A stretch of 64,000 nt of DNA. Origin: a virus (Duplodnaviria; Caudoviricetes). Numbering within the stretch: the first letter of the stretch is position 1; each line of letters opens with the position of its first letter. Under the pieces are notes generated by a model. The model had not been told where the DNA came from. It searched no databases and worked only from the letters and a program-made list of their open reading frames with translations. A program made the translations under genes and the position numbers. Positions 1 through 64,000 of this stretch are shown piece by piece. Where the stretch lies: positions 352,001 through 416,000 of the IMG/VR virus record IMGVR_UViG_3300021978_000001; one strand, given 5' to 3'.

Positions 1-131
1 CAAAGGCGCTTCAAGGAGACCCTTGGGACAGTACAGCGTATGCTCGATGTTCCGCTCGAATACAACGAAGACCCCTACGCGAACGAAACCCCTTCCGAGC
101 CCTCTGCGGTCGATTTTAGTGAGTTTTGGTG

Positions 132-788
132 ATGAGCACACCCCCGGACAGAGATGCTTTCCTGGATACCATGGCCGCGCGCGTTTGCGAGCAAGGGCAT
201 GAGATGCGTGTCACGAGCGCCAGCAAGAATGGACGGCGCTTTCTCGACCTCAGAGGACGGGGAAACGTGTTGATTTGCCCGATGTATGAGGAGACCTTGA
301 AGTTGGTACGTTGGGTAGCAGGTGTCAAGGCTTCTTACACTCTCTCAGAACTGACGCCGCGTGTTCACGCTTCTTTACGAGAAGGCTTGCATTACTTGCA
401 TGCGTGCTCCCGAGAGGAGGTGACGCATCATCTGGGTCAGGAGTACACTTGCGTGGGCTTCGGTGACCTCGATGTCGAGGACGCGAACAGGCTCGCACGA
501 CGTCATGAATGTTTGTTGAGGGAGTTGAATTGCACCTTCGATGAGGATGCCAGCGTTTCTGACGTGTGGTACAAGCATTTCCGCTTACCAAGTGGCTTCG
601 GTTTCCGCATGGCACGTTACAAGAGGAACCCGCTCTTTCTCGATGTCCCCGCCTTCTGCTGCAACTATTCGGGAGACGTGGAGATGTATTTGTGTGCTGT
701 GCGACGCGCGCGAGATGAGTTCGTGACGGTCTCGCGTCACCTCGGAACCCCTGTGCTCTACGCTTCTACGCGTGAGGGAGGTCAATGA
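132..788 (+). CDS. Hypothetical protein, paralogue family A (weak member)
   Basis: ORF 126..788, ATG at 132; C-terminal AVRRARDEFVTVSRHL resembles family A helix; ATGA overlap with next gene. Confidence 0.7.
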   Translation: MSTPPDRDAFLDTMAARVCEQGHEMRVTSASKNGRRFLDLRGRGNVLICPMYEETLKLVRWVAGVKASYTLSELTPRVHASLREGLHYLHACSREEVTHHLGQEYTCVGFGDLDVEDANRLARRHECLLRELNCTFDEDASVSDVWYKHFRLPSGFGFRMARYKRNPLFLDVPAFCCNYSGDVEMYLCAVRRARDEFVTVSRHLGTPVLYASTREGGQ

Positions 789-1441
789 TGCGTAAGGAGT
801 TCGAGAGTCTTTCGGCGCTCCATGGAGCCATACAAGAGGTGTTCGAGCCTTCGATAACGTGGAACCATCGAGGGTACAACCTCACCTCGCTTCCTCTTAC
901 GATTGAAATATCTCAGGAGGGGAGGGAGGACCACATGGTGGTCAATCTTCAGGGCAGGAGAGGACCTATTCTGGTTCATGAAACCCGAGGCGAGGTTCGT
1001 TATCTCTATGCGCAGTATCTCACGGTCGGGGAAGGCGTGAATGAGCCCTCACTTCGCCATGCTGATACGTTCGAGCGTCTCCTGGGAGATGGTGTGTTCC
1101 TTCAGGATGCGACCTCTGGCCGGACGATCGAGTATTACTGGAACCGCAAGCGCTATAACTTGACCCCCGAGGCGGTGCGTGACTTGAAAGAGGCAGGCTT
1201 TCGACGGGTCAGTTGGGAACCCGATTTTACGAGCTGGTCTTTTCCGGGGGGTACCCTGATGTACATCCCCACGATGCCGGGCTTCTTGCCCTACGTCCAC
1301 AAGCTGCCTGATATGGCCACACATGACCTGGACGCAGCTCGGGTAGGGCTCACCTCTTACCGTCGCTTCCTGGACGCCTGGGAGCTTCTGGAGCGTACCG
1401 TGTTCAAGACCGAGTACCTGACGCCACGTGATGAATCGTGA
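785..1441 (+). CDS. Hypothetical protein, family A
   Basis: GGAGG RBS; C-terminal YRRFLDAWELLERTVF. Confidence 0.8.
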   Translation: MMRKEFESLSALHGAIQEVFEPSITWNHRGYNLTSLPLTIEISQEGREDHMVVNLQGRRGPILVHETRGEVRYLYAQYLTVGEGVNEPSLRHADTFERLLGDGVFLQDATSGRTIEYYWNRKRYNLTPEAVRDLKEAGFRRVSWEPDFTSWSFPGGTLMYIPTMPGFLPYVHKLPDMATHDLDAARVGLTSYRRFLDAWELLERTVFKTEYLTPRDES

Positions 1442-1471
1442 TACACCACCCACAAACCAAGAGAAGAGGAA

Positions 1472-1960
1472 GTGATGGCAAAGATCGAAGAGGGAATGTG
1501 GCTTACCTGGCGCGTGGGGCGGCAGTGCTTCATCGGCGGCGCCCTGAAAGACGCGGGATTTGATCATTGGTGGGTCAACAAGCATGAAGGGGATAACCTT
1601 GTCCGGGAGATCAAGCCGGTGGAGGAGCTTGTGCCCTTGTGCCGCACGGACAAACAAAAGGGCGCCTACCTCGTGACGCTTCGCTTGCTCGAAACGTACC
1701 TCGACCCTAGCGCGGGGCGGCAGACGTTGGCGTATCGCATTCCTCCTGCTACACTTTTTTTTGCAGGCAGCATGGCTCCCACGGACTGGACGTCTTTGCA
1801 TCTCGTATACAGCCCTTCGATGGTGCGTCTTCGGAGCGTCGGAGACATGACCATCGAGATCCTCGGGCCGCACGGGACCGCCTATACGTTCCTCTCCGAT
1901 GCCGCGATCGAGTTGTGGGACCTGAAGACACCTGAAGACATCAAGAAGATGCACAAATAG
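1472..1960 (+). CDS. Hypothetical protein
   Basis: GAGGA RBS; fits tandem + strand gene run. Confidence 0.7.
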   Translation: MMAKIEEGMWLTWRVGRQCFIGGALKDAGFDHWWVNKHEGDNLVREIKPVEELVPLCRTDKQKGAYLVTLRLLETYLDPSAGRQTLAYRIPPATLFFAGSMAPTDWTSLHLVYSPSMVRLRSVGDMTIEILGPHGTAYTFLSDAAIELWDLKTPEDIKKMHK

Positions 1961-1968
1961 AGGTAGAG

Positions 1969-2739
1969 ATGACTGTGAACGTTTTACCTTCCATGGCAGA
2001 GATGTTTCGCCAACTGGACCATGCGTTGCCCGAGGGGATGGAAGTGCGTCTTCCTTGCGAACTGGATGCGCTCGACGAGTTTTGGGAAGGCGAGTTGAAC
2101 TTCTGGATCGAAGGTATCTCGACCTGGGATGTGAGCTTCTACCCTCCTTGGGACTACGCGGACGCGTTTCATATGACAACACCACGCCACCACGCCCTGG
2201 GAGAGGTCGAGGTGCTTCGTTTCTCGATCCGTGTCAGAGGCTACTGGCAACATAGCGTCACGAAGGCTCTCGAAGCGGCGCGTGGTGAGCGCATCTATGG
2301 AGATGAAACTACCCTGTCTTCCATTGAGCAAGAGGAGCTTGAGAACCTGCTCGCGGCGCTTGCCGCGATGGAGTTCTACTTTTATCCCGTATCCGGCGTA
2401 TCCGAGATTTATCACTTCCCTGGTTTCCGTGAATACACCTGGACCGAGGAAGCTCGTGCTCTTTTTGCGGGCGCAGGCTTTGAAGAGCAGAATTATCATC
2501 GACGCTGGTTCTCTCATTGGAAGCACATGGCCTCGGGGTCTGAGCTTGGTGTGTTCCGCCTCCTGGGGTATCACACGGGTCTCGTGACATCGAGCTACGC
2601 GCGCGCTGCTACACCAGAAGAGGCTCGACGCGCGCTCGACGCGGAGCGCAAGTTCGTGGATGCCTGGGAGCTTGTCGAGCGCGCCATCATCACGCGTGAC
2701 GATCTCCTCGTGCCTGATCTTATCGCGGGGAGAGACTGA
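1969..2739 (+). CDS. Hypothetical protein, family A
   Basis: GAGG RBS; C-terminal ERKFVDAWELVERAII. Confidence 0.8.
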   Translation: MTVNVLPSMAEMFRQLDHALPEGMEVRLPCELDALDEFWEGELNFWIEGISTWDVSFYPPWDYADAFHMTTPRHHALGEVEVLRFSIRVRGYWQHSVTKALEAARGERIYGDETTLSSIEQEELENLLAALAAMEFYFYPVSGVSEIYHFPGFREYTWTEEARALFAGAGFEEQNYHRRWFSHWKHMASGSELGVFRLLGYHTGLVTSSYARAATPEEARRALDAERKFVDAWELVERAIITRDDLLVPDLIAGRD

Positions 2740-3266
2740 TGCTCTACAACGCCTTCAAGCCCTCTCGCGTGATCTGGCAAGGCCCTCACGAGGACATTGA
2801 CCGCGTGGCTTGGTTCCTGATGCGCTACGAAACGCGTGGGACATATGGGTTCTGGGGGCGCGAGGACATCAAGCTCGGTGCCCTGGTGGAGCGTAGGTTG
2901 GTTATGGGTACCGAGGATGTGTATGGGGACAAGGTAGTACGGAGTTTTCTCTTGTGCGTGACCTTTACCATTCTGGCGTTCGATACGGATAGCCGTTATG
3001 CCACGCGTATGGGAGGCCCCTGGACGCAGCCGATGCCCGAGGGCTACGATTGGGATGCGCGGGGATTCGGATACCTGTTTCACCACTGGTGGACGAAGCG
3101 TTTTGGAACGGATGTCTTGTCTTATCCTTGCCTCACGCCAACACTCGACTTCATGCCTGCCCCGGGTGCCGAGTTGTTGAGTTATGAGGGGTGGCGAGGG
3201 CGCAAGCCTGTGACGGATGAGTGGAACTACGCCAAAGAGGTCGCAGATGCTTTACAACATGTTTAA
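2739..3266 (+). CDS. Hypothetical protein, family B (MLYNAF start)
   Basis: TGATG overlap; full-length paralogue of next ORF (W..MRYE/LRYE, CLxxT, SY[ED]GWxG). Confidence 0.8.
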   Translation: MLYNAFKPSRVIWQGPHEDIDRVAWFLMRYETRGTYGFWGREDIKLGALVERRLVMGTEDVYGDKVVRSFLLCVTFTILAFDTDSRYATRMGGPWTQPMPEGYDWDARGFGYLFHHWWTKRFGTDVLSYPCLTPTLDFMPAPGAELLSYEGWRGRKPVTDEWNYAKEVADALQHV

Positions 3267-3807
3267 ACCGCCCCTCTTCTCCTGGCAGGGAGGTCACCCC
3301 GAGCTGGAGAAGTGCTCCTGGGTGCTGCTTCGTTACGAGCCTTCATACCTCCCGCGTGAGCTGGAGGTCTTGGCCTCGGGTGCGCTCATTTCTCGGTTTT
3401 TCAACCGTAACCGAGGCGGCGAGGAGATCTTGAACATCTCGGTGTGTATGTTGGTGTATCATGTGGATAAACACCGCTGCACGCCGGTCGGGCCTACTTA
3501 TTACTTTAAGCCTCGCGGGCATTGTGCTACAAACTACGCAGACTTGAACATCGACGAGGATTCCTGGAGCAAGGAAGGCTTCGGGCGCCTCATGCAGTTC
3601 GTGTGGACCAAGAACGAGAGTACCTTTTACGACGCGAGGAGGTTCCCTTGCCTCGGTCAAACCCCTGAGATCGAGATGACCCCCGGGAACCTCACGAGCT
3701 ATGACGGGTGGGTAGGCTATGCCCCTTGTCAAGATACCTGGCCTGATTATCGGGACCACGACATATCAGAGGAAGACCTCGCGAAGTTGGTGGAGTTATT
3801 GAAATGA
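3247..3807 (+). CDS. Hypothetical protein, family B (MLYNMF start)
   Basis: In-frame ATG at 3247 with GAGG RBS; paralogue of 2739..3266. Confidence 0.8.
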   Translation: MLYNMFKPPLFSWQGGHPELEKCSWVLLRYEPSYLPRELEVLASGALISRFFNRNRGGEEILNISVCMLVYHVDKHRCTPVGPTYYFKPRGHCATNYADLNIDEDSWSKEGFGRLMQFVWTKNESTFYDARRFPCLGQTPEIEMTPGNLTSYDGWVGYAPCQDTWPDYRDHDISEEDLAKLVELLK

Positions 3808-4397
3808 TCCCCTGGGATGAGTACATCAAGACCTTCCTGCCTTTCGAGGAAGTAAACGCGAAGGTCGAGGGCATCCTCGACGAGCTTGGTATCGAGCGCA
3901 GTTTTGGCAACGTGCTCACGGACTACGAGCTGCGTAGCCCGGATCTTCCGCTCAAGTTCTCGCTCGACGAGTCTACCTGGCATCATGAGGAACTCTTCAC
4001 TTGTGGTGTCATGGATTCGCCTCGTCATTGTCATGAGTTTCGGGAGCAATTTCGAGAGCGCATCAAGGACCTACGCTTTTTCGTGTTCTTTGGCGATTAC
4101 GTGCGGTACTACCACCTTATCTGGGAGGAAGACCTCGCGCGCCCTGACCAGGAGACGCGACGGCAGATCGAAGAGGTCATGGGCTTCAAGTCAACAGACT
4201 ATGGGGAATGTCACAGGACGTATTCTCTTGACGGTTGTTACTTCACGTTCTACTATGTGCCCGACCGCCCTCCAACCTGGACCACAACAGGTGTAGATGC
4301 GCTCGAAAGCATCGATGCCATGCGCGCCTGGGTCGCGAAACAACGTGGGATGATGGAAAAGTGGGAGTACCTGAGACGCACGCTGGGGTGGCCTTAG
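3804..4397 (+). CDS. Hypothetical protein, family A
   Basis: ATGA overlap; QRGMMEKWEYLRRTLG. Confidence 0.75.
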   Translation: MIPWDEYIKTFLPFEEVNAKVEGILDELGIERSFGNVLTDYELRSPDLPLKFSLDESTWHHEELFTCGVMDSPRHCHEFREQFRERIKDLRFFVFFGDYVRYYHLIWEEDLARPDQETRRQIEEVMGFKSTDYGECHRTYSLDGCYFTFYYVPDRPPTWTTTGVDALESIDAMRAWVAKQRGMMEKWEYLRRTLGWP

Positions 4398-5131
4398 CGC
4401 GCACAACAGACGACGTAGAGAGAGTAGAGGAAGTCTTGAGCACCACACCCAAATCCTACCCGAGCCACAAGGAGTTCTTCGAGGAGCTTCTGGCTCCTTT
4501 TGAATCCGAGGTTCACTATAACGTAGGCCGCCCCGAAAGTGGCCTTGAGCTACGTGGAAAAGCTCAGACGCTTTATTGGAATCTGGGATTTCTCACAACG
4601 CATGCGCATGATAAGGCGCGTCAAACCCCACAAGGGAAGAGTTTGACGTCCCTGGATATGTCGCGCGATTGGGGATGGAAAACTATCGCCCACGAAGACC
4701 TCGCGCTCGAAAAGGAGCTTGAGCGCGCCCTCTGGAATGTCGAAGCCTACTTCGATTTTGACCACTACTTCGATGAGGATGTCGCGCACTGGCATGTTCG
4801 CGGGACTGGGGGGTGGCAAGTCGCGCCCGAGGTACGATCCAGGCTCCTGGAGTGTGGCTATACGGTACACAAGGAAGACGCGTGGAAGTTGCACTTGCGT
4901 GATCCGCATGGCGCGCTCATTCTGTACAAGCATCCCGACTACACGCCTGTGTGGCAAAGCGGCGCGACCGAATGTGATGACCCCGAGCGAGGTCGCGTGT
5001 GGCTTTCGGAGCAACGTGCCTCCCTTGAGCGTTGGGAGTTCGCGAGGCGCGCGTTGCTGACCGGGGAGCATTTTATCAAGTATGACTTCGATGGGAACGT
5101 CATCGAACATAGCAAGAAGGCAGTTGGATGA
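4388..5131 (+). CDS. Hypothetical protein, family A (start uncertain)
   Basis: ORF 4235..5131, GTG at 4388 chosen to limit overlap; QRASLERWEFARRALL. Confidence 0.7.
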   Translation: MALARTTDDVERVEEVLSTTPKSYPSHKEFFEELLAPFESEVHYNVGRPESGLELRGKAQTLYWNLGFLTTHAHDKARQTPQGKSLTSLDMSRDWGWKTIAHEDLALEKELERALWNVEAYFDFDHYFDEDVAHWHVRGTGGWQVAPEVRSRLLECGYTVHKEDAWKLHLRDPHGALILYKHPDYTPVWQSGATECDDPERGRVWLSEQRASLERWEFARRALLTGEHFIKYDFDGNVIEHSKKAVG

Positions 5132-5898
5132 CGGTCAAGGTTCTCTTCAGTGATAAAGACCCGGGTGCGGGCGAGGAACATGACTTCTTTGTGGGGCAGA
5201 GTGTCCTTGAGATCTATGCACACCTGCGCCGTGTGTTCTCACATCGTTACGCGTGCACCCTGGCAGACTACCACGAGGATTGCCCCGAAGCGGACCTCGC
5301 GCTCACGCATGGTGTCGCCTTCCCTTACGACGATGCGTTCTTGACCTTTGAGGCGGAGGGACGCATCGACGACATCATGTTCACCACGCTCAAGCTGTAC
5401 ATGCCTCATGCAGGGCAACAAGGAGGCCCGCTTGAGTTCACGCACAGGGTCGAGTGGGAGGCGTACAACAAGGGGTACAACACCACCAACCCCAGAGCTT
5501 ACCAGGCAAAAGTGCAGATGGTCAAAGACGTCTTCGAGACGCTCGAACATCACACCACACATTGGGAGACGGAGGGGGTGACCCATCGTTGGGGAGGCTT
5601 CGATGCTCCTCGGGTGTCCAAAAAAGCGCACCGCAAGCTCGAAGAGATCGGATACACTCGGGTGTACGAGGGCATCAATGTCACGCGTTACGCGTGTCAC
5701 GGGACGCACCTGGAAGTCTACCACACGCACGCCATCCCCCCACGTTGGGGTAACGTCAAGGTCGCTCCTGATGATGTCGAGAGCGCGCGAGCCTGGTTGA
5801 CGGATGCGCGTCGTGCGGTCGATATGTGGGAGGCCGCGTGTCGTACCGTGTTTACAGAGCCCTACCTTCAGCGACGCAAGTCCACAAAGAGGAAGTGA
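5128..5898 (+). CDS. Hypothetical protein, family A
   Basis: ATGA overlap; HRWGGFDAP and ARRAVDMWEAACRTVF. Confidence 0.8.
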   Translation: MTVKVLFSDKDPGAGEEHDFFVGQSVLEIYAHLRRVFSHRYACTLADYHEDCPEADLALTHGVAFPYDDAFLTFEAEGRIDDIMFTTLKLYMPHAGQQGGPLEFTHRVEWEAYNKGYNTTNPRAYQAKVQMVKDVFETLEHHTTHWETEGVTHRWGGFDAPRVSKKAHRKLEEIGYTRVYEGINVTRYACHGTHLEVYHTHAIPPRWGNVKVAPDDVESARAWLTDARRAVDMWEAACRTVFTEPYLQRRKSTKRK

Positions 5899-5899
5899 T

Positions 5900-6577
5900 A
5901 TGTTGCAACGTGATCGTACATTCGAGGAACTCCAGGTGTGGGGGGTGCTCGAAGAGGACGCGAAGTCTTCTGGGTTGACATGCGCTTGCGAGGTGTACCA
6001 TGAGCTGCATGGTTGGGAGTTTGTGATCAGGCAACCCCTTTATAAGGTGACCCTCACCGCGTCGTTCCTTTCGGCGCACCGTTCAAAGATCCCCAAGCCA
6101 CCTCTCGTGCGATTTACCTTGTGGCTTTGTTTTGGGGAGGACAATACCGTCATCGAGGAAGCTCAATGGGATATGGATGTCTCCCGCTTCAAGCGTGACA
6201 CACCCCTCAAGCACGTCTTGTTGGCGGGGCTGGAGTTGTATCAGCGTCATGATCGCGCGCGCAAGGAGGATGCTGCTGAGTGCCTCGAACAGGTCATGAG
6301 CTGGGCTGTGCTACTTCACCAGTTGTACGGGAACGTGCAGTATAGCGAGGACCTGCGGATGTCTGATCTGGTGATGCAAGCACATTACTATCACGAACTG
6401 CGTCTCAGTGAGCTGGGGATCGTGCTACTTGGAGGGGTTACAGAAGCACCCACGGACGTGCGCGAGCTGACGTGGTATGGGGAGGTGTTGCCGACTCGAC
6501 TCGGGCGAGGCACCACGACCGTCTTTACCATGATGAGCCTTCCGTCCAACCCCTTTTACGTTGGCGTGCTTTCGTGA
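5900..6577 (+). CDS. Hypothetical protein
   Basis: In-frame ATG at 5900, 1 nt after previous stop, GAGGA RBS. Confidence 0.7.
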   Translation: MLQRDRTFEELQVWGVLEEDAKSSGLTCACEVYHELHGWEFVIRQPLYKVTLTASFLSAHRSKIPKPPLVRFTLWLCFGEDNTVIEEAQWDMDVSRFKRDTPLKHVLLAGLELYQRHDRARKEDAAECLEQVMSWAVLLHQLYGNVQYSEDLRMSDLVMQAHYYHELRLSELGIVLLGGVTEAPTDVRELTWYGEVLPTRLGRGTTTVFTMMSLPSNPFYVGVLS

Positions 6578-6592
6578 TCCACAGGTGATAAG

Positions 6593-7276
6593 ATGCCCTT
6601 GCATAGACATGAGAGCTTGATCATCCTGCCGCCTCTGGAGCGCGCATTGGATGCTGCTGCGGACAGGCTTGTCCACCCATATCAGCACGTGATGCACGAG
6701 GTAGTGGGGGATGCCTTCGAGTTATACTTCGAGCGTCCTGATTTTTTCCTGTCCTTTCGCGCACGCTTCAAGCCTCAAATCGCGCCCGAAGGTTACTTGA
6801 ACTACGCGGGTGACCCTCAGTTTCGCTTCGAGTTCATCTTGAAGGTCAAGGAGTGGGGTGATTATGCGGGGCCGCTCCCTGACGAGTACAGCAACCTGTT
6901 CGACGTGATCGACCCTACATTGTGCTTTACTTCACGTGGTGAGATCGAGATCCCCGTGGAGCCCCGGACCACCATGTACGATTTCATCCTGCACGTGACC
7001 AGCACGCTTTGTGTCCGCATCGCGCAAATGGACTATAACCTGGATCATGTCTCGCCCTTGATGCGGATGTCCTGGTTCCTGGTGGCGCTGCGTGCGCTCA
7101 AGCACAGCGACGCTCGGCTGGGTCGAAATGTCTTCGATGATTGGATCGTCGCGTCGCATCGAAAGCACAACGCGTATGTCAAGCACCAACACGAGCAGTA
7201 TTCCCCTGGGCTCCCCCTGCGGATCGAGTATCGGAAGTGGTGTCACGAGGTCATGACCACCTATCTCTTGCCTTGA
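6593..7276 (+). CDS. Hypothetical protein
   Basis: 227 aa ORF in tandem run, AGGTG RBS. Confidence 0.7.
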   Translation: MPLHRHESLIILPPLERALDAAADRLVHPYQHVMHEVVGDAFELYFERPDFFLSFRARFKPQIAPEGYLNYAGDPQFRFEFILKVKEWGDYAGPLPDEYSNLFDVIDPTLCFTSRGEIEIPVEPRTTMYDFILHVTSTLCVRIAQMDYNLDHVSPLMRMSWFLVALRALKHSDARLGRNVFDDWIVASHRKHNAYVKHQHEQYSPGLPLRIEYRKWCHEVMTTYLLP

Positions 7277-7286
7277 AGGGGTACTT

Positions 7287-7742
7287 ATGTTGATTCCATG
7301 CTTTGACTTCGAGTTGGAACGCTGGAGCTTTGAAGGCCCGGCAGTTTCCATGCGTGATCTGGAAGCGCATGACGAGCATATTATTCACATGGCCGTGGAG
7401 TTTCCCTCGAAATGGCGCATGTTTCTCAAGAGTGGCATTTATCGGAATGTGCGGCCTGCTCAACCTGATTATCGCTCGACAGCGGTCTATTTCTATTCAC
7501 CGGACCAAGAGGACCTCGTGATTGACCCTCGCAACCCGCCGCCTCCAGGGTACGCAGGGGCGAGGCGACTGGGAGTGCGCGCGCTTGATTGCCCGAAAGA
7601 CCAGTTGGTGCTTCGGGAGATGTATTCGTTGCGGCAGGTGCCGCATCACCATATGAAGGACTTGTTGATTCCAGACGCGCAGAAGCGCCTGTACGCGCGG
7701 AGCCTGGAATACATCATCTACATGTTGGAGCGTGGTCGGTGA
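7287..7742 (+). CDS. Hypothetical protein (MLIPCF start, family B-like)
   Basis: AAGGGG RBS; tandem run. Confidence 0.7.
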   Translation: MLIPCFDFELERWSFEGPAVSMRDLEAHDEHIIHMAVEFPSKWRMFLKSGIYRNVRPAQPDYRSTAVYFYSPDQEDLVIDPRNPPPPGYAGARRLGVRALDCPKDQLVLREMYSLRQVPHHHMKDLLIPDAQKRLYARSLEYIIYMLERGR

Positions 7743-8275
7743 TCAGGAACGCTTTTCGGCTCACATTAGACATCGACAACAGGCAGGTGCCTCGCATCGC
7801 CATGGTTCGTGGATACCCCGTCGAGCTTACCCATCGGCGTCGCCTGGGGCTCGTGATCGAACCGATCGAGTGGCTCGGACCCGAGGGTTACCTGTGGAAA
7901 GGGCGCCTTGCCTGGTTCGAGCTGAATACAGACTTCTGGGCATTTGGTAAGACCTACCACCTCAAGGGGCACGAGCCGCCTTACGTGCGCATGTTCCTGA
8001 TGGCGAACCGTCGTGATGTCGCGATAAGTTCGCTGCCATGCGACTTCCAAAAGGAGATGCTCCGCGTTGCCGAGTTTGGTGTCGCGTTGCGTCATGTCGA
8101 GATGGCAGACCCCTGGCTCACCAAGCTCAAAGAGCATTATGGCGGCGCCTACCCTCGCAACACAGAGCGTTGGACACCGCAGCCCTATGTCTATCCCTTC
8201 ATGGAGCCTCCACGACCTGCTCGTTCGTTCGCTGATATTCTTGCAGGGATTCAAAGGACTTACCAAAATGCGTGA
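7739..8275 (+). CDS. Hypothetical protein, family B-like (MIRNAF start)
   Basis: GTGA overlap at 7739, in frame with ORF 7589..8275. Confidence 0.7.
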   Translation: MIRNAFRLTLDIDNRQVPRIAMVRGYPVELTHRRRLGLVIEPIEWLGPEGYLWKGRLAWFELNTDFWAFGKTYHLKGHEPPYVRMFLMANRRDVAISSLPCDFQKEMLRVAEFGVALRHVEMADPWLTKLKEHYGGAYPRNTERWTPQPYVYPFMEPPRPARSFADILAGIQRTYQNA

Positions 8276-8882
8276 TCTGACAATTTATCCTGACATCGAC
8301 GCCATGTGGAACTCGCTGATCCCCGAGGCTCCGCGTTATATGGACCCCTACGTGAGCGATCATCGGTTGCATCTTCCCATCCTCGCGGGAGAGGATGTGC
8401 TGTACCTTGGCAACAAGGAGCCGCTCATTCGTCAAACCCGTGAGGGAGAGTGGCTCGCGCTCGCCAACATTCAGGTAGGCATCGGGGGTATCATGCAATA
8501 TGCCAGCCTGGATGAGATCGGGGACTTACCGGATGTGGGGACCGCGTTTACCTCACCTCGGGCATGGTACGGGGATGTGTATCACGAGGGTAAGCGGACA
8601 CGCTTTCTGCATTATTGGCATGGTTTCCGCGCGCCCATGCTCACCGAGGCGCAAGACGCCTTTCGGGAGAGCCTTGACTTGACGCTTTCTGCGGAATACT
8701 ATTGGTTCTCTACGCTGCGAATCAACCCAGCATGTGTAATCGAGGTGTACCATATCGAAGAGGTGCTGCCGATGCTCCGGGTCTTGTCTGGTTTCAAGCA
8801 AGATAATGAGGAGGCGCGGCAACACCTGGCGTGGGTCAGGGAAGGTGTGGAGCTGTTGGAGTTATTGAGGAGGTCCTGGTGA
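8268..8882 (+). CDS. Hypothetical protein, family A
   Basis: In-frame ATG at 8268 with AAGGA RBS; HYWHGFRAP and VREGVELLELLRRSW. Confidence 0.75.
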   Translation: MRDLTIYPDIDAMWNSLIPEAPRYMDPYVSDHRLHLPILAGEDVLYLGNKEPLIRQTREGEWLALANIQVGIGGIMQYASLDEIGDLPDVGTAFTSPRAWYGDVYHEGKRTRFLHYWHGFRAPMLTEAQDAFRESLDLTLSAEYYWFSTLRINPACVIEVYHIEEVLPMLRVLSGFKQDNEEARQHLAWVREGVELLELLRRSW

Positions 8883-9703
8883 GAGGTCAGTACACGCATT
8901 ACGCGAGCGAAGATGATGCGAAGACCGAGCTGTGCGAGCGCATAAGGCGCGCGGGTTACGACGTGCATCACGATGGCAACTTGATTGTCTTTCGTCTCAA
9001 TGAGCGAGATACGGCGCGCATTCTGTTTCGGGTCAACTCCGAGTTCTTTGAATGGGGCGAATGCCCTGTCGCTTGGCGTGTCCACGATCGGCATCTCGAC
9101 CAGGTACAGCAAGCCTCCCTGGAGCTTTACATCCGCAGGGGGGCAGCAGGTAGTGCAGGCTCCCATGTGGAGACTTATGACGAGCTGTGGTGTGGCTTCC
9201 CGGAAGAGGAGGAAAAAGACAACTACAAGCTGCGCGATACCTCTCGGCTGGAACGCTTGTTGGACGTGCTCAGGGACTTCAAGGCGAGCTATTGGTATCG
9301 AGAGGATACCTACGTCTTCTTGCATGGGATGGGCTTCGGGAGCTTCCCTGTGGCGCTCGATGCTCGTCTTCAGGATCTCGGTGGAAAGCGCTTCAAGCAC
9401 TACTGGACCAAGTATGCGTGCAACTACCTCTTCGATCAGGGCGCGCATCATCCGTTCGTGCTCACGATTCCGGTCGAGACCTCTCTTCGCCCGAACCTCA
9501 TGTTCACCGACAAGTACGACGACCCCGTGCATCTGGAGTTCACGACGCCGCGTCAGCTCGAAGAGTTCGCGCGCGCCTCTCGGTTGACCGCCGAACTTTT
9601 CAACACCATCTTGCGCGCGGTCCAGGATGTACGCGAGCACGACATCTTTCCCTCTCCTCTCCCGCTTGACGCGCCCTCGCCTTCTGTTGTTAATGTTGCT
9701 TGA
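8879..9703 (+). CDS. Hypothetical protein
   Basis: GTGA overlap with GAGGAGG RBS; ORF 8831..9703. Confidence 0.7.
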   Translation: MRGQYTHYASEDDAKTELCERIRRAGYDVHHDGNLIVFRLNERDTARILFRVNSEFFEWGECPVAWRVHDRHLDQVQQASLELYIRRGAAGSAGSHVETYDELWCGFPEEEEKDNYKLRDTSRLERLLDVLRDFKASYWYREDTYVFLHGMGFGSFPVALDARLQDLGGKRFKHYWTKYACNYLFDQGAHHPFVLTIPVETSLRPNLMFTDKYDDPVHLEFTTPRQLEEFARASRLTAELFNTILRAVQDVREHDIFPSPLPLDAPSPSVVNVA

Positions 9704-9728
9704 CGCTTGCCTTGCTTTAAGGTATAAA
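9700..9728 (+). promoter_or_regulatory. Sigma70-like promoter TTGACG-N17-TATAAA
   Basis: Near-consensus -35/-10 at 17 bp spacing in an AT-rich gap upstream of 9783. Confidence 0.75.
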
Positions 9729-9782
9729 GAGGTCTCGAACCTTGAATCTCGAAAATGGAAATGCGAGACGATACCTTGAAAC

Positions 9783-10172
9783 ATGGGAGAGCATGAGATG
9801 AATGAACAACAGACGAAAGCCGCGAGGCTCCTGGCTGGGCTGGTGTGTGACTTCTATGAGGGTACGCGCAAGCTCGTCGAACTCGACATGCACGAGTATG
9901 GCTTGCAAGCCTACATCAACGTGCAATACTACCAGAGCTGGCTGCTGCCCTACCGCAAGTCGAGCTTGCGACCAGAGTACCTTTACAAGCAAGGCGCGTT
10001 CGGGGCTTATGTGGGCTTTATGCCCGCGAGCAAGGAGGAGGTCGCGCAGTTCACGGACATGCTTCGCGAGGTCGCGACCGAGCGGGGATGTCAAGCAGCG
10101 CTCGACATGCTCGATGCTTCACCGAGCGTTAAAGCAGGCGATAACTCCGGTGATACCTCGGGTGGCGCGTGA
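9783..10172 (+). CDS. Hypothetical protein
   Basis: First ORF after promoter; start could be 9798. Confidence 0.7.
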   Translation: MGEHEMNEQQTKAARLLAGLVCDFYEGTRKLVELDMHEYGLQAYINVQYYQSWLLPYRKSSLRPEYLYKQGAFGAYVGFMPASKEEVAQFTDMLREVATERGCQAALDMLDASPSVKAGDNSGDTSGGA

Positions 10173-10843
10173 TGATAGACAAGAGACACTTCGAGAGCTT
10201 CGACCACCTCACAACGCATATCCAGCGTAACGTCGATGTGCGTCTGTATGGGGATGCGTATGATGAGGGGTGGGCGCTCGGGCAAGAGCGTAACGCATCT
10301 TGTGGTAACCTCGAACTCATCTCGGTGCATCTCGAATACTACCCCGAGGACTGCCAGTACCTCAACGGGTTGTATTACTTCTTCGACTCGATTCAGGACT
10401 TGGAGCGCGAGGTGGAGAAGGATTGGTTCTGCATGAGCCGGTACATGACCCTAGAAGACGTGGAGCGAGGCTTGGAAGTCATGAACGCCTTTCGCGATGT
10501 CGAGTACACTGTGGACCTCGGGAAGGAGCGCACGGGGCTCTGGAAGGGTTTTCAGGCGCCTCCTGGAATCAGTGAAGGGACACGCGCCCGCGCAAAAGAG
10601 TTGGGGGTCCGGCGATTCAACAAGCGGACGTACTGGTCACAAGATTTTATCCTCGAAGGTGGTGAACCTTTCGAGAAGCATGTGACTTTCTACTTCCACC
10701 CGGACGTGCCTGTACGTTATGCGCTCCCAATGCGGACCCTCAAAGGGGTCGAGGCAGGGCGTGAGACGCTCGCGAGGATGAGGACGTTTCTCGACCGCCT
10801 CGAATTGATCGAGCGCTTGATCGGCACCGAGGCATACAAGTGA
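10169..10843 (+). CDS. Hypothetical protein, family A
   Basis: GLWKGFQAP and RMRTFLDRLELIERLI. Confidence 0.8.
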   Translation: MMIDKRHFESFDHLTTHIQRNVDVRLYGDAYDEGWALGQERNASCGNLELISVHLEYYPEDCQYLNGLYYFFDSIQDLEREVEKDWFCMSRYMTLEDVERGLEVMNAFRDVEYTVDLGKERTGLWKGFQAPPGISEGTRARAKELGVRRFNKRTYWSQDFILEGGEPFEKHVTFYFHPDVPVRYALPMRTLKGVEAGRETLARMRTFLDRLELIERLIGTEAYK

Positions 10844-11361
10844 CATTGATCAACGCTTTTCGACCTGCAACCTTCAAGGCGTACAGCGAGTACCACTGTG
10901 GCGGCGTGATCTCTTCGTTCGCTTATCGAGGGGGGTATCTCGGGCTTGCGGCTGATCTTTACTACGATGATCCTGTCGAGGGGGTGCATGGTTATGGCCT
11001 CACGTTGACGTGTTACAGCAAGGGACCTCCCCGGGTCCCCGCGCCACGCGATGAATGCCCCAATCAGGGGCCTCCCGAGACATGGGTCTTATACGAGTAC
11101 AAGAATCCTTTGAGCCATCTCCAGGGCTCTTTGGATCTTCATGAGCTGGACCCTGAATGGGTGCGCGGAGAGAAGCTCTTGTGGGCGTTCGGACACCTTT
11201 ACATGAAGGTGGTGGAGCAGGGTGATCTGCCCTACTGGCCGATCTTGTGGAAGCCTGAATATACCGAGAGTTTGCCGCCTTGTGTTCGTTGGTTCGAGCC
11301 TCATGACTATCACTCCTATCCCCACCTCTTGTGCAAGGATACACACCATGAGCCTAGATGA
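10840..11361 (+). CDS. Hypothetical protein, family B (MTLINAF start)
   Basis: GTGA overlap; LINAFRP matches LYNAFKP. Confidence 0.75.
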   Translation: MTLINAFRPATFKAYSEYHCGGVISSFAYRGGYLGLAADLYYDDPVEGVHGYGLTLTCYSKGPPRVPAPRDECPNQGPPETWVLYEYKNPLSHLQGSLDLHELDPEWVRGEKLLWAFGHLYMKVVEQGDLPYWPILWKPEYTESLPPCVRWFEPHDYHSYPHLLCKDTHHEPR

Positions 11362-12151
11362 TTATCCCGAATACGCGACCCTGGAGGATGCCTTCGCGGA
11401 TATGACGCGTTGCATACGCGCAGAAGATGAAGGGTTCGCGGTGTCTTACCAGGAGGCGTCACCTTATTTGCGAGAGCCTCACCTCTTGATCCAGGGGGCA
11501 GGAAGCCTCACGCCAGAGTGGTTGCTCTCCTTCGCGACGCCTTCCTCTCGAATGCTCAAGGCAGAGGGCGCTTTTTACAGCGAGTACAAGGGGGTGATCT
11601 ACGAGCCGATAACCTTGCGCTTGCATACGATTTCGATGCACAGCAGTGGGGATGGGTGCATTCTGGAGAAGGCATACCCCACGATAAACCCGCCTGTGTT
11701 CGCAGATGATAACCTTCTCGTGGAGAACCCCCCGTATGCGCTACTCCCTATTGTGCGCGCCTTGCTTTCCTGGCGTGGCCGCATCGCGCAAGGCTGGCGC
11801 ACGCTTCTCATACATGGGTTTCAGTGGCCAGGGATCGACCCTGAATTGCATCGCCGCCTGCTAGAAGAGCACGGATTTGACAATCCGAACAGCAGTTGGC
11901 AAAGGTGGAATGGAGCCTCGCTTCGGTACTCCTTTTCACAGATGGAAACGGTGTATGCGGACGAGGAACCGCAACGCATGGTGCTTTTCTACCTTTCGGT
12001 ATTTCCCGCCCGTTTCCTCCCGCCAGCGCTCGCGTTTCATACCGAGCTTCCTCTCTCCTATTCACTGGACAGGGCGGACCACGCGCTCGCCAGGATGAGG
12101 CGCGCACGCGACTTATACGCGCTTTTATTACGGACGCATTGGTCGGATTAA
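11348..12151 (+). CDS. Hypothetical protein, family A
   Basis: In-frame ATG at 11348 with AAGGA RBS; RMRRARDLYALLLRTHW. Confidence 0.75.
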   Translation: MSLDDYPEYATLEDAFADMTRCIRAEDEGFAVSYQEASPYLREPHLLIQGAGSLTPEWLLSFATPSSRMLKAEGAFYSEYKGVIYEPITLRLHTISMHSSGDGCILEKAYPTINPPVFADDNLLVENPPYALLPIVRALLSWRGRIAQGWRTLLIHGFQWPGIDPELHRRLLEEHGFDNPNSSWQRWNGASLRYSFSQMETVYADEEPQRMVLFYLSVFPARFLPPALAFHTELPLSYSLDRADHALARMRRARDLYALLLRTHWSD

Positions 12152-12153
12152 TC

Positions 12154-12182
12154 TTTACAAGACGCGCGCGTTGTGGTATCTC
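12154..12182 (+). promoter_or_regulatory. Promoter-like TTTACA-N17-TATCTC
   Basis: Intergenic; same TTTACA-N15-GG-TA layout as other promoters in window. Confidence 0.5.
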
Positions 12183-12219
12183 CAGGGAGACGGCATTCAC
12201 TCGAACCCCTGGAGGACTC

Positions 12220-13041
12220 ATGCCAGAAGTCAAACACTACGAGGACCCCGAAGGCTTTGTCCTGATGATGGGGGAGCTGCAACACGAGATCGAACGTCTC
12301 CTGGCTGCCCGCGACTTTCTGTCCAACTACAAGGTGTACCTGTTCAAGTCACCGCACAAGGTGCACCAGATCCGTGTCCAGACCAGGGAGTACCTCTACT
12401 CTTTCGAGTTTCGCCTCTCCGAGAGCGCCGTGGTTCACGTCGAGCAAGGAGAGGTGGACTTGATGGATCTGTGCGTCAGCGTGCAGGGTGGGAAGCTCCT
12501 CTCGATCGACGTCCTGAAACACGAGCGCGATATTGCGGTGTGGGAAGCGGCCTGGAAGCAGCGCATGAAAGCGGACTTGCCTTCTGAAGTGGTGACGCTG
12601 CTTCAAACGGTCATGCAAGGACTCAAGACGTATCGCGTGGCATGGTTTGGTGAGCGCTTGCTCGGCCCCTCTTCCTACCAAATGTGGAATGGCTATGACT
12701 ACCACGAGGTCACGCCTGCGTTGCACGAAGAGATCGCGGCGCTCGGGTGGAAGGCAGGCGCGTTGTTGAGCACCTGGAACAGCCGTGTTCTCGATGCGCC
12801 GTCTTCGACGTGGGCCACGACGTGGTGGGGGCGCGGTCAGGAGATGTTCCGCATCTACCATGACCTGTCTTTGCGTCCTGCATGCAGCTACGACTTCGAC
12901 CATCTTCGCTCCGAATACGCCACGGTAGATGCGCTCGACCAAGCTGTGCAACGGATCTTGCGTGAAGCGGTGTATCCTGCGCGTGCGCTCGAAGACCTGT
13001 TGACGCAGCACCGCGTGGCGAGCCAGGAGCGCGAAGCATGA
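12220..13041 (+). CDS. Hypothetical protein, family A-like
   Basis: GGAGG RBS before ATG 12220; YQMWNGYD and C-terminal helix. Confidence 0.7.
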   Translation: MPEVKHYEDPEGFVLMMGELQHEIERLLAARDFLSNYKVYLFKSPHKVHQIRVQTREYLYSFEFRLSESAVVHVEQGEVDLMDLCVSVQGGKLLSIDVLKHERDIAVWEAAWKQRMKADLPSEVVTLLQTVMQGLKTYRVAWFGERLLGPSSYQMWNGYDYHEVTPALHEEIAALGWKAGALLSTWNSRVLDAPSSTWATTWWGRGQEMFRIYHDLSLRPACSYDFDHLRSEYATVDALDQAVQRILREAVYPARALEDLLTQHRVASQEREA

Positions 13042-13700
13042 CGTTGGATGTGCATGGCTTTCGTGAACACCTTGTCCAGCTCGTGGGGGGTGAATGGGTA
13101 GGGGAGTACCTGCTCGTGGTAGAGTCACGCGATCTATTCATGCACCTTCAGGTGAGCGTCTTCGGCGGTCGCGAAATCGGTGAGAGGCTGCATCACCCTG
13201 AGATCAAGGTGTACGTGTACAATCGCTTGCGGCTCAACGACAAGGGGGAGCCTTCACTGCGATGTTGGACCCACGATGCCATGCTCACGTCGGAGGATTA
13301 CAAGAGAGACCGCGAGGATTACACCGGGGGGCAACTTCGACAGATACAGACATGGCTCGATGCCTTGCCACAAACGCCTGTGAGCTACGAGGACAAGCGC
13401 GGGACACATTTGTGGGCGTGGGCTCACCTTCCTGTCCCGGACCACACAGCGATGCTCTTACGCAGCATAGGCGCCGAACCTCTTTCTCGCGAAGATTACA
13501 CATGGCGGCATCGTCCGTTTTCGAGCCCCTGGCAGCTCGGAGAGGCTGTGTATGAGATCTTTCATGTCGCAGGTATCCCGCCCCGCTTGCCGCTGCAAGC
13601 CTGTGAACTGGGAAGTAACGAGGACGCGCGCGCGTACCTTGCCCGCGTTCGGCGCCAGGTCGATCAATACGAACTGATTCTACGAACCTTGAGGAGATGA
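13038..13700 (+). CDS. Hypothetical protein, family A
   Basis: RVRRQVDQYELILRTL. Confidence 0.8.
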   Translation: MTLDVHGFREHLVQLVGGEWVGEYLLVVESRDLFMHLQVSVFGGREIGERLHHPEIKVYVYNRLRLNDKGEPSLRCWTHDAMLTSEDYKRDREDYTGGQLRQIQTWLDALPQTPVSYEDKRGTHLWAWAHLPVPDHTAMLLRSIGAEPLSREDYTWRHRPFSSPWQLGEAVYEIFHVAGIPPRLPLQACELGSNEDARAYLARVRRQVDQYELILRTLRR

Positions 13701-13701
13701 T

Positions 13702-14409
13702 ATGCAGATGTTCCCCGATCAAAAGACGTTCTGGGAGGTCTACCTCCAACATCTCGAAGCAACCTTGCCTGAGTGGACCTTCGCCTTGAAAGTCGAGGAG
13801 GAATCTGAGACGGCGGTTTCGGAGAACCACGAGGCGTATTACATCCTGGCAAAGTCCCCGAGGTTTACCTATGACCTCCTCGTGCGCTGTGACTTTTACC
13901 ACGCCCCGAAGACCTCTACCGAGTCTCTCATGAACATGCTGGTTTTGCCCATAGGCCAGGGCGGGTGGCCGCTCACGAAGTGGTTTGCTCCGCCTGATGA
14001 CTCTGAATTGGGTATAGACATCCGGGAGGACGTGCGCGAGTTGAACGATGCCATGTCTTCCTGGAAAGCAGCGTATCAGGAGAGTGATGGTTCTGTGACG
14101 CGGTATGTGGGGTGGGCGCTTGAGTTTGACCTCGATCGCATCCACCAGATGTGTGAGACGTTCGAGGGGCAGATTATCTCAGATGCTCCGGGAGAGCGCA
14201 CGGTGGTGTGTGCTTTCGAGCACTTCGAGCTGGAGGTCTGGCCCGACAATACGTTCTTGCCCGAGTTCGTGTTCCGAGACTTGCGACCGTGCATGGGCAC
14301 AGACGCCGCGCGTGCGGGCATCCAACTTCACCGTAAAGCGGTAGACCTGTACGAGCTGATCCTTCGCACGTACTGGCCTGCCTCACCTTCCCTGGAGGAC
14401 CCCTCATGA
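13702..14409 (+). CDS. Hypothetical protein, family A
   Basis: HRKAVDLYELILRTYW. Confidence 0.8.
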   Translation: MQMFPDQKTFWEVYLQHLEATLPEWTFALKVEEESETAVSENHEAYYILAKSPRFTYDLLVRCDFYHAPKTSTESLMNMLVLPIGQGGWPLTKWFAPPDDSELGIDIREDVRELNDAMSSWKAAYQESDGSVTRYVGWALEFDLDRIHQMCETFEGQIISDAPGERTVVCAFEHFELEVWPDNTFLPEFVFRDLRPCMGTDAARAGIQLHRKAVDLYELILRTYWPASPSLEDPS

Positions 14410-15179
14410 TTTATAACGACTCTGCTTCTTTCCTGGAATCCTTTCTCGAACGCTCGGCAGATCTCGCGGCGTTGCATGGCTTGAATGGCAGGAGGGCGGG
14501 ACCTAGCTCACGGCGCCAGGGAGCTGTCATGTGGAATCGTGAGGGCACGTGCTACGAGTTCAGGCTGTTGCTCAAAGCGACCAGCGCGACGGAAGGTGTA
14601 GCGTTGCTCGCAGGGTTCTTTGTGTTGCAGAACGACGACGGGGACCCGTTGGGTGCAATCCTCAATTTCACGCACAAGCAACAGATCGAAGAACGTTCCC
14701 TTACCGTGAAAGTGGTGCAAAACGATAGTCTTAATCCCGAGCTGTTTTATCAACAGCTCGGGTACCCTGACGAGTCCTTCTTTCTTCCGGCACTCCTCAA
14801 CCTTTTCGAGTCCATCGAGCCTTGCGCCTTTCGCCATGAAGGGCGTGTGTATCACTGGGAGGGGTTCGCGCCCGATTGGAGTGCTCTGAATCAACATGAA
14901 CCTTTGCTGGTCGAGATGGGCGGGGTGCGCCTCGACGAGGATGCCCTGGATCTCGGGCTCTTTCAGGAGAGCTTGTTTCGGGTGTACCACTTCGAGTATG
15001 AGGACCATGCGTTCTACTTCGCGCCGTGCGTGCGAAAGGAGATCGCGCCGATCTTTTTGAACATCGAGACCTTCCCGAGCATGCTCAGTCCTCGTGACCT
15101 CTTGCGTCGCTACCGTAAAGCGGTGGACACCTACGAGCTGCTTTCGCGCACGATCAACACCCAGGGATCTGCTTCATGA
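14406..15179 (+). CDS. Hypothetical protein, family A
   Basis: YHWEGFAP; YRKAVDTYELLSRTIN; close paralogue of next gene. Confidence 0.85.
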   Translation: MIYNDSASFLESFLERSADLAALHGLNGRRAGPSSRRQGAVMWNREGTCYEFRLLLKATSATEGVALLAGFFVLQNDDGDPLGAILNFTHKQQIEERSLTVKVVQNDSLNPELFYQQLGYPDESFFLPALLNLFESIEPCAFRHEGRVYHWEGFAPDWSALNQHEPLLVEMGGVRLDEDALDLGLFQESLFRVYHFEYEDHAFYFAPCVRKEIAPIFLNIETFPSMLSPRDLLRRYRKAVDTYELLSRTINTQGSAS

Positions 15180-15931
15180 TTTATGAAACCAAAGCAGACA
15201 TGCTTCGAGCCCTGCAAGAGCGTCTCGAAGATGCCTTGCCTCCTGGGCTCGATGTGCGCGGTTGGGAAGCCTCCATAAGCGTGACGGGTACCTGGAGCGC
15301 GTACAGGTTTTACCTGCGCGAATATCCCTTGAGCGCGACACAGGGACTCGCGCTCCTCTCAGGTACACTGGAGCATAATGAGCCCGGGGGTGGTTACATG
15401 GCAGACCACGCGCGGATAAGCCCTATTACTCACGAACAACAGTTGCTTGAGCGTCGTGTACAGGTGGACCCTGGGGGTCGTTACGGGTACAGTGGTGATC
15501 TCTACCATGAGCTGGGGTACGGGAGTGAGCGTGACCCCTCCCGCGCCGTGCCATTGATCATGCAAGCGTGGCGTGATCCTGTGGCTTACCGCGAAGGAGA
15601 GCGCGTGTTCTATTGGGCTGGCACCAATCCCTCCTGGGATGCTCTCGATCAGCATGAGCCTTTCCTGCGCGAGATGGGGGGCGAGCGCCTCGACGAGGAT
15701 GTGTGTGATCTGGGGGCTTTCTTCGAGTATGCGTTCAGGGTGTACCGCTTCACCACGCAAGCCTACGACTTCTGTTTCGTGTTGTGCGTGCTCCCTGTCG
15801 TGCGCCCCATGTTTCGTCTCGTCGAGGAAGGGCTCTGGCTTGAGCCTCGTGAGCAGCTCCAACGCTCGCGTCGCGCTGTGGAGCTTTACGAAACACTCAC
15901 CCGGACGATTTACCCAGGAGAGATGCCATGA
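15176..15931 (+). CDS. Hypothetical protein, family A
   Basis: FYWAGTNP; SRRAVELYETLTRTIY. Confidence 0.85.
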   Translation: MIYETKADMLRALQERLEDALPPGLDVRGWEASISVTGTWSAYRFYLREYPLSATQGLALLSGTLEHNEPGGGYMADHARISPITHEQQLLERRVQVDPGGRYGYSGDLYHELGYGSERDPSRAVPLIMQAWRDPVAYREGERVFYWAGTNPSWDALDQHEPFLREMGGERLDEDVCDLGAFFEYAFRVYRFTTQAYDFCFVLCVLPVVRPMFRLVEEGLWLEPREQLQRSRRAVELYETLTRTIYPGEMP

Positions 15932-16728
15932 CCCGTCAACCGAGGACCCCTGAAGAACGTCGCCTCGGAGAGGATCGTCTCTGGTTCTCGAACCATGGCG
16001 AGCTTCGCGTGTGGTTGGAAGAGGAGCTATGGTCCCTTGTCGAGGCGGAGATCTTACCCCTGGAAAAGGCACCGCAACGCACCGAGCATGATGTGACGTG
16101 GGGCGCGCGCCAGGAGTTTTTCCTGACCATGGGAGGAGGAGGCTTTCGATTCTATGAACATGCGTATCAAGCTCATTTCTACATGGAGTGGTGGGAAGAA
16201 CACTGTCCTCGCAGCGCAAGCCTTTACAGAAAACGTGACGCGACAAACCTCCTCGAAGAGCTTGGTCAGGCGCGTCAACAAGAGGATGGTGGGCGTGATC
16301 AGGTGACGCTCACGGACTGGTTCATGCTCGAAGATCCTGATTACTTGACGCACCTTCACGCCGTGTTCGACCACTTCGCCTACAAGCCTGTGGGCATCCG
16401 GGGAGGCACGGGGAAGCAGCTCGTCATTTGCAATGGCTTCGACCCCTTCGACATGAGCGCACACTTCACAGATCTTGAAGACAAACTCGGGTGGAGGGTC
16501 GTGCCCTCTTCGGATGATGACCTTTCCATCGTGCACTTCGAGCATGGCAAGGTGTTGATCCCTCATGATGCCCGGCTCACGCCTCTCATGCACTTCAATA
16601 CCACGGAACACTGCTACGACCCGCAAGAGATCCAAAAGGTACTTGACGGGCAGCGTAAAATGCTGCAACAATTCAGGCTGTACTTGAGGATGTATCGCGA
16701 CAGGCAGAACGTCAGAAAGAGTGTGTGA
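15928..16728 (+). CDS. Hypothetical protein, family A
   Basis: ICNGFDP; QRKMLQQFRLYLRMY; similar to next gene. Confidence 0.75.
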   Translation: MTRQPRTPEERRLGEDRLWFSNHGELRVWLEEELWSLVEAEILPLEKAPQRTEHDVTWGARQEFFLTMGGGGFRFYEHAYQAHFYMEWWEEHCPRSASLYRKRDATNLLEELGQARQQEDGGRDQVTLTDWFMLEDPDYLTHLHAVFDHFAYKPVGIRGGTGKQLVICNGFDPFDMSAHFTDLEDKLGWRVVPSSDDDLSIVHFEHGKVLIPHDARLTPLMHFNTTEHCYDPQEIQKVLDGQRKMLQQFRLYLRMYRDRQNVRKSV

Positions 16729-17450
16729 TGGAACGTCAATGGTTTGACACCAGGGAAGATCTGGTCGAGTGGATGGTCGCGCAACTGCGCGCGTTGGAAG
16801 ACCAGGGCGCCTTTTTGGACGTGCGCGTCGAGTATGAGGCGAAGCGCTCTTATGCCATAAAGTTGAATCGGTACTGGGATTTGTACATCACCTCACCATG
16901 GTTCGCGGGAGATTCACACATTCAGGGTATTTCGGTGTTCCTGGAGTGGAGCCATGCGGACCATTACGAAAGTCTGGGCACGCTCGAAGAGATCGAACGA
17001 CGCCTCGCGAATGACGTGTCCGCCTCCCTGCGCTACGAAGATGTTGCGGTGATCGCGCGTCACTTCAAGGATGTGCGATGTGGCGTGCGTGAGTATGAGC
17101 ACGAAGGGTTAAAGCATGTCGCGATCTGGAACGGCTTCTCGCCTTCGGATCGCGCACAGGATTTCGCGCTGCTCGAAGAGCTTTGGGGGTGGAAGTGCCG
17201 CCCCAGTGGGTATTGGTACAAGCGCGCCGATGTAGAGGGGTTAAGCCTGGATGTCCCTCGTGATGCCTTGCTTCCCTTGCGACTTACTTTGAGCGGTGGT
17301 CTTTCTTTCACGGACCCTGACGCGTTCGAGGCGCATCTCGGGAAACAGAGACGCGTTCTGGCGCAGTGGCGCACCTACAGGCGTATGGTGAATAGAAGGC
17401 AGGACACAGAAGCAGGAGAAGCAGATGTTGGAAGCAGTGTGGAACTTTGA
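16725..17450 (+). CDS. Hypothetical protein, family A
   Basis: IWNGFSP; QRRVLAQWRTYRRMV. Confidence 0.75.
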   Translation: MMERQWFDTREDLVEWMVAQLRALEDQGAFLDVRVEYEAKRSYAIKLNRYWDLYITSPWFAGDSHIQGISVFLEWSHADHYESLGTLEEIERRLANDVSASLRYEDVAVIARHFKDVRCGVREYEHEGLKHVAIWNGFSPSDRAQDFALLEELWGWKCRPSGYWYKRADVEGLSLDVPRDALLPLRLTLSGGLSFTDPDAFEAHLGKQRRVLAQWRTYRRMVNRRQDTEAGEADVGSSVEL

Positions 17451-17805
17451 ATTTACCTGGACAGACGGGATGCAGGTCGGGCTCGTGGACTTCCGACGGT
17501 CTCGCAAGCGACGAGTGCTCACCCTCTGGAACGAAGCTCGAACACAGAAGGTCGAGTCTGTCCTGGAGATCGAGACCAACGAAAGAGGTGAGTTCTCCTG
17601 GAAACTCAAGGAGATCAGTTGGACCAAGGATACTTGGGGGTGGGGACGCACGTTGCCTCGTGTACAGACCTACGAGCAGGCGCCCGACCTCTACCGGATG
17701 ATCGTGAGCGCGCTCGACCACTTCGATGACGTCGAGATCTGCTCGCAGATTCGCTTCGGGGATAGCTTACCAGCTCCGAAGCTCCAACCCACCGTGTTCA
17801 AGTAA
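17425..17805 (+). CDS. Hypothetical protein
   Basis: AGGAG RBS; tandem run. Confidence 0.65.
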   Translation: MLEAVWNFEFTWTDGMQVGLVDFRRSRKRRVLTLWNEARTQKVESVLEIETNERGEFSWKLKEISWTKDTWGWGRTLPRVQTYEQAPDLYRMIVSALDHFDDVEICSQIRFGDSLPAPKLQPTVFK

Positions 17806-17809
17806 GCCC

Positions 17810-18379
17810 ATGTTGATCAACAGCTTCATGCAAGACATCGGATACGCGCGCGTGATCTTCGATAACGTCGAGTGGTATTATGCGCGACACCACGGCAAGC
17901 TCGGGTTCACGCGCCATTATCCCGCGTGCAAAGAGCGCTTTCTACCTGGCATACAGGAACTCTTGCCCTCTCCTGCTCGGATGCATCACTACATGCCAGG
18001 GGAAAACGTCGAGGGGCTTAGTGTCTATGCAAGTTGGTATCCGAATGATGGTGCTCACGTTGCCCGGTCCAGCGCGGTGAAGGTGTCCGATATGCGCGCG
18101 TACCTCACGCGTATCGAATGTCAGGTAGGCTTTGGTAGTGCGCATGTGCACCCCTGTTTCCAGTGGACGACGATCAAGTTTGATGTCCCTGGTGATCTCG
18201 AAGGGTTGGGTGAGAGGCAAGAAGTCCTGTACCAACAGGCGCTCGTGTGGTATGCTTTGGGGGTCCAGGGCGGGCTCTTGTTGCAGGATTTGGATGAGGA
18301 GCAACGCGAGATCGCCATCGAAATGTGCCGGTATGTGTACCACAACCATGGCTTCGATCAGGGTGCCCCTTCATGTTAA
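17810..18379 (+). CDS. Hypothetical protein, family B (MLINSF)
   Basis: In-frame ATG at 17810 just after previous stop. Confidence 0.75.
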   Translation: MLINSFMQDIGYARVIFDNVEWYYARHHGKLGFTRHYPACKERFLPGIQELLPSPARMHHYMPGENVEGLSVYASWYPNDGAHVARSSAVKVSDMRAYLTRIECQVGFGSAHVHPCFQWTTIKFDVPGDLEGLGERQEVLYQQALVWYALGVQGGLLLQDLDEEQREIAIEMCRYVYHNHGFDQGAPSC

Positions 18380-18759
18380 TCAATGGCTTCATCACGCCGC
18401 TTCTGGTGCAGAACGTCAACAACTACCTGTGGTACATCGAGGATATACGGTTGCCTGTGTGTCTGGCTGTACAGGTAGCTGGTGATGCCCTCTTTGTGCC
18501 GCATGAGGATAGCGCGCTGCCGGGCTCACGTGTCATGCATCGCACCCTGTCATGCGTTTACCCGGAGGAGGGTGCGCGCGTCGCGTGGGTGTCCGAGATC
18601 TACACCCAGGACTATACACTCTATGCGCCTTTTGCGATTCGCGAGAGCCTGGTTCAGGGGATCGAGAAGGTAGAGGCAGAAGAGACGCGAGTGTGGTTGA
18701 GAGAGACCTTGCATTGGACGCAGCGCTGTGGCTTGTCAGGAGGTTCGACATGTTATTGA
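18373..18759 (+). CDS. Hypothetical protein, family B (MLINGF)
   Basis: In-frame ATG at 18373 overlapping previous stop. Confidence 0.75.
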   Translation: MLINGFITPLLVQNVNNYLWYIEDIRLPVCLAVQVAGDALFVPHEDSALPGSRVMHRTLSCVYPEEGARVAWVSEIYTQDYTLYAPFAIRESLVQGIEKVEAEETRVWLRETLHWTQRCGLSGGSTCY

Positions 18760-19523
18760 ATGTCTTTTACAAGACCCTGTACAACACCGCCTGGGATGGG
18801 ATGCTCGACGGCTGGCGTGTGCTCTTGATCGAAATCGAAGACTACTTCCTGTCTTTCATGCAGCGTCCCTGTGTCGAGGGTGAGATGGGCTACAGGGACC
18901 TCACGGTGATGCGTAGCCTCGGGGTATCCATCTTCACCAAGAGCACAGGAAGCCTCGTGCACTTGAGTCTACGGGGGCGCTTTATCGAACCTTGCCCGGG
19001 CTTTATGGAGGTACGCCTTCCTACGATGTATCGTGAGCGCGCCAAGGGCGCGTGGCCCAGCTTTATCGAAGAAAGAGAAGCCTCTATCCTCGACATCTTC
19101 TTTACCCCTGATGATCCTTACGCCTTCACCGTGCGTATCGTGGACCCCCCGAGCATCTTCCCTATCCCTGCCGGGATACCAGACGCCACCAAGCCGTGGA
19201 AGACCACGACGCGTGGTCATTACAAGGGAAGAATAGGAGGTCAAAACATCGAGCTGGTGTGGGTCGAGAGCGATCGACATTGGGAGCTTCGCTCCGTCAA
19301 ATATTCCGGGGCGTTCCAGGCGCAAGCCATGGCCTGGGAGGGGCTGCGAGAACCGACAACCCGGGCCATGTATCTCACCCTCTGTATGGCTTATGTCTCT
19401 CTTCCCAATCAATCCCAGGGGATGAAGGAGACGCGACGCGATGCTCTGGCGATGTTCAAGAGAGACTTCGAGGATTTCCAGACTGCGTTCAAGTTACTTG
19501 ACAAGCGCGAAGGGAGAACGTGA
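18750..19523 (+). CDS. Hypothetical protein, family B (MLLNVF)
   Basis: AGGAGG RBS before ATG 18750. Confidence 0.8.
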   Translation: MLLNVFYKTLYNTAWDGMLDGWRVLLIEIEDYFLSFMQRPCVEGEMGYRDLTVMRSLGVSIFTKSTGSLVHLSLRGRFIEPCPGFMEVRLPTMYRERAKGAWPSFIEEREASILDIFFTPDDPYAFTVRIVDPPSIFPIPAGIPDATKPWKTTTRGHYKGRIGGQNIELVWVESDRHWELRSVKYSGAFQAQAMAWEGLREPTTRAMYLTLCMAYVSLPNQSQGMKETRRDALAMFKRDFEDFQTAFKLLDKREGRT

Positions 19524-19524
19524 C

Positions 19525-20367
19525 ATGTTGTATAATGCATTTACCACCATGGGGGAGGTTCAGGTGCTCCGGCTTCATGCGGGAGGCTTCGCGTACAGGG
19601 GACGTTTTTACGAGGTCCAGGCTACGCGTACACCAGAGGACCCCATGCTCCTGCGCGTTCGCGTGAGCAAGGTGCTCTCTCCAGGGAATGCTAAGAGGTT
19701 GGATGCCCGCGAGAAGACACAGCGCTTGCTTCAACTCAAGCGCGCGCAGGACACCACGCGATTGGCACGAAGAGTCCACCACGCACGCGAAAAGGCGCTG
19801 CAAGGCACCCTGGATGCCAGGACCGTGCGTGGTAACACAGAGCGGCATATGTTCACCTTCTACCTTCGTTTACCTGGTTGGCTCGCGCAAACTGAATCGG
19901 AGTACCAACGGTGCTATGAGGTCGTCTGGAAGTGGATGATCCGTGGTATGCTCCGGCATCTCCCGAAGCACAAGGCGTACCTCGAAGGGTTGCTGCATGC
20001 GCAGCTCGCGTTCAAAGGCTCGTGGCGTCAACCCTGGGTAAACGCGAGAGCGTTTGCACCAAACCTTGCGGGTTCTACACGGGATCATCTGATCCTGACC
20101 ATCCCCGGCTCTGAACTTCCTGATGTCGTCCCCATGCGTCAACCCATGGGCGCTCTGTTCGCATCTTCGGTGGATATTCGCGGTGCACAAGTACCAGATG
20201 ACCTTTCGCAAGAGGAACTCGCGGTGATGCGTAGTTCGCTGGCTGAGTTTGGTCCTTCCATCCTGAACTCTTTCGTGAGCGTTTACCGCCAGGGGCAGCT
20301 AGTCGAGCACGTCTGGAGACTTGAGGGTGACGAGCAGGTTCAAGAACACGATCCAGAGGAGGAGTGA
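19525..20367 (+). CDS. Hypothetical protein, family B (MLYNAF)
   Basis: GGAG RBS; ATG 1 nt after previous stop. Confidence 0.8.
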   Translation: MLYNAFTTMGEVQVLRLHAGGFAYRGRFYEVQATRTPEDPMLLRVRVSKVLSPGNAKRLDAREKTQRLLQLKRAQDTTRLARRVHHAREKALQGTLDARTVRGNTERHMFTFYLRLPGWLAQTESEYQRCYEVVWKWMIRGMLRHLPKHKAYLEGLLHAQLAFKGSWRQPWVNARAFAPNLAGSTRDHLILTIPGSELPDVVPMRQPMGALFASSVDIRGAQVPDDLSQEELAVMRSSLAEFGPSILNSFVSVYRQGQLVEHVWRLEGDEQVQEHDPEEE

Positions 20368-20368
20368 G

Positions 20369-20866
20369 ATGCTCATTAATCTCATGACACCTCTGGGCAT
20401 TCGAGAAGCCCCGGTGCACGTACACCAGGATAGGCGTGACTACAGGTTTGTGGTCGAGCGGGGTGCGCCTGAAACTCCGCAGCTTTTCCTGGTCACATTC
20501 TCTGTCGAGTATGTTCGGGGAGCGATTGGAGCGTCCTGGTTGGGTTTCGCGAACATTCGCTTGCTCGCACCTCACGTGGATAGAGCACTGGCGCAAAAGT
20601 GGTTGGAGCGAGTCGAGGTGTTACTTGAGATAGGGGAGAGCATCGACATCGGGGGTAGACCCCTGCACTCACGTCATCACTGGAAACAAGCCCTGTTGCG
20701 TCACCTTCGCGATCAGTTCCTCGGTGAGGTCGATTACATGCCACCAGAGAGGGCCTCTCTGGCGCGCATGGTCGAAGTGCTCTTGTGGCATTACAAGACC
20801 ATGGGAGAATTGCCGCTCCCCTTGCCTCCCTCCAAAAAACCCTCCAGTCCATGGTGTCGCTCATGA
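20369..20866 (+). CDS. Hypothetical protein, family B (MLINLM)
   Basis: GGAGGAG RBS; ATG 1 nt after previous stop. Confidence 0.8.
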   Translation: MLINLMTPLGIREAPVHVHQDRRDYRFVVERGAPETPQLFLVTFSVEYVRGAIGASWLGFANIRLLAPHVDRALAQKWLERVEVLLEIGESIDIGGRPLHSRHHWKQALLRHLRDQFLGEVDYMPPERASLARMVEVLLWHYKTMGELPLPLPPSKKPSSPWCRS

Positions 20867-21504
20867 TTACACGCAGTCACAGCTTCAAGCAGATGATGTT
20901 CCTGGAGGGGCTACTTACCGAACTACGAACGGGGAAGCTCGTGTTTGAATCGAGCGATGGTGCGGTGTCTCTGATCTATACAAGATCTATTCGACCAAAC
21001 TATCATCTCCAGGTCGTGCTCGACCTCCAGCTCCTCACGCCGGTCTCGATCGTCTATCGTGAGATCCCTGAAGAGACGTGGTGTTCGACGTTTGCGGTGA
21101 GGTTTCAGTATCACCCAGAAGATAGCCCTCATACCGAGAGCTTTGTCTTCAAGCGTCTGGAGCATGAAGCACCATCGGCGTACATGAACCTGGCAGTGTA
21201 CGCGGAAAAGGTCTTGCGTGAGCATGCAAGAGCGCTCGAACGCGAGGAGAGTGACGCGCAGCATGACTTCGGAGAGTGGACGCCCTTCTACCTCGCTTGT
21301 GCGATGGCTGAACGCGTGCCCTCAACGCCTCTCAAGGTGCAGGAGATGGCTTATGCCGCATGGCGACAGCATAACAGTCTCGTGGACTCCTTCCGAACCT
21401 TGATGAACCTGGAGGTCGCGACGAAGCATTGTTACTGGGGACATTGGGGGTTGGGGACTCTGTACTTTGTAGAAGAGGAGGAGAGTGATGCCCCTGTTGA
21501 ATGA
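20863..21504 (+). CDS. Hypothetical protein
   Basis: ATGA overlap, in frame with ORF 20785..21504. Confidence 0.65.
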   Translation: MITRSHSFKQMMFLEGLLTELRTGKLVFESSDGAVSLIYTRSIRPNYHLQVVLDLQLLTPVSIVYREIPEETWCSTFAVRFQYHPEDSPHTESFVFKRLEHEAPSAYMNLAVYAEKVLREHARALEREESDAQHDFGEWTPFYLACAMAERVPSTPLKVQEMAYAAWRQHNSLVDSFRTLMNLEVATKHCYWGHWGLGTLYFVEEEESDAPVE

Positions 21505-22126
21505 CTTCATGAAACCACGTCTCGACGCGGAGCGGGATGAACATCTCAAGGCGCTTACAAGTGTGTGTTCGGCCCGCGTCAAGAAGCTCGAAAAATACCT
21601 CCTCGCGACGTATCCTGTCGCAGAACGTGTAGACGCTTCGCGCGCCGGACGCTTCATGCTCACGCGCTACACCCCCTTCGAGTGGTGGGCGTGCTTTCTG
21701 GCGGCTCACCACTTACCCTCAATGATGCCCATGCCCCTGGCCGCGCAGCCGATGAATGTGACCATGCCGTACCAGATCATGTCCACAGGGGAGGACCCCT
21801 ACTCCTATCACTGGGTGACCGTGCCGACGCGTCTGGTGTGGCTACTGCGACCCGGGTGGTATTACGTCATCGAGTTGGACATGAGAGGACACAGGCGCGC
21901 GCAGATCTGCAAGGATGCTTTCGATTGGTGGGATGAGGATTGGCGTGACCCGCATCCTTCGGACTGGAAGACGCGAAGGTATGCGCGCGTACCTCAGACG
22001 TTCGTGCGCCCAGGGGAGATCTCTTCCGAGAGTACCCTGGCACTCTTGAGGGCTTATCAAAAGGGGCATCATACCTTGATGAAACGCTTGCTCGGAGACA
22101 CGGTGGAGGTGTTGCTAGGGGTGTGA
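21485..22126 (+). CDS. Hypothetical protein, family B (MPLLNDF)
   Basis: GAGGAGGAG RBS. Confidence 0.75.
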   Translation: MMPLLNDFMKPRLDAERDEHLKALTSVCSARVKKLEKYLLATYPVAERVDASRAGRFMLTRYTPFEWWACFLAAHHLPSMMPMPLAAQPMNVTMPYQIMSTGEDPYSYHWVTVPTRLVWLLRPGWYYVIELDMRGHRRAQICKDAFDWWDEDWRDPHPSDWKTRRYARVPQTFVRPGEISSESTLALLRAYQKGHHTLMKRLLGDTVEVLLGV

Positions 22127-22138
22127 TCCTGTGTTACC

Positions 22139-22864
22139 ATGGATTTGGTAGATGTGTACCATTTTCCCAGGTATGTCATGTTGATCAATTATTGCAAACG
22201 CATCGAACAGGCGACCACCGAGGAGCGCGCGATCCTGGATCGCAGAGACGCGCGCTTCGGGATGGCCCGAGCTGAGATCACAAACGCGCCCATACTCCCG
22301 GCGCTGTTGCCCCCCGAACGAGTACCGCACGAGCGAAGAGATCGGGCGGTTTACTTCTATTGGTGGTTTGTGCCCGAGGACTTCCCGGAAGAGGAATCCC
22401 TCTGGGAGCCTTCAGGATATGCGGAAGCGAACTTCCTGGGCACGGTGGGGCGTCGGGTCGAGTGCCTGGAATATCATGGGACTGTGAGTTGGAAAGCACA
22501 TCTTTTGCACATGCTGCATACGTTGTGCCCGAAGCTCGCTTACGCTCCTTCTCCTCTTGCCATCGACCTGAATATACCCCATGTGTTCGATGCACGCACC
22601 GAGATCATGTTGACCTGGCAAGCAGACGCGAGTAGCACGCATGTGATCTTGACGCGTGAGGGAGGCTCCTGTCAGTGGGAGGTGACTTACATCGACCCAG
22701 ATCACAGACTGGAGACCTTGTTCACGTCGCGGTTGCACCCCTGGAACCTCCAGATCACAGATCAGCCTCGATTCCAGTACAGCACACACTTTAACCGGGC
22801 ACGTCTCGCTTATATGGCCTTCTATGACCGAGGCCCGCGTTCTCTGCAACTTCCCGGAGCTTGA
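22139..22864 (+). CDS. Hypothetical protein
   Basis: 241 aa ORF in tandem run. Confidence 0.7.
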   Translation: MDLVDVYHFPRYVMLINYCKRIEQATTEERAILDRRDARFGMARAEITNAPILPALLPPERVPHERRDRAVYFYWWFVPEDFPEEESLWEPSGYAEANFLGTVGRRVECLEYHGTVSWKAHLLHMLHTLCPKLAYAPSPLAIDLNIPHVFDARTEIMLTWQADASSTHVILTREGGSCQWEVTYIDPDHRLETLFTSRLHPWNLQITDQPRFQYSTHFNRARLAYMAFYDRGPRSLQLPGA

Positions 22865-22865
22865 G

Positions 22866-23300
22866 ATGCTTTACAACGCCTTGTGCGCGTGGCGGGACAT
22901 GACCCCACAAGAACGTGAGCAGCTCTCCGCGCATGTTGGAGAGGACACGAAGAACCGTTGGGGGTTGTTTCCCTTGTGCGTGGCTCACTACTGTGACTAC
23001 AGCAGGGATTATAGCACCGTGATGGTGTATGCCTGGGCAGTTTGGGTTGGCCCGACCTTCAACGCGGCGGAGTGCTTGCTGTGTGTCCAGTCGCTTCATA
23101 TCCCCATGAGTCGAGGATATGAAGGGGTGAGATGTTCGCCTTCCTGGTACAAGGAGAAAGCACAAGAGCCTGAACGCATGATCGACACTCTTCGCCGCGA
23201 GTGGAGGGTAAAGCTCAACTATCCAGCGGCTTCGATGTCCAGTGCTTTACGCTTGTGGTCTATTGACTACGATCGTCTAAGAGGCTTCCGAGAGACTTGA
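22866..23300 (+). CDS. Hypothetical protein, family B (MLYNAL)
   Basis: GGAG RBS; ATG 1 nt after previous stop. Confidence 0.75.
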   Translation: MLYNALCAWRDMTPQEREQLSAHVGEDTKNRWGLFPLCVAHYCDYSRDYSTVMVYAWAVWVGPTFNAAECLLCVQSLHIPMSRGYEGVRCSPSWYKEKAQEPERMIDTLRREWRVKLNYPAASMSSALRLWSIDYDRLRGFRET

Positions 23301-23326
23301 CGTGCCTTGGTTGATTGGGGTAGTCT
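23297..23326 (+). promoter_or_regulatory. Promoter-like TTGACG-N18-TAGTCT
   Basis: Intergenic, GG immediately before -10 as in other promoters here. Confidence 0.55.
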
Positions 23327-23353
23327 TTGGTTCGCCCTGAAACGGAGTAGCGC

Positions 23354-23671
23354 GTGATGTTGTTGAATCCTTTGTGCCATGATAAGTTGCATTTGCCCCT
23401 CGAACGATGGTGTACAGAAGGCTGTGTCTTCACCTGTGAACACGAATGGAAGTTGTACTACAAGCACAAGAAGCCACACCACTTGATGCGCGAGTCCTGG
23501 GTACGTTGGTATATCTATCGAGCAGACGGCACGCTTGTTACAAAGGGGCGTCTGCTGGTGCAACCTGCGCATCGTGTGCAGAGCGGGTATGACATGCAAG
23601 GCACCTATTACAGTGCCTCAGAAGAATCAAGCATTTCGAGCCATCCCAGCGTTCGTGGAGGTGGGGCATGA
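23354..23671 (+). CDS. Hypothetical protein, family B (MLLNPL)
   Basis: GGAG RBS; LLNPLC resembles LYNALC. Confidence 0.7.
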   Translation: MMLLNPLCHDKLHLPLERWCTEGCVFTCEHEWKLYYKHKKPHHLMRESWVRWYIYRADGTLVTKGRLLVQPAHRVQSGYDMQGTYYSASEESSISSHPSVRGGGA

Positions 23672-24294
23672 GCGTATCTAATGCCTTGTGCAAGTGGGGG
23701 AATCTCGTGGCCTTTTTGGAGGGAATCGAGGCGCAGCTCTCCCCGTGGTGGCGCTTCGATTACAACAGCGCCGAAAAGCAGGATAACATCACGACCGCGA
23801 CGATCGTCCACACGATCCTACCCTTGAAAGCGCGCTTCAAGTACACGACCAGCCTTTACACCCCATTGCGTAGCAAGAGGGCCTACCTCAATGACACGTA
23901 TATGGCTTCTCTGGGGGTTCTCAAGGCGGTCGGGGAGGTCATGGCGCAGGCGCATTGGTCTGTGATGTATCTCTGGCCTGATGCCGATCTGAGGATGCGT
24001 TCGCTCGCGCACAGTTACGCTGCCAAGTCCTTCCAGGCTTGGCATCCTGATGGTGAGAACCCCGAGAACCGCCACGAGGTCTTTGATATGCTGGGTCAGC
24101 GTCTCATCACGATCCTCGCGCAAATGCAGAAAGACAACGCGGTTTACCCCATCACGCTTCACACATGGGAAGTACCCCCCGAGGGGTTCCCTGATTTCCT
24201 GAAGTCCGGTGCATCTTTACAGGAACGCCTGGACTGGCACCCCTATCACACGCTCCAGTTGCAACCCGTGCCCTGGGGCTTCTCTTACCAGTAG
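23668..24294 (+). CDS. Hypothetical protein, family B-like (MSVSNALC)
   Basis: GGAGG RBS, ATGA overlap. Confidence 0.7.
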   Translation: MSVSNALCKWGNLVAFLEGIEAQLSPWWRFDYNSAEKQDNITTATIVHTILPLKARFKYTTSLYTPLRSKRAYLNDTYMASLGVLKAVGEVMAQAHWSVMYLWPDADLRMRSLAHSYAAKSFQAWHPDGENPENRHEVFDMLGQRLITILAQMQKDNAVYPITLHTWEVPPEGFPDFLKSGASLQERLDWHPYHTLQLQPVPWGFSYQ

Positions 24295-24302
24295 AGTCGC
24301 GC

Positions 24303-24602
24303 ATGCAAGACCTCGATCTTATCACGGATACCCCGATCACACCTGGCAACCGATACGTGTACCTGCGTAACCTGCTCTCGCTCGGGGTGCGCCACCCAAC
24401 CCGAGCATGGACTTATCTGTCGCTCAAGCGTCGGAGTGGTTTCACATCCCCCGAGAGCTTCTGGCGCCTCTTGTGCACCAAGATGGGCAGCAATGACGTC
24501 TTGCTTGACGCGATGGAAGCTGTAGATTACAGGGACCCGGAGGCGGTGATGGCACAGATCACAGATGTCCACGCAGCCTCGACCACGCCCTGGCTTACTT
24601 GA
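24303..24602 (+). CDS. Hypothetical protein
   Basis: 99 aa ORF ending in the 14-bp repeat tract. Confidence 0.55.
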   Translation: MQDLDLITDTPITPGNRYVYLRNLLSLGVRHPTRAWTYLSLKRRSGFTSPESFWRLLCTKMGSNDVLLDAMEAVDYRDPEAVMAQITDVHAASTTPWLT

Positions 24603-24644
24603 ATTGGCTTACTTGAATTGGCTTACTTGACCACGTTTACTTGA
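24591..24644. repeat. 14-bp period tandem repeat with four TTACTTGA boxes
   Basis: TTACTTGA at 24595, 24609, 24623 and 24637; unit TGGCTTACTTGAAT. Confidence 0.9.
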
Positions 24645-24655
24645 AGGATACCCCC

Positions 24656-25618
24656 ATGCAAGCCTACCTCGACCTCGTACAACATGTCCTCGATCACGGA
24701 GAGCGTAAGATCAACCGCACAGGTGTGGATACACTCTCTTGTTTTAGTCAGCACTACACCGTGGACATCTCCGAGAGCTTCCCGCTCTTGACCACCAAGG
24801 ATATGTCTGGAGGGGTGTGGAACTCCCTGATCTATGAACTGCTCTGGTACCTGAGCGGTGAGCACCACATCCGCGAGTTCGAGAAGCACTCCAAGATCTG
24901 GTCTTCCTGGGCAGATGAGAACCGAAACCTCCAGACCGCTTACGGGCGCTTCTGGCGCCGCTTCCCTTTGCCTGAGTTGTCGGACCGCTTGCCTGGAGAG
25001 GCGTGGCCTGATTACAACGCCATGCAGAAGTATGTCCGCGAGGAAGAGCGCGCCGATTTGCGCTTCACGCTGAATTTCGATCAGATCGCGTACATCTGTG
25101 ACCTGCTCTTGAATCAACCCGAGTCCAGGCGCATGATCTTGAGCGCGTGGCATCCGGCAAACGCAGCGGTCTCTCTCTTGCCGCCCTGTCATGCGTTCGT
25201 GGTGTTCAATGTCACAGGGCTCGACGAAGAGACGGGCAAGGGCAAGCTCAACTGCCACCTCACGCAGCGGTCAGGGGACATCGGGCTCGGTATCCCGTTC
25301 AACATCGCGAGCTACTCTGCTTTGACCTACATCCTCGCTCGTGCGACCGGGCATGCGCCTGGCAGTTTCTCACACACCATCGTCGATGCACACATCTACT
25401 GTGGTGAGAACGAGGATGACCCCTTCTCTCACGTCAAGCCCTTGCGCGAGCAGCTTACACGCGAACCGCGTGCTCTCCCGACGCTCCAGTTGCACGGAGC
25501 CCCCAAAGAGTTGACGCTTGAGGGTGCATTGGCATACATCGACGGATTAACCTTTGACAGCTTCAAACTGATGGGGTATGATCCTCATCCAAGGCTGCGT
25601 ATGAAGGTGGCCGTGTAA
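24656..25618 (+). CDS. thyA: Thymidylate synthase
   Basis: FPLLTTK, ELLWYLSG, RRMILSAW, catalytic LPPCH, QRSGDIGLGIPFNIASY, DAHIY; ATG at 24656 after AAGGA. Confidence 0.95.
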   Translation: MQAYLDLVQHVLDHGERKINRTGVDTLSCFSQHYTVDISESFPLLTTKDMSGGVWNSLIYELLWYLSGEHHIREFEKHSKIWSSWADENRNLQTAYGRFWRRFPLPELSDRLPGEAWPDYNAMQKYVREEERADLRFTLNFDQIAYICDLLLNQPESRRMILSAWHPANAAVSLLPPCHAFVVFNVTGLDEETGKGKLNCHLTQRSGDIGLGIPFNIASYSALTYILARATGHAPGSFSHTIVDAHIYCGENEDDPFSHVKPLREQLTREPRALPTLQLHGAPKELTLEGALAYIDGLTFDSFKLMGYDPHPRLRMKVAV

Positions 25619-25643
25619 CACCACATTGAAGAAGAGTGTGTAA

Positions 25644-26150
25644 ATGGCAGATGAATCGCAGACCCCCGAAGAGACCCTCGAAGAGATCGCAGAGCGCGAA
25701 GGTGTCGTGCTCGGTGCCTGGGGCTATCGTTTGATGCGTCACATGGCGATGGATTACGGCGAGCTTGATGCTTTCTACGGGGTCGTCGAGGTGTACTACC
25801 GCAAGGACCGCTCGATTTACATGTGGGAGGAGCCTGCGGACACGCGCCACCTGCGCTTCCTGAAATCCCCTGAAGAACTCCAGAAGACCCTGGATCGCAT
25901 GCGCGCTGCATACCTCTTGCCCCCCTTGATGTTGGTCGATGACGAGACGGAAGGGAAGGAAGGTGAGAAGATTGCCGTGGAGGTCCCCCCCGAACTGCTC
26001 GCCAAGGACGCCACGCCCTGGTATGAGGCGCGCTACGCAGGTATGACTACCGAAGAGGTGGAGGCGGCCCTCGACGCGGAAGACGCGCGCATGGATGAGG
26101 AAGACGCGCGCCTCGATGCAGAGGACGCAGAAGGCTCGGAGGAAGAATGA
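25644..26150 (+). CDS. Hypothetical phage protein with acidic C-terminus, paralogue of next ORF
   Basis: YRLMR...EVYY...PEEL...M...PPL pattern shared with 26147..26527. Confidence 0.7.
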   Translation: MADESQTPEETLEEIAEREGVVLGAWGYRLMRHMAMDYGELDAFYGVVEVYYRKDRSIYMWEEPADTRHLRFLKSPEELQKTLDRMRAAYLLPPLMLVDDETEGKEGEKIAVEVPPELLAKDATPWYEARYAGMTTEEVEAALDAEDARMDEEDARLDAEDAEGSEEE

Positions 26151-26527
26151 GAGAGAACCCCGAGGATAAAATCTGGATGGACTACCGCATTGTTCGGTAC
26201 ATCCATGAGATCCCCATCGAAGGGTACCCCGATCAGGTGTTCTACCAGCTCTGCGAGGTCTACTTTCGTAACGGCATCCCGGTTTCCTGGTTGAACGATA
26301 AGAACCCTGTGATCTTTGCGGAGACCCCCGAAATCCTCGTGCAATGTGTCGAGGATATGCGAGAGGGTGCCAAGCATCCCCCCTTGATGTGGGATGATGC
26401 ACAACGCAGGTTGATCGAGGTGCCCAAAGAGGTGATCGAAGCTGATCGCGCGGCTGATGTGGCGCGGACCGAGGAAGCCTGGACCCGTTGGAAAGAAGCG
26501 AACAGTGGTCAATCCGAAGAGGAATGA
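26147..26527 (+). CDS. Hypothetical phage protein
   Basis: YRIVR...EVYF...PEIL...M...HPPL; ATGA overlap. Confidence 0.7.
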   Translation: MRENPEDKIWMDYRIVRYIHEIPIEGYPDQVFYQLCEVYFRNGIPVSWLNDKNPVIFAETPEILVQCVEDMREGAKHPPLMWDDAQRRLIEVPKEVIEADRAADVARTEEAWTRWKEANSGQSEEE

Positions 26528-26567
26528 CACTCATACTCTGACACGCTCGAAGAAAAAAGGAAGTCTC

Positions 26568-27185
26568 ATGAACATGTACGGCACACATCACAAGCTCATC
26601 CACATCGTCGCGATGGACAGCGCGGGCGTGATCGGGGTCAATGGTAACATCCCCTTTCGCTTGAAGGGAGATCTCGCGCGCTTCAAGACGCTGACGCTCA
26701 ATACCCCTGTGATCATGGGACGCAAGACCTACGAGAGCCTCCCCACGCCGGGCCTCAAACACCGCATCAACATCATCCTCACGAGGCAAAGCGAGATCGA
26801 GATTCCTACGGGTGACGGCCAGGGAGGGAGCGCTCTCTTGCATGTTGGGCCAGGTCAGGTCGCGACGAACCATGATGAGACCACCGAGCGCTACTACGTG
26901 GCGACGATGGAAGACGCGCTCTCGCTCGTACCGAGGGCGCATGATGTCTACATCATCGGCGGCGGGGAGATTTACAACATGACCCTCGACGCGGTGCATG
27001 AGGTGCGCGCGACCTTCGCCATGAAGTCCGTCGAGACGAAGGACACCGATGAGGTCGTGCGCTATCCGATTCGTCGCCTCGATGATGGGTTCGTCAAGGG
27101 CTACGAGCATGCTGTATACGGGGATGACGGCAGCCCAACGCACGTCTACCAGGATTGGACGAGGTTTCGAGGAGACATGCGATGA
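26568..27185 (+). CDS. folA: Dihydrofolate reductase
   Basis: IVAMDSAGVIG, DLARFK, VIMGRKTYESLP, RINIILT, YIIGGGEIY. Confidence 0.92.
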   Translation: MNMYGTHHKLIHIVAMDSAGVIGVNGNIPFRLKGDLARFKTLTLNTPVIMGRKTYESLPTPGLKHRINIILTRQSEIEIPTGDGQGGSALLHVGPGQVATNHDETTERYYVATMEDALSLVPRAHDVYIIGGGEIYNMTLDAVHEVRATFAMKSVETKDTDEVVRYPIRRLDDGFVKGYEHAVYGDDGSPTHVYQDWTRFRGDMR

Positions 27186-28018
27186 GCTTTCGTGTCTTAT
27201 TTCGAGTAGACCGTGATAACGAGGACGAGTATCGCGCGGCGGTCAAGGTCCTCGGGGGCTCTTGCGTGACGATGTTCCGTACCTCGATCAACGAGGGGGA
27301 TGTTGTGATGGGGCGTTATAGCGTCTTGCCCTGGTTCAAGGATCTGGAAAACGAACTCCAGTACAATGGCGCGAGTCTTATTAACAGCTACACGGATCAC
27401 TGCTACATCGCAGAGATGCAATGGTACGAGGACATCCGACACCTCACACCCGCGACCCATACCAACATGGGGTGGGCAAACGTGCCGGACGCGCCGCACG
27501 GGTGGGTCGTCAAGGGGGCCACGAACTCGCGCAAGCAGAAGTGGTCTACGCACATGCGCGCGCCAACACGAGAGAAACTCAAGGATGTGATGGGCCTGCT
27601 CTACGATGACCCGCTGCTCGGTGAGCAAGGTCTGGTCATTCGCGAGTACGTTCCGCTTCGCACCTACGAGATCGGCGTGCGCGGGATGCCCATGACCAAT
27701 GAGTGGCGTTGCTTCTTTGACGGCACAGACCTCCTGGGAGCAGGCTACTACTGGTCGCAAGCTGAACACGCTGACCAGCGTGGTGCTATCCCCGAGGAAG
27801 CGCTCGCCGTGGCACAGGAAGCGGCCAACATCCTGGCAGAGCATGTTCGTTTCTTTGTGGTAGATGTGGGCGAGGTGGTCAAAGCGCCTTATGGTCAGCC
27901 TGGACATGAGGAGCACGATTACTGGACGGTGATCGAAGTGAACTCGGGCCAGATGGCCGGGTTGTCGATGATCGACCCACACGACTTCTACACACGAATC
28001 AAGGAGAACTTTACATGA
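27182..28018 (+). CDS. ATP-grasp domain protein (R2K-like clade suspected)
   Basis: WVVKG, LVIREYV, EWRCFF, FFVVDVG, VIEVNSGQMAG motifs; ATGA overlap with DHFR. Confidence 0.7.
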   Translation: MSFRVLFRVDRDNEDEYRAAVKVLGGSCVTMFRTSINEGDVVMGRYSVLPWFKDLENELQYNGASLINSYTDHCYIAEMQWYEDIRHLTPATHTNMGWANVPDAPHGWVVKGATNSRKQKWSTHMRAPTREKLKDVMGLLYDDPLLGEQGLVIREYVPLRTYEIGVRGMPMTNEWRCFFDGTDLLGAGYYWSQAEHADQRGAIPEEALAVAQEAANILAEHVRFFVVDVGEVVKAPYGQPGHEEHDYWTVIEVNSGQMAGLSMIDPHDFYTRIKENFT

Positions 28019-28359
28019 GCGAAGATACTCGACATGACGCTGAAAAAGAGCCAGAACAAGAGGGCTCGGAGGATGGCTCGACCGAGACCCTGAGTTGGCC
28101 ACGCGCTAGAAAGGAGTTGGACCGCCTGATCGGGTGGGTCGTATATCTTCTGGGGTTGACTTTCGTGCTCATGATGCTCGGGTTCATGTTCGAGGGTTGC
28201 ACGATAACCACTTCGACACATGAGTACAGCGTGGGTATCCTTGGTAAGGGCGGTCCTCACATGACTGCCCGCCCCTTGAGTGAGACCTTGAGTGAGAAGA
28301 GCGAGAAGCAGGACGCAAAGCAAGAAGGCTCGAAGCAAGAAGCGAAAACAACCCCTTGA
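28015..28359 (+). CDS. Membrane protein
   Basis: Hydrophobic segment LIGWVVYLLGLTFVLMMLGFMF. Confidence 0.65.
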   Translation: MSEDTRHDAEKEPEQEGSEDGSTETLSWPRARKELDRLIGWVVYLLGLTFVLMMLGFMFEGCTITTSTHEYSVGILGKGGPHMTARPLSETLSEKSEKQDAKQEGSKQEAKTTP

Positions 28360-28400
28360 ACGCAGCAGATCAAGGGTAACACAAGAGAAAGGAGAACATC

Positions 28401-28769
28401 ATGGGTGAACATCAAAGTGTATCGGTAAGTGGTGGGGGGTGCTTCGGTTGCCTGGGAACCATCGCCTTTTTTATGGTCGTGTGGGCCTTGATCTTCGGTG
28501 TAACGATCGGGGGTGTGCATCACTCACTCTCGTGCAGCAAGGACAAGGGCGTGGCGATCCGACAGGAGGTGGAGGAGAACGCGAAAGCGCCAACGCAATC
28601 CGACATGTCCCCCAATGCAACCGACTTCGAGTCAAGCGGACCTGGTGACATCGCGCCGGGGGATACGGTGATCTATGAGAAGGCCCCCGCGCGCTACGAG
28701 CATGTGCCCGAGACGAGCAGTGAGTCCATGACACCTGTCGCATCTCCAGGTGTCCTTGTGACGCCTTGA
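28401..28769 (+). CDS. Membrane protein
   Basis: AAGGAG RBS; GCFGCLG followed by hydrophobic helix. Confidence 0.7.
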   Translation: MGEHQSVSVSGGGCFGCLGTIAFFMVVWALIFGVTIGGVHHSLSCSKDKGVAIRQEVEENAKAPTQSDMSPNATDFESSGPGDIAPGDTVIYEKAPARYEHVPETSSESMTPVASPGVLVTP

Positions 28770-28820
28770 GCCTTATGAGGTTCTCGGATCACATGACTAC
28801 ACGAGACGAAGGAACCACAC

Positions 28821-29552
28821 ATGAGCCTCGAAGACGAAATCCATGAGGTGCTTCGGCGCAGGAAGAGCCTCGCAGACTTTATCACCGCGAAGGTAGGGCA
28901 CCAGGAATGGGAAGCTCGGTTGTTGGGCATCTTCAATCGGCATGATCGCTATTCCACGTCTAGCAAAGCGACCAAGAGACGCGAGGAGTATGTGCGCACG
29001 CTCGCAGACGAGATCCGCCGCGTGACAGCGGACACGATCTCTTATGCGGAGGTGCGCTCAGTGTTGCAAGGGCACCCCCAGACGCGCACGGGCTTCAAGA
29101 CTGTGCTCTATCACTTGCGTGATCTGGACAAGAAGTACAAGCAGGGCTCGCATGATCCGCCTATCGAGGTCGTGTGGCATTGCATCACGCGGGAACTTTC
29201 GCGGTGGGAAGAGAAGGCGAGGTGGGTGGACATCGTGGTTCCTGACCCCCTGTTGAAGATAGGTCTCGGTGGTGTGCTGCGTACCAAGTACATGGCGGAG
29301 TGTTTCGAGGCGGGGAAGCTGCAACACTTCACACGGTTGGAGATCGAGCGTCCTGGCTTTCGACGCTTGCAACTCTACAAGAAGAGCATCCCGGAGCACC
29401 CCAACATCACTCGACTCGTGATCGAGGGGAAGCCTTCTCGATTAGACGCGGAGATGTACCTTCGGGATACCTTCCAGGAGATTTGCCCGAACGCAGAAGT
29501 GTCCTTCAAGAAGCCTTCCCTGTACAAGAGTTACACGAAGTGGAACCGCTAA
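28821..29552 (+). CDS. Hypothetical protein
   Basis: AAGGA RBS; 243 aa. Confidence 0.7.
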   Translation: MSLEDEIHEVLRRRKSLADFITAKVGHQEWEARLLGIFNRHDRYSTSSKATKRREEYVRTLADEIRRVTADTISYAEVRSVLQGHPQTRTGFKTVLYHLRDLDKKYKQGSHDPPIEVVWHCITRELSRWEEKARWVDIVVPDPLLKIGLGGVLRTKYMAECFEAGKLQHFTRLEIERPGFRRLQLYKKSIPEHPNITRLVIEGKPSRLDAEMYLRDTFQEICPNAEVSFKKPSLYKSYTKWNR

Positions 29553-29563
29553 GAGAGAGCCAC

Positions 29564-29800
29564 ATGACCTTGCCTGAACCTCTTACTCGTGACCATGTGA
29601 CGCTTTGCTTCGCGATAAGCGCGTGGAAGGTGTCAGATGCGACGTGCCGTGAGCGCTTGAGCGTGGAAGAGCAGGAGCATTTGAACACCCTGTACAGGCA
29701 TTGCTATGTACATGTCCGGGATGAGAACGTCGTGGTCTTGACGCACAAGGGAAAGGACCTCTTGTTGAAAGCCTCTGATATGATGTCTGCACATCGCTGA
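29564..29800 (+). CDS. Small hypothetical protein
   Basis: In-frame ATG at 29564 after GAGAG, 78 aa. Confidence 0.55.
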   Translation: MTLPEPLTRDHVTLCFAISAWKVSDATCRERLSVEEQEHLNTLYRHCYVHVRDENVVVLTHKGKDLLLKASDMMSAHR

Positions 29801-29823
29801 TAACCAGAACAAGAGAGGAAGAG

Positions 29824-30279
29824 ATGGGAACACGCGCAGATTTTTACGTGGGCAAGGGGAAGGACGCCGAATGGCTCGGGTCCATTGCCTATGATGGGTA
29901 CCCGGACGGGAACACCGCTGAACATGATGTGAACATCGCGAGCACCGAAGAGGAGTACCGTGAGCGCGTTCTCGCGATGATCGAAGCGCTGGATCACGGC
30001 ACCAAGCCCGAGCAAGGCTGGCCATGGCCCTGGGAGGATAGTTCGACCTCGGATTATGCTTACACCTGGTGTAGCGAGAACGAACGCGTCGAGGTCACGG
30101 ATTCAGCTTTCCCCTGGTGGCCCGCGCAGGATCTCCATGATCACGGGGGCGGGGAGTATGAATACGGCAAAGCCTACAAGGAAGGGTTGGTGGTCTTTCC
30201 CGACATGACCGAGCGCAAGAACGTGACATTGGGACGGCGGTCAGGAATGCTGGTCTTCGGCTTCCAACCCCCGGAGTAG
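29824..30279 (+). CDS. Phage hypothetical protein (MGTRADFY...DGYP type)
   Basis: GAGGA RBS; N-terminus recalled as common in phages, not verified. Confidence 0.7.
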   Translation: MGTRADFYVGKGKDAEWLGSIAYDGYPDGNTAEHDVNIASTEEEYRERVLAMIEALDHGTKPEQGWPWPWEDSSTSDYAYTWCSENERVEVTDSAFPWWPAQDLHDHGGGEYEYGKAYKEGLVVFPDMTERKNVTLGRRSGMLVFGFQPPE

Positions 30280-30522
30280 GCGCGGGTCGTGCTCGGTTTC
30301 CTGTTGCCAGGTCATACATGCGTCACGTAACGGTGCCCATGCAGGCAGCTTTTCCCGAACTACAAAAGAGGCGCGCAGGCATCCTATTTTGAGCCTCCAT
30401 TTTTCGGGCTGTTCGGATACGTCGAGCAAAATCTGATTCATGCGTGCCCAGTCTCGTGCTTGACCAGCGCGGTGAATCTGCCCGAACCAGTGCTCCATTT
30501 CCTCTCGGAACGAGTGCTCCAT
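30241..30522 (-). CDS. Hypothetical protein
   Basis: GAGG RBS on minus strand; convergent overlap. Confidence 0.55.
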   Translation of the reverse strand: MEHSFREEMEHWFGQIHRAGQARDWARMNQILLDVSEQPEKWRLKIGCLRASFVVREKLPAWAPLRDACMTWQQETEHDPRLLRGLEAEDQHS

Positions 30523-30627
30523 TTCAACCTCCTTCGTTTACAGGTAGAACGCTCTCCAATCAAAGAAGCCCCTGGGAATGACCCAGGGGCTTCTTTGATC
30601 CATCATATAGCAACACAACATATCACG

Positions 30628-31407
30628 TCAAGGGTTGGTCGGCACGTAGCAGATCCAGATGTCGTATGCATCTTCGAGGCGGTAGCAAGCGACGCCATCA
30701 CGCGCGAGGCCCTGTGCATCGAACGGAGGCATGGCGGTGATGATCGCGGGGCGTCCCCAACGCGTGTGCGTGGCATCGTAGCTTTTGATCACAGCACGGC
30801 TCAGGAGGGTGGTGTTGTTCCCGGACTTCAGGCGCTTCATGAAGTCACCATAGGTGGCATCGAAGTCCTGGAGGTAGCCCTTGGGGTTAGCTGGGAACCA
30901 GCTCTTTCCGCCCTTCTGCTTGCCTTCCTCGGGGAAGTCCCCCGCGAACTGATCACTCTGTTCTTTCCAGCGCTCAATCTTGTTGGGCTGCGCGACCATC
31001 AAGTCTTTCCAATCACGCACCAAGGGACGAGAGGCTTGCTTCTCGGTTCCTGCTTCAACGGCCCCCTCAGAAGCATCTTCAGAGACGAAGGCATACTTCT
31101 CGATCAGGGGCATGAGCACCGAACGGTGTTCAGGCTGCTCGAACGCGATGCGGATGAGTTGATCACGAATATCTTGTGCGGCTTTTCGGTATTTCATGTC
31201 GCTGTGGCTGTAGAAGCTGGGGTCATCGGTGGTCTTACCCTTGAGCGCTCCCTCATCGACAAGCTCATCGAAGGCTTCATACATCGCGAGGTCGTCGGGA
31301 TCACTCTTGTCCATGTACACGTCTTGCATGCTGAATTGCTTGCCACCAGGGGCAAACTTATCCATGATCAGGCTCTTGATGCGTTCGATGTCACGGCGCG
31401 TGGGCAT
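30628..31407 (-). CDS. Hypothetical, possibly head-internal protein
   Basis: Start at MPTRRD; carries IRDQLIRIAFEQPEHRSVLMPLI module. Confidence 0.65.
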   Translation of the reverse strand: MPTRRDIERIKSLIMDKFAPGGKQFSMQDVYMDKSDPDDLAMYEAFDELVDEGALKGKTTDDPSFYSHSDMKYRKAAQDIRDQLIRIAFEQPEHRSVLMPLIEKYAFVSEDASEGAVEAGTEKQASRPLVRDWKDLMVAQPNKIERWKEQSDQFAGDFPEEGKQKGGKSWFPANPKGYLQDFDATYGDFMKRLKSGNNTTLLSRAVIKSYDATHTRWGRPAIITAMPPFDAQGLARDGVACYRLEDAYDIWICYVPTNP

Positions 31408-31549
31408 GTTTGTCTCTCGAAGGGCGAGCAAGGAGGCTTGACGCCTTGCTTGTTCTGTGTTATCATCCAGAGTCTTGCATACAGCAGTCTCGGTGTGAAT
31501 CATCATGCTGTGATTACAAACACAATACCAACGTAAAGAGGACCCCTAC

Positions 31550-33841
31550 ATGGCGGACATGTCGGCTCAGATCCAGGACCTTTACCTCGAATACGCTGTC
31601 GCGGTCGTAACGGGACGCGCGCTTCCCGATGCTCGCGATGGCTTGAAACCCGTGCAACGTCGCATCCTTTATGCAATGGCCAGGGACCTCAAGCTCTCGC
31701 CAGGTGCCAAACATCGCAAGAGCGCGGCTATTGTGGGGCGCGTGCTCGGGGCGTATCACCCGCACGGCGATCAGTCAGTGTATGACGCCATGGTGCGCAT
31801 GGCACAGGACTTTTCGATGCGTTATCCGCTCGTGGACCCACAAGGTAACTTCGGGTCGATTGACGGGGATAACGCTGCATCGATGCGCTACACCGAAGCG
31901 CGCCTCGCGCCCATGGCAGAGCGTCTGCTCGGGGAACTAGGGCAAGACACCGTGGACCATGACGAGAACTACGATGCCACCACACAGGAGCCCGTGGTGC
32001 TGCCTGCGGAGATCCCCAACCTGCTCATGAATGGTGCCCAGGGGATCGCTGTGGGGATGGCTACCAATATCCCACCCCACAATGCTACCGAACTGCTCGA
32101 CGCGCTTATCGACCTGTGCAATCACCCAGAGCGCAGGGTATCGACGCTCATCAAGAATCACATCAACGGCCCTGATTTTCCATCGGGAGGTGTGATTGTC
32201 GAGGGTGAAGACGCGATCATCAAGGTCTATGAGGAGGGCACAGGCTCCCTGACGATGCGGGGTCAGTGGGAACTCGAAGACATGGGGCGTGGGCGCCAAC
32301 GTCTGGTCTTTACTGAACTGCCCTATCAGGTGAACAAGGCAGACCTCTTCGAGAAGTGCGCGCAAGCGGTGTATGATGGGGAGATTCCCCAGGTCTCCGA
32401 GGTGCGAGATGAATCGACCGATGACATTCGCCTCGTGTTTGACCTCAAGAAAGGGGAGGACGTCGAGGTCGTGCTCGCGTACCTGTTCAAGCACACGGCA
32501 TTGGAGACCAAGTTCCATTACAACTTGACCGCGCTCATTCCGCTCGCGGTGCACGAAGGGGAAGACCCGAGTGACCCGGACACCGAGTTGACGCTCGTGC
32601 CTTTGCAAAGCGACCTCGTGACGTTGCTCAAGGCGTTCCTTCAACATCGCGTGCGCACGGTCACGCGCCGCACGCGTCACGCGCTCAAGCTCTTGCAACG
32701 CCGCATTCATATCCTGGAGGGCTTCGAGGCCGCGTTCGCAGATGTGGACCGCCTCGTGGCGCTCGTGCGTCAAGCGTCCTCCAAATCAGATGCGCGAGAG
32801 AACGTCCAGGAAGCCTTTGGTCTCGACCATGATCAAGCTGAAGCGGTCGTGGCGATGGCCTTGCACCGTCTCGCGAGCACCGAGGTCGCTGATGTCCTCG
32901 CGGAACTCGCGGACAAGCGCGCGCAAGCAGAGAAGCTCAAGACCTTACTCGGAGATGCGACCAGCGTGCGAAGTCTCGTGCGCGAGGAGTTCATTCAGGT
33001 CAAGCAGACGCTCTCGGATGCGCGCAAGACACGTATCGAAGCGGCACCCGCGCGAAGCTACGAGTACGAAGAGGAAGCCTACATCCAATCGCAAGATGTG
33101 CATGTCATCTTGACACGTGAGGGTTGGGTGCGCGCGCAGAAGTCTTACTCGGACCTTTCGGCCTTGCGATGCAGGGACGGGGATGAGGTCGGTTGGGCGC
33201 TCGCATGCAACACTCGGGATGTCCTGGTTGTGTTCACTTCGCGAGGCAAAGCCTACAGCGTGCGCGTCGATGAGCTGGAGCTGACGACGGGGTATGGTTC
33301 CCCTGTGCAGACCTTCCTCTCTTTCGAGGATGGCGAACGCGTGGTCGCGGCGCATGTATGTTTGTACGAGCAAACACCGACCGAGGAGATGATCAGCGTG
33401 ACCAGTGATGGTCAGGTGGTTCGTTTCGCCCTGGAGGGGTATCATATCCCATCCAAGGTGACGGGACGTCTCTATCAGCGCATCAAGGCAGGGGCGCGCG
33501 TCCTCAACGTCGAGTGCTACCACCAGGGCCAGGAGGATCGCGTGGTGCTCGCGACGCGCGATGGTAAGGGGATCAGCTTTGACCCGGAAGAGTGCCGGGT
33601 CTTTTCGGGCGCGGGGTATGGCTTGACCGCCATCAACCTCGGGAAAAAGGATGAGGTCCTGGCTTACATGCTGCTCGGTCCTTCGCGCGATGATAACATG
33701 TACCTGGAGACCAACCGAGGCGCAGAACGCATGCTTACCCACCAGACGTACAAGTCACAGCGTCGCGGGGGCAAGGGCTTCACCATCATCAAGCGAGGTC
33801 ACCTCGTGGTCTGGAGACGTCCTGTGGTGCAACAGCTCTAA
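31550..33841 (+). CDS. Type IIA topoisomerase subunit A (GyrA/ParC family)
   Basis: [26 protein letters not shown], catalytic [30 protein letters not shown]-terminal pinwheel repeats; gyrA versus parC not resolvable by eye. Confidence 0.93.
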
Positions 33842-33900
33842 CTTCTATATACCAACAAAGATATAAATCATAAAAAGGGGCCTTTTCTTTCGGCGCAGGC

Positions 33901-33929
33901 TTTACGCTCCTGCTATCTTGTGGTAAATA
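33901..33929 (+). promoter_or_regulatory. Promoter-like TTTACG-N17-TAAATA
   Basis: AT-rich gap after topoisomerase; TGTGG before -10. Confidence 0.5.
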
Positions 33930-33936
33930 TTCTAAC

Positions 33937-34887
33937 GTGACGACATCGAAGCAATGCTCTATCATGAAAGAAGAGGAGGTCTGTATGAAGGTCGAGACGA
34001 CACCCTGGTTATTATCCAGTCACTTGCACACCAAGATCGGTGTCCCTACGGGTTCGATGCATGCCCTCGAAAGAGATAAGAAGCTCTGGAGAGGGTGGCT
34101 CATTCAACGGCGCCCTGCGTCCGCGCTCGAACGGACGTACATCACGCAGGATTGGCTCTGGCGTGGTGTGAGGCTCGGGGAGTACCAGGAGGCGACAGGT
34201 ATCACCGTTATCGAGGTGCCTCTCGCGTGGTTCGGGGAACTTTCCAGGCTTCGGCAAGGCAAGTGCGATCTCAAGGTTGTGAGAGAACTCGAAGACGACC
34301 TTGACACCTTGCGGACAGACAAGGGTATGATCCGTTCTCTGGAGTATGAACGAGCCACAGCGCTCACCCAGATTCAACGTGCTGTGCAAGCGATCTGGTC
34401 ACACCCGAGAGCCAAGGATATGCCGCTCGGGTCCACGGATGAGTTGCTCAATCTCTTTCGTGACGTGACCCTGATACCGATGCTCGAAGACACGTCGGAA
34501 GCGGTGACCGAGGAGATCCTTGTACCTGCAAAGAAAGGCGTGTGCGCGAGCATGGCCCGAGCCCTGATCGTGGGAGGAGACCCGAGAGCCCATGTCGAGC
34601 GCAAGGTCAAGAAAGAGCTGGGGTTCGATGATGTGGAGTGGTGGGCCACGAATGAGAGGACCAACCTGAGTGTGCACAGCGGGAAGATCAGTCAGGTGGC
34701 CCACGGGCAGTATGACATCGTGTTTTGCTTGCTTCGTTTTTGCAGACATCGTATGTTCTATGCCTTCAGGGACGCATGCAAGGCTTCGGGCACGCCTTAT
34801 GGGGTCTTGCAGCGGGGCTACGGGATCAGTCAGTTCGAGCAAGCTGCTCGTGATGCCCTGGGCAAAGACGTTTATGTGCACGGGTAA
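33937..34887 (+). CDS. Hypothetical protein with C-terminal DUF2325-like Rossmannoid domain
   Basis: ALIVGGD...YDIVFCLLRFCRH...ACKASGTPY; true start may be MKVET (GAGG RBS). Confidence 0.55.
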   Translation: MTTSKQCSIMKEEEVCMKVETTPWLLSSHLHTKIGVPTGSMHALERDKKLWRGWLIQRRPASALERTYITQDWLWRGVRLGEYQEATGITVIEVPLAWFGELSRLRQGKCDLKVVRELEDDLDTLRTDKGMIRSLEYERATALTQIQRAVQAIWSHPRAKDMPLGSTDELLNLFRDVTLIPMLEDTSEAVTEEILVPAKKGVCASMARALIVGGDPRAHVERKVKKELGFDDVEWWATNERTNLSVHSGKISQVAHGQYDIVFCLLRFCRHRMFYAFRDACKASGTPYGVLQRGYGISQFEQAARDALGKDVYVHG

Positions 34888-34934
34888 CAAACCTCTTCGA
34901 GCTGTAGAACAAAAGCTGTAGAAAGACAGGAGCA

Positions 34935-35165
34935 GTGATGATCAGTCCTTATCAGGTAGCTCACCCTCACTACCGCCTCGTGGAAGCCACCATTGATGGT
35001 TTCTTGCGCGCGCATGAATGGTCCCAACATCGGGGGTGTATCATTCACGTTCAGCGTGCATGGCACCCTGATGTGCTGGAGAACCTGCTCGCGAACTACC
35101 GTCGCACGGGGTGGTTTATCTACTACTATACCGCAGAAGAGATCGAGGCGAAGTCTCTCCAATGA
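34935..35165 (+). CDS. Small hypothetical protein
   Basis: AGGAG RBS. Confidence 0.65.
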   Translation: MMISPYQVAHPHYRLVEATIDGFLRAHEWSQHRGCIIHVQRAWHPDVLENLLANYRRTGWFIYYYTAEEIEAKSLQ

Positions 35166-35313
35166 AATGGAGAGCTTCACAGAGCTTTATGGGGAGCTGC
35201 CGGAGACCTACGATACGATGTATGGGTTTGTGCTCGACGCTTCCCTGGTGTCGTAATCTCTTCTCACATTGGCCAAACACCCAGGCAACACACCAAGGTC
35301 ACACGAGGTTCCT

Positions 35314-35772
35314 ATGTTTCTCGACACCCAGGCTCCGACCACACTCGAAGAGATCACCACCTACCACGAGCTATGTGCTTACCTCGCGCTCATGTCCACC
35401 CACACCGCGCGTAATGCAGGGGTGCTGCATCATAGCGGAGATGAGTGGCACGCGCGCGCCCCTGGGGTCTTGTTATCCGAGGCAGGAAACGCGGGATGTA
35501 CCTTGCTGGTTGCCAACCTCAAGACGTGCTTCGCGCTCTCCCGGGCTTTCCCGCAGATGATCGAGGTCGAGCACGCTGATCTGGAGCACGGGTACCGCGC
35601 TAAGGTGCACGGTTTGCCTGCGCTGTTTCACGGGCAGTTCCCCGAAGATGTCATGCTCCTGCTCGCGAGCAGGGGAGAGGGGAAGCTCGCGCGTGGTTCG
35701 TTCTGCACGAACACCATGCGTTGCATCGAGGAAAGCTATCTCTTCGATGCGTTGATGCAGCCTTCTACTTGA
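35314..35772 (+). CDS. Hypothetical protein
   Basis: GAGG RBS before ATG 35314. Confidence 0.6.
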   Translation: MFLDTQAPTTLEEITTYHELCAYLALMSTHTARNAGVLHHSGDEWHARAPGVLLSEAGNAGCTLLVANLKTCFALSRAFPQMIEVEHADLEHGYRAKVHGLPALFHGQFPEDVMLLLASRGEGKLARGSFCTNTMRCIEESYLFDALMQPST

Positions 35773-35810
35773 GGGCAGGTGGTGGGACCTTGTGGAGCCT
35801 CGAAAAGTGC

Positions 35811-35839
35811 TTTACAGGTTTTAGGTCTTGCGGTAAGAT
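35811..35839 (+). promoter_or_regulatory. Promoter TTTACA-N17-TAAGAT
   Basis: Intergenic, 17 bp spacing, GG before -10. Confidence 0.65.
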
Positions 35840-35901
35840 GCGTTGTGGTAACAAGGAAAGGACACATCTAACACAGACACGAAACCAGAGAGGAGCATGC
35901 C

Positions 35902-36207
35902 ATGTTGCTGAATAAATACTACCTGAGCTTGCCGCTCGGAACGAACGGTGAGTGGGTAGCCGCGAGCACCCCGGAAGAGGCGATTCGCCAGCTCTTGCCC
36001 GAGGAAGACATCAAGGTTGTGGACACGGCGCGCGCCAAACCGCAACAGAAGAGCCCTCGTTGGGTGGTTTACGAAGTCGGTCGTGACCTCGCCCCGTGCT
36101 GGCCACGGGAGAACATCGACAACATGCCCGGTTCTGGGGGTCGTCGCGTGGACGTGGAGTATCGCGGTCAAATCCATGTCGCGTACAACGGAGACAAGAA
36201 CACATGA
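35902..36207 (+). CDS. Hypothetical protein, family B-like (MLLNKY)
   Basis: GAGGAG RBS. Confidence 0.7.
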   Translation: MLLNKYYLSLPLGTNGEWVAASTPEEAIRQLLPEEDIKVVDTARAKPQQKSPRWVVYEVGRDLAPCWPRENIDNMPGSGGRRVDVEYRGQIHVAYNGDKNT

Positions 36208-36716
36208 AAGAGATCTCATCTTATGCCCTCACGTGGCTCCGCAGTGAGCCGGTGATTGACCTCGACGCAGACGGCGCTGTGAGCGTTGCAGAGCTGCTCG
36301 AAGCGTTCGAGCAGTACACACCCCTGGAGTTGGACCTCGACGTCCTCATGAAGGCGCTCAAGCGTTCTTCTGCGGTCGAGCTTCTCGATGGGCAGCAGCG
36401 TGTACGCGCTCGCTCGGGACATCTCCAGGACGTGGTGGTTTACCCACGCGCTGCACCTCCTCATCCTTTGTACATGGCTTGTACGCGAAGCCAGTGGGCT
36501 TACCTTCAGGATCAGGGGATCGAGGAAGGTCCCGGATACTTCGAGGTGTATGAAAGCAGTGAGGACGCGCTCAAGGCCAAGCGTGCCAAGGGCGCGCATG
36601 TCTTCCGCCTCGACGCACATGAGGGAGATCCCGAGTGCTTTTTCTTCGCAGGGCGCTGGTACATCACGTCATGCACGCCGGATGCGATGGTGCATTTGGG
36701 TTTCATGACCCGATAA
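36204..36716 (+). CDS. Degenerate RNA 2'-phosphotransferase (Tpt1/KptA)-like protein
   Basis: WLRSEP...LDADGAVSVAELL...RVRARSGH...PPHPLY matches KptA N-lobe pattern LRH..P..LD..GW...IRA.QGH...P..LYHGT with catalytic substitutions. Confidence 0.55.
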   Translation: MKEISSYALTWLRSEPVIDLDADGAVSVAELLEAFEQYTPLELDLDVLMKALKRSSAVELLDGQQRVRARSGHLQDVVVYPRAAPPHPLYMACTRSQWAYLQDQGIEEGPGYFEVYESSEDALKAKRAKGAHVFRLDAHEGDPECFFFAGRWYITSCTPDAMVHLGFMTR

Positions 36717-36770
36717 AGTCTTGTTGGCCCCTGTCCTATAGACACTCTCTCGCGTCGAGAGATACCCTGT

Positions 36771-37136
36771 ATGGATGAGGCTGACGTGAACTTCCGCATT
36801 TATGTGTATGAGTTTGAATGCAACGTGTGTGGGCATAACTGGCGCTCACACTCTACCGACGCTGATCACGAATGCGATTGCGTGCATTGTGATGGCAGCG
36901 AGGACGTGGACCGTGATCTTGTCGAGGTGGTAACCGATGAACGGGCTGCCCTGGCGTTGGTGGACGAGGAAGAGGCTTCGGCGTTGCCTGAAACCTGGGA
37001 GGAATCCTGGACAGGCATCTCGGAGCCTTTTTATCGTGGTCCACGTTTCGAGGATGACGAGAATCCCGAGGACATCCTCGCGAGACAACGTGACCCGAGA
37101 CCCAATCCCGATGAATGGGAAGATGAGGAGTGGTGA
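36771..37136 (+). CDS. Zinc-ribbon protein with acidic tail
   Basis: YEFECNVCGHNW...CDCVHC. Confidence 0.6.
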   Translation: MDEADVNFRIYVYEFECNVCGHNWRSHSTDADHECDCVHCDGSEDVDRDLVEVVTDERAALALVDEEEASALPETWEESWTGISEPFYRGPRFEDDENPEDILARQRDPRPNPDEWEDEEW

Positions 37137-37390
37137 TGCGAGCTGAAATCGAAGACGCTTTTCTGGAGTGGCAATGTGGCATCTCCCCCGACAACCTTCA
37201 AGACTGGGTGGAGTTTGATTCTTACGATGAGAGCCTCATGTGTGTCTTTGTATGGCGTCACCAGGACTTCGATCGAATCTTGATTGCAGCTTTGGAGAAT
37301 TTCCTGCAAAATGAAGTACACCCGGACCTTCGGGTTTCGACCCTCATGTGGAGGGAAGCGAAGAGGCAGCAGGGAGAAGACTCGGCATGA
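37130..37390 (+). CDS. Small hypothetical protein
   Basis: GAGGAG RBS, overlap with previous stop. Confidence 0.6.
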   Translation: MVMRAEIEDAFLEWQCGISPDNLQDWVEFDSYDESLMCVFVWRHQDFDRILIAALENFLQNEVHPDLRVSTLMWREAKRQQGEDSA

Positions 37391-37417
37391 GATTTCTCGG
37401 GTCACTGGTGCTTTCTT

Positions 37418-37446
37418 TTTACACCTCAACGAGGTTATGGTATATA
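37418..37446 (+). promoter_or_regulatory. Promoter TTTACA-N17-TATATA
   Basis: Intergenic, GG before -10. Confidence 0.65.
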
Positions 37447-37520
37447 GGTTATGTAGAACGCCGCTCGGGGTCCCGAACCCGTAGTAACCCGTCTCACCCC
37501 GTCAAGGAACAGGAGACATC

Positions 37521-37709
37521 ATGTTGGACAAGCTCCCGCCCGATCATATCATCGAAGAATGGCTCAAGCGCGAGAAGCAAGAGCGCGAGAGACCACGAAT
37601 TGATCTACCTCTCTATCCTCCGCAGGCGCCACCTACGGAGCGAGCATCGGAGAGCCCTGTTGACCCAGATGCGCCACAGCGGGGAGTAGATACGTTTCAG
37701 ATGTGGTAG
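37521..37709 (+). CDS. Small hypothetical protein
   Basis: AGGAG RBS, 62 aa. Confidence 0.6.
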   Translation: MLDKLPPDHIIEEWLKREKQERERPRIDLPLYPPQAPPTERASESPVDPDAPQRGVDTFQMW

Positions 37710-37739
37710 CGTCCTCCTCCCCCATTATGGAAGTTGAAT

Positions 37740-38279
37740 ATGCAAGCACAGAGACAGACACGATTCTCGACCCCCTGGACCTTGCAGCTACGATCGCTGC
37801 TCGATCATATCCAGGATGGGTTCATTCAGATGCCGGAGCACGAGGTCCCCACGGCTCCACCCCCCGGCTTCGATCAATACGTGCGTCTGATCCTCCAGGG
37901 TTCCTTTGCGGGGACCTTCCATGTCGAAAATCTCTTCGAGGACGATAACGTGGTGAATCGGTTGGTCGATTACAAGCTCAACCACCTCCAGGCATTGATT
38001 CACGCTCTCGATGACACCATGCCTTACGAGCTTGATCTACGTGAGTACAACGCGACGATCGCAGCGTACCCGGAAGACCAACCGACCACGGTACTCTTGA
38101 GCGTCTTTAGCAATCGTTCGTTGATCTTCGAGGCGGGACGTGAGATGGGGGAGCAAGTCCAATTCGTGTTGGAAGCGTATCTGGACAGGTTCTATGAGGC
38201 GACGGTGACACGCGTGGATTGGTGTGAGGACCCTTCGCCTTACCTGGATATGACGCAGCGCGAAGGGCTCCCGTTCTGA
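37740..38279 (+). CDS. Hypothetical protein
   Basis: ORF 37734..38279. Confidence 0.65.
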   Translation: MQAQRQTRFSTPWTLQLRSLLDHIQDGFIQMPEHEVPTAPPPGFDQYVRLILQGSFAGTFHVENLFEDDNVVNRLVDYKLNHLQALIHALDDTMPYELDLREYNATIAAYPEDQPTTVLLSVFSNRSLIFEAGREMGEQVQFVLEAYLDRFYEATVTRVDWCEDPSPYLDMTQREGLPF

Positions 38280-38282
38280 GCG

Positions 38283-38978
38283 TTACAGGAGAGCTACCTG
38301 ACCATCGACCAGCTCGGACAGGATGTTGTGACCGACCTCGAAGACCTCTTCGGGGTTTTTTTCTGTCGTGTCGATGGTCCAAAAGTTGAACTTCACGTCA
38401 GGGTAGTAGGAGGGCAAGGTCGAGACCAGATCACCCCGGATGATCTCGTAGCGTGTCTGGAGGCGCCGAAGATGAGAGACCCGGCGAAACTTGGTCATGG
38501 CTTCGACCTCATCCGGGCGCGTCCCCTGTTGCATCTCGGCTGCCAGACGCGCTTCCACGCGGTCACTCGCCTTGTTGGGGTCGCAAGTAAGCTGGACAAT
38601 AGAGCATTCCATACGCGTGCTCTTGACCGTACCGAGGCGCGTGATCCCGAAGAACGCTTCTGCCCCGAGCTTGTAAATAGCGTCGTAGCGCATCGCGTCC
38701 TTGAGGCACCCCTTGCCAAAACCCTGGTATGCCAGGGTGGTGATGAAGGAACGGTCAAAGATCAACACGCCCGGGTGACCGAGGCGTTGAGACACCTCGC
38801 GCTGGAAGTCTTGCAGGTGGTAGAGCGAGCGCGCGGTGAGGTCTGCCTTCTGCTCGCCTTGAGGGAGCCTTGTGGGGAAGTTGTGCGACTTGATGTCGGG
38901 TTGCTTTTGTGTGAGGTGCTTGACCAGCGTGCTTTTGCCGGTGCCGTCGATCCCGTCGATAATCATCATCTTGATCAT
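38283..38978 (-). CDS. tmk: Thymidylate (dNMP) kinase-like P-loop protein
   Basis: IIDGIDGTGKST P-loop; LIFDRSFITTLAYQG. Confidence 0.8.
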   Translation of the reverse strand: MIKMMIIDGIDGTGKSTLVKHLTQKQPDIKSHNFPTRLPQGEQKADLTARSLYHLQDFQREVSQRLGHPGVLIFDRSFITTLAYQGFGKGCLKDAMRYDAIYKLGAEAFFGITRLGTVKSTRMECSIVQLTCDPNKASDRVEARLAAEMQQGTRPDEVEAMTKFRRVSHLRRLQTRYEIIRGDLVSTLPSYYPDVKFNFWTIDTTEKNPEEVFEVGHNILSELVDGQVALL

Positions 38979-39535
38979 GTGTCTTCTCCTGTGTTGTGTG
39001 TAAGCTCCGCATCGAGCGCGTCGAGGTCAAAGATTGCGTATTCGCCCTTGTCCCTGTCCTTGTTATCGTGAATGAACATGGGGTGTTCGTTACTGCGTGG
39101 GTGAGGCATGTTGTTGATAGGAATCCCCCAGAAGCCTTGCGTCTGGGAATGTCTCCAACCTCTAACATCCCCCAAAGGGACCTCATCCATGCGCAACCCC
39201 AACCAGGTCTTGATCAGGGTGGTCTCGTAACCTTGGGATAAGGTGAGTTCGACGACTTGATTGTGCAAGAGCGCAAAGCCGTAACCCTTCTCTTTCTGTT
39301 CATCGGTCAAGCTCATGTTGACCCATTCGATTTGCAGCTCGCGGGGACGTTGGTGTCTCACTTGCCGGGGTTTCCAGTTCAAGCTCTTGGCGTAGGTGGT
39401 CGCTTCATGCCAATCTTCCCAGATCCAGTTGTCCAACAAGGCATCGACTCGCTCCGCGTCCCAGTTGGAGAGCGCACTGCGCAGGTCGCCCCATACCGAG
39501 TCGGGAGCCTTGAGTGATTGCTTTTCTTCGGACAT
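38975..39535 (-). CDS. Hypothetical protein
   Basis: AGGAGG RBS before MSEEKQ. Confidence 0.7.
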   Translation of the reverse strand: MSEEKQSLKAPDSVWGDLRSALSNWDAERVDALLDNWIWEDWHEATTYAKSLNWKPRQVRHQRPRELQIEWVNMSLTDEQKEKGYGFALLHNQVVELTLSQGYETTLIKTWLGLRMDEVPLGDVRGWRHSQTQGFWGIPINNMPHPRSNEHPMFIHDNKDRDKGEYAIFDLDALDAELTHNTGEDT

Positions 39536-39602
39536 GAAAAAACCTCCTGTGTAGGTCACAGGAGGTTCTCATAAAAGCGGGGCGCCGTCAAGAGAAACGG
39601 CC

Positions 39603-40583
39603 TTAGCCGTAGTATTTCGCGCCCCAACAGAAGGTGCCGTCATACTGCATGTAGATGGGGTGGAGTTGTGTGACACACTCGCTCACGACCTCGCCCTGGT
39701 CGTCCGTGATCTCGGGGCGCTGATAGACCACACAGAAGCCGTTTTGCCAGTTGGGGTTGAACATGTACTCGCACTGCGCGAGATCGTACAGGCCGCCGTT
39801 CTCCAGTGCTTGTTTGTTACGGCGGCGATCCTTGTGGTGGTACCATCCCATGCGGTGCGTGTGGCCCGTGATCAGGAAGTCGGAGCCCGCCTTGTCCAGT
39901 TCGCCACGAGCCGAGTACGCACTCATGCCGCGCGTCACGGTGCCGTGGTAGACGTCGAGGTTGCCGATGGTCAGCATGACGCCATAGTCGTAGTAATGAA
40001 TCCCGAGACGCTCGAACTCCAGCAGGCTTTCGAGCGAGAAGGAACGCAGGCCATAGAGACCGTGCTCGCGCTTGATGAGGCGGCGCAGGCGCTCTTCGTG
40101 GTTGCCTTCGGTGAAGTGGAGGACGGCGGTGGGGCAGGAGCGGCGGAGACGTTCGAGGATTTCGAGGCCCTCATCGAGTTCCTCTTGCAGGGTGGGGAAC
40201 CCGACATCCTTGGGGAAGGTCGAGATGGAGTGGCAGTCGAGGAAGTCCCCGTTGATCACGATGATCTCGGGTTGGATGTCCCTGCACAGCTCCAGCCACC
40301 CTTCGACCGCCTGTTTGTTGTGGAAGGGTACGTGTACATCGTTGACCACGACAATGGTGCGCCATCCCTCGGGTGCGCCTCCAAGACGCCGCCGCGCTGC
40401 TTCCTCTTCCGAGGAGGCCAGGTAGAAGGTAGGCGCCTCCAACCCGTTTCGGGTAAACGCACCGGCGAGTGCGTTCGAGGTCTCCCCGATCTTCTCCAGC
40501 GCTTCCTCGTAGTTGGTGGTGTGCAACAGCGTGTCGAGCGCTTCACGGATGAAATCGGGTGTCCACTTCTTACTCGTGCTCAT
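39603..40583 (-). CDS. Calcineurin-like metallophosphoesterase
   Basis: DVH, GDFLD, GNHE, YHG and GHTH motifs in order; GAGG RBS before MSTSKK. Confidence 0.88.
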   Translation of the reverse strand: MSTSKKWTPDFIREALDTLLHTTNYEEALEKIGETSNALAGAFTRNGLEAPTFYLASSEEEAARRRLGGAPEGWRTIVVVNDVHVPFHNKQAVEGWLELCRDIQPEIIVINGDFLDCHSISTFPKDVGFPTLQEELDEGLEILERLRRSCPTAVLHFTEGNHEERLRRLIKREHGLYGLRSFSLESLLEFERLGIHYYDYGVMLTIGNLDVYHGTVTRGMSAYSARGELDKAGSDFLITGHTHRMGWYHHKDRRRNKQALENGGLYDLAQCEYMFNPNWQNGFCVVYQRPEITDDQGEVVSECVTQLHPIYMQYDGTFCWGAKYYG

Positions 40584-40789
40584 GTTTACCTCTGCAACGG
40601 GTGAAATCCCTTCAAGTCCCTCGAAGATTGTTTTTTCTTCTCGGTTGGGGTGTGGTACCGTGAGAGCGCCGTCCCCAACGCACCAGACCTGACTTACAAA
40701 ACGAATGTTGAAGTCATTGATCGGATGAATGGGAAAAAGATGCCTCGGGGCCACAGTTCTTGATTGAAATCCCTTGAAAGGATCGCATT

Positions 40790-41680
40790 ATGCCGGATAA
40801 CACGCCCTCTCCTGAGTCTTCTCAGCTTCCTACGTTGCAAGACCGTCGTATTCGTATTGTTCCGCACCTCAAAGGACACAAGGAGGGGGTGATCTGTTTC
40901 GAGACTGGATGTTCGCGTGACGAGGTTTGTGATCTGCATCACTTCGTCTTCGATCATCACGGTTCCGAACACCATCCCTTGTTTTCTCCGTCTGCGTTGA
41001 GGCTGTTTCATGAGCGTTTGATGCTTGGCCAGGCCATGCCTTCTGTCTTGCTGTTGACCCGATGGTATCGCATCGACCAGATCATGGCGTCTGCGATGTT
41101 CATCGAACCCGGTCTCCTCTTGCTTCAAGGCTTTACTAGCCTGGTGCAATCGGTCGATCAGGTCGAGCGGCTGGGTCCTCTCGCCCTGGCGCATATCCCC
41201 TGGGAACACAAGGAATTGATCCGCCTACTCCGTCACGTTACCCGATTGTACAGATCACGTCAAGCACATCAGGAGTCTCTTTCGACACAAGACCATGAAA
41301 ACGCATTGACTTTACTCGTGCAATGCACCCAATACATCGCGACCTATCTTATGGAAGGCACCTTGCCTCTCGAACCTGAAACCCCTCCTGAGCTGGACGT
41401 GCTCGCCGCAGGAGAGGGGTTTATCGCGTTTACATGTGAGGAGTGGCCCTGGGATGTGGCGTGGTCGAGTGGCGCGGTGTGGGGTGTGTGGTTTGGTCCA
41501 AGACAAACCGAGGTGCGCGCGAAGTCCACCTTGATCGGGTTGGAGACGCGCGTGGTCACAGAGCGACTCGGGGAGATGTTCACCTATCAGGATGACATCT
41601 CCCCGGGTTGGGTGTCTTCGTCTGTGTTCGAGGACCGGGAAGCTCAGGAAGAGCTGTTGGAAAGGCTACTGGGCTCTTGA
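40790..41680 (+). CDS. Hypothetical protein, possible degenerate DHH-family phosphoesterase
   Basis: VFDHHG motif; other DHH motifs not clearly seen. Confidence 0.4.
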   Translation: MPDNTPSPESSQLPTLQDRRIRIVPHLKGHKEGVICFETGCSRDEVCDLHHFVFDHHGSEHHPLFSPSALRLFHERLMLGQAMPSVLLLTRWYRIDQIMASAMFIEPGLLLLQGFTSLVQSVDQVERLGPLALAHIPWEHKELIRLLRHVTRLYRSRQAHQESLSTQDHENALTLLVQCTQYIATYLMEGTLPLEPETPPELDVLAAGEGFIAFTCEEWPWDVAWSSGAVWGVWFGPRQTEVRAKSTLIGLETRVVTERLGEMFTYQDDISPGWVSSSVFEDREAQEELLERLLGS

Positions 41681-41714
41681 AGACGGGCTCGTGAAGGCAG
41701 GTCCTTGACCGCGC

Positions 41715-41951
41715 TCAAATGACTTCGAGGTACTTGAGCCCTGCCATAATCGCGATGATGACCAGGACCAGGAACACCATGACGAGAACCAGAATCACGA
41801 TGAAGATCAGAAGTTCGATCAGCGTGAAGCCCTGACGTTGCTTCATCGAGGCAGATAAAGCCTCACGCAATGCGCCAGGCAGCGCGTGAAGCCTTGCGTA
41901 CCGTGAATGCGCGGAGAGATGCGCGGAGAGATAAGCGAAGATAGCCAACAT
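41715..41951 (-). CDS. Miniature type IV prepilin-like protein
   Basis: AGGAG RBS; KQRQG/FTLIELL class III signal followed by long hydrophobic helix and almost no globular domain. Confidence 0.7.
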   Translation of the reverse strand: MLAIFAYLSAHLSAHSRYARLHALPGALREALSASMKQRQGFTLIELLIFIVILVLVMVFLVLVIIAIMAGLKYLEVI

Positions 41952-42013
41952 GTGTGCTCCTATGAGAGGTGTAAAGGACTCCACCTCCAGGGTAGCTCGA
42001 CACATCTTGCTCG

Positions 42014-42811
42014 TCAAGCTCCCTCGAACGCGCGCTTTGCCTGGTTGTAGCCCGACTCGATCAGGGCTTCTGCTTCCTCGCGGTTCATGTTGAAGTTCAA
42101 GCTCCCGGAGCCCGCCTTCAACCCTACCATGCGCGCGTGCACCGCGTCTTCGATGTGCTCTCTCGCGATTGCCCCCATCATGATGTCCACGACGCTCATG
42201 GCGTAATCCTTGAGCGTCTCGGGTGGTTGTGGCGCTGCGAGGGGCCTGATCTGGAAGCCAAAGACCCCCTCACCCAGCCCATAGATGTCAAGCGGGAAGT
42301 TCGATGCGACGCCGCCGTCAATGTGACGCTCACCCTTGATGCGCGCGGGCCGGAACACGAACGGGATCGAGATCGAGGCGCGCACGGCGTCTGCCATGTT
42401 TACATGGGGTGTGCCCTCAGTGGAGTAGACCATGTGGTTGGGGCCATAGTTGCCCGCGCCATCGAGGTTGACTGTTCCGATGTTGCACGGGATGTAGGCG
42501 TCCCCGAGGGTCGCGACAAACACCTGCTGCATCGCGTGCTTGATGCGGTCCCCTTTGATGAGCCCCCAGTCACACCAGGGCTTCCAGGACCAATCCACGA
42601 GCTTTTTGGGACCGGGGAGCATGTCGAGCAGCATATCGTTAAGCTGCGGTCCCGGGCTGTATCCCGAGGCAACAGCGGCGGCGATGATGGCGCCTCCCGA
42701 GACACCTGTGATATGCTCGATCTGGTAACCTTGGTCGGCCAAATACCAGAGCGCGCCTGCGTGGAGAGGGTACAGGAGCCCTGCACCTGAGAGTACGATC
42801 TTGAGTTTCAT
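42014..42811 (-). CDS. Patatin-like phospholipase
   Basis: SGAG..H.G oxyanion loop, GVSGG (GxSxG), ASISIPFVF, DGG. Confidence 0.9.
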   Translation of the reverse strand: MKLKIVLSGAGLLYPLHAGALWYLADQGYQIEHITGVSGGAIIAAAVASGYSPGPQLNDMLLDMLPGPKKLVDWSWKPWCDWGLIKGDRIKHAMQQVFVATLGDAYIPCNIGTVNLDGAGNYGPNHMVYSTEGTPHVNMADAVRASISIPFVFRPARIKGERHIDGGVASNFPLDIYGLGEGVFGFQIRPLAAPQPPETLKDYAMSVVDIMMGAIAREHIEDAVHARMVGLKAGSGSLNFNMNREEAEALIESGYNQAKRAFEGA

Positions 42812-42812
42812 G

Positions 42813-43247
42813 TCACTCCTCCTCGGTGAGTGTGGCGAGGTCCACATCGACCATGCTGTCTTCCGGGCGGAGTGCAGGGGCAGGGAGTCTCGCGTTGCTA
42901 TCCAACTTCCAGGGGTTGCCCTCGCCTTCCTTTTTTATCACGGGGAGCTTGCGCGTCTCTCGAAGCTCCTGCTGACGCGCCTGGGGGAGCTGTTGGGTCA
43001 CCTTGAGGGTGTCGCTCAGGCTTTCGCTGTCCAGGCTCGCAGGGGTCTTGTGCTCGTGCCGCTCGAAGGCTTCGCGCCCGCGTTTTTCTCGCAGGGCCGC
43101 ACGCCATTCACTCCAGTCCACGAGTTGGTCCTGCTCATCATACCCTATGGTGCGAGAGCTTTCTGCTTGTCGTCTACGTTCACGCAAGGCGCGCTTTTGC
43201 CAGGGCGCAGGCTTGATGATTTGACACAACGGTGCTTTCTTTTTCAT
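42813..43247 (-). CDS. Hypothetical protein
   Basis: ATGA overlap with upstream gene. Confidence 0.6.
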   Translation of the reverse strand: MKKKAPLCQIIKPAPWQKRALRERRRQAESSRTIGYDEQDQLVDWSEWRAALREKRGREAFERHEHKTPASLDSESLSDTLKVTQQLPQARQQELRETRKLPVIKKEGEGNPWKLDSNARLPAPALRPEDSMVDVDLATLTEEE

Positions 43248-44371
43248 CCGTCCAGACCATCCTCGAAGCCATAAAAGCTCGCCGTGCAAAACGTCCCATC
43301 AAACGGCGTGTCGGTATCCAGCTTGACCTTGATGCGGAGACCCTGATCCGCGCGCAAGCGCACGACCGCCTGGTAGTCCCAGGGGAACGTCAGCACAGGA
43401 GAGGTCGAATCTCGCCAGGTCGGGTTCGCGTTGGTGGTGTACGGGATCGTGGCGTAAGCTCCGTTTGCTTCGTTGCAGTAGTCGTAGAAGCTCTTGTAGG
43501 TCGCAGGTGCTCCGAGTTCCACACGATCTGTGGGCTGCAATAGCCCTTGCTCGACGGCATCGGGCGCGAACACAGCGGCATACCCTTCGATGAAGAAATG
43601 GATCGTGTCACGAATCGAGGTGTCCTGGGTGAATTGAACCTCGACACGGCTCAGGTCGATCTGGCGCCCCTCTTCGGGTTGGATGTAGAAATCGGAGGTG
43701 GTCGCATGGTAGTAATCAATAGTGACAGCTTGTCCTGCGGTCAGCGCCTCGTGGAAGTGGACGACCCCTGCGGCGTAGTCGATGGTGTAATCTCTCTTGA
43801 AAGACGGGTCCTGGTTCTCGCCGTATTGCGCGAGCGTTTCTGTCTTGAGATCACCGTCAACGTACACGCGGGGTTGATACGAGGTTCCTTCTGGAGAGAG
43901 GATGCTGTCCTCTTTCCACTGCTTGCCGTGAGTCATGTCGATGAGGTTGACCTGGCTGACGTTGTACGTCTTGTAATCGCCTGCATGCCCCAGGGCTTCT
44001 CCCTCCACCAAAGCCGCGCAGGTGTACCAGGTGGTCGGGTCCGTCCAACGATGGGATACCTTGTTAAAGCGATCGACGCGTGGGGGGTAAGTCGAAACCG
44101 TGATCGAGGGTTGCTTTTTTACAGGCAAGTTACTTGTAGGGGTCAGCGGTTCGCCTGAATGATTGGCAATGATCTCGTCGAGTGCCGCTTTTTGGGCAGG
44201 TTCAAGCTCGACCTTGAAGTGGATGAGGATCGTCGAGCCTTCGAGCTGGATGCCGAGAGGATCGAGCGCGATCGTGATGTCTGGGCTCGCCTGGATTTCT
44301 TTTTCGAGACGTCCCGGATTAGCTTTGTTGTTCGGGGTCGCGTCGAGGTTATAGGTGTAGGTCGTGGCCAT
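43244..44371 (-). CDS. Putative virion structural/decoration protein
   Basis: TGATG overlap; beta-rich; N-terminal domain similar to that of 44371..45150. Confidence 0.55.
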   Translation of the reverse strand: MATTYTYNLDATPNNKANPGRLEKEIQASPDITIALDPLGIQLEGSTILIHFKVELEPAQKAALDEIIANHSGEPLTPTSNLPVKKQPSITVSTYPPRVDRFNKVSHRWTDPTTWYTCAALVEGEALGHAGDYKTYNVSQVNLIDMTHGKQWKEDSILSPEGTSYQPRVYVDGDLKTETLAQYGENQDPSFKRDYTIDYAAGVVHFHEALTAGQAVTIDYYHATTSDFYIQPEEGRQIDLSRVEVQFTQDTSIRDTIHFFIEGYAAVFAPDAVEQGLLQPTDRVELGAPATYKSFYDYCNEANGAYATIPYTTNANPTWRDSTSPVLTFPWDYQAVVRLRADQGLRIKVKLDTDTPFDGTFCTASFYGFEDGLDG

Positions 44372-45150
44372 CAGCTTATCCTTTGGATGAAGAGACGCGC
44401 ATTTTGGATATAAGCCGTACCGAGAAGCCCCGAGTCCCGGCGCCATTGGATCGCGATTTGATTGACACCGGATAACGTCGCGACCTTGATGCCTCCATTG
44501 CTTGTCCGCACAGAACGGTAGACTTTCAAGAGGCTCAGGATAAACGTCACGTCGAGCAGGAAAGCGCTCGTTGCCGTGTTCCCATAGGTCTCACTCGTGG
44601 TCAAGTTTCGGAGCCGCGCTTGTGCGATACGGTTGGGGCCTGCGTCTCCACGAAGCTCACAGCTCCAGTAAATCAAGTATGTACCTGCCTCGAAGTCCTG
44701 CATGATACTTGCACGGGTGGCAAAAGTCTCACTCGTGGTTCCTGTTTCCGCATTCACTTCGGTATGCCAATGCTGAGACGTGATGTTGATTTGAGCGATA
44801 AGCGCGTTGACATTCTCGCCGTTGAGGTCGCCCACGTTGTAGAGGTTGTTATTCTGGAGGTCGAGGTCTTCATCCCATGCTGCGGCCTCTTCGCTTGCTG
44901 TAGTTTCGGGATCTGAAGCGGTATGCGCAGCGATAATGCCATCCAGTTCGGTGACTTCTCCACCTGTCAATGCGGGGTCTGTCCAGACTTCGATTGAAGT
45001 TGGAGGGTTTGACATGTTATCTTCATGCTTCACGTACTCCAGCTTCGCGGCGAAGGTCGAGGCTTCGATCTCTCCACGGAGCTTGGAGAGGCTGGCGGTA
45101 CCATCCAACGTATCTGTCGCAATCGTATATGTGTATACGGTAAAACTCAT
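44371..45150 (-). CDS. Putative virion fibre/decoration protein
   Basis: DLDLQNNNLYNVG fibre-like motif; beta-sandwich-like C-terminus. Confidence 0.55.
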   Translation of the reverse strand: MSFTVYTYTIATDTLDGTASLSKLRGEIEASTFAAKLEYVKHEDNMSNPPTSIEVWTDPALTGGEVTELDGIIAAHTASDPETTASEEAAAWDEDLDLQNNNLYNVGDLNGENVNALIAQINITSQHWHTEVNAETGTTSETFATRASIMQDFEAGTYLIYWSCELRGDAGPNRIAQARLRNLTTSETYGNTATSAFLLDVTFILSLLKVYRSVRTSNGGIKVATLSGVNQIAIQWRRDSGLLGTAYIQNARLFIQRIS

Positions 45151-45983
45151 GCTGATACCCTGTAGAACATGAAATAGCTACGGTCTACGAAACTATTCGT
45201 GCCGTTGGACCCCCCAAACGAGAACGTGATGTTGTATGTCCCGGCGCTCAGGTTAAGAAGGCGGAATCCCGCCGCAAGGAAGCGTTGGTTGGACCCGAAA
45301 CCATCCAGGAGACCTCCCGCGTCTTGAGGCTCTTGTCTATGGAAGCTGATCTCCGTGTTGTCGAGAGAGATGCGTGCGATGAAATCCGAGTTGGTAGAGT
45401 TGTAGGCCCATGTGTAGCTGAAGTCCAGCCTGTAAAGACCGTCAACGCTGGCAGTTACACTGAAGCTGTCTCGATCAAACAAACCATCATTTGGCGGGGG
45501 GTTACCGTTGAAGGGGGCGGATACTCCTTGCTCGGTGGTATTCGTCACCGTGGTTAGGTCGTTGAAACGACCAAGCTCTGCATTCAAGGCTTCGATCGCA
45601 CTTTGAACATCGGTCACCCCCAACAGGGTCAAGGCATCATCGTAGTCGATCTCGGCTGCAAGCAGGCCCGGGTCTGCGTTTGCATCACGAATGACTAGAG
45701 CGTATGGGCCACTATCCGGGAAGGGTACGGTCTGGAGGAAGGACTCGACATCGGCTTGTGCGACATCGGTTGTACCGTCGTTGAGGATAAGCGTGGAAGA
45801 GCCCGCACCAAAGGCGTCATCTTGCGTGAGCACCAGGAGGTTTCGGCTCTCGGAGATCTCTTGCAAGGCGTCCTGGTTGGTGAACGTGACCGAACCCCCC
45901 GAACCCGGGATAAGGACTCCCAGGTCACTGATAAGGACATCGGTGACCTGGGAGACGTTGGTTTTGATGATCAGGGTGGCCAT
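45147..45983 (-). CDS. Putative virion fibre/decoration protein
   Basis: N-terminal ~85 aa strongly similar to 45993..47423; VQSAIEAL fibre-type motif. Confidence 0.6.
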   Translation of the reverse strand: MATLIIKTNVSQVTDVLISDLGVLIPGSGGSVTFTNQDALQEISESRNLLVLTQDDAFGAGSSTLILNDGTTDVAQADVESFLQTVPFPDSGPYALVIRDANADPGLLAAEIDYDDALTLLGVTDVQSAIEALNAELGRFNDLTTVTNTTEQGVSAPFNGNPPPNDGLFDRDSFSVTASVDGLYRLDFSYTWAYNSTNSDFIARISLDNTEISFHRQEPQDAGGLLDGFGSNQRFLAAGFRLLNLSAGTYNITFSFGGSNGTNSFVDRSYFMFYRVSA

Positions 45984-45992
45984 TCAAGCCTC

Positions 45993-47423
45993 TTACACGA
46001 TGGCGAGCACTTCATTCACTTCGACCAGCGCCACCACATTGTCGAACGCGGAACCGAGCGCGATACCTCCCACGCGCTCCATACTCAAGCTCAACTCGTC
46101 TCCTGCGTTGTAAGACACGTTCAAGGCTGTGGAGGCAGCCGTGTCGTTTCCGTTAGGCAAAGACAGGGAGGCCACTTCAGTGCCGTTGATCTTGATCGAG
46201 AGCTTATAGTTGTTCGAGGTTGGCGCCGTGTCTACTTGCAAGGTCGCAGCAGTGATCACGCCGTTGCGTGGGAGATACAACCCTGCGGCACTGGTCGCGA
46301 CATTGCCTGCGCTCTTCAGGAACCGCACACCGCCCAAGGGTACGCTCAAGTTGGAGCCGAAGGTGATCCACTTTCCAACGTATCGGGAGTCCTGGAGCGC
46401 GGGATTGTTAGCACCCGAGTTTTGCCAAACCCCTGCGTCTGCGTCCCACACGTAAATCGTGTCTTCGTCCCTGGTAACGTGGGTTTCCGAAGGTTGGAGG
46501 GTTGCAGTTGCACGTCCAAAACCAAACGTCTTGACCGCTGGGTCGGCTCCAGGCAACTGAGCGCTCACCGAAGAGGTGTAATCCAGGAGACCCTCGAAGC
46601 TCACGTACTGCACGTCTGCGGGAGTCGTGAACGTACCGTAGATGCGATCGTCGTAAGAATCTTGAGCCGAGTTGTCGGTACGGTAAATTGCCACCACACG
46701 GGCGTTCAACTGGTCGAGGGCGTCTTCGGTGACGGCGCTCCAGAGCGTCGAGTCTGTGTTGATGGTTGTGGTCAGGTTGTCCATCGTCTCCAAGGCGTCC
46801 GCGCCGATCTCTACATCGAACGCGACCGCTGGAGTTGCAGTGAACGTGAACGTCTCGGTGGTCGTGCCATCCGTGATCACGAGCGTGTCCCCTTCGGCTG
46901 CATTATTGTCCAACCAGAATGGAATCGCTTGAGAGATCGCATCATTGACGGAATCGAGCTGCTCGGTGACGAGGATCAGCTCTTTCCAGGTGCGGAACCC
47001 GCTCGTGCGGTCATCCACGTATTGCTTGTTTGCGGCATCAGACGCATTGACAGGGGTAGGCAGTCCCGTGATCGTCGCGGTGCCGTCGAATGTGACGTTA
47101 TCATCGACTTCACCATCAGCGTTGTTCTTGACTACGCCGAAGTCATTGCTCGCGTCGGGGAGGATGAGCGTGTCGAGGAAGTTCTCGGCATCCGCCTGGT
47201 CGATGTCTGCGGTGCCGTCATTGAGGATGAGTGTCGAGGAGCCCGCGCCGAAGGCGTCGTCTGTCAAGAGCGTGCGCAGGTTGCGCGACTCCTGAAGCTC
47301 GACAAGCTCATCATTGGATGTGAAGGTGTCTTGACCCCCACCGAGGGGGATGAAGATGCCAACGTCTGCGATCAGGACGTCAGCGCCGGTACCTGCATTT
47401 GATTTGATAACAAGAGTGGCCAT
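45993..47423 (-). CDS. Putative virion fibre/decoration protein
   Basis: ITGLPTPVNASDAANKQYVD tail-fibre-type repeat; T/D/A-rich. Confidence 0.65.
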   Translation of the reverse strand: MATLVIKSNAGTGADVLIADVGIFIPLGGGQDTFTSNDELVELQESRNLRTLLTDDAFGAGSSTLILNDGTADIDQADAENFLDTLILPDASNDFGVVKNNADGEVDDNVTFDGTATITGLPTPVNASDAANKQYVDDRTSGFRTWKELILVTEQLDSVNDAISQAIPFWLDNNAAEGDTLVITDGTTTETFTFTATPAVAFDVEIGADALETMDNLTTTINTDSTLWSAVTEDALDQLNARVVAIYRTDNSAQDSYDDRIYGTFTTPADVQYVSFEGLLDYTSSVSAQLPGADPAVKTFGFGRATATLQPSETHVTRDEDTIYVWDADAGVWQNSGANNPALQDSRYVGKWITFGSNLSVPLGGVRFLKSAGNVATSAAGLYLPRNGVITAATLQVDTAPTSNNYKLSIKINGTEVASLSLPNGNDTAASTALNVSYNAGDELSLSMERVGGIALGSAFDNVVALVEVNEVLAIV

Positions 47424-47444
47424 GGGTGGCTCCTTTTTTGGAAG

Positions 47445-48431
47445 TCAGGCGGCGGTCATCTGAACCGTCACCACGATGTTTTCAAATAGACTCTTGCTAC
47501 TTCCAGACGTGCGTCTTACCTGCACTTGAACACGTTGTCCCGTGATCAGGGGAATCATGACGGCTTGGGTGAGGCTCTGGACCCCTGCTGGAATGGGCAC
47601 GCTCGTCATCAAGACCTGGTTCACAAATAGATCAACGGTGTAATCCTGTGTGTCTGTAGCATCGAGAGAGACTCCCACAGCCGAGAACGTCCCCGCTGCG
47701 GGTGCGACCCAGGGCGCGCTCGATGTCACGACCGTTCCTGCTTTCAGATACAAACGCCCGGCTCCCGCAGGGACCGCGATGTCCGAGGTCAACGTGAGGA
47801 CGCTGAGTTCCTGGCCACCGCCCGCAGCGGCGGCGTTGGTCAACACCCACCAGTTTCCGAGACCATCTGCTTGCAAGGTCACCGCACCGAGCGCATCACT
47901 CAAAGCATAGGTGCCTGGGACGCCTTCGATGGTGTTCCCCACAGGCGCCGTGATCAGGACGCTGTTGCCATCGAGAGATGTCTTCTTGATGGTGATGCGT
48001 GTGCCTTCTGGGGTACGCTCCTGGGGGAAGGGTTCGGAGAAGATGTCCGGGAGGTTCACGAGGACATCCCCGCCATCCGTGCTCACCGTGAGCAAGGTAT
48101 CATCGGCCTGGACATCATAGGCGGGCACGAATTGCTCGATGCCCTCATCGACTTCGATGTTCTGGAGGATAAAGGCTTCGAGCAAGCCTCCATCAAGGAA
48201 ACCCCGGATGCTGCCTTGCTGGTAACTGGTCAGGGTTCGATCGGTCAGGAGGATGTCCACGGTCTCTCGGAAAGGGACGTAGACCGGGATCTTTTCATTG
48301 TCGCGTTTGTTCTCAGGGGTGTCCAGGTCACTCAGGAAGAGACTACCGCCCGAGACGCCTGTGTGCCGCAAGCGAATGAACTTCGCTCCCTTGCGGATGG
48401 GGTAGGTGTGTGCGTTGATCAGGCCAGGCAT
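47445..48431 (-). CDS. Putative virion structural protein
   Basis: VNLP...ITIKK...V.I.A.....I.G...ADG..NW fibre-type module; C-terminal domain similar to that of 45993..47423. Confidence 0.55.
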   Translation of the reverse strand: MPGLINAHTYPIRKGAKFIRLRHTGVSGGSLFLSDLDTPENKRDNEKIPVYVPFRETVDILLTDRTLTSYQQGSIRGFLDGGLLEAFILQNIEVDEGIEQFVPAYDVQADDTLLTVSTDGGDVLVNLPDIFSEPFPQERTPEGTRITIKKTSLDGNSVLITAPVGNTIEGVPGTYALSDALGAVTLQADGLGNWWVLTNAAAAGGGQELSVLTLTSDIAVPAGAGRLYLKAGTVVTSSAPWVAPAAGTFSAVGVSLDATDTQDYTVDLFVNQVLMTSVPIPAGVQSLTQAVMIPLITGQRVQVQVRRTSGSSKSLFENIVVTVQMTAA

Positions 48432-48569
48432 GGGAGCGTCTATCCTGTGTAGAGTCCAGGTCCTCCGTAGATGGGCGGGAGGTCACACCAAGGCACTATT
48501 ACAAGAGGATTAGACGATCCTGTACAGGATTCTTTTGACACTGTAATTATACTGTGGAACTGTATAAAG

Positions 48570-49067
48570 TCACCAAAGACTGGCCAGGGATTTCGGGTAC
48601 CTCTCGCCATAGGCGCCGGGGTAGTAGTAGATACGGATGGGATTCAATCCCGCGTCCATATCAAAACCGAAGCTCTCTGCGGTCCCTCGGGCGAGATCCA
48701 TCACCCCTCTCCACTTGCCAGGCTGCCGTCTTCTGAACTTCACAATCCATTCGCCTTCGTGAATCGCACCATAGGGTCCCCGATCATTGACGCGGCACCA
48801 GGTTCGTGTACCCGTGCGCACATCTTCCACGAGCACGACCGTGTTCAAGGGGATCGAACGCGAGGCACATGTGCGCTTGCTCGGGTCAAAGTCTTCACCC
48901 GTCGCGGTGATTTTCCCGTGCAGACCGCCATCTCCGGTACCCCCTCCATACCAGGACGCCATGCCCCTTTGCTGCAAGGGCATGGGGTCGATCTCGGGGA
49001 CGTCTACTCCCCCTGTTTGCAGCGTGGTGTACATCGCGAACATCACACCGAACTTCACCAGACTCAT
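48570..49067 (-). CDS. RlpA-like double-psi beta-barrel (lytic transglycosylase/expansin-like)
   Basis: GMASWYG, TATGEDFD, TCASRSIPLNT, VNDRGPY, MDLARG; N-terminal hydrophobic stretch. Confidence 0.85.
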   Translation of the reverse strand: MSLVKFGVMFAMYTTLQTGGVDVPEIDPMPLQQRGMASWYGGGTGDGGLHGKITATGEDFDPSKRTCASRSIPLNTVVLVEDVRTGTRTWCRVNDRGPYGAIHEGEWIVKFRRRQPGKWRGVMDLARGTAESFGFDMDAGLNPIRIYYYPGAYGERYPKSLASLW

Positions 49068-49227
49068 GACTCTCTCACCTGTTGGGGCACCCTTTAAGGT
49101 GCGTGTTGTGGCTGTGGTCCCAAATCCCGCGCGGGATAAATGCCCAACCATTCTCGGAACCTAGCCCAACATCAGGTCGAAGTCAAACTTTTTGGTTCCC
49201 AGAAAGCGCATTTGTGCCACGAAAGTT

Positions 49228-49258
49228 CCTTGACCGTCAAGGTCCTGTGGGGTACTAT
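49228..49258 (+). promoter_or_regulatory. Promoter TTGACC-N17-TACTAT with palindrome CCTTGAC-C-GTCAAGG over the -35
   Basis: Read directly; upstream of the HTH gene. Confidence 0.65.
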
Positions 49259-49342
49259 AGTGCACCAGCTTGGGCATGAGTCCCTATGGGGTGCTCAAGT
49301 GGTTTTGCCGGACCAAGAAGGAAGAGGGGAGAACATGACAAC

Positions 49343-49954
49343 ATGGCAGGAAAGGTAACTGAGAACGCGAAGAAGTATATCCGAGAGTTGGTCCTCGCAG
49401 GAGAGACCTATGCCGATGTGGCCTCCAAGTTGGAGACTCACTACGACATCAGCATCTCGAAGCAAGCGGTGAGCTACTATGTGGGCAAGATGAACTTGCG
49501 CGACAAGGCAGCTCAGGTGCGGGAGCAACAGCGACAGGAGCAAGAGCAGCAGTGGCGAGAAGCCCTTATGACCTGGGTCCAGACGGTCCCCGACAATGAA
49601 GTCACGTTGCGCGCAGCCTCGGATCAGGTGGGCGCACCGATTGACTGGACGCGGGACGTGTTGATCGAGATCGGCGCGTATGATGATACGACGTTTCGTG
49701 AGCGCATTGATGTGGGAGACCTCATGACCCAGTACGTGGTCGATGATCTCTCGCTCTCCGAGCTGCACGAGCGTTACTACGCGGATGTGTGCATTTCTAC
49801 CTTGACGCAGACGGTGCGCAAGTTGATGTACGAGTATGGTGTGGAGCCGCGCCCGAAGTCTTGCGCCAACAACGAGGAGCTGCGCTCTTCATGGCGTCAG
49901 GAAACTCTGGCCAAGCTCGAAGCCAGCGGATGGCAACTTGAGCAGGTTGATTGA
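49343..49954 (+). CDS. Putative helix-turn-helix DNA-binding protein
   Basis: GETYADVASKL...ISKQAVSYYV HTH-like; further HTH-like segments. Confidence 0.55.
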   Translation: MAGKVTENAKKYIRELVLAGETYADVASKLETHYDISISKQAVSYYVGKMNLRDKAAQVREQQRQEQEQQWREALMTWVQTVPDNEVTLRAASDQVGAPIDWTRDVLIEIGAYDDTTFRERIDVGDLMTQYVVDDLSLSELHERYYADVCISTLTQTVRKLMYEYGVEPRPKSCANNEELRSSWRQETLAKLEASGWQLEQVD

Positions 49955-50079
49955 CATCAGGTCGATTGACATCACAGCACACAGGAAGACCACCCCTCCC
50001 CTAAGTATATCAGGTCTTACGAATACACGGGCTCTACACCGGGAAACGGCGTAACCCTCGACGACTCTGCCTGAACGTG

Positions 50080-50124
50080 ACCCGCTCTCATGGTGTAAAC
50101 AGCCCTGGAGCGGGTTTTCTTTTT
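50080..50124 (+). terminator. Rho-independent terminator-like hairpin
   Basis: ACCCGCTC / GAGCGGGT stem (20-nt loop) followed by TTTCTTTTT. Confidence 0.5.
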
Positions 50125-50225
50125 GTATTCTGTTTGTGGGCATAGTCAGTGTCCTCCTCAGATCAGCAAGAGGGGGTTGATGAGCTTTGACCAGGTTATC
50201 CTATTCCGATAAAGGAGAATCCCCC

Positions 50226-52214
50226 ATGAACGAATTGACTCGTATCGCGCGCTGGGTCGAGCGCTTGGAGCAGGACCTTGATAGCCTGCAACAACGCAAG
50301 GCCCACACTGAGGGGCGCATCGCAAAGAAGATCCGCACACTCGTCAAGATGGCCAACGAAGGTGGTGTCGTGGACCGTGAAGCCTTGCTTGCCTCGCTCG
50401 CAGCGCTGGAGGCGAAGATCGCCAACGCAGAGATGACGCACAAGACCCTCGAAGAGGTCGAGCAGGAAGTGGACCGCATCTACGGTGATCAGTCCAAGAA
50501 CGAGACGTACTACTTCTCGCGCCGTAACAAGGGCGCCTCCGAGCGCGTTGCTGCAACCTTCAAGAACCTCAATGACCTCGGGGATTGGATTAACCGCCAG
50601 CTCCGTGAAGCCGAGCGCAACGCAGGGGATGTCGAGCGCAACCTCGACCACTTCCTCGCCATGAGCATGCAGCTTCGTCGTGATGAGCTTGTCAACCAGG
50701 CTCACCTCGACACGTTCTTCAAGCGCATGGAGAAGCGCCTCTCGCGCTTGCCGAGTGATCGCTTCGAGCTGGAGATGGTCTACAGCGATGTCCTGGACGA
50801 GTTTGCCGGGATGGTCAAGCGCATCAAGGCGATGCGTGGTGGCCGCTTCGATCGTCAGAGCGCCTCGAAGATCTCAAATGCGTTTTGGAGCGCTTCGTAT
50901 GTGCCTTCTGACTTGAATGACTTTCGGATGTATCTCAAGTACGAGGTCGATGAACTCTACCGAGAGGCTCAGGAGTATAGTCTTCCGGTAGTTCACGAGG
51001 CTATCGGCTCTTTCCGGGATGATATGCAGAAAATCTCTCGCCTGCCTTGGGTTCAAGGGACAGAAGCGGAGATCGTTCTAAAGAAACTCCTGGGTATGCT
51101 CAGGGCGTTGCCTGGCCCGAACGACGAGGATGGTATCTCCAGGATGTTGCGAAGTCTTTCTAGCGTGGTCAATGCTTTCATCAAGCGCACACGCAATGCA
51201 GGCTCCAAGGTCGCCGTCAATGGGCTCAATCCCATCGGCAACACCATCCTCGAACAGATGGGCGGGCGTCGCCTCTCTGCCATGCTCGGGGTCCAGCAAT
51301 ACTACGACATCCGCAATGGTGTCGGGTTCAAGTGGCCGAACCGTCAGCGCTCCAAGGGGAACTACGTCGAGATCGTCCTCAATGGCAAGGATCTCTATGA
51401 CATGACGTTCTTCAACGTCTCGCGCTCCGGCAAGAAGCGCGTCGCGCAGTTCAACGATCTCTTCGCAGAGAGCCTCGTGCGCGTCTTCGAGGATCACACG
51501 GGGTGGTACCTTCGTCTGGCCTCGGTCAACGCGTCTGAGGAGAGCACAGACAGCTCCTCGGGGTACAAGCCACGTGATCTCGAAGATGTCCAGGATGACT
51601 ACGATAACACGTATGGCGACCAGGGCAAGAACGACACGTACTACGACATGCCTGCATCCGAGTACAAGACCGAGCTGTACAAGGACCTCGAAGCGCTCAC
51701 GACGTATGTCTACGGCGAGGAGCACGAGAGCGAGTGGGATGGAAAGATGGATCAGGGCTTCGACTCGATGAAGAACGCCTCTCCCGATTGGCTGCGTGAT
51801 GCAGGCGACTGGTGGCGTGACGCCCTGGAAGAGGATGGCCTCGTGATCGACCCTGCGGACCAGCTCGACCTCGGTCAGCCTGGCCCCTACGATTACAACG
51901 CGCCCGAGCCTCTGGACGAGAACCACCCGCTCGGGATGCATGACTGGAATGGTCATGACCCCATGGATGGCTTGCTCGGACGCCAGAGCAAGGTTCAGGA
52001 AGCCGCGCGCAAGTTGATGGCGACCTTGCATAGTGATCACGATCTTCGTGACGTGGCCGCGCGTAAGGAGGTCCTGCACCGCCTCGCCTCGCGTTACCAG
52101 ATCACGCGTGCGCAGGCAGCACGTATCGCCAAGACGCTCGAAGCGCATCCTGTGACGTTGAACACGCCTGCTGCTTGTGGGCGCGTCGCATCAGCGTTGA
52201 TGAACGTGCTCTGA
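50226..52214 (+). CDS. Large mosaic protein, possibly head-internal
   Basis: AAGGAG RBS; N-terminal coiled coil, central TILEQMGG...LYDMTF module, acidic region, C-terminal RVASAL. Confidence 0.7.
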   Translation: MNELTRIARWVERLEQDLDSLQQRKAHTEGRIAKKIRTLVKMANEGGVVDREALLASLAALEAKIANAEMTHKTLEEVEQEVDRIYGDQSKNETYYFSRRNKGASERVAATFKNLNDLGDWINRQLREAERNAGDVERNLDHFLAMSMQLRRDELVNQAHLDTFFKRMEKRLSRLPSDRFELEMVYSDVLDEFAGMVKRIKAMRGGRFDRQSASKISNAFWSASYVPSDLNDFRMYLKYEVDELYREAQEYSLPVVHEAIGSFRDDMQKISRLPWVQGTEAEIVLKKLLGMLRALPGPNDEDGISRMLRSLSSVVNAFIKRTRNAGSKVAVNGLNPIGNTILEQMGGRRLSAMLGVQQYYDIRNGVGFKWPNRQRSKGNYVEIVLNGKDLYDMTFFNVSRSGKKRVAQFNDLFAESLVRVFEDHTGWYLRLASVNASEESTDSSSGYKPRDLEDVQDDYDNTYGDQGKNDTYYDMPASEYKTELYKDLEALTTYVYGEEHESEWDGKMDQGFDSMKNASPDWLRDAGDWWRDALEEDGLVIDPADQLDLGQPGPYDYNAPEPLDENHPLGMHDWNGHDPMDGLLGRQSKVQEAARKLMATLHSDHDLRDVAARKEVLHRLASRYQITRAQAARIAKTLEAHPVTLNTPAACGRVASALMNVL

Positions 52215-52275
52215 ATGAACGGAAGTGGTGTCGGGAGTATATAGCTTTACGAACACTCGATAAGGAGAAGTCCAC

Positions 52276-52917
52276 ATGAGGGACAACGACAGCTACATCT
52301 ATCGCAAAGGCACCACGCCCAACACGCGTATCGCGATCAGCCAGAAGAACAAGCTCTACTCGGTGGCGCGCGGCCAGACTGCGTTTAGCCAGGTCGGGCT
52401 CGTGTCGAGCTTCGGGTTGAGCGAATCGCGCGCTGTGGACGAGGTGCGTGGGATGGGTTACGGTGATCAGATCGCAGAACTCGTGCCCGGAGTCACCGGC
52501 GCCATGAGCATCTCGGTCAGCCGCACCTTGCTCTATCTCGCAAACATCTACCAGGCCATGGGATACGCTGCGGGCATTGACGGCCTCGTGCGAAGCCTCA
52601 AGCACCACCAGTGGCCCTTTGACCTCAAGCAAGAGCTGGTGTTCTCGCGCATCGCCACCAACTCGCAGAACAACCCCAAGCTCACGGTCCCCTCTTCGGA
52701 TGGGGTCAACGAGGCACTCCTCGTGTTCTTCGAGGCTTGCTGGATGGAGTCCTACTCCGCCAACTACGCTTCGGACGCGGCGATGATCTCGGAAGACGTG
52801 GGCATCAAGGCTACCGACGTGATCGACGGTACCTCGACCTACGGCGAGCTTGCTTCCGATGCAGAGTCCACGGGTAACAACCCGTTCTCCGAGATCGGTT
52901 CGCTTCGCTACGGCTAA
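52276..52917 (+). CDS. Contractile tail tube protein (T4 gp19-like fold)
   Basis: AAGGAG RBS; VRGMGYGD..ELVPG, F.ACWM.SYS and I.EDV.I.ATD pattern typical of myovirus/eCIS tube proteins. Confidence 0.75.
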   Translation: MRDNDSYIYRKGTTPNTRIAISQKNKLYSVARGQTAFSQVGLVSSFGLSESRAVDEVRGMGYGDQIAELVPGVTGAMSISVSRTLLYLANIYQAMGYAAGIDGLVRSLKHHQWPFDLKQELVFSRIATNSQNNPKLTVPSSDGVNEALLVFFEACWMESYSANYASDAAMISEDVGIKATDVIDGTSTYGELASDAESTGNNPFSEIGSLRYG

Positions 52918-52932
52918 TCCGTCGCTTTGACG

Positions 52933-52977
52933 TAAAAAAGCCCGCTCTCCTACAAAGAGAGCGGGCTTTTCTTTTTT
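52933..52977. terminator. Bidirectional rho-independent terminator
   Basis: AAAAGCCCGCTCTC (52936-52949) - CTACAAA - GAGAGCGGGCTTTT (52957-52970), A/T tracts on both sides. Confidence 0.9.
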
Positions 52978-53002
52978 CGGGGATGTTTGCGTGGTAACGA
53001 AT

Positions 53003-53031
53003 CGGACCATCCCCGCGCATGCGGGGAAACC
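53003..53031 (-). CRISPR. Solitary type I-E-like CRISPR repeat
   Basis: CGGACCATCCCCGCGCATGCGGGGAAACC, 27/29 identical to the array repeat; no second repeat nearby. Confidence 0.85.
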
Positions 53032-53121
53032 TTTGATACAACCTGTCACACCTTACAACACCGAACTTCGCGTTCCTGTACCGAGTCAAAGGGTACCTCG
53101 ACTTGACACTACCTGTCAAGT
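53032..53121 (-). promoter_or_regulatory. Truncated leader copy with promoter TTGACA-N18-TACCCT
   Basis: Shares TGTACCGA..C.AA.GGTACCTC...TGTCAAGT with the other two leaders; repeat-proximal part differs. Confidence 0.8.
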
Positions 53122-53334
53122 GTTATTCGAGGCTCTTCTCCTCACTATCATCTCTTTCCCTGAGATCAAGCGCAAGACCGAATCTGCGACGGTGCGGCGA
53201 CGGCCATCATCGAAGCAGACATGCGCGCCGTTGTCATCATCCCCGAGAAGTGTTCCCATGCCGTACTCGGGGTGAAGTACGCGATCTCCGCGAAACCACC
53301 AAGTTCTTTGTACGAGCGTCGTGTCTTTTGTCAT
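53116..53334 (-). CDS. Small SH3-like beta-barrel protein
   Basis: GDRVLHPEYGMGTL...VCFDDG; AAGGA RBS; TGA stop lies inside the TTGACA -35 box. Confidence 0.65.
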   Translation of the reverse strand: MTKDTTLVQRTWWFRGDRVLHPEYGMGTLLGDDDNGAHVCFDDGRRRTVADSVLRLISGKEMIVRRRASNNT

Positions 53335-53345
53335 GGCGCTTCCTT

Positions 53346-53603
53346 TTATGCTGGTCGAAAGTTCCCTACCGCCCACCGTAGCAGGCGTCCCATTGCCTGA
53401 ACACTCTCATCTGAGCTTGCGAGCAACCTCGTAGCGGCTTCAGTAGCGCGCTGCTCTGCATCCCCCGAGGTGCCCTCGAAGGCATCCCTCACAGCGCGCT
53501 TGACGCTTTCTGGGACGTCATTGGCGCGCTCCACAAGGTCGAGACCTTGCGTAGGATTTGCAGCCAACGCGTCGGCGTAAAATACCATCGTTGTTCGTGC
53601 CAT
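53346..53603 (-). CDS. 85-aa helical protein directly downstream of CRISPR array
   Basis: GAGGA RBS lies inside the terminal degenerate repeat. Confidence 0.65.
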   Translation of the reverse strand: MARTTMVFYADALAANPTQGLDLVERANDVPESVKRAVRDAFEGTSGDAEQRATEAATRLLASSDESVQAMGRLLRWAVGNFRPA

Positions 53604-53605
53604 TT

Positions 53606-53817
53606 TATCCTCGCCCCGCACACGCGGGGAACACTGGTCAATGTCTGAGCGCACGATCTCAGTGATCGGACCATCCCCGCGCACGCGGGGAACACGGTGA
53701 GGGCTGGAGCCGTCACGAGGTGGACATCGGACCATCCCCGCACGCGCGGGGAACACATCTGGTCCCAGGTCTCGGGTGTCCAGTTCACCGGACCATCCCC
53801 GCGCACGCGGGGAACAC
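53606..53817 (-). CRISPR. Type I-E-like mini-array: 4 repeats, 3 spacers of 32 nt
   Basis: Repeats at 53606 (degenerate), 53667, 53728, 53789; minus-strand consensus GTGTTCCCCGC-N4-GCGGGGATGGTCCG. Confidence 0.95.
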
Positions 53818-53934
53818 TCTTCAAATGTCCAGTTCCGTAAGTCCTCGGATTCTTTACAGAATCCTCGAACCCTCGCGAACCCGCTTCCCTGTACCGACTC
53901 GAAAGGTACCTCGACTTGACAGGTCGTGTCAAGT
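53818..53934 (-). promoter_or_regulatory. CRISPR leader with promoter TTGACA-N18-TACCTT
   Basis: Near-identical to 56653..56767; inverted repeats GGATTC-N6-GAATCC and ACTTGACA-N5-TGTCAAGT. Confidence 0.85.
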
Positions 53935-53935
53935 G

Positions 53936-54187
53936 TTATTCGACGACTTTTCCATCACTCGCAGGGATGAACACCCCCGGCCCGCGTTCGAGCACGGCGA
54001 AAAACCCCTGCTCGCCATTATGGACCCCCCTGTGCGCGGGATGGTTACGGAAAGCGACGCGTCGGCCTTTCGAGCCATCCACGGTCACGTCGATGCGGCA
54101 TTTGGTGCCAGGTCCGATTTGGGCCATGTACGTGTCGGGGTCGATGATTTTGTGGCCGTAGGTGTTCGTGCCGTCTTCGTTCGTCAT
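53936..54187 (-). CDS. Small hypothetical protein
   Basis: GAGGA RBS; own promoter at 54227..54255. Confidence 0.65.
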   Translation of the reverse strand: MTNEDGTNTYGHKIIDPDTYMAQIGPGTKCRIDVTVDGSKGRRVAFRNHPAHRGVHNGEQGFFAVLERGPGVFIPASDGKVVE

Positions 54188-54226
54188 AGCATTCCTCTCT
54201 TGATGGTGAGTTCACGTTACGCTTTA

Positions 54227-54255
54227 TCTATACCACAAGAGGGACAGGCCGTAAA
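54227..54255 (-). promoter_or_regulatory. Promoter TTTACG-N17-TATAGA
   Basis: Minus strand, TGTGG before -10. Confidence 0.6.
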
Positions 54256-54258
54256 GAA

Positions 54259-54747
54259 TCAATCTCCAGGCAAGAGGGAGTGACTCGGCACATCCTTGAC
54301 ACCGAGCAAGGAAGGGAGGAAGGCGAGCGCTTCTTCGATCGTGGGGAAGATGAGGTCTGCGGCTTCACGGATGAACGCGTGATCCATGCAATGCCCATCC
54401 GTCAGCCCCGCGATCACGACCAGCGTGTGCTCTTGACGCGAGGCCCACGCGATCTCGAAGGTGGTCCCGAGCGAGCGCGAGGTGGCGCCGGTGAGATCCG
54501 CGAGCAGGACATCGGCTTGCGCGACCATCCAGGAGTCCCGCCCGAAGATGGCGCGGTCATTGGAGATGGGGTCTTTGTAGCCCTTGGCCTTGGCTTCCCC
54601 TTGCCCGAGCAAGTGCTCCTTACCGAGCATCGGATGCAGGACATGGAAACCCATCGCCTTGAGGACGGTCCCGCGCTCGTGGAAGTGGTTGTAAGCGTCG
54701 TCGAGGTCGAGGCCCGTGATCGGTCCGGCTGCGTAAATGGTGGTCAT
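54259..54747 (-). CDS. Nucleoside 2-deoxyribosyltransferase-like protein
   Basis: IYAAGPI, F.VLHP, D..MV..ADVLLA, SLGTTFEIAWA. Confidence 0.8.
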   Translation of the reverse strand: MTTIYAAGPITGLDLDDAYNHFHERGTVLKAMGFHVLHPMLGKEHLLGQGEAKAKGYKDPISNDRAIFGRDSWMVAQADVLLADLTGATSRSLGTTFEIAWASRQEHTLVVIAGLTDGHCMDHAFIREAADLIFPTIEEALAFLPSLLGVKDVPSHSLLPGD

Positions 54748-54870
54748 GGTGTGCTACCTGTTGGTGACCCTGGGGAGGGTATCTCTCTTGTACCTCGAAT
54801 GCTCCGGCCTGTCCAGTAAGCTGTGATATTTCCCTTGTAATGTGGGCTCTTTGACCCATGAGGAGGCGCC

Positions 54871-55245
54871 ATGGCTTCGGTTCGAGAAATCCTGCACACG
54901 TATCTTGGGATGAACGTCTCGGGGAAACTCCGTGATGCCTTGATCGACATGTTGAGCTACAAGTCCCTCCCTTCCTGGGAGGATTGGCAAACATGGTACC
55001 TCAATACAGTCGTGGAACACCTGGTTATCTTGTTGCCGGGTGCCACAGGGGACGGTCACGAAATCACGTTCACGCACTCTGAACACGGCTGGGTTCACCT
55101 GGCCTTTTCGTTTCGCACGGGTACCCAGACGCTTTGCGTGTCGATCCGAACCTCGAATCACCATGTGTGTTTGTATGAGGAAGACCCAAACCTGTTGAGT
55201 CTTCTGGTCGTGCGCATTCACGAGACCCTGAGAGATCTATCATGA
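54871..55245 (+). CDS. Hypothetical protein
   Basis: GAGGAGG RBS. Confidence 0.7.
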   Translation: MASVREILHTYLGMNVSGKLRDALIDMLSYKSLPSWEDWQTWYLNTVVEHLVILLPGATGDGHEITFTHSEHGWVHLAFSFRTGTQTLCVSIRTSNHHVCLYEEDPNLLSLLVVRIHETLRDLS

Positions 55246-55853
55246 CACTCGACGAACTCAAGACCACCTTGCTCGCCATGGGTGTTCAACACCCCGAAGT
55301 CAAGCTCCAGTTGCGCGCGGTGATGGATACGCTCTCGACAGGTGTCTTCGATCCCTCCCGTATCGCACGCACGAGGCGTGTGGCCGCGATCCCCAAGAAG
55401 TACGAGCATCTCGACTTCACGCCACCCAAGGACGTGCAGGAGGCCGCAGGGCAGGGTCTCGAACTGCGTCAGGAGCAAGAGGGCGATAAGGCGGGGTTGA
55501 CCAATGAAGAGGCGAGCGATCAGGGCATCGGGTCTGGTGTGCAGCGCGCGGTCAACCTCAAGAACGGGACCAAGCTCGAACCTGACACCATCCGGCAGAT
55601 GGATCGGTTCTTCAAGCGCTTCGCGTCTCTTATCGAGAAGGCGCGTCGTCTCACCAAGAAAGAGGAGATCCTCAAGTCCAATATGCATATCAGTGATCTG
55701 CTCTGGGGAGGCGCGCCCGGTGAGAAGTGGGTCACCAAGATGATCCGCGAGATGGATAAGGCGGATGAGGCAGAGAAGAAAAAGGAGAGCGCCCTCGCAC
55801 GTCGCGTCGCTTCTGTTTACCTTATGGCGCGAGGCGTGGCTCAGGGTCATTGA
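55242..55853 (-). CDS. Phage protein with TPP..V..AA..GL...GVQRA..L...TI..M..FF.R...LLWGG module
   Basis: Module recalled from phage head-associated proteins (unverified); C-terminal RRVASVYL. Confidence 0.6.
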
Positions 55854-56193
55854 GCGGTCGCACGCGCTCCAGCTTCACGTCATCCTGGTGCACGAGTACG
55901 CGCTGTCCTTCCTGGCGTTGGATCTCCCAGCACGCCCATTGCACATCCTTGTAGATGGATTCACACAGGTTCTTGACCTGGTTATAGGCTTCCTTGCCCT
56001 CCTGATACCAGAGACGGTCCATCGAATCCGAATCGAAGAGAAGATAGGTACGCCTCTCTTCGGGCTGAAACCCGTGCGCCTTGTATGCTGCGTCCGGCGT
56101 ATCATGCTCGGTTAGATGAATCGTGAGCTTGGTTTGTGCCAGCCCATCCTCCTGTTGCTTTATCGTACCCATTTTCACACTGAGCCATGTCAT
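55822..56193 (-). CDS. 123-aa protein directly downstream of CRISPR array
   Basis: AAGGA RBS; ATG 14 nt after terminal repeat. Confidence 0.65.
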   Translation of the reverse strand: MTWLSVKMGTIKQQEDGLAQTKLTIHLTEHDTPDAAYKAHGFQPEERRTYLLFDSDSMDRLWYQEGKEAYNQVKNLCESIYKDVQWACWEIQRQEGQRVLVHQDDVKLERVRPLNDPEPRLAP

Positions 56194-56207
56194 GGTTGTT
56201 TCCTTCT

Positions 56208-56652
56208 GGGGCTATCCCCGCGCATGCGGGGAATGTCGTTTCGCGCGTAAACAGGGCATCGAGCCATCCCCACAGATGTGGGGAACATAGGAGGCGAGCG
56301 CCAACATGAGACCAGATCCTCGGACCATCCCCGCACATGCGGGGAAAACATGTCCATATTCTCACCAATGAGTGAGGGCGAGCCATCCCCGCATGCGCGG
56401 GGAACACGGGTATACCCGGTATAGGAGGTATTCCTGGAATAGGGCCATCCCCGCATGCGCGGGGAACACAAAGAGTGGTGCGTGCGCGGTTCCAGACCCA
56501 CCGGACCATCCCCGCACGCGCGGGGAACACGACAGCAGCGCCCACACGGGCATCACACGCCCCGGACCATCCCCGCGCATGCGGGGAACACTCCGTCAAT
56601 GAGGTCAGCATCCGCCCATATTGCGGACCATCCCCGCGCATGCGGGGAACAC
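56208..56652 (-). CRISPR. Type I-E-like array: 8 repeats, 7 spacers (23, 32, 29, 33, 32, 32, 32 nt in ascending coordinates)
   Basis: Repeats at 56208, 56260, 56321, 56379, 56441, 56502, 56563, 56624; degeneracy increases away from the leader. Confidence 0.95.
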
Positions 56653-56767
56653 TCTTCAAATGTTCAGTTCCGTAAGTCCTCGGATTCCTTAAAGAATCCT
56701 CAGACCCTTCCGAACCCGGTTCTCTGTACCGACTCGAAAGGTACCTCAACAGGCCAAACCCTGTCAA
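56653..56767 (-). promoter_or_regulatory. CRISPR leader with promoter TTGACA-N18-TACCTT
   Basis: 34/35 nt identical to the other leader next to the repeat. Confidence 0.85.
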
Positions 56768-56845
56768 GTATGTTTTTTCTCCAGTGGTATTCTTCTTGTG
56801 GCGTGAGCTTTACAGGAATGACTGTCTCTCACGCGAGTTATCATC

Positions 56846-58534
56846 ATGCTACCAAAGATCACCCCCAACCTCGAACAGCGCCTCAAGCACGAGGTGTGCG
56901 AGGTCGCGCGCCAGGGCTTGATGCAAGTCCCTTCCAAATCCCCCAACCGCATGCTTTCCAAGCTCGCAAAGCACCTTGTCGGCAAGGTCGATCTCCCTGC
57001 GGGCGCGTTGAGCCAACAGGAAGCGTACCGCTTCGCCATGGAGCTGCTCGGGCAATGCCGCGTCGCCTTGACCGCACATGATGTCAAGAGCGCGGTCAAG
57101 GAAGTCACCGGGGACGAAAACCCCCTCGTGGATACCTCGACCGTCCAGCGTATCGCTGCGGCACTCCAGAAAGGATGCGAAGGCATGCGTGATGACGCGG
57201 AACGTGGTGCTCAGGGCGCCTTGCGTACCGTGACCAAGCTGCTTGTCCGCGATATGGCGCTCGAAGAATGGTCCGCCATGCAAGTCAGCGATGCCATGGT
57301 CCGTGATATGCTGATCACGCTCCCGATGGCATCCGATCAGATCGCAGGATTCCTTTCGACCTATGTGTCCCGCGCCGCGAGCATTCGGCTCGTGCAAGCG
57401 CGTAAGGTCGCGCGCGCCTTCGCCATGAAGGCTGCTTGCGTGAGCTTGACAGAAAGGACTGCATGCGAGGGCGGGAACTGTGCTTGCTCGGGCGCCTGCG
57501 CTTGCGCATGTGAGGGCTACGCGAATCAGGATGCTTGTGCGTGTGCCTCGGTGACGTCGGGCATCACGATCGCCAATGCAGAAGACTTCCCAAAGAGCAC
57601 CCAGGTCGCGATGAAGCGTCTCAAGAAGATCAATGAAGATCTCGAAATGCTCTCGACCAAGATCGAAAAGCTCGAAGATCAGGGCGTGGATGCCTCCAAG
57701 CTGCATGGGAAGCGCAATGACCTCCAGGGAGAGTACGACCGCACGGTGCGTCTCTTGGAAGGCTTCGGCGTCAAGGTCGCAAAGAACTATCCACCCGAAG
57801 TCGAACGCTACGTCGAGGAGCACAAGGCGCAAGGCATGCCTGTCGGTAAGGCATGGGCCATCGCCTGGTCGCGCTATTGCAAGTACAAGAACCCAGGCAG
57901 CGAGCATTGCAAGGGGAAGGATTACTTCCCGGGGCGACGCTCCGCGCAGCTCCCGCGCCGTCAACCTCGTGAAGCGGGAAAGGACGACGCCAGGATGTTC
58001 AACATGGACCCCACGCGCTACACCCGTGAAGAGCGGCGTGAGATCTTGAGGGAGCGCCCCTGGCTGCATCCCCGCAACCCGAGCGCGCTCGACTATGCCA
58101 TGGATGCCTTGCGCAAGCCTCTGGCGAACTGGCAAGAGGGCGGTTCCGGGAAAGGCGCGGTATTCGCGGCATACAATGCGTTGCATGAGGACCAGAAGAA
58201 AGCGCTGGCCATGGCAAACGCCAAGGTGATGCCTTCGAGTACAGTGGCGTTCCGCTCCAGCATGAACGGTAAGACGTTCCCCTCGTCGATGAAGGGGCAA
58301 TCGTTGCATGTCGAGATCGAACCTGGCATGGCGCGGCTCGGACCCAACCATGTCCGCGCTTACCAGGTCACGCCACGCGAGGTGATGATTCACCCGGACA
58401 TCCCCGGGTCTCCGCTCGGCAAGGGTGTGTGGAAGTGGGAGCGCGAGATGATCCTGATGCCGGACGCGAACCCCAAGCGTCTTTCCGATGCACAGACCGC
58501 AAAACTTCTCGATTCGATCGCCAGGAGAGGCTGA
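56846..58534 (+). CDS. Large mosaic protein: Cys/Ala-rich linker, ChaB-like segment, possible C-terminal ADP-ribosyltransferase-like domain
   Basis: CACSGACACAC; GMPVGKAWAIAWSRY; AFRS...QSL...YQVTPREV...WEREMIL. Confidence 0.55.
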   Translation: MLPKITPNLEQRLKHEVCEVARQGLMQVPSKSPNRMLSKLAKHLVGKVDLPAGALSQQEAYRFAMELLGQCRVALTAHDVKSAVKEVTGDENPLVDTSTVQRIAAALQKGCEGMRDDAERGAQGALRTVTKLLVRDMALEEWSAMQVSDAMVRDMLITLPMASDQIAGFLSTYVSRAASIRLVQARKVARAFAMKAACVSLTERTACEGGNCACSGACACACEGYANQDACACASVTSGITIANAEDFPKSTQVAMKRLKKINEDLEMLSTKIEKLEDQGVDASKLHGKRNDLQGEYDRTVRLLEGFGVKVAKNYPPEVERYVEEHKAQGMPVGKAWAIAWSRYCKYKNPGSEHCKGKDYFPGRRSAQLPRRQPREAGKDDARMFNMDPTRYTREERREILRERPWLHPRNPSALDYAMDALRKPLANWQEGGSGKGAVFAAYNALHEDQKKALAMANAKVMPSSTVAFRSSMNGKTFPSSMKGQSLHVEIEPGMARLGPNHVRAYQVTPREVMIHPDIPGSPLGKGVWKWEREMILMPDANPKRLSDAQTAKLLDSIARRG

Positions 58535-58536
58535 CC

Positions 58537-59280
58537 ATGAACCGAATGATTCGACGTATTGCTCGCCTCTACCTCGCGGGCATCCCTGAGTACGAGAAGC
58601 TGCTACGCATGCACCGTTCTGAATACGGCGAGCGCCCCTGGTCGCTCCAGATCGAGCGCTTGCATGGTGCCTGTATGGATGCGCATGCCGACATGAACAT
58701 CCGTGAAGCCCGGGAAGCTCTCGGTGCGATCTTGCGCGACATGGAAGCCCTGAGCAAATTGCTCACGCTCGAACCAGATCTCGCGAACATCGAGGATGTG
58801 GTCAAGGTCCAGACCCTCGTGCGTATCGCTTTCCGTATGGAGCAGCCGACCGAGGGTGATCTGTTGGTGATCATCGCGAACGCGCTCGAAGCGCTCGTAA
58901 CTCCCGGGCTTGGTGATTGGGCATACTCGCTCGACATCACCACACGTGAAGCAAGCAAAGCGCAGCGTGTGGCAAAGATGACTCCGACCGATCTCGAAAA
59001 CACCGTTCGCCGTCTGGAGAACCAACTCTTGCGTGTCAAGAAGACGATGGCGGGGGGCGCGCACAAGCGCGTGGTCCAGGTCGAGCTTCGTGAACTTTCT
59101 CGTGATCTTCGAGACTTCTACTTCAACGCAGGGGTCATGCATCTCGATGAGCTTCCGGGATCGACGGCCAGGCGCATGAAGGTCATCGAGCTGGAGAAGG
59201 AAGAGCTTGAGGCCATGACAAAGACCAAGGATCAGGACACGCTCGAAGTCTTCTTGCGAGACCTCGCGAAGCGTTTCTGA
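58537..59280 (+). CDS. Helical hypothetical protein, possibly head-internal
   Basis: GGAGAGG RBS; N-terminal RRIARLYL. Confidence 0.65.
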   Translation: MNRMIRRIARLYLAGIPEYEKLLRMHRSEYGERPWSLQIERLHGACMDAHADMNIREAREALGAILRDMEALSKLLTLEPDLANIEDVVKVQTLVRIAFRMEQPTEGDLLVIIANALEALVTPGLGDWAYSLDITTREASKAQRVAKMTPTDLENTVRRLENQLLRVKKTMAGGAHKRVVQVELRELSRDLRDFYFNAGVMHLDELPGSTARRMKVIELEKEELEAMTKTKDQDTLEVFLRDLAKRF

Positions 59281-59304
59281 ACAAGCACATAAGGGAGAAG
59301 AGCC

Positions 59305-59952
59305 ATGGTAAGAGGATTGTTGGAAGCAGGGACATACAAGCCGCGTGATCTCGAAGTCCACGAGCAGAAGAGAAAGAACGCGTTTCGCAACATGTGCCTG
59401 ATGTACGCCTTCTGTGTCGCGGCGCTCCTGGCGATTGCCTTTGCATGGTTCGCAGCACATGATGTGACCGGAACGATCGTGGCCATTGGCTTTTTCCTGG
59501 TGAGCTGCGGCGTCGCAGCCTGGGGAACGCGTGGGTACTACAAGAAGGCTCGCTACGGCTACGACATCGTGGATGGTGCAGTGCGGATCGAGTTTGACAG
59601 CCTCGATTACTACGTCCCACCAAACCTGATGGAACCCTTCCTCAAGGGCATCTTGCATACGTTCCGTGAGGAGTTTCAACGCGTTTACGGCAAGGAACCC
59701 AAGGACGTGATCCAGGTGCTCATGGTGGTCAAGAAAGAACGCCCCGAGGACCCCTTGAAGCGTGTCTCCGCCGATCGCGTCGTGGGGCTCACCTATCATG
59801 GTCAACGCGTGAGCTATGTCTATGGCCCCTACGCCTTGAGTGATGGCGGGCTCGGGTATGAGTTTCGGCTCCAGTTGTGTCACAAGATCGTCCCGGAGAT
59901 GTCTGAGCCCGAGAAGATCGAGTGGATGGCAGAGAAGGGTCTCTATCCTTGA
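59305..59952 (+). CDS. Membrane protein with two TM helices
   Basis: GGGAG RBS; two hydrophobic segments. Confidence 0.7.
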   Translation: MVRGLLEAGTYKPRDLEVHEQKRKNAFRNMCLMYAFCVAALLAIAFAWFAAHDVTGTIVAIGFFLVSCGVAAWGTRGYYKKARYGYDIVDGAVRIEFDSLDYYVPPNLMEPFLKGILHTFREEFQRVYGKEPKDVIQVLMVVKKERPEDPLKRVSADRVVGLTYHGQRVSYVYGPYALSDGGLGYEFRLQLCHKIVPEMSEPEKIEWMAEKGLYP

Positions 59953-59974
59953 TCGACTCGATCGTTTGAAACCC

Positions 59975-60439
59975 TCAGTACCCGAAGTCGAACCCATACC
60001 TGTAGACCACGCCCTCCACGGCCAACTCCTCCTCATAAGCGCCAACCCCGCCTCCCCTCTTGATGCGTTCGTAGACGCGTTCCATCAAGGGGTCTCCTAT
60101 TTTGGCGACACGGGACGAGCTACAACAGCCCCGCGAGGCTTTTTCCGTGAGAAGGCGCGCCTTGATCTGCTCGACCGCTGGTGCAGGCAAGAGGTGCTTC
60201 CAGTACATCATGTCCCCCATCAATTCGTAGAAGGCGAGACACTCTTCACACCACACCTCATCGGGCACCTTGGGGTACCTGTCATCTCGAAAGATGTGGT
60301 CTACAGCAGATGTCCCGCAACAGTTGCAGCGGGCATCGTCAGGAGGCTCGACGGTGGTCTTGTGTCTGCGCTCCTGGAAGGCCACCGTGATGCCCCGGTC
60401 GATCAACCAGTCCTTTTCCTTCGTGTACGTGTTCGTCAT
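59975..60439 (-). CDS. Hypothetical protein with possible Zn-binding cysteines (start uncertain)
   Basis: CNCC...CEEC; ORF 59975..60796. Confidence 0.55.
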   Translation of the reverse strand: MTNTYTKEKDWLIDRGITVAFQERRHKTTVEPPDDARCNCCGTSAVDHIFRDDRYPKVPDEVWCEECLAFYELMGDMMYWKHLLPAPAVEQIKARLLTEKASRGCCSSSRVAKIGDPLMERVYERIKRGGGVGAYEEELAVEGVVYRYGFDFGY

Positions 60440-60557
60440 GGCCTTTGATTCTCCTGTGATGGTGTATTCCTCCCTTCGTACCATGACAAGTGCATCCTGT
60501 AAAGGCGTAATCATCTTATAACACAGGTGAAAGACAACACCTGCAAAGGGAGTAGAT

Positions 60558-61571
60558 ATGCAGATGAATACATTGAGTTTCGAGCGTGTCCAGGCGGGCA
60601 TGAAGGCCATGCGTGAGTTTGGCGTCGAGCGTGATGCTTTCGAGGTACGTGGTATCGCGGTCAAGCTGCGAACGCTCGTAGGAGATGAGCACCGCAAGGT
60701 CAACACGTATGTCACGGCATATATGGAAGAGTACCAGGACGTGGACGAGAGCGCGTTCAACTTCGACGCGACCCTGGATTTCTTCCTCGTGCGCAAGATC
60801 GAGGTTCTCGCCTACAGCATCGAGCTGATGGGCACCTTCGACTTCGACGGCATCGAGTATGTGGAGACGGGGGAGATGAATGACCAGGGCATGCCGGTCA
60901 AGATCCCGAAGGCTGTCTTCGTGCGCCAGATGCTCCACCAGGTGGATCAGACCATCGTGGATGTGCTCTATCGCAAGTACGCAGATCTCGTCGAGGTCGC
61001 GGAAGAGAAAGCCTATGCGGGCATCGAGTTTCGCGACCCCGAGGATGAACTCGCCAAGGCGCGCGCAAAAGTCGAGCGTCTCGAACAGGAACTCGGGATC
61101 ACGCGCGAGCCCGAGCTGACCGAAAACTCCGAGCAAGAGATCGAGGACAGCGACATCCTCACGGAAGAGGCCATTCACGACATGGCCTTCCAGGTGATCC
61201 CCGAGGAAGACCGAGAGATCCTCTTGACCGAGCGCGCCGATCCGATCCCCGAGCCTCCCAAGAAGGCGCCACCACAGAGTCGTATGAATGTAGGTGGTCA
61301 AGAGTTTGTCAAGCTCGACGAGCCCGAGGAACTCACCGAGGAAGAGGCCGCTTACTTCGACGCGCAAGAAGAGCTGTATCAACAGCGGTACGGAGAGGAC
61401 GCCACGCTGCCTCCACGAAAGCCCCTGAACACTCAGGTGCCGCAGTTCCAGGCGGGCTCGCTCCCGTCTCAGGGAGCGCAGCGTCGCGTCGTGCGTCAAA
61501 GCATGCAGGCGCCTCCCGGGATCGAAGTCGCAGAAGGCATCCATGGCCCCGAGACGCTCACCAAGAAGTGA
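60558..61571 (+). CDS. Probable tail assembly chaperone-like protein
   Basis: GGAG RBS; V.LRTL motif, acidic linker; position upstream of tape measure. Confidence 0.45.
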   Translation: MQMNTLSFERVQAGMKAMREFGVERDAFEVRGIAVKLRTLVGDEHRKVNTYVTAYMEEYQDVDESAFNFDATLDFFLVRKIEVLAYSIELMGTFDFDGIEYVETGEMNDQGMPVKIPKAVFVRQMLHQVDQTIVDVLYRKYADLVEVAEEKAYAGIEFRDPEDELAKARAKVERLEQELGITREPELTENSEQEIEDSDILTEEAIHDMAFQVIPEEDREILLTERADPIPEPPKKAPPQSRMNVGGQEFVKLDEPEELTEEEAAYFDAQEELYQQRYGEDATLPPRKPLNTQVPQFQAGSLPSQGAQRRVVRQSMQAPPGIEVAEGIHGPETLTKK

Positions 61572-61598
61572 TCGGGTTACTGTGCGGGAAGGAGAGTC

Positions 61599-62771
61599 AT
61601 GGGCAGGTATGATGACGTCGAAGCGCTCTTGCATCGAGGTTTCTTGAGCGCGAGGTGTGATATGTTCAATATCCCCGTCGTGTTCAAGACCTTGACACAG
61701 GTGGAGTTTGACCTGGTGTTGATGCAGGGCGAAGACCTGGCCCGGGATTGGCGCGTTCATACAGGGTACTACCTCGCGTACTCCACGCTCTTCTTTAACC
61801 GTCAGCTTCTCTTGCCTGTTCGTCAGTTCTGGGTGACCGAGCTTGCCGAGCTGTACGCCTCCCTCCCGGATCGCATTTTGGTGGTGCTCCTCCTGATGGT
61901 CAACCGGATCAACCAGCGCTCCCGGGAAGCGCTCGAACAGGTCCAGGCATACAGCTATGGCGCCGCGTCGAGAGAACGCTGGGCTTCGGTCAAGGGACTC
62001 CCCCTGTGCGATTCCAGGGTGACGGGGATCGAGGGTACGGAGAAGGTGGGCCTGACCTATCACCAGCGATTGTGGTCTTACCTCAACCGCGCCGAAGACG
62101 AGCAAGAGCACTTCCTTCGCATGTACGGGCTCGCCAAGTTTATCACCTCTCCGCATGCGCCCAAGGAGATCCAGAAGATGGATCGCAAGGACGCCAAGAA
62201 GATCAAGGAGATGAACAAGGTCCGGCGCAAACTCTTCGAGGGACGCGCCGCGCGTCTGGGGGAGGATGATCGTGAGGTGCGTGTGAGCGCGGAGAGTGCG
62301 GAAGAGTTGCTCGAACAAATGGAGCGCACCCTGCGTGGGGAGAAGGACTACCACGACCTCGTGATCGAAGCGCACCAGAAGAAAGTCCGTCAAGCCTACA
62401 TCGCGCGCGAGGAAGAGCGTCAACGCCTGGCGAAGATGAACGCGGCGCGTCGCGAGCAGGCGCTCATGCAAGAGGCGAGCGCGCTGGCGTTTAAGGGGCT
62501 GACGCGGCAAGAGGTCGAGCATCTCATCCGTAAACAGCGCCAGGAGAGCGCGCAGATGCGACAGGAGAAGACCTGGATCGACCCGGATGCTCTCGCGGCG
62601 CAAGAGCAAAACCTCTTGCGATGGGGCTTCCTCGATGTCGAGGACATCCCGAGCAACCGACGTGAATGGTATAATCCGGCAAAGCACACCGTGACACGTC
62701 CGGGGGAGGACGACGAGAATCCATTGATGGATTCTCATTATGAGCGTGTTCACCCTGAACGTGAAGACTGA
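61599..62771 (+). CDS. Probable tail assembly protein
   Basis: GGAGAG RBS; V.FKTL motif; coiled-coil C-terminus; directly upstream of tape measure. Confidence 0.45.
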   Translation: MGRYDDVEALLHRGFLSARCDMFNIPVVFKTLTQVEFDLVLMQGEDLARDWRVHTGYYLAYSTLFFNRQLLLPVRQFWVTELAELYASLPDRILVVLLLMVNRINQRSREALEQVQAYSYGAASRERWASVKGLPLCDSRVTGIEGTEKVGLTYHQRLWSYLNRAEDEQEHFLRMYGLAKFITSPHAPKEIQKMDRKDAKKIKEMNKVRRKLFEGRAARLGEDDREVRVSAESAEELLEQMERTLRGEKDYHDLVIEAHQKKVRQAYIAREEERQRLAKMNAARREQALMQEASALAFKGLTRQEVEHLIRKQRQESAQMRQEKTWIDPDALAAQEQNLLRWGFLDVEDIPSNRREWYNPAKHTVTRPGEDDENPLMDSHYERVHPERED

Positions 62772-62786
62772 TTTCCGAGGCGAGCC

Positions 62787-64000
62787 ATGGCAGAGGACAT
62801 TCAAAAGCTGATCATTTCAGTCGGGCAACGTGGCCTGGCTGATGTCGAGCGCAGCTTCAAGAACCTCGATGGTGTGGTCTCCACGGCTTTCGACAAGCTC
62901 GGGAAGTACAACAAGAACCTTGGTGAAGATAGCGCGGATGCTGCCAAGCGTCTGCAAGCCGTCAGCGGCGCGCTTACCAGCATCGAACGGAACATCCAGA
63001 GCGCGGGAAAGGGCCTCTCGACGACCTTCGATGGTAAGAAGATCCAGAACTTCGACACGCGCGTCCGCAAACTCCAGCGCTCCCTGCTCGACGCGGTGGA
63101 TGATTTTCGTACCGCCGAAGACCAGGCAACCAAGGCGAGCGCCAAGAAGCGCATCCAATCCATTCAGAGCGTGATCGACAAGGAAGTGGCGAGCTTTGGC
63201 AAGCTGTACGCGAAGCACCGGGAGCAGTTCCAGGAGCTTTCCGAGATGCAGCGCAAGACAGGCATGCAAAACTTCGCCTCGGGCGCGCGTGGTACCGCGC
63301 AGCTCATCAATCAGCTCCGATCCGGTGATGTGGGAGGCGCTGCGAACACCCTCGGGAGCGGTGGGCAGCAACTCTTCAAGGGCGCGCAAAAGCGTTCGTT
63401 CGATTCTGCGATGAAGGGGAGCAAGGGCGCCGCTGGTGTCACACGCGCGCTCGGTGCCCTGGCCAAGGTCGCGGGTCCCATGGCGGCGGTGGCCATGGTT
63501 CTGGGCAGCGTGGTCAAGGCGTTCCTCGACCTCGACGCCAGGGTCAAGGACATCAACAAGTCGATGCTCAAGAACGTCCCGCTCACCTCGCTCGCGGCAG
63601 ATCAGTTCGGTGACCTCGCGGGCCAGGTCGCAGATGGTGAGCAGGCGCTACGTGAGATCCGCAACACGATCTTGACCGATGCCGACTTGCGCATGCTCGG
63701 AATGACTCCCGAGATGATGAGCCAGACGATGCTCGCCATCGAACAGCAAGCGGGGGGTTTGAGCAACCTCAGATCACAAGGCGTGAGCGCGCGTGATGCG
63801 CTCGAAGCGGCACAGGTCGCGGCGCTTAACCTCGGTGTCGATGCCAACGAGACCATGGGCTTGATCGGGTCGCTCATCGACGTGACAGGCGCGAGCTTTA
63901 ACGAGGCGGTCGATTCGCTCTCGATGGTTATCTCCAGCGCGCAGGATGCCGGGGTCTCCACGCAGAAGTTCTTCAACATCGTGCAGTCTGTTGTGGGCGA
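62787..64000 (+). CDS. Tape measure protein, N-terminal part (runs off window)
   Basis: GAGG RBS, MAEDIQKLIISVGQRG...; no stop seen in the part translated by eye; A/G/L-rich helical with hydrophobic GPMAAVAMVLGSVV segment. Confidence 0.7.
   Translation, partial: MAEDIQKLIISVGQRGLADVERSFKNLDGVVSTAFDKLGKYNKNLGEDSADAAKRLQAVSGALTSIERNIQSAGKGLSTTFDGKKIQNFDTRVRKLQRSLLDAVDDFRTAEDQATKASAKKRIQSIQSVIDKEVASFGKLYAKHREQFQELSEMQRKTGMQNFASGARGTAQLINQLRSGDVGGAANTLGSGGQQLFKGAQKRSFDSAMKGSKGAAGVTRALGALAKVAGPMAAVAMVLGSVVKAFLDLDARVKDINKSMLKNVPLTSLAADQFGDLAGQVADGEQALREIRNTILTDADLRMLGMTPEMMSQTMLAIEQQAGGLSNLRSQGVSARDALEAAQVAALNLGVDANETMGLIGSLIDVTGASFNEAVDSLSMVISSAQDAGVSTQKFFNIVQSVVG

Follow-up and report, generated by a model that had tools for sequence, protein, structure and literature searches.

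A tandem array of old, diverged paralogues sharing a C-terminal module in a marine giant phage

The stretch of DNA analysed here (the window, 64,000 nucleotides, bases 352001-416000 of the virus record) begins with a run of reading frames of similar size, and the question is whether they form a single gene family and, if so, what a phage may do with so many copies. The record, of 437,490 bp with terminal repeats, is that of a marine giant phage. The sixteen reading frames named in the original prediction are all present on the + strand with the starts proposed there, apart from two (10172 and 16728) in which an ATG lies 3 nt downstream of the GTG first chosen. The membership list was real as far as it went, but it missed a member at 8879-9703, which brings the number in the window to 17, and the array had been clipped by the window edge, running 14 kb further upstream. 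In all, 28 family members stand in tandem within 31.4 kb (338.4-369.4 kb of the genome), all on the + strand, and take up about 7% of the 437-kb genome. The proteins are 193-274 aa long in the whole array and 197-274 aa among the sixteen first listed.

The members in the window are linked by pairwise BLASTP, and an HMM built from a subset recovers the rest. With six seeds, seven more members were found among 545 six-frame ORFs (E 2.7e-9 to 0.013), and iteration converged on the 17 window members. An HMM derived from ten members outside the window retrieved 14 of those inside it (E 6e-14 to 0.04), which outrank everything else among the 3,643 six-frame ORFs of the genome, the top match being 1969..2739 (E 6.3e-14). 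In a split-half test with the last 115 residues, 25 of the 28 held-out members scored above all 350 decoys, the failures being 8879, 12220 and one upstream copy. The N-terminal halves, when held out, scored no better than decoys in the HMM test; the N-terminal 80-160 residues are too diverged for family-wide recognition. The proposal of one scaffold with variable surfaces is thus borne out in that a conserved module is joined to a highly variable part, but the likeness is confined to the C-terminal 115 residues or so. The members are listed in Table 1.

Table 1. Family members in the window and the promoter-like site among them (window coordinates; held-out E, C-module HMM)
Position	Strand	Feature	Length	HMM evidence	dN/dS or remark
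132..788	+	member, marginal	218 aa	held-out E 0.005, above all decoys	
785..1441	+	member	218 aa	held-out E 1.1e-12	strict RRFLDAWELLERT helix
1969..2739	+	member	256 aa	held-out E 1.4e-11	0.14-0.16
3804..4397	+	member, shortest in window	197 aa	held-out E 6.3e-9	0.13-0.17
4388..5131	+	member, GTG start	247 aa	held-out E 1.6e-10	
5128..5898	+	member, structure model 1	256 aa	held-out E 2e-15	0.09-0.11
8268..8882	+	member	204 aa	held-out E 2.3e-10	
8879..9703	+	probable diverged member	274 aa	full-length iterated HMM only, E 2.3e-4	0.18-0.19
10172..10843	+	member	223 aa	held-out E 1.4e-9	0.16-0.20
11348..12151	+	member	267 aa	held-out E 7.6e-7	0.16-0.19
12154..12178	+	promoter-like site			TTTACR-N12-TTGTGGTA, in 68-nt gap before 12220 gene
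12220..13041	+	probable diverged member	273 aa	full-length iterated HMM E 3.3e-5	0.14-0.17
13038..13700	+	member	220 aa	held-out E 1.6e-8	
13702..14409	+	member	235 aa	held-out E 1.8e-10	0.29 vs L009
14406..15179	+	member	257 aa	held-out E 2.3e-11	
15176..15931	+	member	251 aa	held-out E 3.5e-13	0.16
15928..16728	+	member, chain 1 of complex test	266 aa	held-out E 1.2e-11	
16728..17450	+	last array member, structure model 2	240 aa	held-out E 2e-15	

The conserved region contains, in order, W-x-G-F, L-x-E-x-G, Y-H, P and the R..RR..D..E...R helix. This terminal helix is long and amphipathic and bears a conserved stripe, R-x6-R-[RK]-x2-[DE]-x2-E-x3-R, two arginines of which are retained by over 90% of the 62 aligned sequences; the motifs stand out at a mean column identity of 13%. 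Both motifs named in the original prediction are present. The strict C-terminal expression matches nine ORFs across the whole genome, every one a family member. In the central W-x-G-F(-x-P) motif the G is present in 52/58 and the following aromatic residue in 42/58 (62-sequence alignment). The Arg/Asp/Glu stripe could simply consist of helix-stabilising salt bridges. Three members in the window depart from the pattern. The first, 132..788, has a diverged terminal helix and keeps a central V-G-F motif; its orthologue in the relative L003 is 60% identical in amino acids (dN/dS 0.37). In 8879..9703, whose GTG start overlaps the preceding stop, G-F-G-S-F-P, L-x-D-L-G, P and an R...L....R helix are retained, together with a failed split-half test of the C-module. 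In 12220..13041 the central W-N-G-Y, L-G-W, Y-H and P motifs are present and the helix at the end has diverged; its split-half C-module E is 1.0, again a failure.

The array was originally pictured as a gene accordion, that is, a recent, breathing amplification, and this part of the prediction does not survive. Paralogues within the array are only 13-39% identical, and the median tip length in the family tree is 1.76 substitutions per site. The nearest paralogue of 14406 is the adjoining 15176 (39% identity over the full length, BLASTP E 1.2e-41; sisters in the tree, SH-aLRT 97), and 15928 matches the next gene at BLASTP E 7e-10. Relatives with a nucleotide identity of about 77-83% carry a 1:1 orthologue of every copy, in colinear order, and the reading frames are open in three diverged lineages. 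Comparison across these related phages, as had been suggested, gives a dN/dS of 0.09-0.41 per copy, indicating purifying selection; gene-wide values are below 1, with no sign of positive selection. The members are not faster-evolving than the interspersed non-family genes, their median identity to L003 being about 74% and that of the latter about 68%. Copy number and order are unchanged in L001 (99.995% nucleotide identity) and L009 (about 92-96% amino acid identity), and the sole difference in copy number seen in this family is in L004, a more distant relative with three members more. Recent tandem amplification is therefore rejected, since the copies are not near-identical and their number is constant among close relatives. 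Poxvirus accordions, such as that of K3L, consist of recent, near-identical and unstable copies (PMC6115191, PMC9973261). The phage array resembles them in its tandem copies and in inter-copy recombination, the 3' end of 785..1441 (1373-1419) matching a paralogue 3.9 kb upstream at 46 of 47 nt. In contrast to the poxvirus copies, those of the phage are strongly diverged, colinear between relatives and individually under purifying selection.

No relatives outside the phage lineage were found in Pfam, PHROGs, NCBIfam, PADLOC, the PDB or 1.84 billion representative proteins. Pfam yielded neither KA1 nor any other relevant family (ten members, E up to 1), PHROGs zero matches (ten members, E up to 0.1) and NCBIfam zero matches (17 members); the best PDB sequence match was no better than E 0.059. 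In PADLOC, one of 17 members matched a model of unknown function (E 0.0075) and there was no other match, so that identity with a known anti-phage defence or counter-defence protein was rejected on this and the PHROGs result. The array represents an old multigene family confined to a single lineage of phages.

A second kind of change is seen within the genes. The close relative L009 is 90-98% identical for most other members, but four (785, 4388, 8268 and 13038) have segments only 12-60% identical to it, with dS of 1.2-1.8, while their C-terminal 40-100 codons have dS of 0.03-0.15. In 785 the N part is 55-62% and the C part 95-100% identical. In 4388 the N-terminal 100 codons or so have been swapped in L009 (dS 1.2-1.5 for codons 1-80, 0.04-0.18 for codons 121-200), and in 13038 the N-terminal 160 or so (dS 1.3-1.8 for codons 1-160, 0.15 for codons 161-200). 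In 8268 it is the middle, codons 45-160 approximately, that is swapped, the N end being 91-95%, the middle 14-45% and the end 96% identical. Contig joints in run X3 fall at 4388 (4395-4694), 8268 (8407-8808) and 13038 (13015-13408). In some copies, then, recombination between related phages has exchanged an N-terminal or middle segment and left the C-module nearly identical. Two non-family genes, 7287 and 17810, likewise show low-identity segments, so that replacement of the N segment cannot be taken as a proven peculiarity of the family. A shared tail module joined to a variable, swapped front half suggests a panel of binders.

The array genes form long, translationally coupled operons. As originally observed, starts and stops overlap: nine of 16 junctions preceding a member have a 4-nt ATGA/GTGA overlap, the remaining overlaps before members being 1, 8, 10 or 14 nt, and a GGAG/GAGG box stands upstream of most member starts. 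Such coupling of neighbours, together with the strictly 1:1 conservation of all copies, each of them under purifying selection, may be taken to mean that members bind one another in hetero-oligomers or a larger intracellular assembly, with the C-module as oligomerisation interface and the paralogues as specialised subunits. A prediction of the complex between the neighbours 15928 and 16728, of the kind first proposed, scored 0.41, against 0.00 for the best of three controls, which is a weak signal; the runs share at least 68% of contacts, with a partner pLDDT of at least 68. Of 80 solved complexes, 58 reached the mark, as did two of 110 mismatched pairs, and scores of 0.60 or under comprise seven of the 80 solved complexes plus both passing mismatches, counts that apply only roughly here because custom alignments were used as input. 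By this calibration, unless there is a strong prior, a pass at the 0.41 level is wrong in most cases, and pairs of paralogues can score through homodimer likeness. Overlap between genes is a general trait of this genome, not a specific sign of complexes. Moreover, alleles at 12-60% identity replacing N-terminal or middle segments would be unusual for obligate subunits of a fixed assembly, as would the gain or loss of three copies between relatives. Such an assembly is an unlikely, though not negligible, explanation.

The likeness between members extends beyond a generic helix, as the two that were modelled with AlphaFold2 share one C-terminal module, a beta-alpha-beta4-alpha sandwich with the same order of elements (pLDDT 82-96). 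Residues 120-245 of model 1 (5128..5898) are predicted at pLDDT 74-96, and model 2 (16728..17450) has two such modules, the second at the N-terminus; both models were built on the family's own shallow alignments, and only one of them has a confident N-terminal module. Models provided by the ESM Atlas itself reach a pLDDT of about 0.4. Foldseek against the PDB and BFVD gave nothing at E 0.001 or better. The weak structural neighbours that both models have in common over the same stretch are KA1 domains, the RNase H3 N-domain, 3rpj and 9o5d_E, with top alignments (63-87 residues, rmsd 2.4-3.3 A, Z 4.6-6.6) in a range common for unrelated chains. Both halves of model 2 align to KA1-type domains (6m1u, Z 5.8, rmsd 3.0, 84 residues; 5wi2, Z 5.6, rmsd 3.1, 72 residues; further matches 9j8p, Z 5.5, and 3ost, Z 4.9), and the C half of model 1 does likewise. 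The predicted C-module agrees in element order with the KA1/TBP-like sandwiches of Chk1 (KA1, 5wi2), METTL16 (VCR, 6m1u) and RNase H3 (N-domain, 4py5), as does the modelled N-module of model 2.

Structured RNA, DNA or acidic lipids are the ligands of KA1 domains such as those of METTL16/TUT1 or MARK/Kcc4, and the family might by analogy be made up of KA1/TBP-like ligand binders acting as RNA or membrane regulators, in keeping with the two nearly invariant arginines. The low Z values and the lack of any sequence match, however, and the fact that the beta-alpha-beta4-alpha sandwich is widespread and has many uses, argue against it. The proteins are, besides, acidic rather than basic overall: the median pI is 5.6 and the median net charge -9.5 (28 members), the charge being negative in 27 of 28, with the acidity mainly in the N part and a median of -3 in the C-module. 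Tryptophan makes up 3.05% of residues in the family and 1.06% in the background. This acidic, Trp-rich composition is more in line with binders of protein than with general binders of nucleic acid. The KA1/TBP-like resemblance in the models would thus appear to be one of arrangement, not demonstrated homology, and a KA1/TBP-like function is improbable.

A predicted promoter, the sigma-70-like motif TTTACR-N12-TTGTGGTA, occurs at 54 sites in the genome (0.15 in shuffles) and at three in the window (0.00 expected). Of the genomic sites, eight are located in or at the array, every one on the + strand; 12154..12178 is the only one within the window's part of it. Relatives retain the sites, although the spacers have diverged, and the orthologous gap in L009 and L003 retains 12154..12178 in this way. 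The motif is absent from 192.3-285.7 kb, a 93-kb block with the HK97-type capsid gene, and from where it lies we infer that the array belongs to a non-late promoter class. The array is more than 100 kb away from the capsid gene, and its neighbours are those of nucleotide metabolism and replication, with an ATCase-like gene on the upstream side and, on the downstream side, thyA, DHFR, an ATP-grasp gene and GyrA.

These surroundings bear on whether the proteins are packaged and injected, the conserved module addressing the capsid or ejection path and the variable part acting in the new cell. The ip loci of T4 consist of tandem genes with a short conserved part and a hypervariable body, differ between related phages and are aimed at host defences; the array resembles them in its tandem genes with a conserved and a variable part. 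What is conserved in the T4 internal proteins is a leader at the N-terminus, which targets them to the capsid and is removed by cleavage. In the phage family, in contrast, the conserved part is a folded, C-terminal module, and the genes lie far from the head module, amid nucleotide-metabolism genes, with a promoter motif missing from the capsid block. The shared N-terminal targeting leader, with a protease site, of T4 IP-type capsid-targeted proteins was not found, and the N parts have no detectable family-wide similarity. Packaging of the proteins is accordingly improbable as well. From the very low pairwise identity and the lack of a known domain, one might suspect that the genes are duplicates in decay or without function, or that ORFs have been over-called because of the high GC content, but this reading is contradicted by the selection data, and also by the open frames, the conserved motifs, the ribosome-binding boxes and coupled starts and the confidently predicted fold, and is most improbable.

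African swine fever virus has multigene families, among them MGF360 and MGF505, in the form of tandem arrays of old, diverged paralogues whose copy number varies by isolate, and the role ascribed to their proteins lies in dealing with the host, not in building the particle (PMC10006314, PMC12197721). The phage array shares with them a large DNA virus carrying many diverged paralogues in tandem. There is no sequence relationship, Pfam giving nothing at E up to 1; the phage array lies inside the genome, amid nucleotide-metabolism genes, in contrast to arrays described at the genome ends, and its members have a conserved C-terminal alpha+beta module and a variable N part.

The explanation that we tentatively prefer, at somewhat less than even chances, is a panel of binders with a constant handle and a variable head, expressed with the non-structural genes and acting in the infected cell. 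It draws on the upkeep of each copy, the exchanged front segments, the three additional members of L004, the acidic, Trp-rich composition, the promoter class and the neighbouring genes. Counting against it are a rate of divergence no higher than that of the interspersed genes, the low-identity segments of 7287 and 17810, dN/dS values that show no positive selection, and a stripe that may serve only to stabilise the helix. According to this constant-handle explanation, the proteins would be adaptors or inhibitors at work in the infected cell and not in the virion. The constant C-module would serve as the common handle, either docking to one shared partner or pairing with other members, and the variable N part may give each copy a target of its own, such as host proteins, components of host defence or parts of competing phages.

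The 28 tandem paralogues of family A constitute an ancient, maintained and lineage-private multigene family, in which a constant folded C-terminal module (C-module, approximately the last 115 residues) is joined to a variable and exchangeable front portion (N part), and which is organized in operons of a non-capsid promoter class. All members lie on the + strand between 338,069 and 369,447 of the viral genome, and the array measures 31.4 kb, or about 7% of the 437-kb genome. Because it runs past the window edge, the window portion is only the downstream 55% of it. The virus record (437,490 bp) has direct terminal repeats and is rated complete, and the same phage has been assembled again as a 429-kb scaffold with 99.995% identity over 19.7 kb. 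The best DNA match for the stretch is a hydrothermal-vent metagenome, possibly its source, and relatives are represented along the stretch by contigs from seawater and marine metagenomes.

The 16 ORFs of the original prediction are all present on the + strand (197-274 aa), but the list overlooked 8879-9703, which was added by an iterated HMM that converges on 17 members in the window (designated here by their start positions). Many members are joined by BLASTP (14406/15176, E 1e-41; 15928/16725, 7e-10; 785/5128, 2e-7). Of the 545 six-frame ORFs in the window, a further seven are recovered by an HMM built from six members. When the HMM is trained solely on 10 members beyond the window, 14 of those inside it (E 6e-14 to 0.04) outrank all other six-frame ORFs (3,643 in the genome), the first unrelated ORF appearing only at E 0.53. 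The strict C-terminal pattern proposed for the family matches nine ORFs genome-wide, every one a member, and the predicted start/stop overlaps between array genes are present, together with GGAG-type boxes.

Neither family A nor the genes interspersed in the array gave a usable family match in Pfam, PHROGs, NCBIfam or PADLOC, and the best hits of family A in a PDB profile search were unrelated proteins (best E 0.059). A word-indexed search of 5.8 billion proteins found the family in this phage and two relatives only. When 1.84 billion representative proteins were searched exhaustively by profile, 24 matched. Of these, 21 align to copies in this genome along most of their length, at 60-100% identity; the other four are diverged members, and the three of them that were located lie on contigs of relatives. 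Neither IMG/VR, queried with one member, nor the JGI metagenomes, queried with an alignment of three, yielded a confirmed relative. GenBank phages did not match the array by megablast, and fused longer forms were not found, which by the tool's own note is weak evidence. As far as these collections show, family A is confined to a single lineage of huge marine phages.

The signal that unites the family is located by a split-half test. For the last 115 residues, 25 of the 28 held-out members beat all 350 decoy C-termini (8879, 12220 and one upstream copy are the exceptions, and 132 is marginal), while held-out N parts score no better than decoys; the family signal therefore resides in the last 115 residues. 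In an alignment of 62 paralogous and orthologous sequences, mean column identity is 13%, and conservation falls on one His ahead of the C-module, on the glycines of W-x-G-F and L-x-E-x-G, and on a Pro. The last helix carries a further stripe, R201, L204, R208, R/K209, D/E212, E215 and R219 in the numbering of the 16728 protein (the ATG form of 16725), of which R208 and R219 are retained in more than 90% of the 62 sequences. The 3-4 residue spacing would place this stripe on one face of the helix, beside the hydrophobic side. Trp accounts for 3.05% of residues in family A, against 1.06% in the long ORFs of the genome.

The best explanation, which we hold tentatively and with somewhat less than even confidence, is that the family A proteins are intracellular binders. 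The C-module would be the handle common to all copies, and the N part of each copy would choose its target. Alternatively, the members may be subunits of a hetero-oligomer, for which there is weak support: the predicted complex of two neighbours scored 0.41, against 0.00 in controls, in a score range where passes are often wrong.

The fold was predicted with AF2 for the 5128 protein (model 1, from a 17-row alignment) and for the 16728 protein (model 2, from a 62-row alignment; mean pLDDT 71.5). Both models depend on the family alignment, and the proteins are poorly modelled in the ESM Atlas itself. Model 1 is confident for residues 120-245 only, which form a helix, a hairpin, a helix, four strands, and a 24-residue helix, and this C-terminal module is repeated in model 2 with pLDDT 82-95. 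Model 2 has in addition an N-terminal unit of a strand, a helix, four strands, and a helix (pLDDT 74-86 in the first 50 residues and 50-64 afterwards), so the 16728 protein looks like two tandem beta-alpha-beta4-alpha modules. An hhalign comparison of the N part with the C part, for which the cut is imprecise, found no similarity (probability 0.07%); the two-module idea therefore comes from model 2 alone.

Foldseek returned nothing at E 0.001 or better, either against the PDB with both models or against BFVD, and the ESM Atlas gave TM values of at most 0.39 by query when searched by shape, and no usable match by features. An exhaustive aligner found weak neighbours of the C-module common to both models, namely 5wi2 (Chk1 KA1), 4py5 (RNase H3 N-domain), 3rpj, 9o5d_E, and the AMPK alpha C-terminal domain. 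Over the N-module of model 2 the aligner also returned KA1-type domains, with Z 5.8 for the METTL16 VCR (6m1u) and 5.5 for TUT1 (9j8p). These resemblances might be taken to indicate KA1-like binders of RNA or lipid. This alternative is weakened, however, by the acidity of the proteins (median pI 5.6, net charge -9.5, mostly from the N part) and by the low structural Z values, none of which exceeds 6.6. Since, by the calibration of the tool, values of this size can come from a common arrangement, they are treated as topology and not as homology.

A motif, in most cases TTTACR-N12-TTGTGGTA, is common to the few intergenic gaps of the array and is laid out like a -35 box plus an extended -10 box. 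The genome contains 54 such sites, against 0.15 expected from shuffles, and their strand follows that of the local genes; in a subset of them a second conserved box, TCAGTAAGTGTACGG, comes next. The sites are retained at orthologous gaps in three contigs of related phages (L003, L004, and L009), with diverged spacers. Eight sites, all on the + strand, are at or in the array. The array portion in the window has one of them, at 12154-12178, and another lies 145 nt before the window start; with only these two sites, the 17 window members form two long coupled operons. A generic scan for sigma-70 promoters and terminators gave counts no higher than in shuffles. The largest gap (94 nt) in the window's part of the array, 9704-9797, has no promoter motif; an imperfect inverted repeat, GTCTCG...CGAGAC, was spotted in it by eye.

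The 93-kb block at 192.3-285.7 kb of the genome, which contains the HK97-type capsid gene, has no site, and about 11 would be expected there at genome density. Judged from position only, the motif may represent a promoter class of non-structural genes, and family A would then stand outside the late or virion module. No RNA data set is listed as matching the stretch, and the one small metatranscriptome from the source sample gave no contig on it; neither result bears on whether the array is expressed. The possibility that the family A products are packaged proteins is correspondingly weakened by the location of the array and by the promoter class, and also by the lack of a shared leader.

The other genes in and around the array are listed in the table. 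A nucleotide-metabolism cluster (24641-28018) lies directly downstream of the paralogue region, and within it are two adjacent small acidic paralogues (BLASTP E 1e-5), both with Glu/Asp-rich tails. Family B was considered as a relative of family A and rejected (hhalign probability 0.6%); the two are unrelated and interleaved. The family B copy at 3259 is without a counterpart in L003. The ORFs downstream to about 24 kb have only a short ML[IY]N start in common with family B. Seven interspersed genes (124-227 aa) match none of these families, Pfam or PHROGs; they are 54-90% identical to their counterparts in L003, where six are covered, and 79-95% in L009, and these operons may carry them as additional cargo.

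Features in and around the family A array (window coordinates unless stated)
Feature	Coordinates	Strand	Basis or remark
Promoter-like motif	12154-12178	+	
Promoter-like motif	33901-33925	+	
Promoter-like motif	54231-54255	-	
Family B (four members)	2739-3266, 3259-3807, 10840-11361, 17810-18379		HMM; N-terminus MLYNAF / LINAF, 173-189 aa
Interspersed genes (seven)	1472-1960, 5900-8275, 9798-10172, 17425-17805		
Supported family A pairs	14406/15176; 3804/4388; genes at 348.8/349.6 kb (genome)		SH-aLRT 84 or more
Aspartate carbamoyltransferase-like gene	upstream of array		
Thymidylate synthase-like gene	24641-25618		read from translation
Small acidic paralogues	25644-26150, 26147-26527		BLASTP
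Dihydrofolate reductase-like gene	26457-27185		read from translation
R2K-clade ATP-grasp gene	27155-28018		Pfam
GyrA	31550-33841		

The array was also recovered from three further lineages. The first comprises L003 and L004 (nucleotide identity about 77-83%), the second L009 (a contig of 74.7 kb, with family A proteins that are mostly 90-98% identical), and the third L006, a distant and short contig on which two members stand in tandem. The genes keep their order, and for every paralogue a separate orthologue is found in L003, at 58-88% identity. The pairwise dN/dS values are 0.09-0.37 against L003 and 0.09-0.41 against L009, and every copy is therefore maintained; the notion that the array is junk is contradicted by this selection. 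The 28 paralogues form a star-like tree whose tips are very long, and only neighbouring pairs are supported. This shape reflects old tandem duplication and not current amplification. The gene accordion of the original prediction is not supported in the sense of a recent amplification; as the copies are old and stable, the family is not an accordion of the poxvirus type (PMC6115191, PMC9973261). The sole copy-number difference seen is in L004, where about 2 kb (5748-7823) contains three extra family A genes that are missing from the counterpart position at about 345.65 kb of the genome, upstream of the window.

The most informative pattern is a mosaic one, seen in comparison with L009. In members 785, 4388, 8268 and 13038, and over a short piece of 12220, identity drops to 12-60% in an N-terminal or middle segment, where dS is 1.2-1.8 and dN/dS about 0.3; the last 40-100 codons of these members are nearly identical (dS 0.03-0.15). 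The high dS indicates allele replacement by recombination with a distant relative, and not a burst of point mutations; the replaced segments also appear as joints in the assembler's contig. The sequences suggest an excess of such replacement in family A over its neighbours. Since the non-family genes 7287 and 17810 likewise contain low-identity stretches, and since family A overall is no more diverged than neighbouring genes, this excess is not proven.

Exchange may also have occurred within the array. A 47-nt patch encoding the terminal helix is found at window 1373-1419 and again at genome 349477-349523, which is 2.5 kb before the window start, with 46 of 47 positions identical. The two paralogues concerned lie 3.9 kb apart, and elsewhere their proteins are about 30% identical. 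Five sequences from three lineages agree throughout the 23-nt core of the patch, synonymous sites included, which suggests either gene conversion or constraint at the nucleotide level.

Giant eukaryotic viruses characteristically carry large tandem families of old paralogues, which govern their host range and immune evasion; to our knowledge, such families are little documented in phages. A literature search on phage paralogue arrays found nothing relevant, and we rate family A as a new protein family and its array as unusually large and orderly for a phage. The T4 internal-protein loci combine a constant part with a variable body; family A follows a like logic, but its constant part is a folded C-terminal module. 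In kind, family A comes closest to the multigene families that large eukaryotic DNA viruses carry, such as MGF360/505 of ASFV (PMC10006314, PMC12197721), with which it has no sequence relationship.

A more specific proposal, which we consider improbable, is a phage 'substrate-receptor' system. The C-module would dock the 28 proteins to one hub (a phage or host machine, or each other), and N modules shuffled by recombination among co-circulating phages would each seize a different host-defence or competitor-phage protein. If this were true, family A would be a bacterial-virus counterpart both of the expanded eukaryotic adaptor families and of the multigene families found in giant viruses of eukaryotes, and its basis would be a two-module protein not described before. 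If the broader reading of family A as a panel of binders is right, the array would supply a ready set of 28 probes with which to explore functions of the host or of competitors in an uncultured marine system, and a new scaffold for the counter-defence repertoire of phages. Function aside, some of the 'dark matter' in the genomes of huge phages is structured, selected paralogy and not random ORFans.

Follow-up and report, generated by a model that had tools for sequence, protein, structure and literature searches.

A predicted headless type IV prepilin with an unusually long leader encoded by a marine megaphage

Locus and architecture of the mini-prepilin

The window analysed here is a stretch of 64,000 nucleotides and corresponds to bases 352001-416000 of a virus record that is 437,490 bp long, carries direct terminal repeats and is rated 100% complete. 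The gene under study is thus phage-encoded, as the first-pass annotation had stated. In public runs, the phage and partial relatives of it were found in hydrothermal-vent and seawater metagenomes. The locus contains the following features.

41715..41951, minus strand: mini-prepilin ORF P0001, 78 codons plus stop (ORF list, translation, PF07963 with 30 bits and orthologues at the same slot)
41957..41961, minus strand: Shine-Dalgarno sequence AGGAG, 5 nt before the ATG (read directly; identical in the related contig L004)
41829..41951, minus strand: leader of 41 codons with Gly at -1 (alignments and in-frame dN/dS)
41907..41930, minus strand: 12-nt tandem repeat inside the leader, two copies, encoding LSAH-LSAH (read directly)
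41814..41831, minus strand: predicted prepilin-peptidase site G/FTLIE with Gly-1, Phe+1 and Glu+5 (PF07963 positions 1-26 and family alignment)
41718..41828, minus strand: mature part of 37 residues, one hydrophobic helix equivalent to alpha1-N plus the tail LKYLEVI (translation and AF2)
42014..42847, minus strand: patatin-like phospholipase gene (265-aa form from 42811 in relatives; PF01734 with 99.5 bits), 62 nt before the mini-prepilin ORF
40790..41680, plus strand: convergent gene of 296 aa, ending 34 nt from the mini-prepilin stop (ORF list)

A 78-aa ORF with an AGGAG ribosome-binding site had been reported without its strand. It is present on the minus strand, with its start ATG at 41951 and its stop at 41717-41715. 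The 41-aa leader ending in KQRQG, the stretch FTLIELL with Glu at +5 and the hydrophobic helix could all be read in the translation as well. Behind Glu5 of FTLIELL, 26 uncharged residues with a mean Kyte-Doolittle value of 2.76 are followed by the tail of seven residues. The leader has a net charge of +4, and its length of 41 aa is atypical of type IV pilin-like proteins. Two blocks are kept in it, namely M-x-A-I-x-A-Y-L-x-A-H and L-P-G-A/S-L-R.

Structure prediction by AF2 with the family alignment gave a confident helix at residues 44-77 (pLDDT 82-96) as the sole confident element of P0001, and no C-terminal globular head (alpha1-C on a beta-sheet) was predicted. The leader was modelled with two low-confidence helices at residues 2-13 and 26-38 (pLDDT 51-59). 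The residue count after Gly-1 and the single helix agree with the earlier description of a mature peptide of 37 aa without a head domain. For comparison, 43 complete prepilin-motif ORFs from metagenome hits have between 73 and 394 residues after Gly-1.

The Pfam family PF07963 (N_methyl) matched the 78-aa form with 30.0 bits (E 3.5e-7; cut-off 21.2) and a 43-aa form, consisting of the last 43 codons, with 32.1 bits; 31.8 bits were obtained in the genome-wide search. P0001 was the sole N_methyl match (E 7e-8) in the 437,490-bp genome and also its sole six-frame match to the pattern G[FM..]T/S-x-x-E followed by a hydrophobic run. The assignment as prepilin with a class III signal was borne out by the PF07963 score past the cut-off and by the motif G-F-T-L-x-E-L, which is invariant in the relatives. 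The match to TIGR02532 that had been named as a check turned out to be borderline: at a cut-off of 16.3 bits, the 78-aa form fell short with 14.8 bits and the 43-aa form passed with 16.6 bits. All NCBIfam matches to P0001 were pilins or pseudopilins and were restricted to the N-terminus, the nearest being of the ComGE, HpsC and PpdD type. Among solved chains, MshA, PilA and Geobacter PilA-N (7tgg, 9egp) were nearest, matched over residues 1-25. The Flp family was not among the Pfam matches to P0001 at E values up to 0.1, and the site G/FTLIE is of the T4a/T2SS type, not G/xxxxEY. For the leader, no family match was obtained in Pfam or PHROG.

In PHROG, the 59-position model phrog_10597 matched P0001 with E 0.03 (15.1 bits), a second allele of the gene (type B, see below) with E 7e-4 and a short form of it with E 2.5e-3. 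The matches of all three forms were confined to profile positions 1-27, which hold the generic motif. Weak matches of P0001 to phrog_13280, 11263, 3433, 27437 and 11596 were equally generic. As the PHROG matches are weak and cover the generic motif only, the mini-prepilin is of the same kind but no sequence member of those families. As read from the translation and the predicted structure, P0001 is a 'headless' type IV prepilin, in which a basic and unusually long leader and a canonical site are joined to an alpha1-N helix alone.

Start choice and selection on the precursor

Relatives were sought among 5.8 billion proteins and then via homologues of the upstream patatin-like gene. P0003, an 82-aa relative with 89% identity to P0001, lies on the 74.7-kb contig L004, which aligns with window positions 43251-31750 at 91% identity. 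Upstream of an internal Met, the codons of the window and L004 differ by 8.5 synonymous and 4.5 non-synonymous changes. For the leader of this pair, dS was 0.40-0.42 and dN 0.06 with a ratio of 0.14, while dN was at least as high as dS in the other two frames. Across within-allele pairs, the leader dN/dS ranged from 0.14 to 0.25 in the coding frame only. When two independent within-allele pairs were pooled, 13.5 of the 20 leader changes were synonymous (binomial P = 2e-4). The mature part showed five synonymous and no non-synonymous changes between the related contigs L009 and L010.

All indels in the mini-prepilin keep the frame. The 12-nt leader repeat is present in three copies in L004 and in two in the window, the sole indel between the two, so that four residues (H/L/S/A/E) are gained or lost in frame; the 12-nt in-frame insertion was found in L004 and one contig besides. 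In the type B allele (L009), an AGGAG stands 6 nt before the upstream ATG, and no Shine-Dalgarno sequence precedes the internal Met.

A 43-aa protein starting at the internal Met was considered as main product and rejected. In the window, its GAGG lies 14 nt upstream, the type B allele has no Shine-Dalgarno sequence for it, and the codons upstream of it are under purifying selection. Because this selection acts in the frame of the leader, the 78-aa precursor including its long leader is taken as the translated product. That the ORF is translated, as the first-pass annotation presumed, is supported by the Shine-Dalgarno sequence in both alleles and by the in-frame purifying selection on the long leader. 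At the level of sequence comparison, these data establish the mini-prepilin as a real, translated and selected gene with its start at the upstream ATG. Concerning transcripts, none of the public runs with the locus was an RNA run, and next to no sequence words matched in one metatranscriptome of the same sample.

The selection on the leader also bears on the question of which part of the protein is active. The leader itself could be that part, either as a cytoplasmic peptide of ~35-45 residues released by PilD or, being long, as a poorly cleaved mimic that blocks PilD; this is possible, though we regard it as unlikely. It would account for the low dN/dS values and for the blocks conserved in both alleles at the N-terminus and before the basic stretch. 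The length of the leader points in the same direction, since described prepilin leaders are shorter than the 35-45 aa found in this family, typically with 5-30 residues, and have 5-7 residues in T4a pilins. However, a sister form at the same slot manages with a leader of only ten residues: P0054 in L007/L008 has 42 aa with a mature part of 32 residues. In addition, the middle of the long leader tolerates indels and a repeat of variable copy number, and the leader as a whole combines low AF2 confidence with the lack of a family match. The location would be suitable, as prepilin leaders lie on the cytoplasmic side and are cleaved off there by PilD, which cuts behind Gly-1 and also methylates residue +1 (PMC13170266).

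Accessory slot, alleles and recombination

The mini-prepilin is the last gene of a run on the minus strand that further comprises five ORFan genes (43244-48431), a gene of 144-158 aa and the patatin-like gene. The convergent 296-aa gene marks the end of this operon. It had no Pfam or PHROG match and is a conserved neighbour in L004, L009, L010 and L007. A scan beside the mini-prepilin detected neither a sigma-70-like promoter nor an intrinsic terminator, and folding of the RNA of its 3' end gave no terminator-like structure (z = -0.45). As neither was detected, co-transcription with the upstream genes is likely. A segment of 300 nt at 40477-40776 was 99-100% identical in all four close relatives with flanks of 90-97%. 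It covers the divergent region from the start of a metallophosphoesterase gene (326-aa form) to the 296-aa gene, and the sole sigma-70-like match (40764-40791, plus strand) adjoins it; it is probably a shared regulatory region.

The patatin-like gene is a core gene of the clade with 47 homologues, most of them on large viral-type contigs. Downstream of it, the mini-prepilin occupies the same slot in five related contigs, with two extra genes in between in L007. The patatin gene occurs without the mini-prepilin in L006 (from a 397-kb contig), L012-L016 and L051-L053. Cargo at the slot in relatives includes a 156-aa gene and a DUF4942 gene (L007:3871-5164), a GIY-YIG and a 190-aa gene (L012:4771-5777), a 211-aa gene (L015:4866-5501) as well as a 211-aa and a 68-aa gene (L016:1268-2176). 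As distant relatives have different cargo or nothing after the patatin gene, the position is considered an accessory-gene slot or hot spot. The patatin-like protein P0008 (L051:4001-5047) of a 54%-identical relative also matched Xre_MbcA_ParS_C (PF09722), a domain familiar from the antitoxin partner in toxin-antitoxin pairs.

At the DNA level, the resemblance to L004 (91% identity) breaks off abruptly at ~43251. The window genes upstream of this point (43251-48431) encode proteins of 400, 259, 278, 476 and 328 aa and are replaced by unrelated large genes in relatives, namely of 909, 860 and 393 aa (L004:1-8700), 362 and 376 aa (L009:1-3568), 914 aa (L007:1-2676) and 2342 aa (L006). This swap-prone module gave a weak tail-fibre match (phrog_7049, E 0.0012). 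Pfam detected nothing on the variable upstream genes, and the 476-aa protein matched only viral hypothetical clusters below a useful score. The mini-prepilin is the same in two phages with unrelated upstream variable genes and thus does not co-vary with these putative receptor-binding genes, a point against the interference with host pili considered below.

The family comprises two long-leader alleles of 72-82 aa with leaders of 35-45 aa. The second of them, type B with 72 aa, is represented by P0055 and P0056 in L009, L010 and L011. The N-terminal leader block, L-P-G-x-L-R, S-M-K-x-R-Q-G, F-T-L-x-E-L and the C-terminal A-G-L-K-Y-L-E-V-I are constant across both long alleles, and the position of the stop is identical. 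G-F-T-L-x-E-L is invariant in all five family members including the short form. The family is tiny: 1.84 billion 50% clusters contained three representatives of it, and it formed four 90% clusters in the set of 5.8 billion proteins.

While the four close relatives share a backbone of 90-99% identity, a divergence island was found at 41955-41668 with an identity of 0.62-0.75 between alleles versus 0.9 or more in the flanks. Between alleles, the leader had a dN of 0.28-0.36 and the helix one of 0.17, compared to 0.003-0.02 in the adjoining patatin gene. The patatin gene of the window is closest to that of L009 (dS 0.26), yet its mini-prepilin is of the L004 type. With the allele type at odds with the patatin tree, it follows that the mini-prepilin has undergone allele exchange through recombination. 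These comparisons demonstrate, for the sequences at hand, that the mini-prepilin evolves fast and in discrete alleles. Further divergence islands between the allele groups are located at 39002-39301 (0.65-0.80) in a 194-aa gene (38975-39559, minus strand) and at 37952-38101 (0.58-0.69) in a 181-aa ORF (37734-38279), with most flanks at about 0.9 or more. The mini-prepilin is therefore not the sole fast-evolving small gene of this block.

Over the mature part, a perfect run of 122 nt is shared by the window and L004, the second longest in 11.5 kb. A special nucleotide constraint on this part was considered and rejected in view of other runs of ~100 nt, the mosaic backbone and the five synonymous changes between L009 and L010. 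The identity is best explained as a recent recombination tract.

Searches in wider collections returned no further members. Megablast of window positions 38000-46000 against 50,697 phage records gave no match, nor did tblastn when these records were searched with the 43-aa form, the latter probably since the query is short and of low complexity. Scans of IMG/VR with the patatin protein, P0001 and the family alignment yielded no more than two full-length pilins, which are unrelated and lie on contigs that probably derive from hosts. A scan of JGI metagenomes with the family alignment gave 21 loci, all of them ordinary pilins or pseudopilins. HMMER of the family alignment against 1.84 billion representatives recovered the family's own three, and the other 163 hits were N-termini of generic pilins, fragments and a single repeat protein. 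In four seawater or marine runs, short contigs (151-1802 bp) matched window positions 41793-41846 over ~35-53 nt (QG-FTLIELLI) with 80-90% identity and were unlike the window beyond. These contigs probably carry ordinary pilin genes of bacteria that live alongside, with the motif kept even in DNA.

A decaying and functionless remnant of a captured host pilin gene would be tiny in its distribution, as this family is, and headless if the pilin gene had been truncated at its 3' end. This origin leaves the purifying selection on leader and helix, the conserved strong ribosome-binding site, the identical stop position and C-terminal AGLKYLEVI of both alleles and the differently built short form at the same slot without a reason, and a remnant is hardly credible.

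The gene order suggests another role, in which a small hydrophobic protein with a single helix serves as membrane or lysis accessory of the patatin-like phospholipase (holin-like, membrane-perturbing or anchoring) and carries the motif as a leftover of its origin. It is encoded 62 nt downstream of the phospholipase gene on the same strand at the end of the operon, and no promoter or terminator of its own was detected. Such a role is rather improbable. In both alleles as well as in the short form, G-F-T-L-x-E-L does not vary while the other helix positions are free to change, which argues for selection for the peptidase site. Most relatives have the patatin without the mini-prepilin, and the two genes are not adjacent in L007. 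Moreover, no holin family appeared among the Pfam (E up to 0.1) or PHROG matches (E up to 10) for P0001. Candidates for muralytic enzymes with an SLT domain were found only at 290.5 kb and at 430.7 kb of the genome, ~103 and 37 kb away from the mini-prepilin at 393.7 kb, and Phage_lysozyme had no match in the phage genome.

Possible interference with host type IV filament machines

The complete phage genome gave no match to prepilin peptidase (Peptidase_A24) or to the PilC-type platform (T2SSF) and one sub-threshold match of 14 bits to the PilB/T2SSE family. As the phage has no prepilin peptidase of its own, processing would fall to a PilD-type peptidase of the host. The mini-prepilin would insert into the host inner membrane, where it would be recognised, and probably cut and N-methylated, by this enzyme. 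Efficient cleavage behind a leader of 35-45 aa is not assured. By analogy with known pilins, we see an even chance that the mini-prepilin is processed by host PilD and then interferes with type IV pili (T4P), the T2SS pseudopilus or the competence pilus.

Such interference might proceed along three routes, which are not separable here and are kept side by side. Firstly, the mini-prepilin could compete with host prepilins for PilD. Secondly, it could dock via Phe1 and Glu5 into the growing fibre or the platform and act as a poison subunit. Docking of pilin subunits is driven by Glu5 and the N-terminus, and the mini-prepilin retains both. The fibre core is formed by the N-terminal helices of the pilins (PMC12952977). 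Thirdly, it could mimic the membrane pilin pool read by sensors such as PilS, by which pilin expression would be turned off; through PilS, pilA is subject to feedback from membrane pilin pools and is repressed by unprocessed membrane pilins (PMC13170266).

The likely benefit would be the loss of the pilus receptor on infected cells, whereby superinfecting phages would be excluded or progeny spared wasteful adsorption. The first-pass annotation had proposed a dominant-negative pilin or titration of PilD, leading to superinfection exclusion or altered motility. Drawn by analogy, this function is plausible. It would fit the accessory slot and the fast allelic evolution of the mini-prepilin and presupposes a host with T4P, T2SS or PilD. 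Given that the mini-prepilin closes an operon of large variable ORFan genes with a weak tail-fibre match and that no promoter of its own was found, the timing of expression may be late, which would be unusual for classical superinfection exclusion. Taken as a whole, the structural part of the earlier annotation is upheld by profile score, conservation and selection, and the potential role of the conserved 35-45-aa leader was overlooked in it.

With regard to the host, type I-E-like CRISPR repeats were observed in the phage at window positions 53658-53817 and 56312-56652. The pattern of the repeat with a free 4-nt loop was counted 38 times on a contig of a Burkholderiales MAG and, in Gordonia aichiensis, 26 plus 8 times. 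Single matches were obtained in several actinomycetes; this is too little for naming a host.

Truncated PilA-like proteins (P-PilA) comprising about the N-terminal 60 residues have been described in six virulent Pseudomonas phages, and their incorporation into T4P or an inhibition of assembly was proposed in passing, by which phages that depend on the pilus would be blocked (Sztanko et al., Cell Rep 2026, PMC12952977). Like the mini-prepilin, they are phage-encoded and consist of the prepilin signal and the N-terminal helix only. The mature part is shorter here, with 37 residues versus roughly 50 in P-PilA, whereas the leader of 35-45 aa is conserved and under selection and theirs is short. 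The carrier differs as well, being an uncultured marine phage of 437 kb with recombining alleles.

The FimU mimics (P-FimU) of prophages, known from F10-like Pseudomonas phages, defend against pilus-tip phages (PMC12952977). They share with the mini-prepilin that they are fast-evolving phage proteins of the type IV pilin class using the host pilus machinery, and P-FimU serves competition between phages. In contrast, P-FimU is a functional minor pilin of full length; it carries extra loops and takes the place of host FimU at the tip, leaving the pilus unharmed. A comparable part for the mini-prepilin, as a harmless extra minor subunit in host pili or pseudopili that alters the fibre by masking or thinning its receptor surface, is very unlikely. 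Phe1, Glu5 and the helix are indeed the parts that build the fibre core, but only seven residues past the helix leave nothing for the fibre surface. Lacking a head, the mini-prepilin would be unable to mask this surface, unlike P-FimU, and would leave a gap instead.

PfsE, a protein of filamentous (Pf) phages, inhibits T4P to prevent superinfection (PMC8764522). It is likewise a very small phage peptide of the inner membrane and constitutes the closest experimentally supported functional analogue, although it has no prepilin signal and no sequence relationship is expected. PfsE acts by binding PilC.

Pilins cut down largely to the N-terminal helix are also known from Geobacter PilA-N ('Geopilin domain 1', 61-residue mature part) and the Flp/Tad pilins. 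PilA-N differs from the mini-prepilin by ~30 residues beyond alpha1-N and by pairing with PilA-C. PilA-N and Flp are encoded together with assembly genes, whereas the mini-prepilin stands alone in a phage, and the Flp motif is different. With ordinary type IV pilins, T2SS pseudopilins and competence pilins, the mini-prepilin shares Gly-1, Phe+1, Glu+5, the hydrophobic alpha1-N and a score above the Pfam cut-off. It differs from them in the absence of alpha1-C and the beta-sheet head, in the far longer leader and in a genome without assembly genes.

The long leader could moreover turn the prepilin into a device directed at PilD. It would then be a slowly cleaved or uncleaved mimic that shuts down pili, type II secretion and competence together, or a tethered pro-peptide from which PilD releases a fragment of ~40 residues. 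In the latter case, the fragment would be freed only where and when PilD is active. We hold such a device to be doubtful. If it existed, the short-leader form would be a plain 'poison subunit', and comparing the two forms would be a natural way of telling the mechanisms apart.

For the reading favoured here, interference with host PilD-dependent filaments, it has to be considered that tampering with pili by phage pilin stubs is already in print as an idea; new is one more family. Particular to it are the mature part of 37 residues, the selected leader of 35-45 residues, to which the short-leader form is a natural counterpart, a divergence island that holds two recombining alleles, and a marine megaphage as carrier. 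The case adds clean evidence that a headless stub is, as far as the sequence comparisons reach, a selected and translated gene, and it adds the behaviour of a conflict gene with accessory slot, divergence island and allele shuffling. Comparing the long- and short-leader forms could separate the 'PilD decoy' from the 'poison subunit' mechanism. If the proposed function is true, PilD-dependent machines could also be disabled with a peptide of 37 residues, which would make it a simple tool for research. Type IV pili and related structures commonly serve as receptors for phages and are major organelles of colonisation, motility and DNA uptake, and phages that switch them off reshape both the behaviour of their hosts and the competition between phages.

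Follow-up and report, generated by a model that had tools for sequence, protein, structure and literature searches.

A single-repeat CRISPR unit in the phage genome

The window, by which we mean the whole stretch of 64,000 nucleotides that was analysed, is part of a complete virus record of 437,490 bp with terminal repeats, which originates from a hydrothermal-vent metagenome. The locus of interest comprises a solitary CRISPR unit, the two genes that flank or overlap it, and two neighbouring arrays on the same strand as the unit.

52276..52917, plus strand: convergent gene for a 213-aa protein with no assigned function; it ends at the shared terminator, and the protein is identical in the sister strains described below
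52934..52970, both strands: bidirectional intrinsic terminator (AAAA, 10-bp G/C stem, 7-nt loop, stem, TTTTTT)
53146-52934, minus strand: solitary unit, in the order promoter, leader, one type I-E repeat, 32 nt, terminator
53002-52971, minus strand: 32-nt guide-like segment, ATTCGTTACCACGCAAACATCCCCGAAAAAAG, homologous to nt 190-221 of a 114-aa gene of the sister strains
53031-53003, minus strand: solitary type I-E repeat of 29 nt, GGTTTCCCCGCATGCGCGGGGATGGTCCG, with a perfect 6-bp stem
53032..53146, minus strand: promoter and leader of the solitary unit; the left edge, 53146, is where homology to the sister strains restarts
53116..53334, minus strand: upstream 72-aa gene, whose last ~10 codons and stop lie inside the cassette, with the TGA within the -35 box
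53606..53959, minus strand: neighbouring 4-repeat array with a class-A promoter and leader (see below), whose terminal degenerate repeat is the Shine-Dalgarno sequence of the next gene
56211..56769, minus strand: neighbouring 8-repeat array with a class-A promoter and leader

The succession of promoter, leader, one repeat, 32 nt and terminator hairpin, which the first-pass annotation of this DNA had pointed out, is real and can be read directly on the minus strand. The promoter consists of a -35 box (TTGACA, 53119-53114), an 18-nt gap and a -10 box (TACCCT, 53095-53090), a spacing that equals that of the working arrays, and the leader is ~55-60 nt long. An independent ENA assembly of the same sample contains the 301-nt segment with the unit unchanged, which rules out an assembly artefact at the solitary repeat. 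None of the public RNA runs is listed with this stretch, and the one metatranscriptome of the source sample contains next to none of its sequence words.

The exact sequence of the solitary repeat is present as a single copy in the 437-kb genome. When 71 repeats were compared position by position, it was found to depart from the genome consensus at positions 2 and 3 only, two bases that only a crRNA upstream of the repeat would require; both the 6-bp stem and the 8-nt handle (ATGGTCCG) agree with the consensus. Positions 2-3 and the repeat-proximal motif of the leader display slight decay. The repeat has the expected fold, and the folding of the unit as a whole is much better than that of its shuffles (z = -4.6). 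Placed from established Cas6e biology, the predicted cut after the G at 53011 would leave the 8-nt 5' handle AUGGUCCG (53010-53003). The sequence therefore holds the 5' layout of a canonical type I-E crRNA, with an 8-nt repeat-derived handle and a spacer of ~32 nt, which processing would bring out. The canonical 21-nt 3' handle with its Cas6e-bound hairpin is absent; the unit has no second repeat, and a search within 130 nt of the solitary repeat found no degenerate one.

The distance between the repeat and the hairpin had been described as exactly 32 nt, the modal spacer length. The mode is correct, as 39 of the 54 spacers genome-wide have this length, while the exactness depends on where the stem begins: the distance is 32 nt if four A-U pairs are counted as stem, and the G/C stem is 36 nt away. 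From its anatomy, the layout would indeed give the RNA that had been foreseen, with a handle, a 32-nt guide and a 3' hairpin, at a predicted length of ~75-77 nt.

The phage encodes a type I-E interference module with the same repeat

About 70 repeats, all on the minus strand, are distributed over 18 loci of the phage genome. Each strand of the genome contains the core pattern of the repeat ~50 times, and the reversed control does not contain it at all, indicating that the repeat family is real and not a chance match. The interference genes lie outside the cassette region:

13.6-22.3 kb of the phage genome (L011:1651-10339), minus strand: type I-E interference module, with arrays between the cas genes

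The module encodes Cas3 with HD and helicase domains, apparently intact, as well as Cas7e, Cas6e, Cas5e and a 725-aa Cse1-Cse2 fusion. Cas1 and the I-E Cas2 family were searched for in the phage genome, and neither was found. Since the phage has its own complete I-E module, the same repeat and ~70 other repeats, the natural client of the solitary unit is its own Cas6e and Cascade.

This inventory weakens the framing of the unit as a crRNA mimic or RNA anti-CRISPR (Racr), which had been proposed before the module was recognized. A Racr-type decoy would titrate the type I-E Cas6e and Cas7 of the host into aberrant complexes by means of the lone repeat. Such elements are recognized by a solitary repeat behind a promoter in viral or plasmid DNA, and this feature is found here; two I-E Racrs have been validated (PMC10651486), and the same repeat type is present in bacterial genomes. 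However, with the phage's own I-E effector genes, the same repeat and ~70 further copies, a decoy would poison the system of the phage itself and would add little. No host with a matching repeat is linked to the marine habitat of the phage: the repeat-pattern search matched mostly Actinomycetota and one Burkholderiales MAG and pointed to no marine host. No recognisable acr neighbours of the unit were found, and a decoy would leave the homology between the 32-mer and the sister-strain gene unexplained. We regard this role as highly improbable. The INPHARED phages gave no match to the region.

Two other lone repeats of the same genome are followed by a tRNA gene at a comparable distance, the repeat at 127051-127079 by exactly 32 nt and tRNA-Met, and the repeat at 127666-127694 by 35 nt and tRNA-Val. 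Single-repeat units whose 3' end is set otherwise therefore recur in this phage. The region around them (120-128 kb, L012, minus strand) contains 13 tRNA genes interspersed with lone repeats, and in the same cluster a tRNA-Ala is followed by 35 nt and then a repeat (123514-123542). A further lone repeat (148854-148882, L013) is located inside what resembles a tRNA-like acceptor/T-arm frame (GCCGGGTGG ... CCACCCGGC), for which ARAGORN calls no gene.

The arrays themselves have several peculiarities. Most of them occupy the 5' UTR of a gene and have a degenerate repeat as their last one, the hairpin of which is intact and the 3' half of which has turned into the Shine-Dalgarno sequence of the next gene (window 53601-53634 and 56193-56236; genome arrays at 110408, 30919, 25472, 23066 and 17852). 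Cas6e cutting at these array-end repeats would trim the leader of the downstream mRNA. Across the 71 repeats, positions 22-28 are nearly fixed and the last base is variable (G 33, C 23, T 11, A 4), as expected if it is PAM-derived, as in E. coli. Two spacers from different arrays (genome regions 28905-28872 and 25949-25916) are variants of each other, with 27/32 matches and the first 17 nt exact, and look as if they were directed against two alleles of a single target.

A leader that combines two classes

Two leader classes exist in the phage genome. Class A, used by both window arrays and three others, ends in a conserved ~50-nt element, and class B, which is found at five arrays with 4-8 repeats, has GTGACA(A/G)G(A/T)TGTCTCAGAG as its end. 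Over its first ~78 nt, the solitary unit is class-A; this part shares 79% identity with the promoter of the 4-repeat array, its best paralog in the genome. The last ~30 nt correspond to the class-B repeat-proximal motif at 20/22 positions, so that the leader ends in the GTGACAGGTTGT.TCA.AG motif common to the five multi-repeat arrays. Judged from this alignment, the leader is a chimera of the two classes and not a truncated form. The repeat-proximal part that had been reported missing is therefore present, in its class-B version, and the deduction drawn from its supposed loss, that the unit does not acquire spacers, falls with it.

The promoter is only 79% identical to its best paralog, and the flanks differ by 1-5% between strains; the cassette is therefore not a fresh local duplication. 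That promoter, stem and handle are intact despite 21% divergence from the nearest paralog argues mildly for maintenance.

Sister strains carry a 114-aa gene in place of the cassette

Close sister strains of the phage are found in contigs from four other marine metagenomes. They match the window at about 95-99% over 52000-52975 and again from 53147/53171 onward. In between, the segment 52976-53146, which comprises the promoter, the leader, the repeat and most of the 32-mer, is swapped for 384-400 other nucleotides. The swapped-in sequence is a 114-aa Cys-rich gene. There is an overlap with the stop of the 71/72-aa gene, and the terminator at which the 114-aa gene ends is the shared one. Its alleles are given below, together with their agreement with the 32-mer and the peptide encoded at the site.

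L093:765-1094, sister contig: first 14 nt 14/14; 26/32 in all; mismatches at 15, 24, 25, 27, 31, 32; IRYHANIPYK
L031:4713-5057, sister contig: first 14 nt 14/14; 24/32 in all; mismatches at 15, 16, 17, 21, 27, 30, 31, 32; IRYHACMPDK
L033:3460-3804, sister contig: first 14 nt 12/14; 22/32 in all; mismatches at 3, 12, 15, 16, 19, 21, 24, 27, 31, 32; IRYHAHLPDK

A more distant relative (L014) has neither the 114-aa gene nor a repeat at the locus. The cassette-bearing phage contains no second homolog of the gene.

The alleles of the 114-aa gene differ by 16% at the nucleotide level, while the adjacent 213-aa protein is identical. They have a hypervariable patch of four codons (CMPD, HLPD or NIPY), and one of them carries a 15-nt insertion near the 5' end. 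At a neighbouring locus of one sister strain, the last repeat of the neighbouring array is fused directly to the middle of an 85-aa gene that is intact in the window (L031:5330-5499, minus strand, compared with window 53377-53408; 31/32 matches), which makes this a second repeat-gene junction. The gene simply runs on from this junction, which makes it a plain deletion. In another relative (G001; L051:7590-7830), an ORF is immediately preceded by a promoter, a leader resembling class A, one full repeat, ~21 nt and a hairpin of degenerate form; the layout is that of an array with one spacer in a 5' UTR.

The 32-mer resembles the sister-strain gene

The homology of the 32-mer to nt 190-221 of the 114-aa gene, a link that the first-pass annotation had missed, is closest for the L093 allele, one mismatch of which, at position 24, falls on a flipped-out sixth position. 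In the frame of the gene the 32-mer reads IRYHANIPEK, and several of the differences are synonymous, which is a coding pattern. None of 20,000 shuffles reached 24 matches with the gene site, and the 3' half of the 32-mer alone, in fixed register, gave P = 0.006-0.02. The site is a divergence hotspot, since 6 of the 21 differences between two alleles lie inside these 32 nt (P = 0.012); the same two alleles are almost identical over their central 200 nt.

A derivation of the 3' half from the 3' UTR of the sister strains (ACAATCCCGAGAAAC...) was rejected. The alignment needs several gaps and is outdone by the ungapped coding alignment, with 10/18 matches (P = 0.006-0.02), or 12/18 with L093.

In related viruses, the best candidate protospacer for the 32-mer thus matches at 26/32, with a seed end of 14/14 and a 5' flank of AAC, and no match is perfect. 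No perfect target was found in a scan of IMG/VR with the sixth positions free, in scans for the repeat|guide junction or the degenerate gene site, in protein-guided scans of IMG/VR and the JGI metagenomes (the latter yielded only homologs with 33-41% amino acid identity), or via protein database searches. All three alleles have AAC 5' of the site, in contrast to the type I-E PAM consensus AAG/ATG, which is that of E. coli (PMC6568314) and may not be that of this system. No other spacer matched a target from which the PAM of the phage system could be derived: more than 40 other phage spacers had no protospacer in the records of ten relatives, the other phage spacers had none in the phage's own genome, and the spacers of the sister strains matched nothing in the phage genome beyond junction remnants.

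Another reading is that of a regulator that only binds. Like CreR or other crRNA-like guides, the 32-mer could park Cascade on a promoter or gene of the phage, a sister phage or the host, and repress it without cleavage. Seed-plus-PAM matches are reported to suffice for Cascade binding in E. coli (bioRxiv 10.1101/169011). The 14-nt identity with sister alleles at the seed end would permit binding also in cases where no cleavage follows. In addition, there are reports of crRNA-like regulators that have stand-alone repeats (bioRxiv 10.1101/2023.03.03.530964). On the other hand, the phage's own 437-kb genome contains no other match of at least 16 nt to the 32-mer, the surroundings of the cas genes included. 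CreR characteristically has partial complementarity to a cas promoter or a toxin gene on the element that encodes it, and at this length such complementarity is accordingly absent. Moreover, the homologous site lies mid-gene and not in a promoter, and the Cas3 of the phage is apparently intact. A purely regulatory guide is quite improbable on these grounds.

An ancestral terminator and a microhomology at the junction

On the minus strand, the hairpin stem is followed by TTTTTT, as in a Rho-independent terminator. The hairpin is a strong terminator on the plus strand too, with 14 pairs and a T-rich tail, 17 nt past the stop of the 213-aa gene. The terminator is letter-for-letter the same in sister strains that lack any repeat at the locus, which indicates that it did not evolve as a repeat substitute. 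The idea that it stands in for the 3' repeat by design is therefore not tenable; from this comparison, the terminator is ancestral and at most co-opted. In one sister strain, the terminator loop and inner stem are inverted (L031:4660-4700 compared with window 52934-52970; CTCCTACAAAGAGAG versus CTCTTTGTAGGAGAG), which looks like a hairpin flip.

The GAAAAAAG that closes the 32-mer is the complement of the T-run of the plus-strand terminator, and the sister strains have the final 5 nt of the 32-mer, AAAAG, as the flank of their terminator. The gene-derived part of the 32-mer may therefore be only 27-30 nt long.

The main rival of a functional guide is that the cassette is an inert scar. A recombination or deletion would have destroyed the 114-aa gene and left a repeat beside a fragment that happens to be spacer-length, either through an exchange between an array spacer and its target or through illegitimate joining of a leader-repeat piece to the resident gene; an RNA might be made and cut, and be useless. 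The AAAAG microhomology where the guide meets the terminator is consistent with such an event, as are the chimeric leader with its two classes, the restriction of the unit to one strain, the lack of a perfect target and the AAC flank, which is non-consensus by the E. coli standard. The repeat abutting the middle of the 85-aa gene in L031 (31/32) offers a second case, by plain deletion. Yet a scar requires two independent junctions to have left a piece of exactly spacer length right after an intact handle. The promoter, the stem and the handle are also intact although the cassette has diverged by 21% from its nearest paralog, and the clean repeat|guide junction is what an array-derived spacer gives. 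We consider an inert scar a serious possibility, though an unlikely one.

A proposed stand-alone guide for the phage's own Cascade

The reading that we favor, and to which we would give an even chance, is that the solitary unit is an independent crRNA gene with a single guide, which serves the phage's own Cascade-Cas3 against sister phages. It builds on the observed anatomy, the cas inventory, the homology of the guide to the sister-strain gene, the replacement of that gene by the cassette and the absence of the target from the phage's own genome. The unit would be transcribed from its array-type promoter, and the phage Cas6e would cut the lone repeat and leave the 8-nt handle. The bidirectional terminator, already present at the locus, would set the 3' end, resulting in an RNA of ~75-77 nt. 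Cas5e and Cas7e of the phage would then assemble Cascade on the handle and the 32-nt guide, with loading proceeding without a repeat-derived 3' handle, and Cascade-Cas3 would be directed at co-infecting sister phages with a sufficiently matching allele of the 114-aa gene. The guide's own copy in the phage would be protected, as it is flanked by a repeat and not by a PAM.

Several findings speak against the single-guide reading. The unit occurs in one genome only, so that conservation offers no test, and the known alleles carry 6-10 mismatches, none being perfect. The Cas6e-docking 3' repeat handle of Cascade is absent. The 50+ other phage spacers are without a target in the relatives, which leaves inter-strain targeting without independent support. 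Finally, the 5-nt microhomology at the guide-terminator junction is of the kind left by a deletion.

As for its origin, we regard a recombination event as most likely; an array spacer and its target may have been the partners, and a deletion at a microhomology, reaching to the terminator, would have come afterwards. Two scenarios fit the data. In the first, an array spacer recombined with the target gene, and the remainder was deleted at AAAAG; in the second, homologous recombination brought in the entire cassette from a lineage that already carried it at this locus.

A more speculative reading concerns the relationship between the two forms of the locus. The cassette and the 114-aa gene would be alternative alleles, with the guide targeting the other allele and, in cells co-infected by two strains, the Cas3 damage being repaired from the cassette genome, thereby converting gene to cassette. 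More broadly, phages without Cas1 and Cas2 might make new guides through fusion of a lone repeat with a gene fragment; this genome has repeat-tRNA units with 32-35 nt in between, and a sister strain has a repeat-gene fusion. With such a conversion, the unit would be a natural CRISPR-based homing or allelic-drive element among giant phages, a prospect that we judge improbable.

If the unit works, it represents a natural type I-E guide for which one repeat is enough and an ordinary terminator supplies the 3' end, and by which a giant phage aims its own Cas3-Cascade at sister strains, the guide being placed where those strains keep the target gene. It would also represent a route to new guides without Cas1-Cas2. 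If it is no more than a scar, it is still a record of how CRISPR units and targets recombine in phage genomes. In either case, the solitary unit looks like a weapon, or a scar, of phage-against-phage conflict and not like an anti-CRISPR decoy.

Comparison with known systems

The Racrs and other viral solitary repeat units (RacrIF1, RacrIE1/2; PMC10651486) share with the present unit a single promoter-driven repeat in a phage genome. They were described as not associated with cas genes and as decoys against host Cas6 or Cas7 (PMC10651486), whereas the genome studied here has Cas3, Cas7e, Cas6e, Cas5e and Cse1-Cse2 and 18 repeat loci, and a spacer-length, target-related sequence follows the repeat.

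Viral mini-arrays typically target related viruses (PMC11656645). The likeness lies in a virus-borne one-guide unit whose guide is related to a gene of a close relative, and inter-virus competition would be the function. Mini-arrays have 1-2 spacers bracketed by repeats on both sides and make use of the host's Cas proteins, while the present unit has one repeat only, a terminator and the phage's own Cas3-Cascade. Furthermore, the match is imperfect here (26/32), and the unit is situated at the very locus of the target gene.

CRISPR-Cas systems of huge phages commonly lack Cas1 and Cas2 (Al-Shayeb et al. 2020, PMC7162821). The phage studied here resembles those described there in its size of >200 kb, its effector genes, the lack of Cas1/Cas2, its short arrays and the proposed targeting of competing phages; terminator-ended single-repeat units and guides at the target's locus are not among the features described in the accessible part of that survey.

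The closest precedent for the 3' end is an engineered unit-sized I-E crRNA (Semenova et al. 2015, PMC4499155), in which, likewise, an intrinsic terminator and not a Cas6e cut in a second repeat sets the 3' end. In E. coli, such a termination-made 3' end gives a functional type I-E crRNA, the repeat's own hairpin being the terminator, and Cas6e is dispensable for interference (PMC4499155). The engineered RNA begins at the handle and ends with the repeat's own hairpin and U8, whereas the natural unit needs Cas6e for its 5' end and carries at its 3' end a terminator hairpin (10-bp stem) that is unrelated to the repeat.

Viral mini-arrays, solitary repeat units and termination-defined crRNAs are already known. 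What is unusual here is the combination of a single repeat and a terminator 3' end in a phage with its own Cas3-Cascade, and the position of the guide at the locus of its target.

Follow-up and report, generated by a model that had tools for sequence, protein, structure and literature searches.

Outlying CRISPR units of a 437-kb phage as probable distal arrays of its own type I-E system

Three CRISPR units in a stretch of phage DNA that holds no cas gene raise the question of whose interference machinery they serve. The stretch analysed (the window, 64 kb) comes from a virus record of 437,490 bp, in which it spans bases 352001-416000; the record has terminal repeats and is rated 100% complete. 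A sequence-only reading of the window had described type I-E repeats, 13 in all and grouped as 1, 4 and 8, behind a duplicated shared leader, and had taken the arrays to be cas-less and to borrow the Cascade of the host. The repeat count was confirmed in the sequence, where 13 copies of a 29-nt repeat form units of one (W1), four (W2) and eight (W3).

Searches of the whole genome with eight Cas models placed every match outside the 64-kb window, and the observation that the window itself holds no cas gene therefore stands. The matches lie at 13.7-22.3 kb of the same phage genome, ∼42 kb from the W1-W3 units, and make up a type I-E interference set: Cas3 (core, E 4.5e-59; HD domain, E 6.7e-32), Cas7e (E 7.5e-51), Cas5e (E 1.5e-38), Cas6e (E 2.7e-27), and Cse1 (E 5.7e-16) and Cse2 (E 1.1e-7), the last two carried by one 726-aa frame. 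All of these genes are intact and on the minus strand, all matches exceed the curated cut-offs with no internal stops, and the phage Cas3 has both HD and helicase domains. The term cas-less cannot be kept, since a full I-E set elsewhere in the genome is what the sequence-only reading had itself named as evidence against it. For Cas1 and Cas2, no match to PF01867, PF09707, TIGR03638 or TIGR01873 was obtained in the whole genome, and for TIGR03638 and TIGR01873 this was so even at E≤1. Because only Cas1 and Cas2 are missing, a host would be needed at most for spacer insertion and not for Cascade.

The same repeat is present near the phage cas genes, which suggests that the window units belong, as distal arrays, to the system that the phage itself encodes. 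We give a probability of roughly 0.7 to the reading that all three are outlying, self-promoted arrays of a phage-owned, crRNA-guided type I-E system.

The repeats have the properties that this reading predicts. Their RNA sense is the minus strand, with the consensus GTGTTCCCCGC-N4-GCGGGGATGGTCCG and a period of 61 nt in the window arrays. When up to 8 mismatches were allowed, the genome contained 66 copies in one orientation, with 57 distinct sequences, and this repeat also forms about a dozen further small arrays outside the window. The 6-bp stem is paired in all 13 window copies, one of which has a compensatory G-C to A-U change; across the genome, 340 of the 342 cells are paired, and 13 double changes are compensatory. 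This pattern argues that the hairpin is under selection, as expected of a Cas6e substrate. Within the 8-nt handle (ATGGTCCG), repeat positions 22-25 and 28 hardly vary among the genome copies, and position 29 is the most variable base (G32 C22 T9 A3), varying spacer by spacer; in the window, the last repeat base is a G before 9 of the 10 spacers. Repeats far from the leader are degenerate in the window arrays. The window units thus combine a GC-rich tetraloop hairpin, an 8-nt handle, unlike spacers of ∼32 nt and cognate cas genes, as type I-E arrays do; the adaptation genes (cas1 and cas2) were not found in the phage genome.

All three units are on the minus strand. Array W3 (56208..56652) has 8 repeats and 7 spacers of 32, 32, 32, 33, 29, 32 and 23 nt, the three leader-proximal spacers being canonical (32 nt) and the distal four degenerate (33, 29, 32 and 23 nt). 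Its putative promoter-leader (56653..56770), a copy of a module that we call L1, has a −35 box TTGACA (56762-56767), an 18-nt gap and a −10-like box TACCTT (56738-56743), followed by a conserved GGATTCT-N4-AGAATCC hairpin and a leader-proximal motif, ACATTTGAAGAG, that abuts the first repeat. Array W2 (53606..53817) has 4 repeats and three 32-nt spacers behind a second L1 copy (53818..53940), in which the palindrome ACTTGACA-N5-TGTCAAGT encloses the −35 box (53927-53932), with the −10-like box at 53903-53908. W1 is a solitary repeat (53003..53031) with an intact hairpin and the canonical handle. Its leader (53032..53125) joins an L1-type putative promoter, with the −35 box (53114-53119) in a palindrome, to a short proximal motif of a second type, L2 (GTGTGACAGGTTGTATCAAA). 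The repeat is followed by 32 nt (52971..53002), the length of a spacer, which lead directly into a bidirectional intrinsic terminator (52936..52970; 14-bp stem) predicted to serve both a plus-strand 213-aa gene and the W1 transcript. As first reported, all 10 array spacers differ and W2 and W3 have none in common; seven are exactly 32 nt, and those of other lengths lie at the trailer end.

The duplicated leader was also borne out, by a 146-nt duplication (88% identity; 53789-53934 and 56624-56769) and a second one of 78 nt (79% identity; 53069-53146 and 53882-53959). Five copies of L1, including the W2 and W3 leaders, are present in the genome and are 75-83% identical over ∼135 nt, with conserved blocks. 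In the 437 kb there are 7 occurrences of the motif TTGACA-N16-GGTACC[CT]TT, all of them on the minus strand, with CRISPR units following 6 of them. The L2 motif of the W1 leader is common to the cas-adjacent arrays at 13.6, 17.0, 18.1, 23.3 and 110.7 kb. From these patterns we infer that L1 is a dedicated promoter-leader module of CRISPR units; its promoter function is put no higher because a strict sigma-70 scan called no promoter at L1, where the −10 box is weak.

Comparison with five near-identical sister strains from other marine metagenomes (flanking genes 93-98% identical) showed arrays at the same sites with nearly all spacers replaced, mostly toward the leader end. The W3 spacers shared with sisters are distal only: the last, of 23 nt, is shared with strains L122 and L123, and the fourth matches L124 at 31 of 32 aligned positions. 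Because L124 shares spacer 4 yet differs distal to it, turnover was not purely polar. The W2 spacers differ in L019, L020, L021 and L124, and one strain (run X2) shares only the distal one. The sister loci hold 31 unique spacers, of which two are shared with the arrays of this phage and none of the others is present in its genome. In type I-E systems the last repeat base varies with the spacer, being PAM-derived and brought in by Cas1-Cas2 (PMC3338789), and filling in trans by host Cas1/2e of a system that lacks adaptation genes and is borne on a mobile element has been demonstrated (bioRxiv 10.1101/2023.06.23.546257). Spacer turnover together with the variable last repeat base points to Cas1-Cas2 acting in trans on the phage arrays.

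The turnover could instead result from recombination mediated by the repeats, the partner being other phage arrays or host arrays, and not from Cas1-Cas2 integration. The leaders of W1 and, in strain L122, of W2 are mosaics that join the L1 promoter to the L2 proximal segment, repeat variants are common to different arrays, and some of the strain differences are leader-distal. In addition, W2 repeats 1 and 3 are identical and repeat 2 differs from them and matches W3 repeat 3, a repeat-loop pattern that would not be expected if the first repeat were simply duplicated step by step and that hints at inter-array recombination. However, reshuffling creates no novel spacers, and 31 unique ones were seen in the sisters. 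Variation of base 29 from spacer to spacer also marks integration, although recombination with host arrays could mimic it. We consider recombination in place of integration unlikely.

The arrays are also physically joined to small ORFs. ORF123 (55822..56193, minus strand) encodes an orphan 123-aa protein whose Shine-Dalgarno sequence and ATG lie 14 nt past the W3 terminal repeat; it has no family matches, and its homologues form a single 90%-identity cluster, all from sister strains. A repeat hairpin lies ∼20 nt upstream of its ATG in 5 of 5 strains, as CCCCGC/GCGGGG or the compensated CCCCAC/GTGGGG, so that the hairpin-Shine-Dalgarno-ATG junction is kept in five strains though the arrays upstream differ. 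ORF85 (53346..53603, minus strand), a small acidic helical protein of no assigned family, starts 2 nt past the W2 terminal repeat, which keeps only its hairpin and whose 3′ part, CGAGGATA, provides the ORF85 Shine-Dalgarno sequence. An extra 88-aa ORF within the array of one sister strain has the same hairpin-Shine-Dalgarno-ATG order, and a terminator scan found none between the arrays and ORF123 or ORF85. The downstream small ORFs come and go among near-identical strains; in L019, for example, ORF85 is truncated or absent. ORF83 and ORF162 (53936..54747, minus strand) are backbone genes between W3 and W2, with ORF83 ending at the putative W2 promoter. ORF162 is nucleoside 2-deoxyribosyltransferase-like (PF05014, E 1e-8), and its homologue is kept in more distant relatives without arrays at the site. 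The stop codon of ORF72 (53116..53334, minus strand) overlaps the W1 −35 box. ORF72 is a candidate stand-alone Tudor-like domain; as a lead only, its predicted features resemble CarD/TRCF-RID, the PcrA/UvrD Tudor domain or DUF3553-like proteins (feature score 0.91, TM about 0.6), and Pfam gave no match at E≤0.01.

The locus had been read as a multi-part system of guides, decoy and coupled proteins. Its coupling part is supported, in that arrays are physically joined to the small ORFs that follow them, and the idea of a designed set is not. Nor is the proposed grading into 1, 4 and 8 repeats, because array sizes and spacers vary freely between strains and W1 is missing in four sisters.

The junctions allow the possibility that the repeats are mainly Cas6e-dependent processing or regulatory devices in 5′ UTRs, acting on mRNA 5′ ends, stability or translation, with guides secondary. 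This would account for terminal hairpins placed 2-22 nt upstream of the Shine-Dalgarno sequence or ATG of ORF85 and ORF123, for the compensatory stem changes at the conserved ORF123 junction and for the repetition of the layout at the 88-aa ORF. However, processing needs just one hairpin, whereas 32-nt spacers, a 61-nt period, conserved handles and fast turnover at the leader end are typical of arrays that make guides. Both roles may coexist, and we give only a small chance to the view that the 5′-UTR role is the main one.

We also weighed whether the arrays use host Cascade in the manner of virus-borne mini-arrays. The window alone, without a cas gene, would allow this, the repeat family occurs broadly among bacteria (94 loci, many phyla) so that a compatible I-E host is conceivable, and these crRNAs might in principle also fit a host Cascade. 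Borrowing is nevertheless unnecessary for a phage that encodes full Cascade, Cas6e and Cas3 beside the same repeat, and we now regard the borrowed Cascade of the sequence-only reading as improbable.

W1 might instead be a Racr-like RNA anti-CRISPR that titrates the Cas6e or Cas7e of a host's I-E system. In its layout, with one repeat and no second after it, a putative promoter of its own and a terminator, W1 matches solitary repeat units (PMC10651486; PMC11656645). Such a decoy would, however, poison the phage's own system, since phage Cas6e and Cascade use the same repeat. The W1 handle is moreover perfect and followed by exactly 32 nt, as a guide would be; for these 32 nt, the phage genome gave no other match of ≥12 nt, and the sister-strain loci compared gave none. 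Nor does W1 behave as a conserved function: its cassette (52976-53146) is absent from L019-L022, where ∼385 nt with a 114-aa ORF are found instead, and the unit is a strain-specific insertion in place of this ORF. We judge the anti-CRISPR reading very improbable, and the designed decoy was likewise rejected for what reads as a minimal array with at most one guide-like RNA.

Searches for protospacers gave none for the window spacers among the sequences covered: the 53 spacers of this phage and 31 spacers of its sisters had no target in the 437-kb genome or in ∼200 kb of relatives' loci, and in the phage's own genome no spacer matched outside its array. Among the sequencing runs listed with this stretch, none was an RNA run. 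That the arrays are what is left of an acquired CRISPR locus, now decaying and without function, is barely credible. Adaptation genes and targets were not found, and there is degeneracy in the distal repeats and spacers, but intact cas genes, hairpins kept up by compensatory changes, canonical leader-proximal units and active spacer turnover between strains speak against decay.

Under the preferred reading, that of distal arrays of a phage-owned system, each unit would be transcribed on the minus strand from its L1-type promoter-leader copy, and phage Cas6e would cleave at the base of each repeat hairpin to give 61-nt crRNAs starting AUGGUCCG. These would load phage Cascade and recruit phage Cas3 to destroy matching DNA, most probably that of a mobile element or phage that shares the cell as a competitor. 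Array transcripts would continue into the small accessory ORFs, and because the ribosome binding sites of these ORFs lie directly behind the last hairpin, the Cas6e cut would also set mRNA 5′ ends. New spacers would go in next to the leader through a Cas1-Cas2 of type I-E acting in trans, presumably supplied by the host since the phage is without its own. W1 would be a recently created minimal array (promoter, leader and one repeat) that yields at most one terminator-ended, guide-like RNA. A bolder version, which we put forward tentatively, is that a portable promoter-leader seeds arrays throughout the genome, that W1 is a newborn array seen in one strain, that host Cas1-Cas2 fills such arrays, and that Cas6e frees both guides and the 5′ ends of accessory genes, tying their expression to CRISPR. 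If true, a virus-owned I-E system updates its guides without updating enzymes of its own and spreads array cassettes in its genome, with the repeat hairpin as the joint that links guide RNAs to mRNAs. The strain series (one genome and five sisters) makes the origin of the spacers, the identity of the inserter and Cas6e control of downstream genes testable. Apparently cas-less arrays call for a whole-genome check before a host-dependent reading is adopted.

The literature searched gave no description of dispersed I-E arrays with a repeated leader and fused ORFs, and each known system shares part of this arrangement. Cas-less mini-arrays and Racr units (PMC11656645; Camara-Wilpert et al. 2023, PMC10651486) are likewise viral and consist of small arrays or of a single repeat that has a promoter of its own. 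Those viruses lack cognate cas genes and exploit or inhibit a host system, whereas this phage has its own Cas proteins; mini-array spacers mostly match related viruses, whereas the own and sister spacers here match none of the relatives' loci compared (∼200 kb). Plasmid type IV-A3 systems (Benz et al., bioRxiv 10.1101/2023.06.23.546257) also combine arrays and an effector with variable spacers and no adaptation genes, and acquire spacers via host Cas1/2e, with the G of the acquisition motif carried into the array. In that case the in-trans step is experimental, whereas for this phage-borne I-E system strain comparison suggests it. The phage shares with E. coli K-12 I-E the 29-nt repeat, the CCCCGC/GCGGGG stem with a tetraloop, the 8-nt handle ending CCG, 32-nt spacers and the variable last repeat base; it differs in lacking cas1-cas2, in repeats that are heterogeneous within an array, in many separate, self-promoted small arrays and in their predicted transcriptional joining to protein genes. 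The closest likeness is to what Al-Shayeb et al. (2020, PMC7162821) described in huge phages, CRISPR-Cas systems that have effector genes, no Cas1, Cas2 or Cas4 and compact arrays with a reported median of six repeats, and for which a role against competing phages or host genes was proposed. This phage likewise has a genome >200 kb (437 kb), effector genes, no Cas1 or Cas2 by search and compact arrays. It differs in being I-E with complete Cascade and Cas3, in its many dispersed arrays, among them the window set ∼42 kb from the cas genes, and in a five-copy promoter-leader module and fusion to downstream ORFs. CRISPR-Cas without adaptation genes is already known from huge phages, and the distal I-E arrays described here fit that kind.

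On the minus strand of the window, a 29-nt repeat occurs 13 times between positions 53003 and 56652, with a spacing of 61 nt. The copies form three units: W1 (53003-53031), with one repeat; W2 (53606-53817), with four repeats and three 32-nt spacers; and W3 (56208-56652), with eight repeats and seven spacers. No two of the ten spacers are alike, and the sequence confirmed the earlier description of 13 I-E-type repeats in units of 1, 4 and 8 with a duplicated leader and ten different spacers. Read on the minus strand, the repeat consensus is GTGTTCCCCGC-N4-GCGGGGATGGTCCG; judged by this sequence the repeat is of type I-E, with a 6-bp GC stem, a tetraloop and an 8-nt handle. Stem pairing is intact in all 13 window copies, one of which shows a compensatory G-C to A-U change. 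The whole genome contains 66 copies of the repeat (≤8 mismatches), all in one orientation, with ∼12 more small arrays outside the window (13-31 kb, 110 kb and 127 kb) and several copies that stand alone. Across these repeats the tetraloop is nearly free to vary, yet it is nearly always purine-pyrimidine-purine-pyrimidine. The possibility that the loop variants are hairpin inversions was rejected, since transitions alone account for the variation (13 of the 16 possible RYRY loops were present genome-wide). Adjacent repeats within one array are often unlike each other, which is unusual among CRISPR arrays.

The window spans bases 352001-416000 of a single virus record of 437,490 bp, from a hydrothermal-vent sample, that has terminal repeats and is rated complete. 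A whole-genome profile search identified intact genes for Cse2 (genome 13696-13968, in a 726-aa frame shared with Cse1), Cse1 (14407-15816), Cas5e (15982-16566), Cas6e (17075-17713), Cas7e (18289-19527), the Cas3 helicase core (20354-21412) and the Cas3 HD domain (21620-22306), all on the minus strand, above the curated cut-offs and free of internal stops. These genes lie ∼42 kb from the window arrays, counted across the terminal-repeat junction. The sequence-only reading had taken the arrays to be cas-less; that view is refuted because I-E cas genes sit elsewhere in the same phage genome, the observation that it had itself named as decisive. Four models for Cas1 and Cas2, two of them applied at E≤1, gave no match in the whole genome, and the adaptation module is the sole missing part of the phage's I-E system.

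The locus is also present on contigs from other marine metagenomes, which allowed the arrays to be compared between sister strains. The flanking DNA of these strains is 93-98% identical, the 213-aa flanking protein is identical across four loci (L019-L022), and the product of ORF123 is 87-100% identical in five (L120-L124). The sister-strain arrays occupy the same sites in the same orientation and differ in nearly all spacers. The spacers in common are leader-distal: the 23-nt last spacer of W3, with its terminal repeat, recurs in L122 and L123, and the distal W2 spacer recurs in a sister-strain run (X2). W3 spacer 4 matches a spacer of L124 at 31 of 32 aligned positions. Because the common spacers are leader-distal, turnover is mainly at the leader end, along with a degree of internal loss or recombination. 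One spacer (L020:4385-4416 and L023:8002-8033) is kept with a single mismatch between loci whose flanking gene has just 78% DNA identity; this suggests a long-kept guide, and it had no target in IMG/VR or the JGI metagenomes.

Among the handle bases of the repeat, position 29 varies far more than any other (G32, C22, T9, A3) and differs from spacer to spacer, and positions 22-25 and 28 are nearly fixed. In the E. coli I-E system, the last repeat base derives from the PAM and is carried in along with the spacer, and insertion of new units takes place beside the leader (PMC3338789). A plasmid system that lacks adaptation genes is filled in trans by host Cas1/2e, with the same G carried in (bioRxiv 10.1101/2023.06.23.546257). 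The leader-end turnover, the variable base 29 and these two precedents lead us to infer spacer insertion in trans by a type I-E Cas1-Cas2. Nine of the ten window spacers are preceded by G, so an AAG-like motif is predicted. In more distant relatives (77-92% identity in the 213-aa protein), no repeat lies within 10 kb of the gene for this protein, and therefore the array cassettes are additions in the present sub-lineage.

The leaders of W2 and W3, ∼120 nt each and upstream in the RNA sense, agree at 88% over a 146-nt stretch that takes in the first repeat, and at 82% when aligned with MAFFT, and the W1 leader has the promoter part alone in common with them (79% over 78 nt). Genome-wide, the leaders sort into two kinds. 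The first, L1, is present in five copies with 75-83% pairwise identity, belonging to W2, W3 and three arrays whose ends are at 26.3, 29.1 and 31.2 kb of the genome. It has a perfect TTGACA separated from TACCTT by an 18-nt gap; it also carries a 5′ stem (GGTACC...GGTAC), a conserved hairpin (GGATTCT-N4-AGAATCC) and, adjoining the first repeat, ACATTTGAAGAG. The second, L2, is a short motif, GTGTGACA(A/G)G(A/T)TGTCTCAGA, that precedes the cas-adjacent arrays and the array at 110.7 kb. The W1 leader joins the promoter of L1 to the proximal segment of L2, and the same mosaic precedes W2 of one sister strain. The 437-kb genome has seven copies of the pattern TTGACA-N16-GGTACC[CT]TT, on the minus strand only, with CRISPR units directly behind six of the seven. 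The seventh copy, TTGACA-N16-GGTACCCTT (genome 120961-120987), lies in a tRNA region with no array directly behind it. A generic sigma-70 scan of 52700-57000 called no site, and missed the leader promoters because the −10 box is weak. We regard the leader modules as putative promoters, assigned from conservation only. Transcripts of the arrays would yield a predicted crRNA of 61 nt beginning AUGGUCCG.

W1 consists of the promoter, a short leader, one perfect repeat, exactly 32 nt and a strong bidirectional terminator that is common to the convergent 213-aa gene. In four sister strains the cassette (52976-53146) is missing, and its place is taken by ∼385 nt that include a 114-aa ORF. The cassette carries a copy of the final codons of the gene that lies upstream of W2's promoter, and so W1 arose via duplication and recombination of leader modules. 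In our reading, W1 is a minimal array of recent formation that gives at most one guide-like RNA. That it is instead a decoy (Racr) is possible but unlikely, because its repeat is the one used by the phage's own Cas6e and Cascade. The 32 nt has no match of at least 12 nt in the phage genome, on which ground a self-regulatory role of the W1 RNA was rejected, and none in the relatives' loci.

No minus-strand terminator was found between the arrays and the next ORF. In W2, the hairpin of the terminal repeat is retained, the last eight bases of that repeat are CGAGGATA, and AA and the ATG of ORF85 follow; the terminal repeat of W3 is followed by 14 nt containing AGAAGGA and then the ATG of ORF123. 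Homologues of ORF123 are confined to the sister strains, and a repeat hairpin ∼20 nt before its ATG is kept in five of five strains despite differing upstream arrays, as CCCCGC/GCGGGG or the compensated CCCCAC/GTGGGG. In two sister strains (L120:307-720 and L121:64-475), the W3-equivalent array is interrupted by an 88-aa ORF, which has a hairpin-SD-ATG junction of its own and divides the array into a six-repeat and a two-repeat part. Strain L019 has at most a truncated ORF85, and ORF124 is missing in three strains.

The small ORFs around the arrays (ORF72, ORF85, ORF83, ORF124 and ORF123) had no match in Pfam, PHROGs, PADLOC or NCBIfam, and ORF123 and ORF85 had no usable match in the ESM Atlas. 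ORF72 (53116-53334, minus strand) gave an ESM Atlas feature score of 0.91 with a TM of ∼0.6. As a lead only, this suggests a Tudor-like RNA-polymerase-interacting domain standing on its own (CarD/TRCF RID, PcrA/UvrD Tudor, DUF3553), and the phage could use this small protein to modulate host RNA polymerase. ORF162 (54259-54747, minus strand) is nucleoside 2-deoxyribosyltransferase-like (PF05014, E 1e-8) and adjoins the 213-aa gene even in more distant, array-free relatives (L012-L014). The product of the 213-aa gene itself (52276-52917, plus strand) belongs to no Pfam or PHROG family. A search at E≤0.001 gave 643 homologues; many of them sit on contigs of 300-456 kb, so the gene seems to be part of the core of a large huge-phage clade. 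In relatives at 77% identity (L015:10725-12932, also L016 and L017), the 225-aa homologue is followed by a 735-aa intein-splicing and LAGLIDADG protein.

Searches for spacer targets gave none in the phage's own genome, in IMG/VR (three spacer patterns, flipped sixth bases tolerated), in the JGI metagenomes (two patterns), or when window spacers were compared with sister-strain loci and sister-strain spacers with the phage genome. Both window arrays and two sister-strain arrays gave repeat-to-repeat matches only against GenBank phages, and IMG/VR searches for relatives via the flanking 562-aa protein, the leader motif and Cas7e returned zero matches. The repeat pattern occurs in 94 loci from many phyla, among them Actinomycetota, Gemmatimonadota, Burkholderiales and Acidobacteriota, and the repeat family is thus not diagnostic of the host. 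Host-array spacers did not match the phage; a 29/32 match in a Thalassobaculaceae MAG was treated as chance, as it sits in an ankyrin-repeat coding region outside any array. No RNA runs holding the window stretch were listed. Clusters of I-E-like repeats that lack annotation are present in Streptomyces phages of ∼37 kb, among them Piccadilly, Ignacio and Vondra (GenBank OL455886.1, ∼34.6-34.8 kb, and 15 related records); these clusters may be true cas-less phage mini-arrays.

The present phage set is not of the cas-less mini-array sort (reviewed in PMC11656645). Huge-phage CRISPR-Cas loci with compact arrays and no adaptation genes are a described class (PMC7162821), to which the window arrays and the cas locus belong. 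In contrast to the described huge-phage cases, the present phage has many dispersed arrays, a multi-copy portable promoter-leader and a conserved hairpin-to-RBS junction, and it shows evidence of ongoing leader-end turnover without a Cas1-Cas2 of its own.
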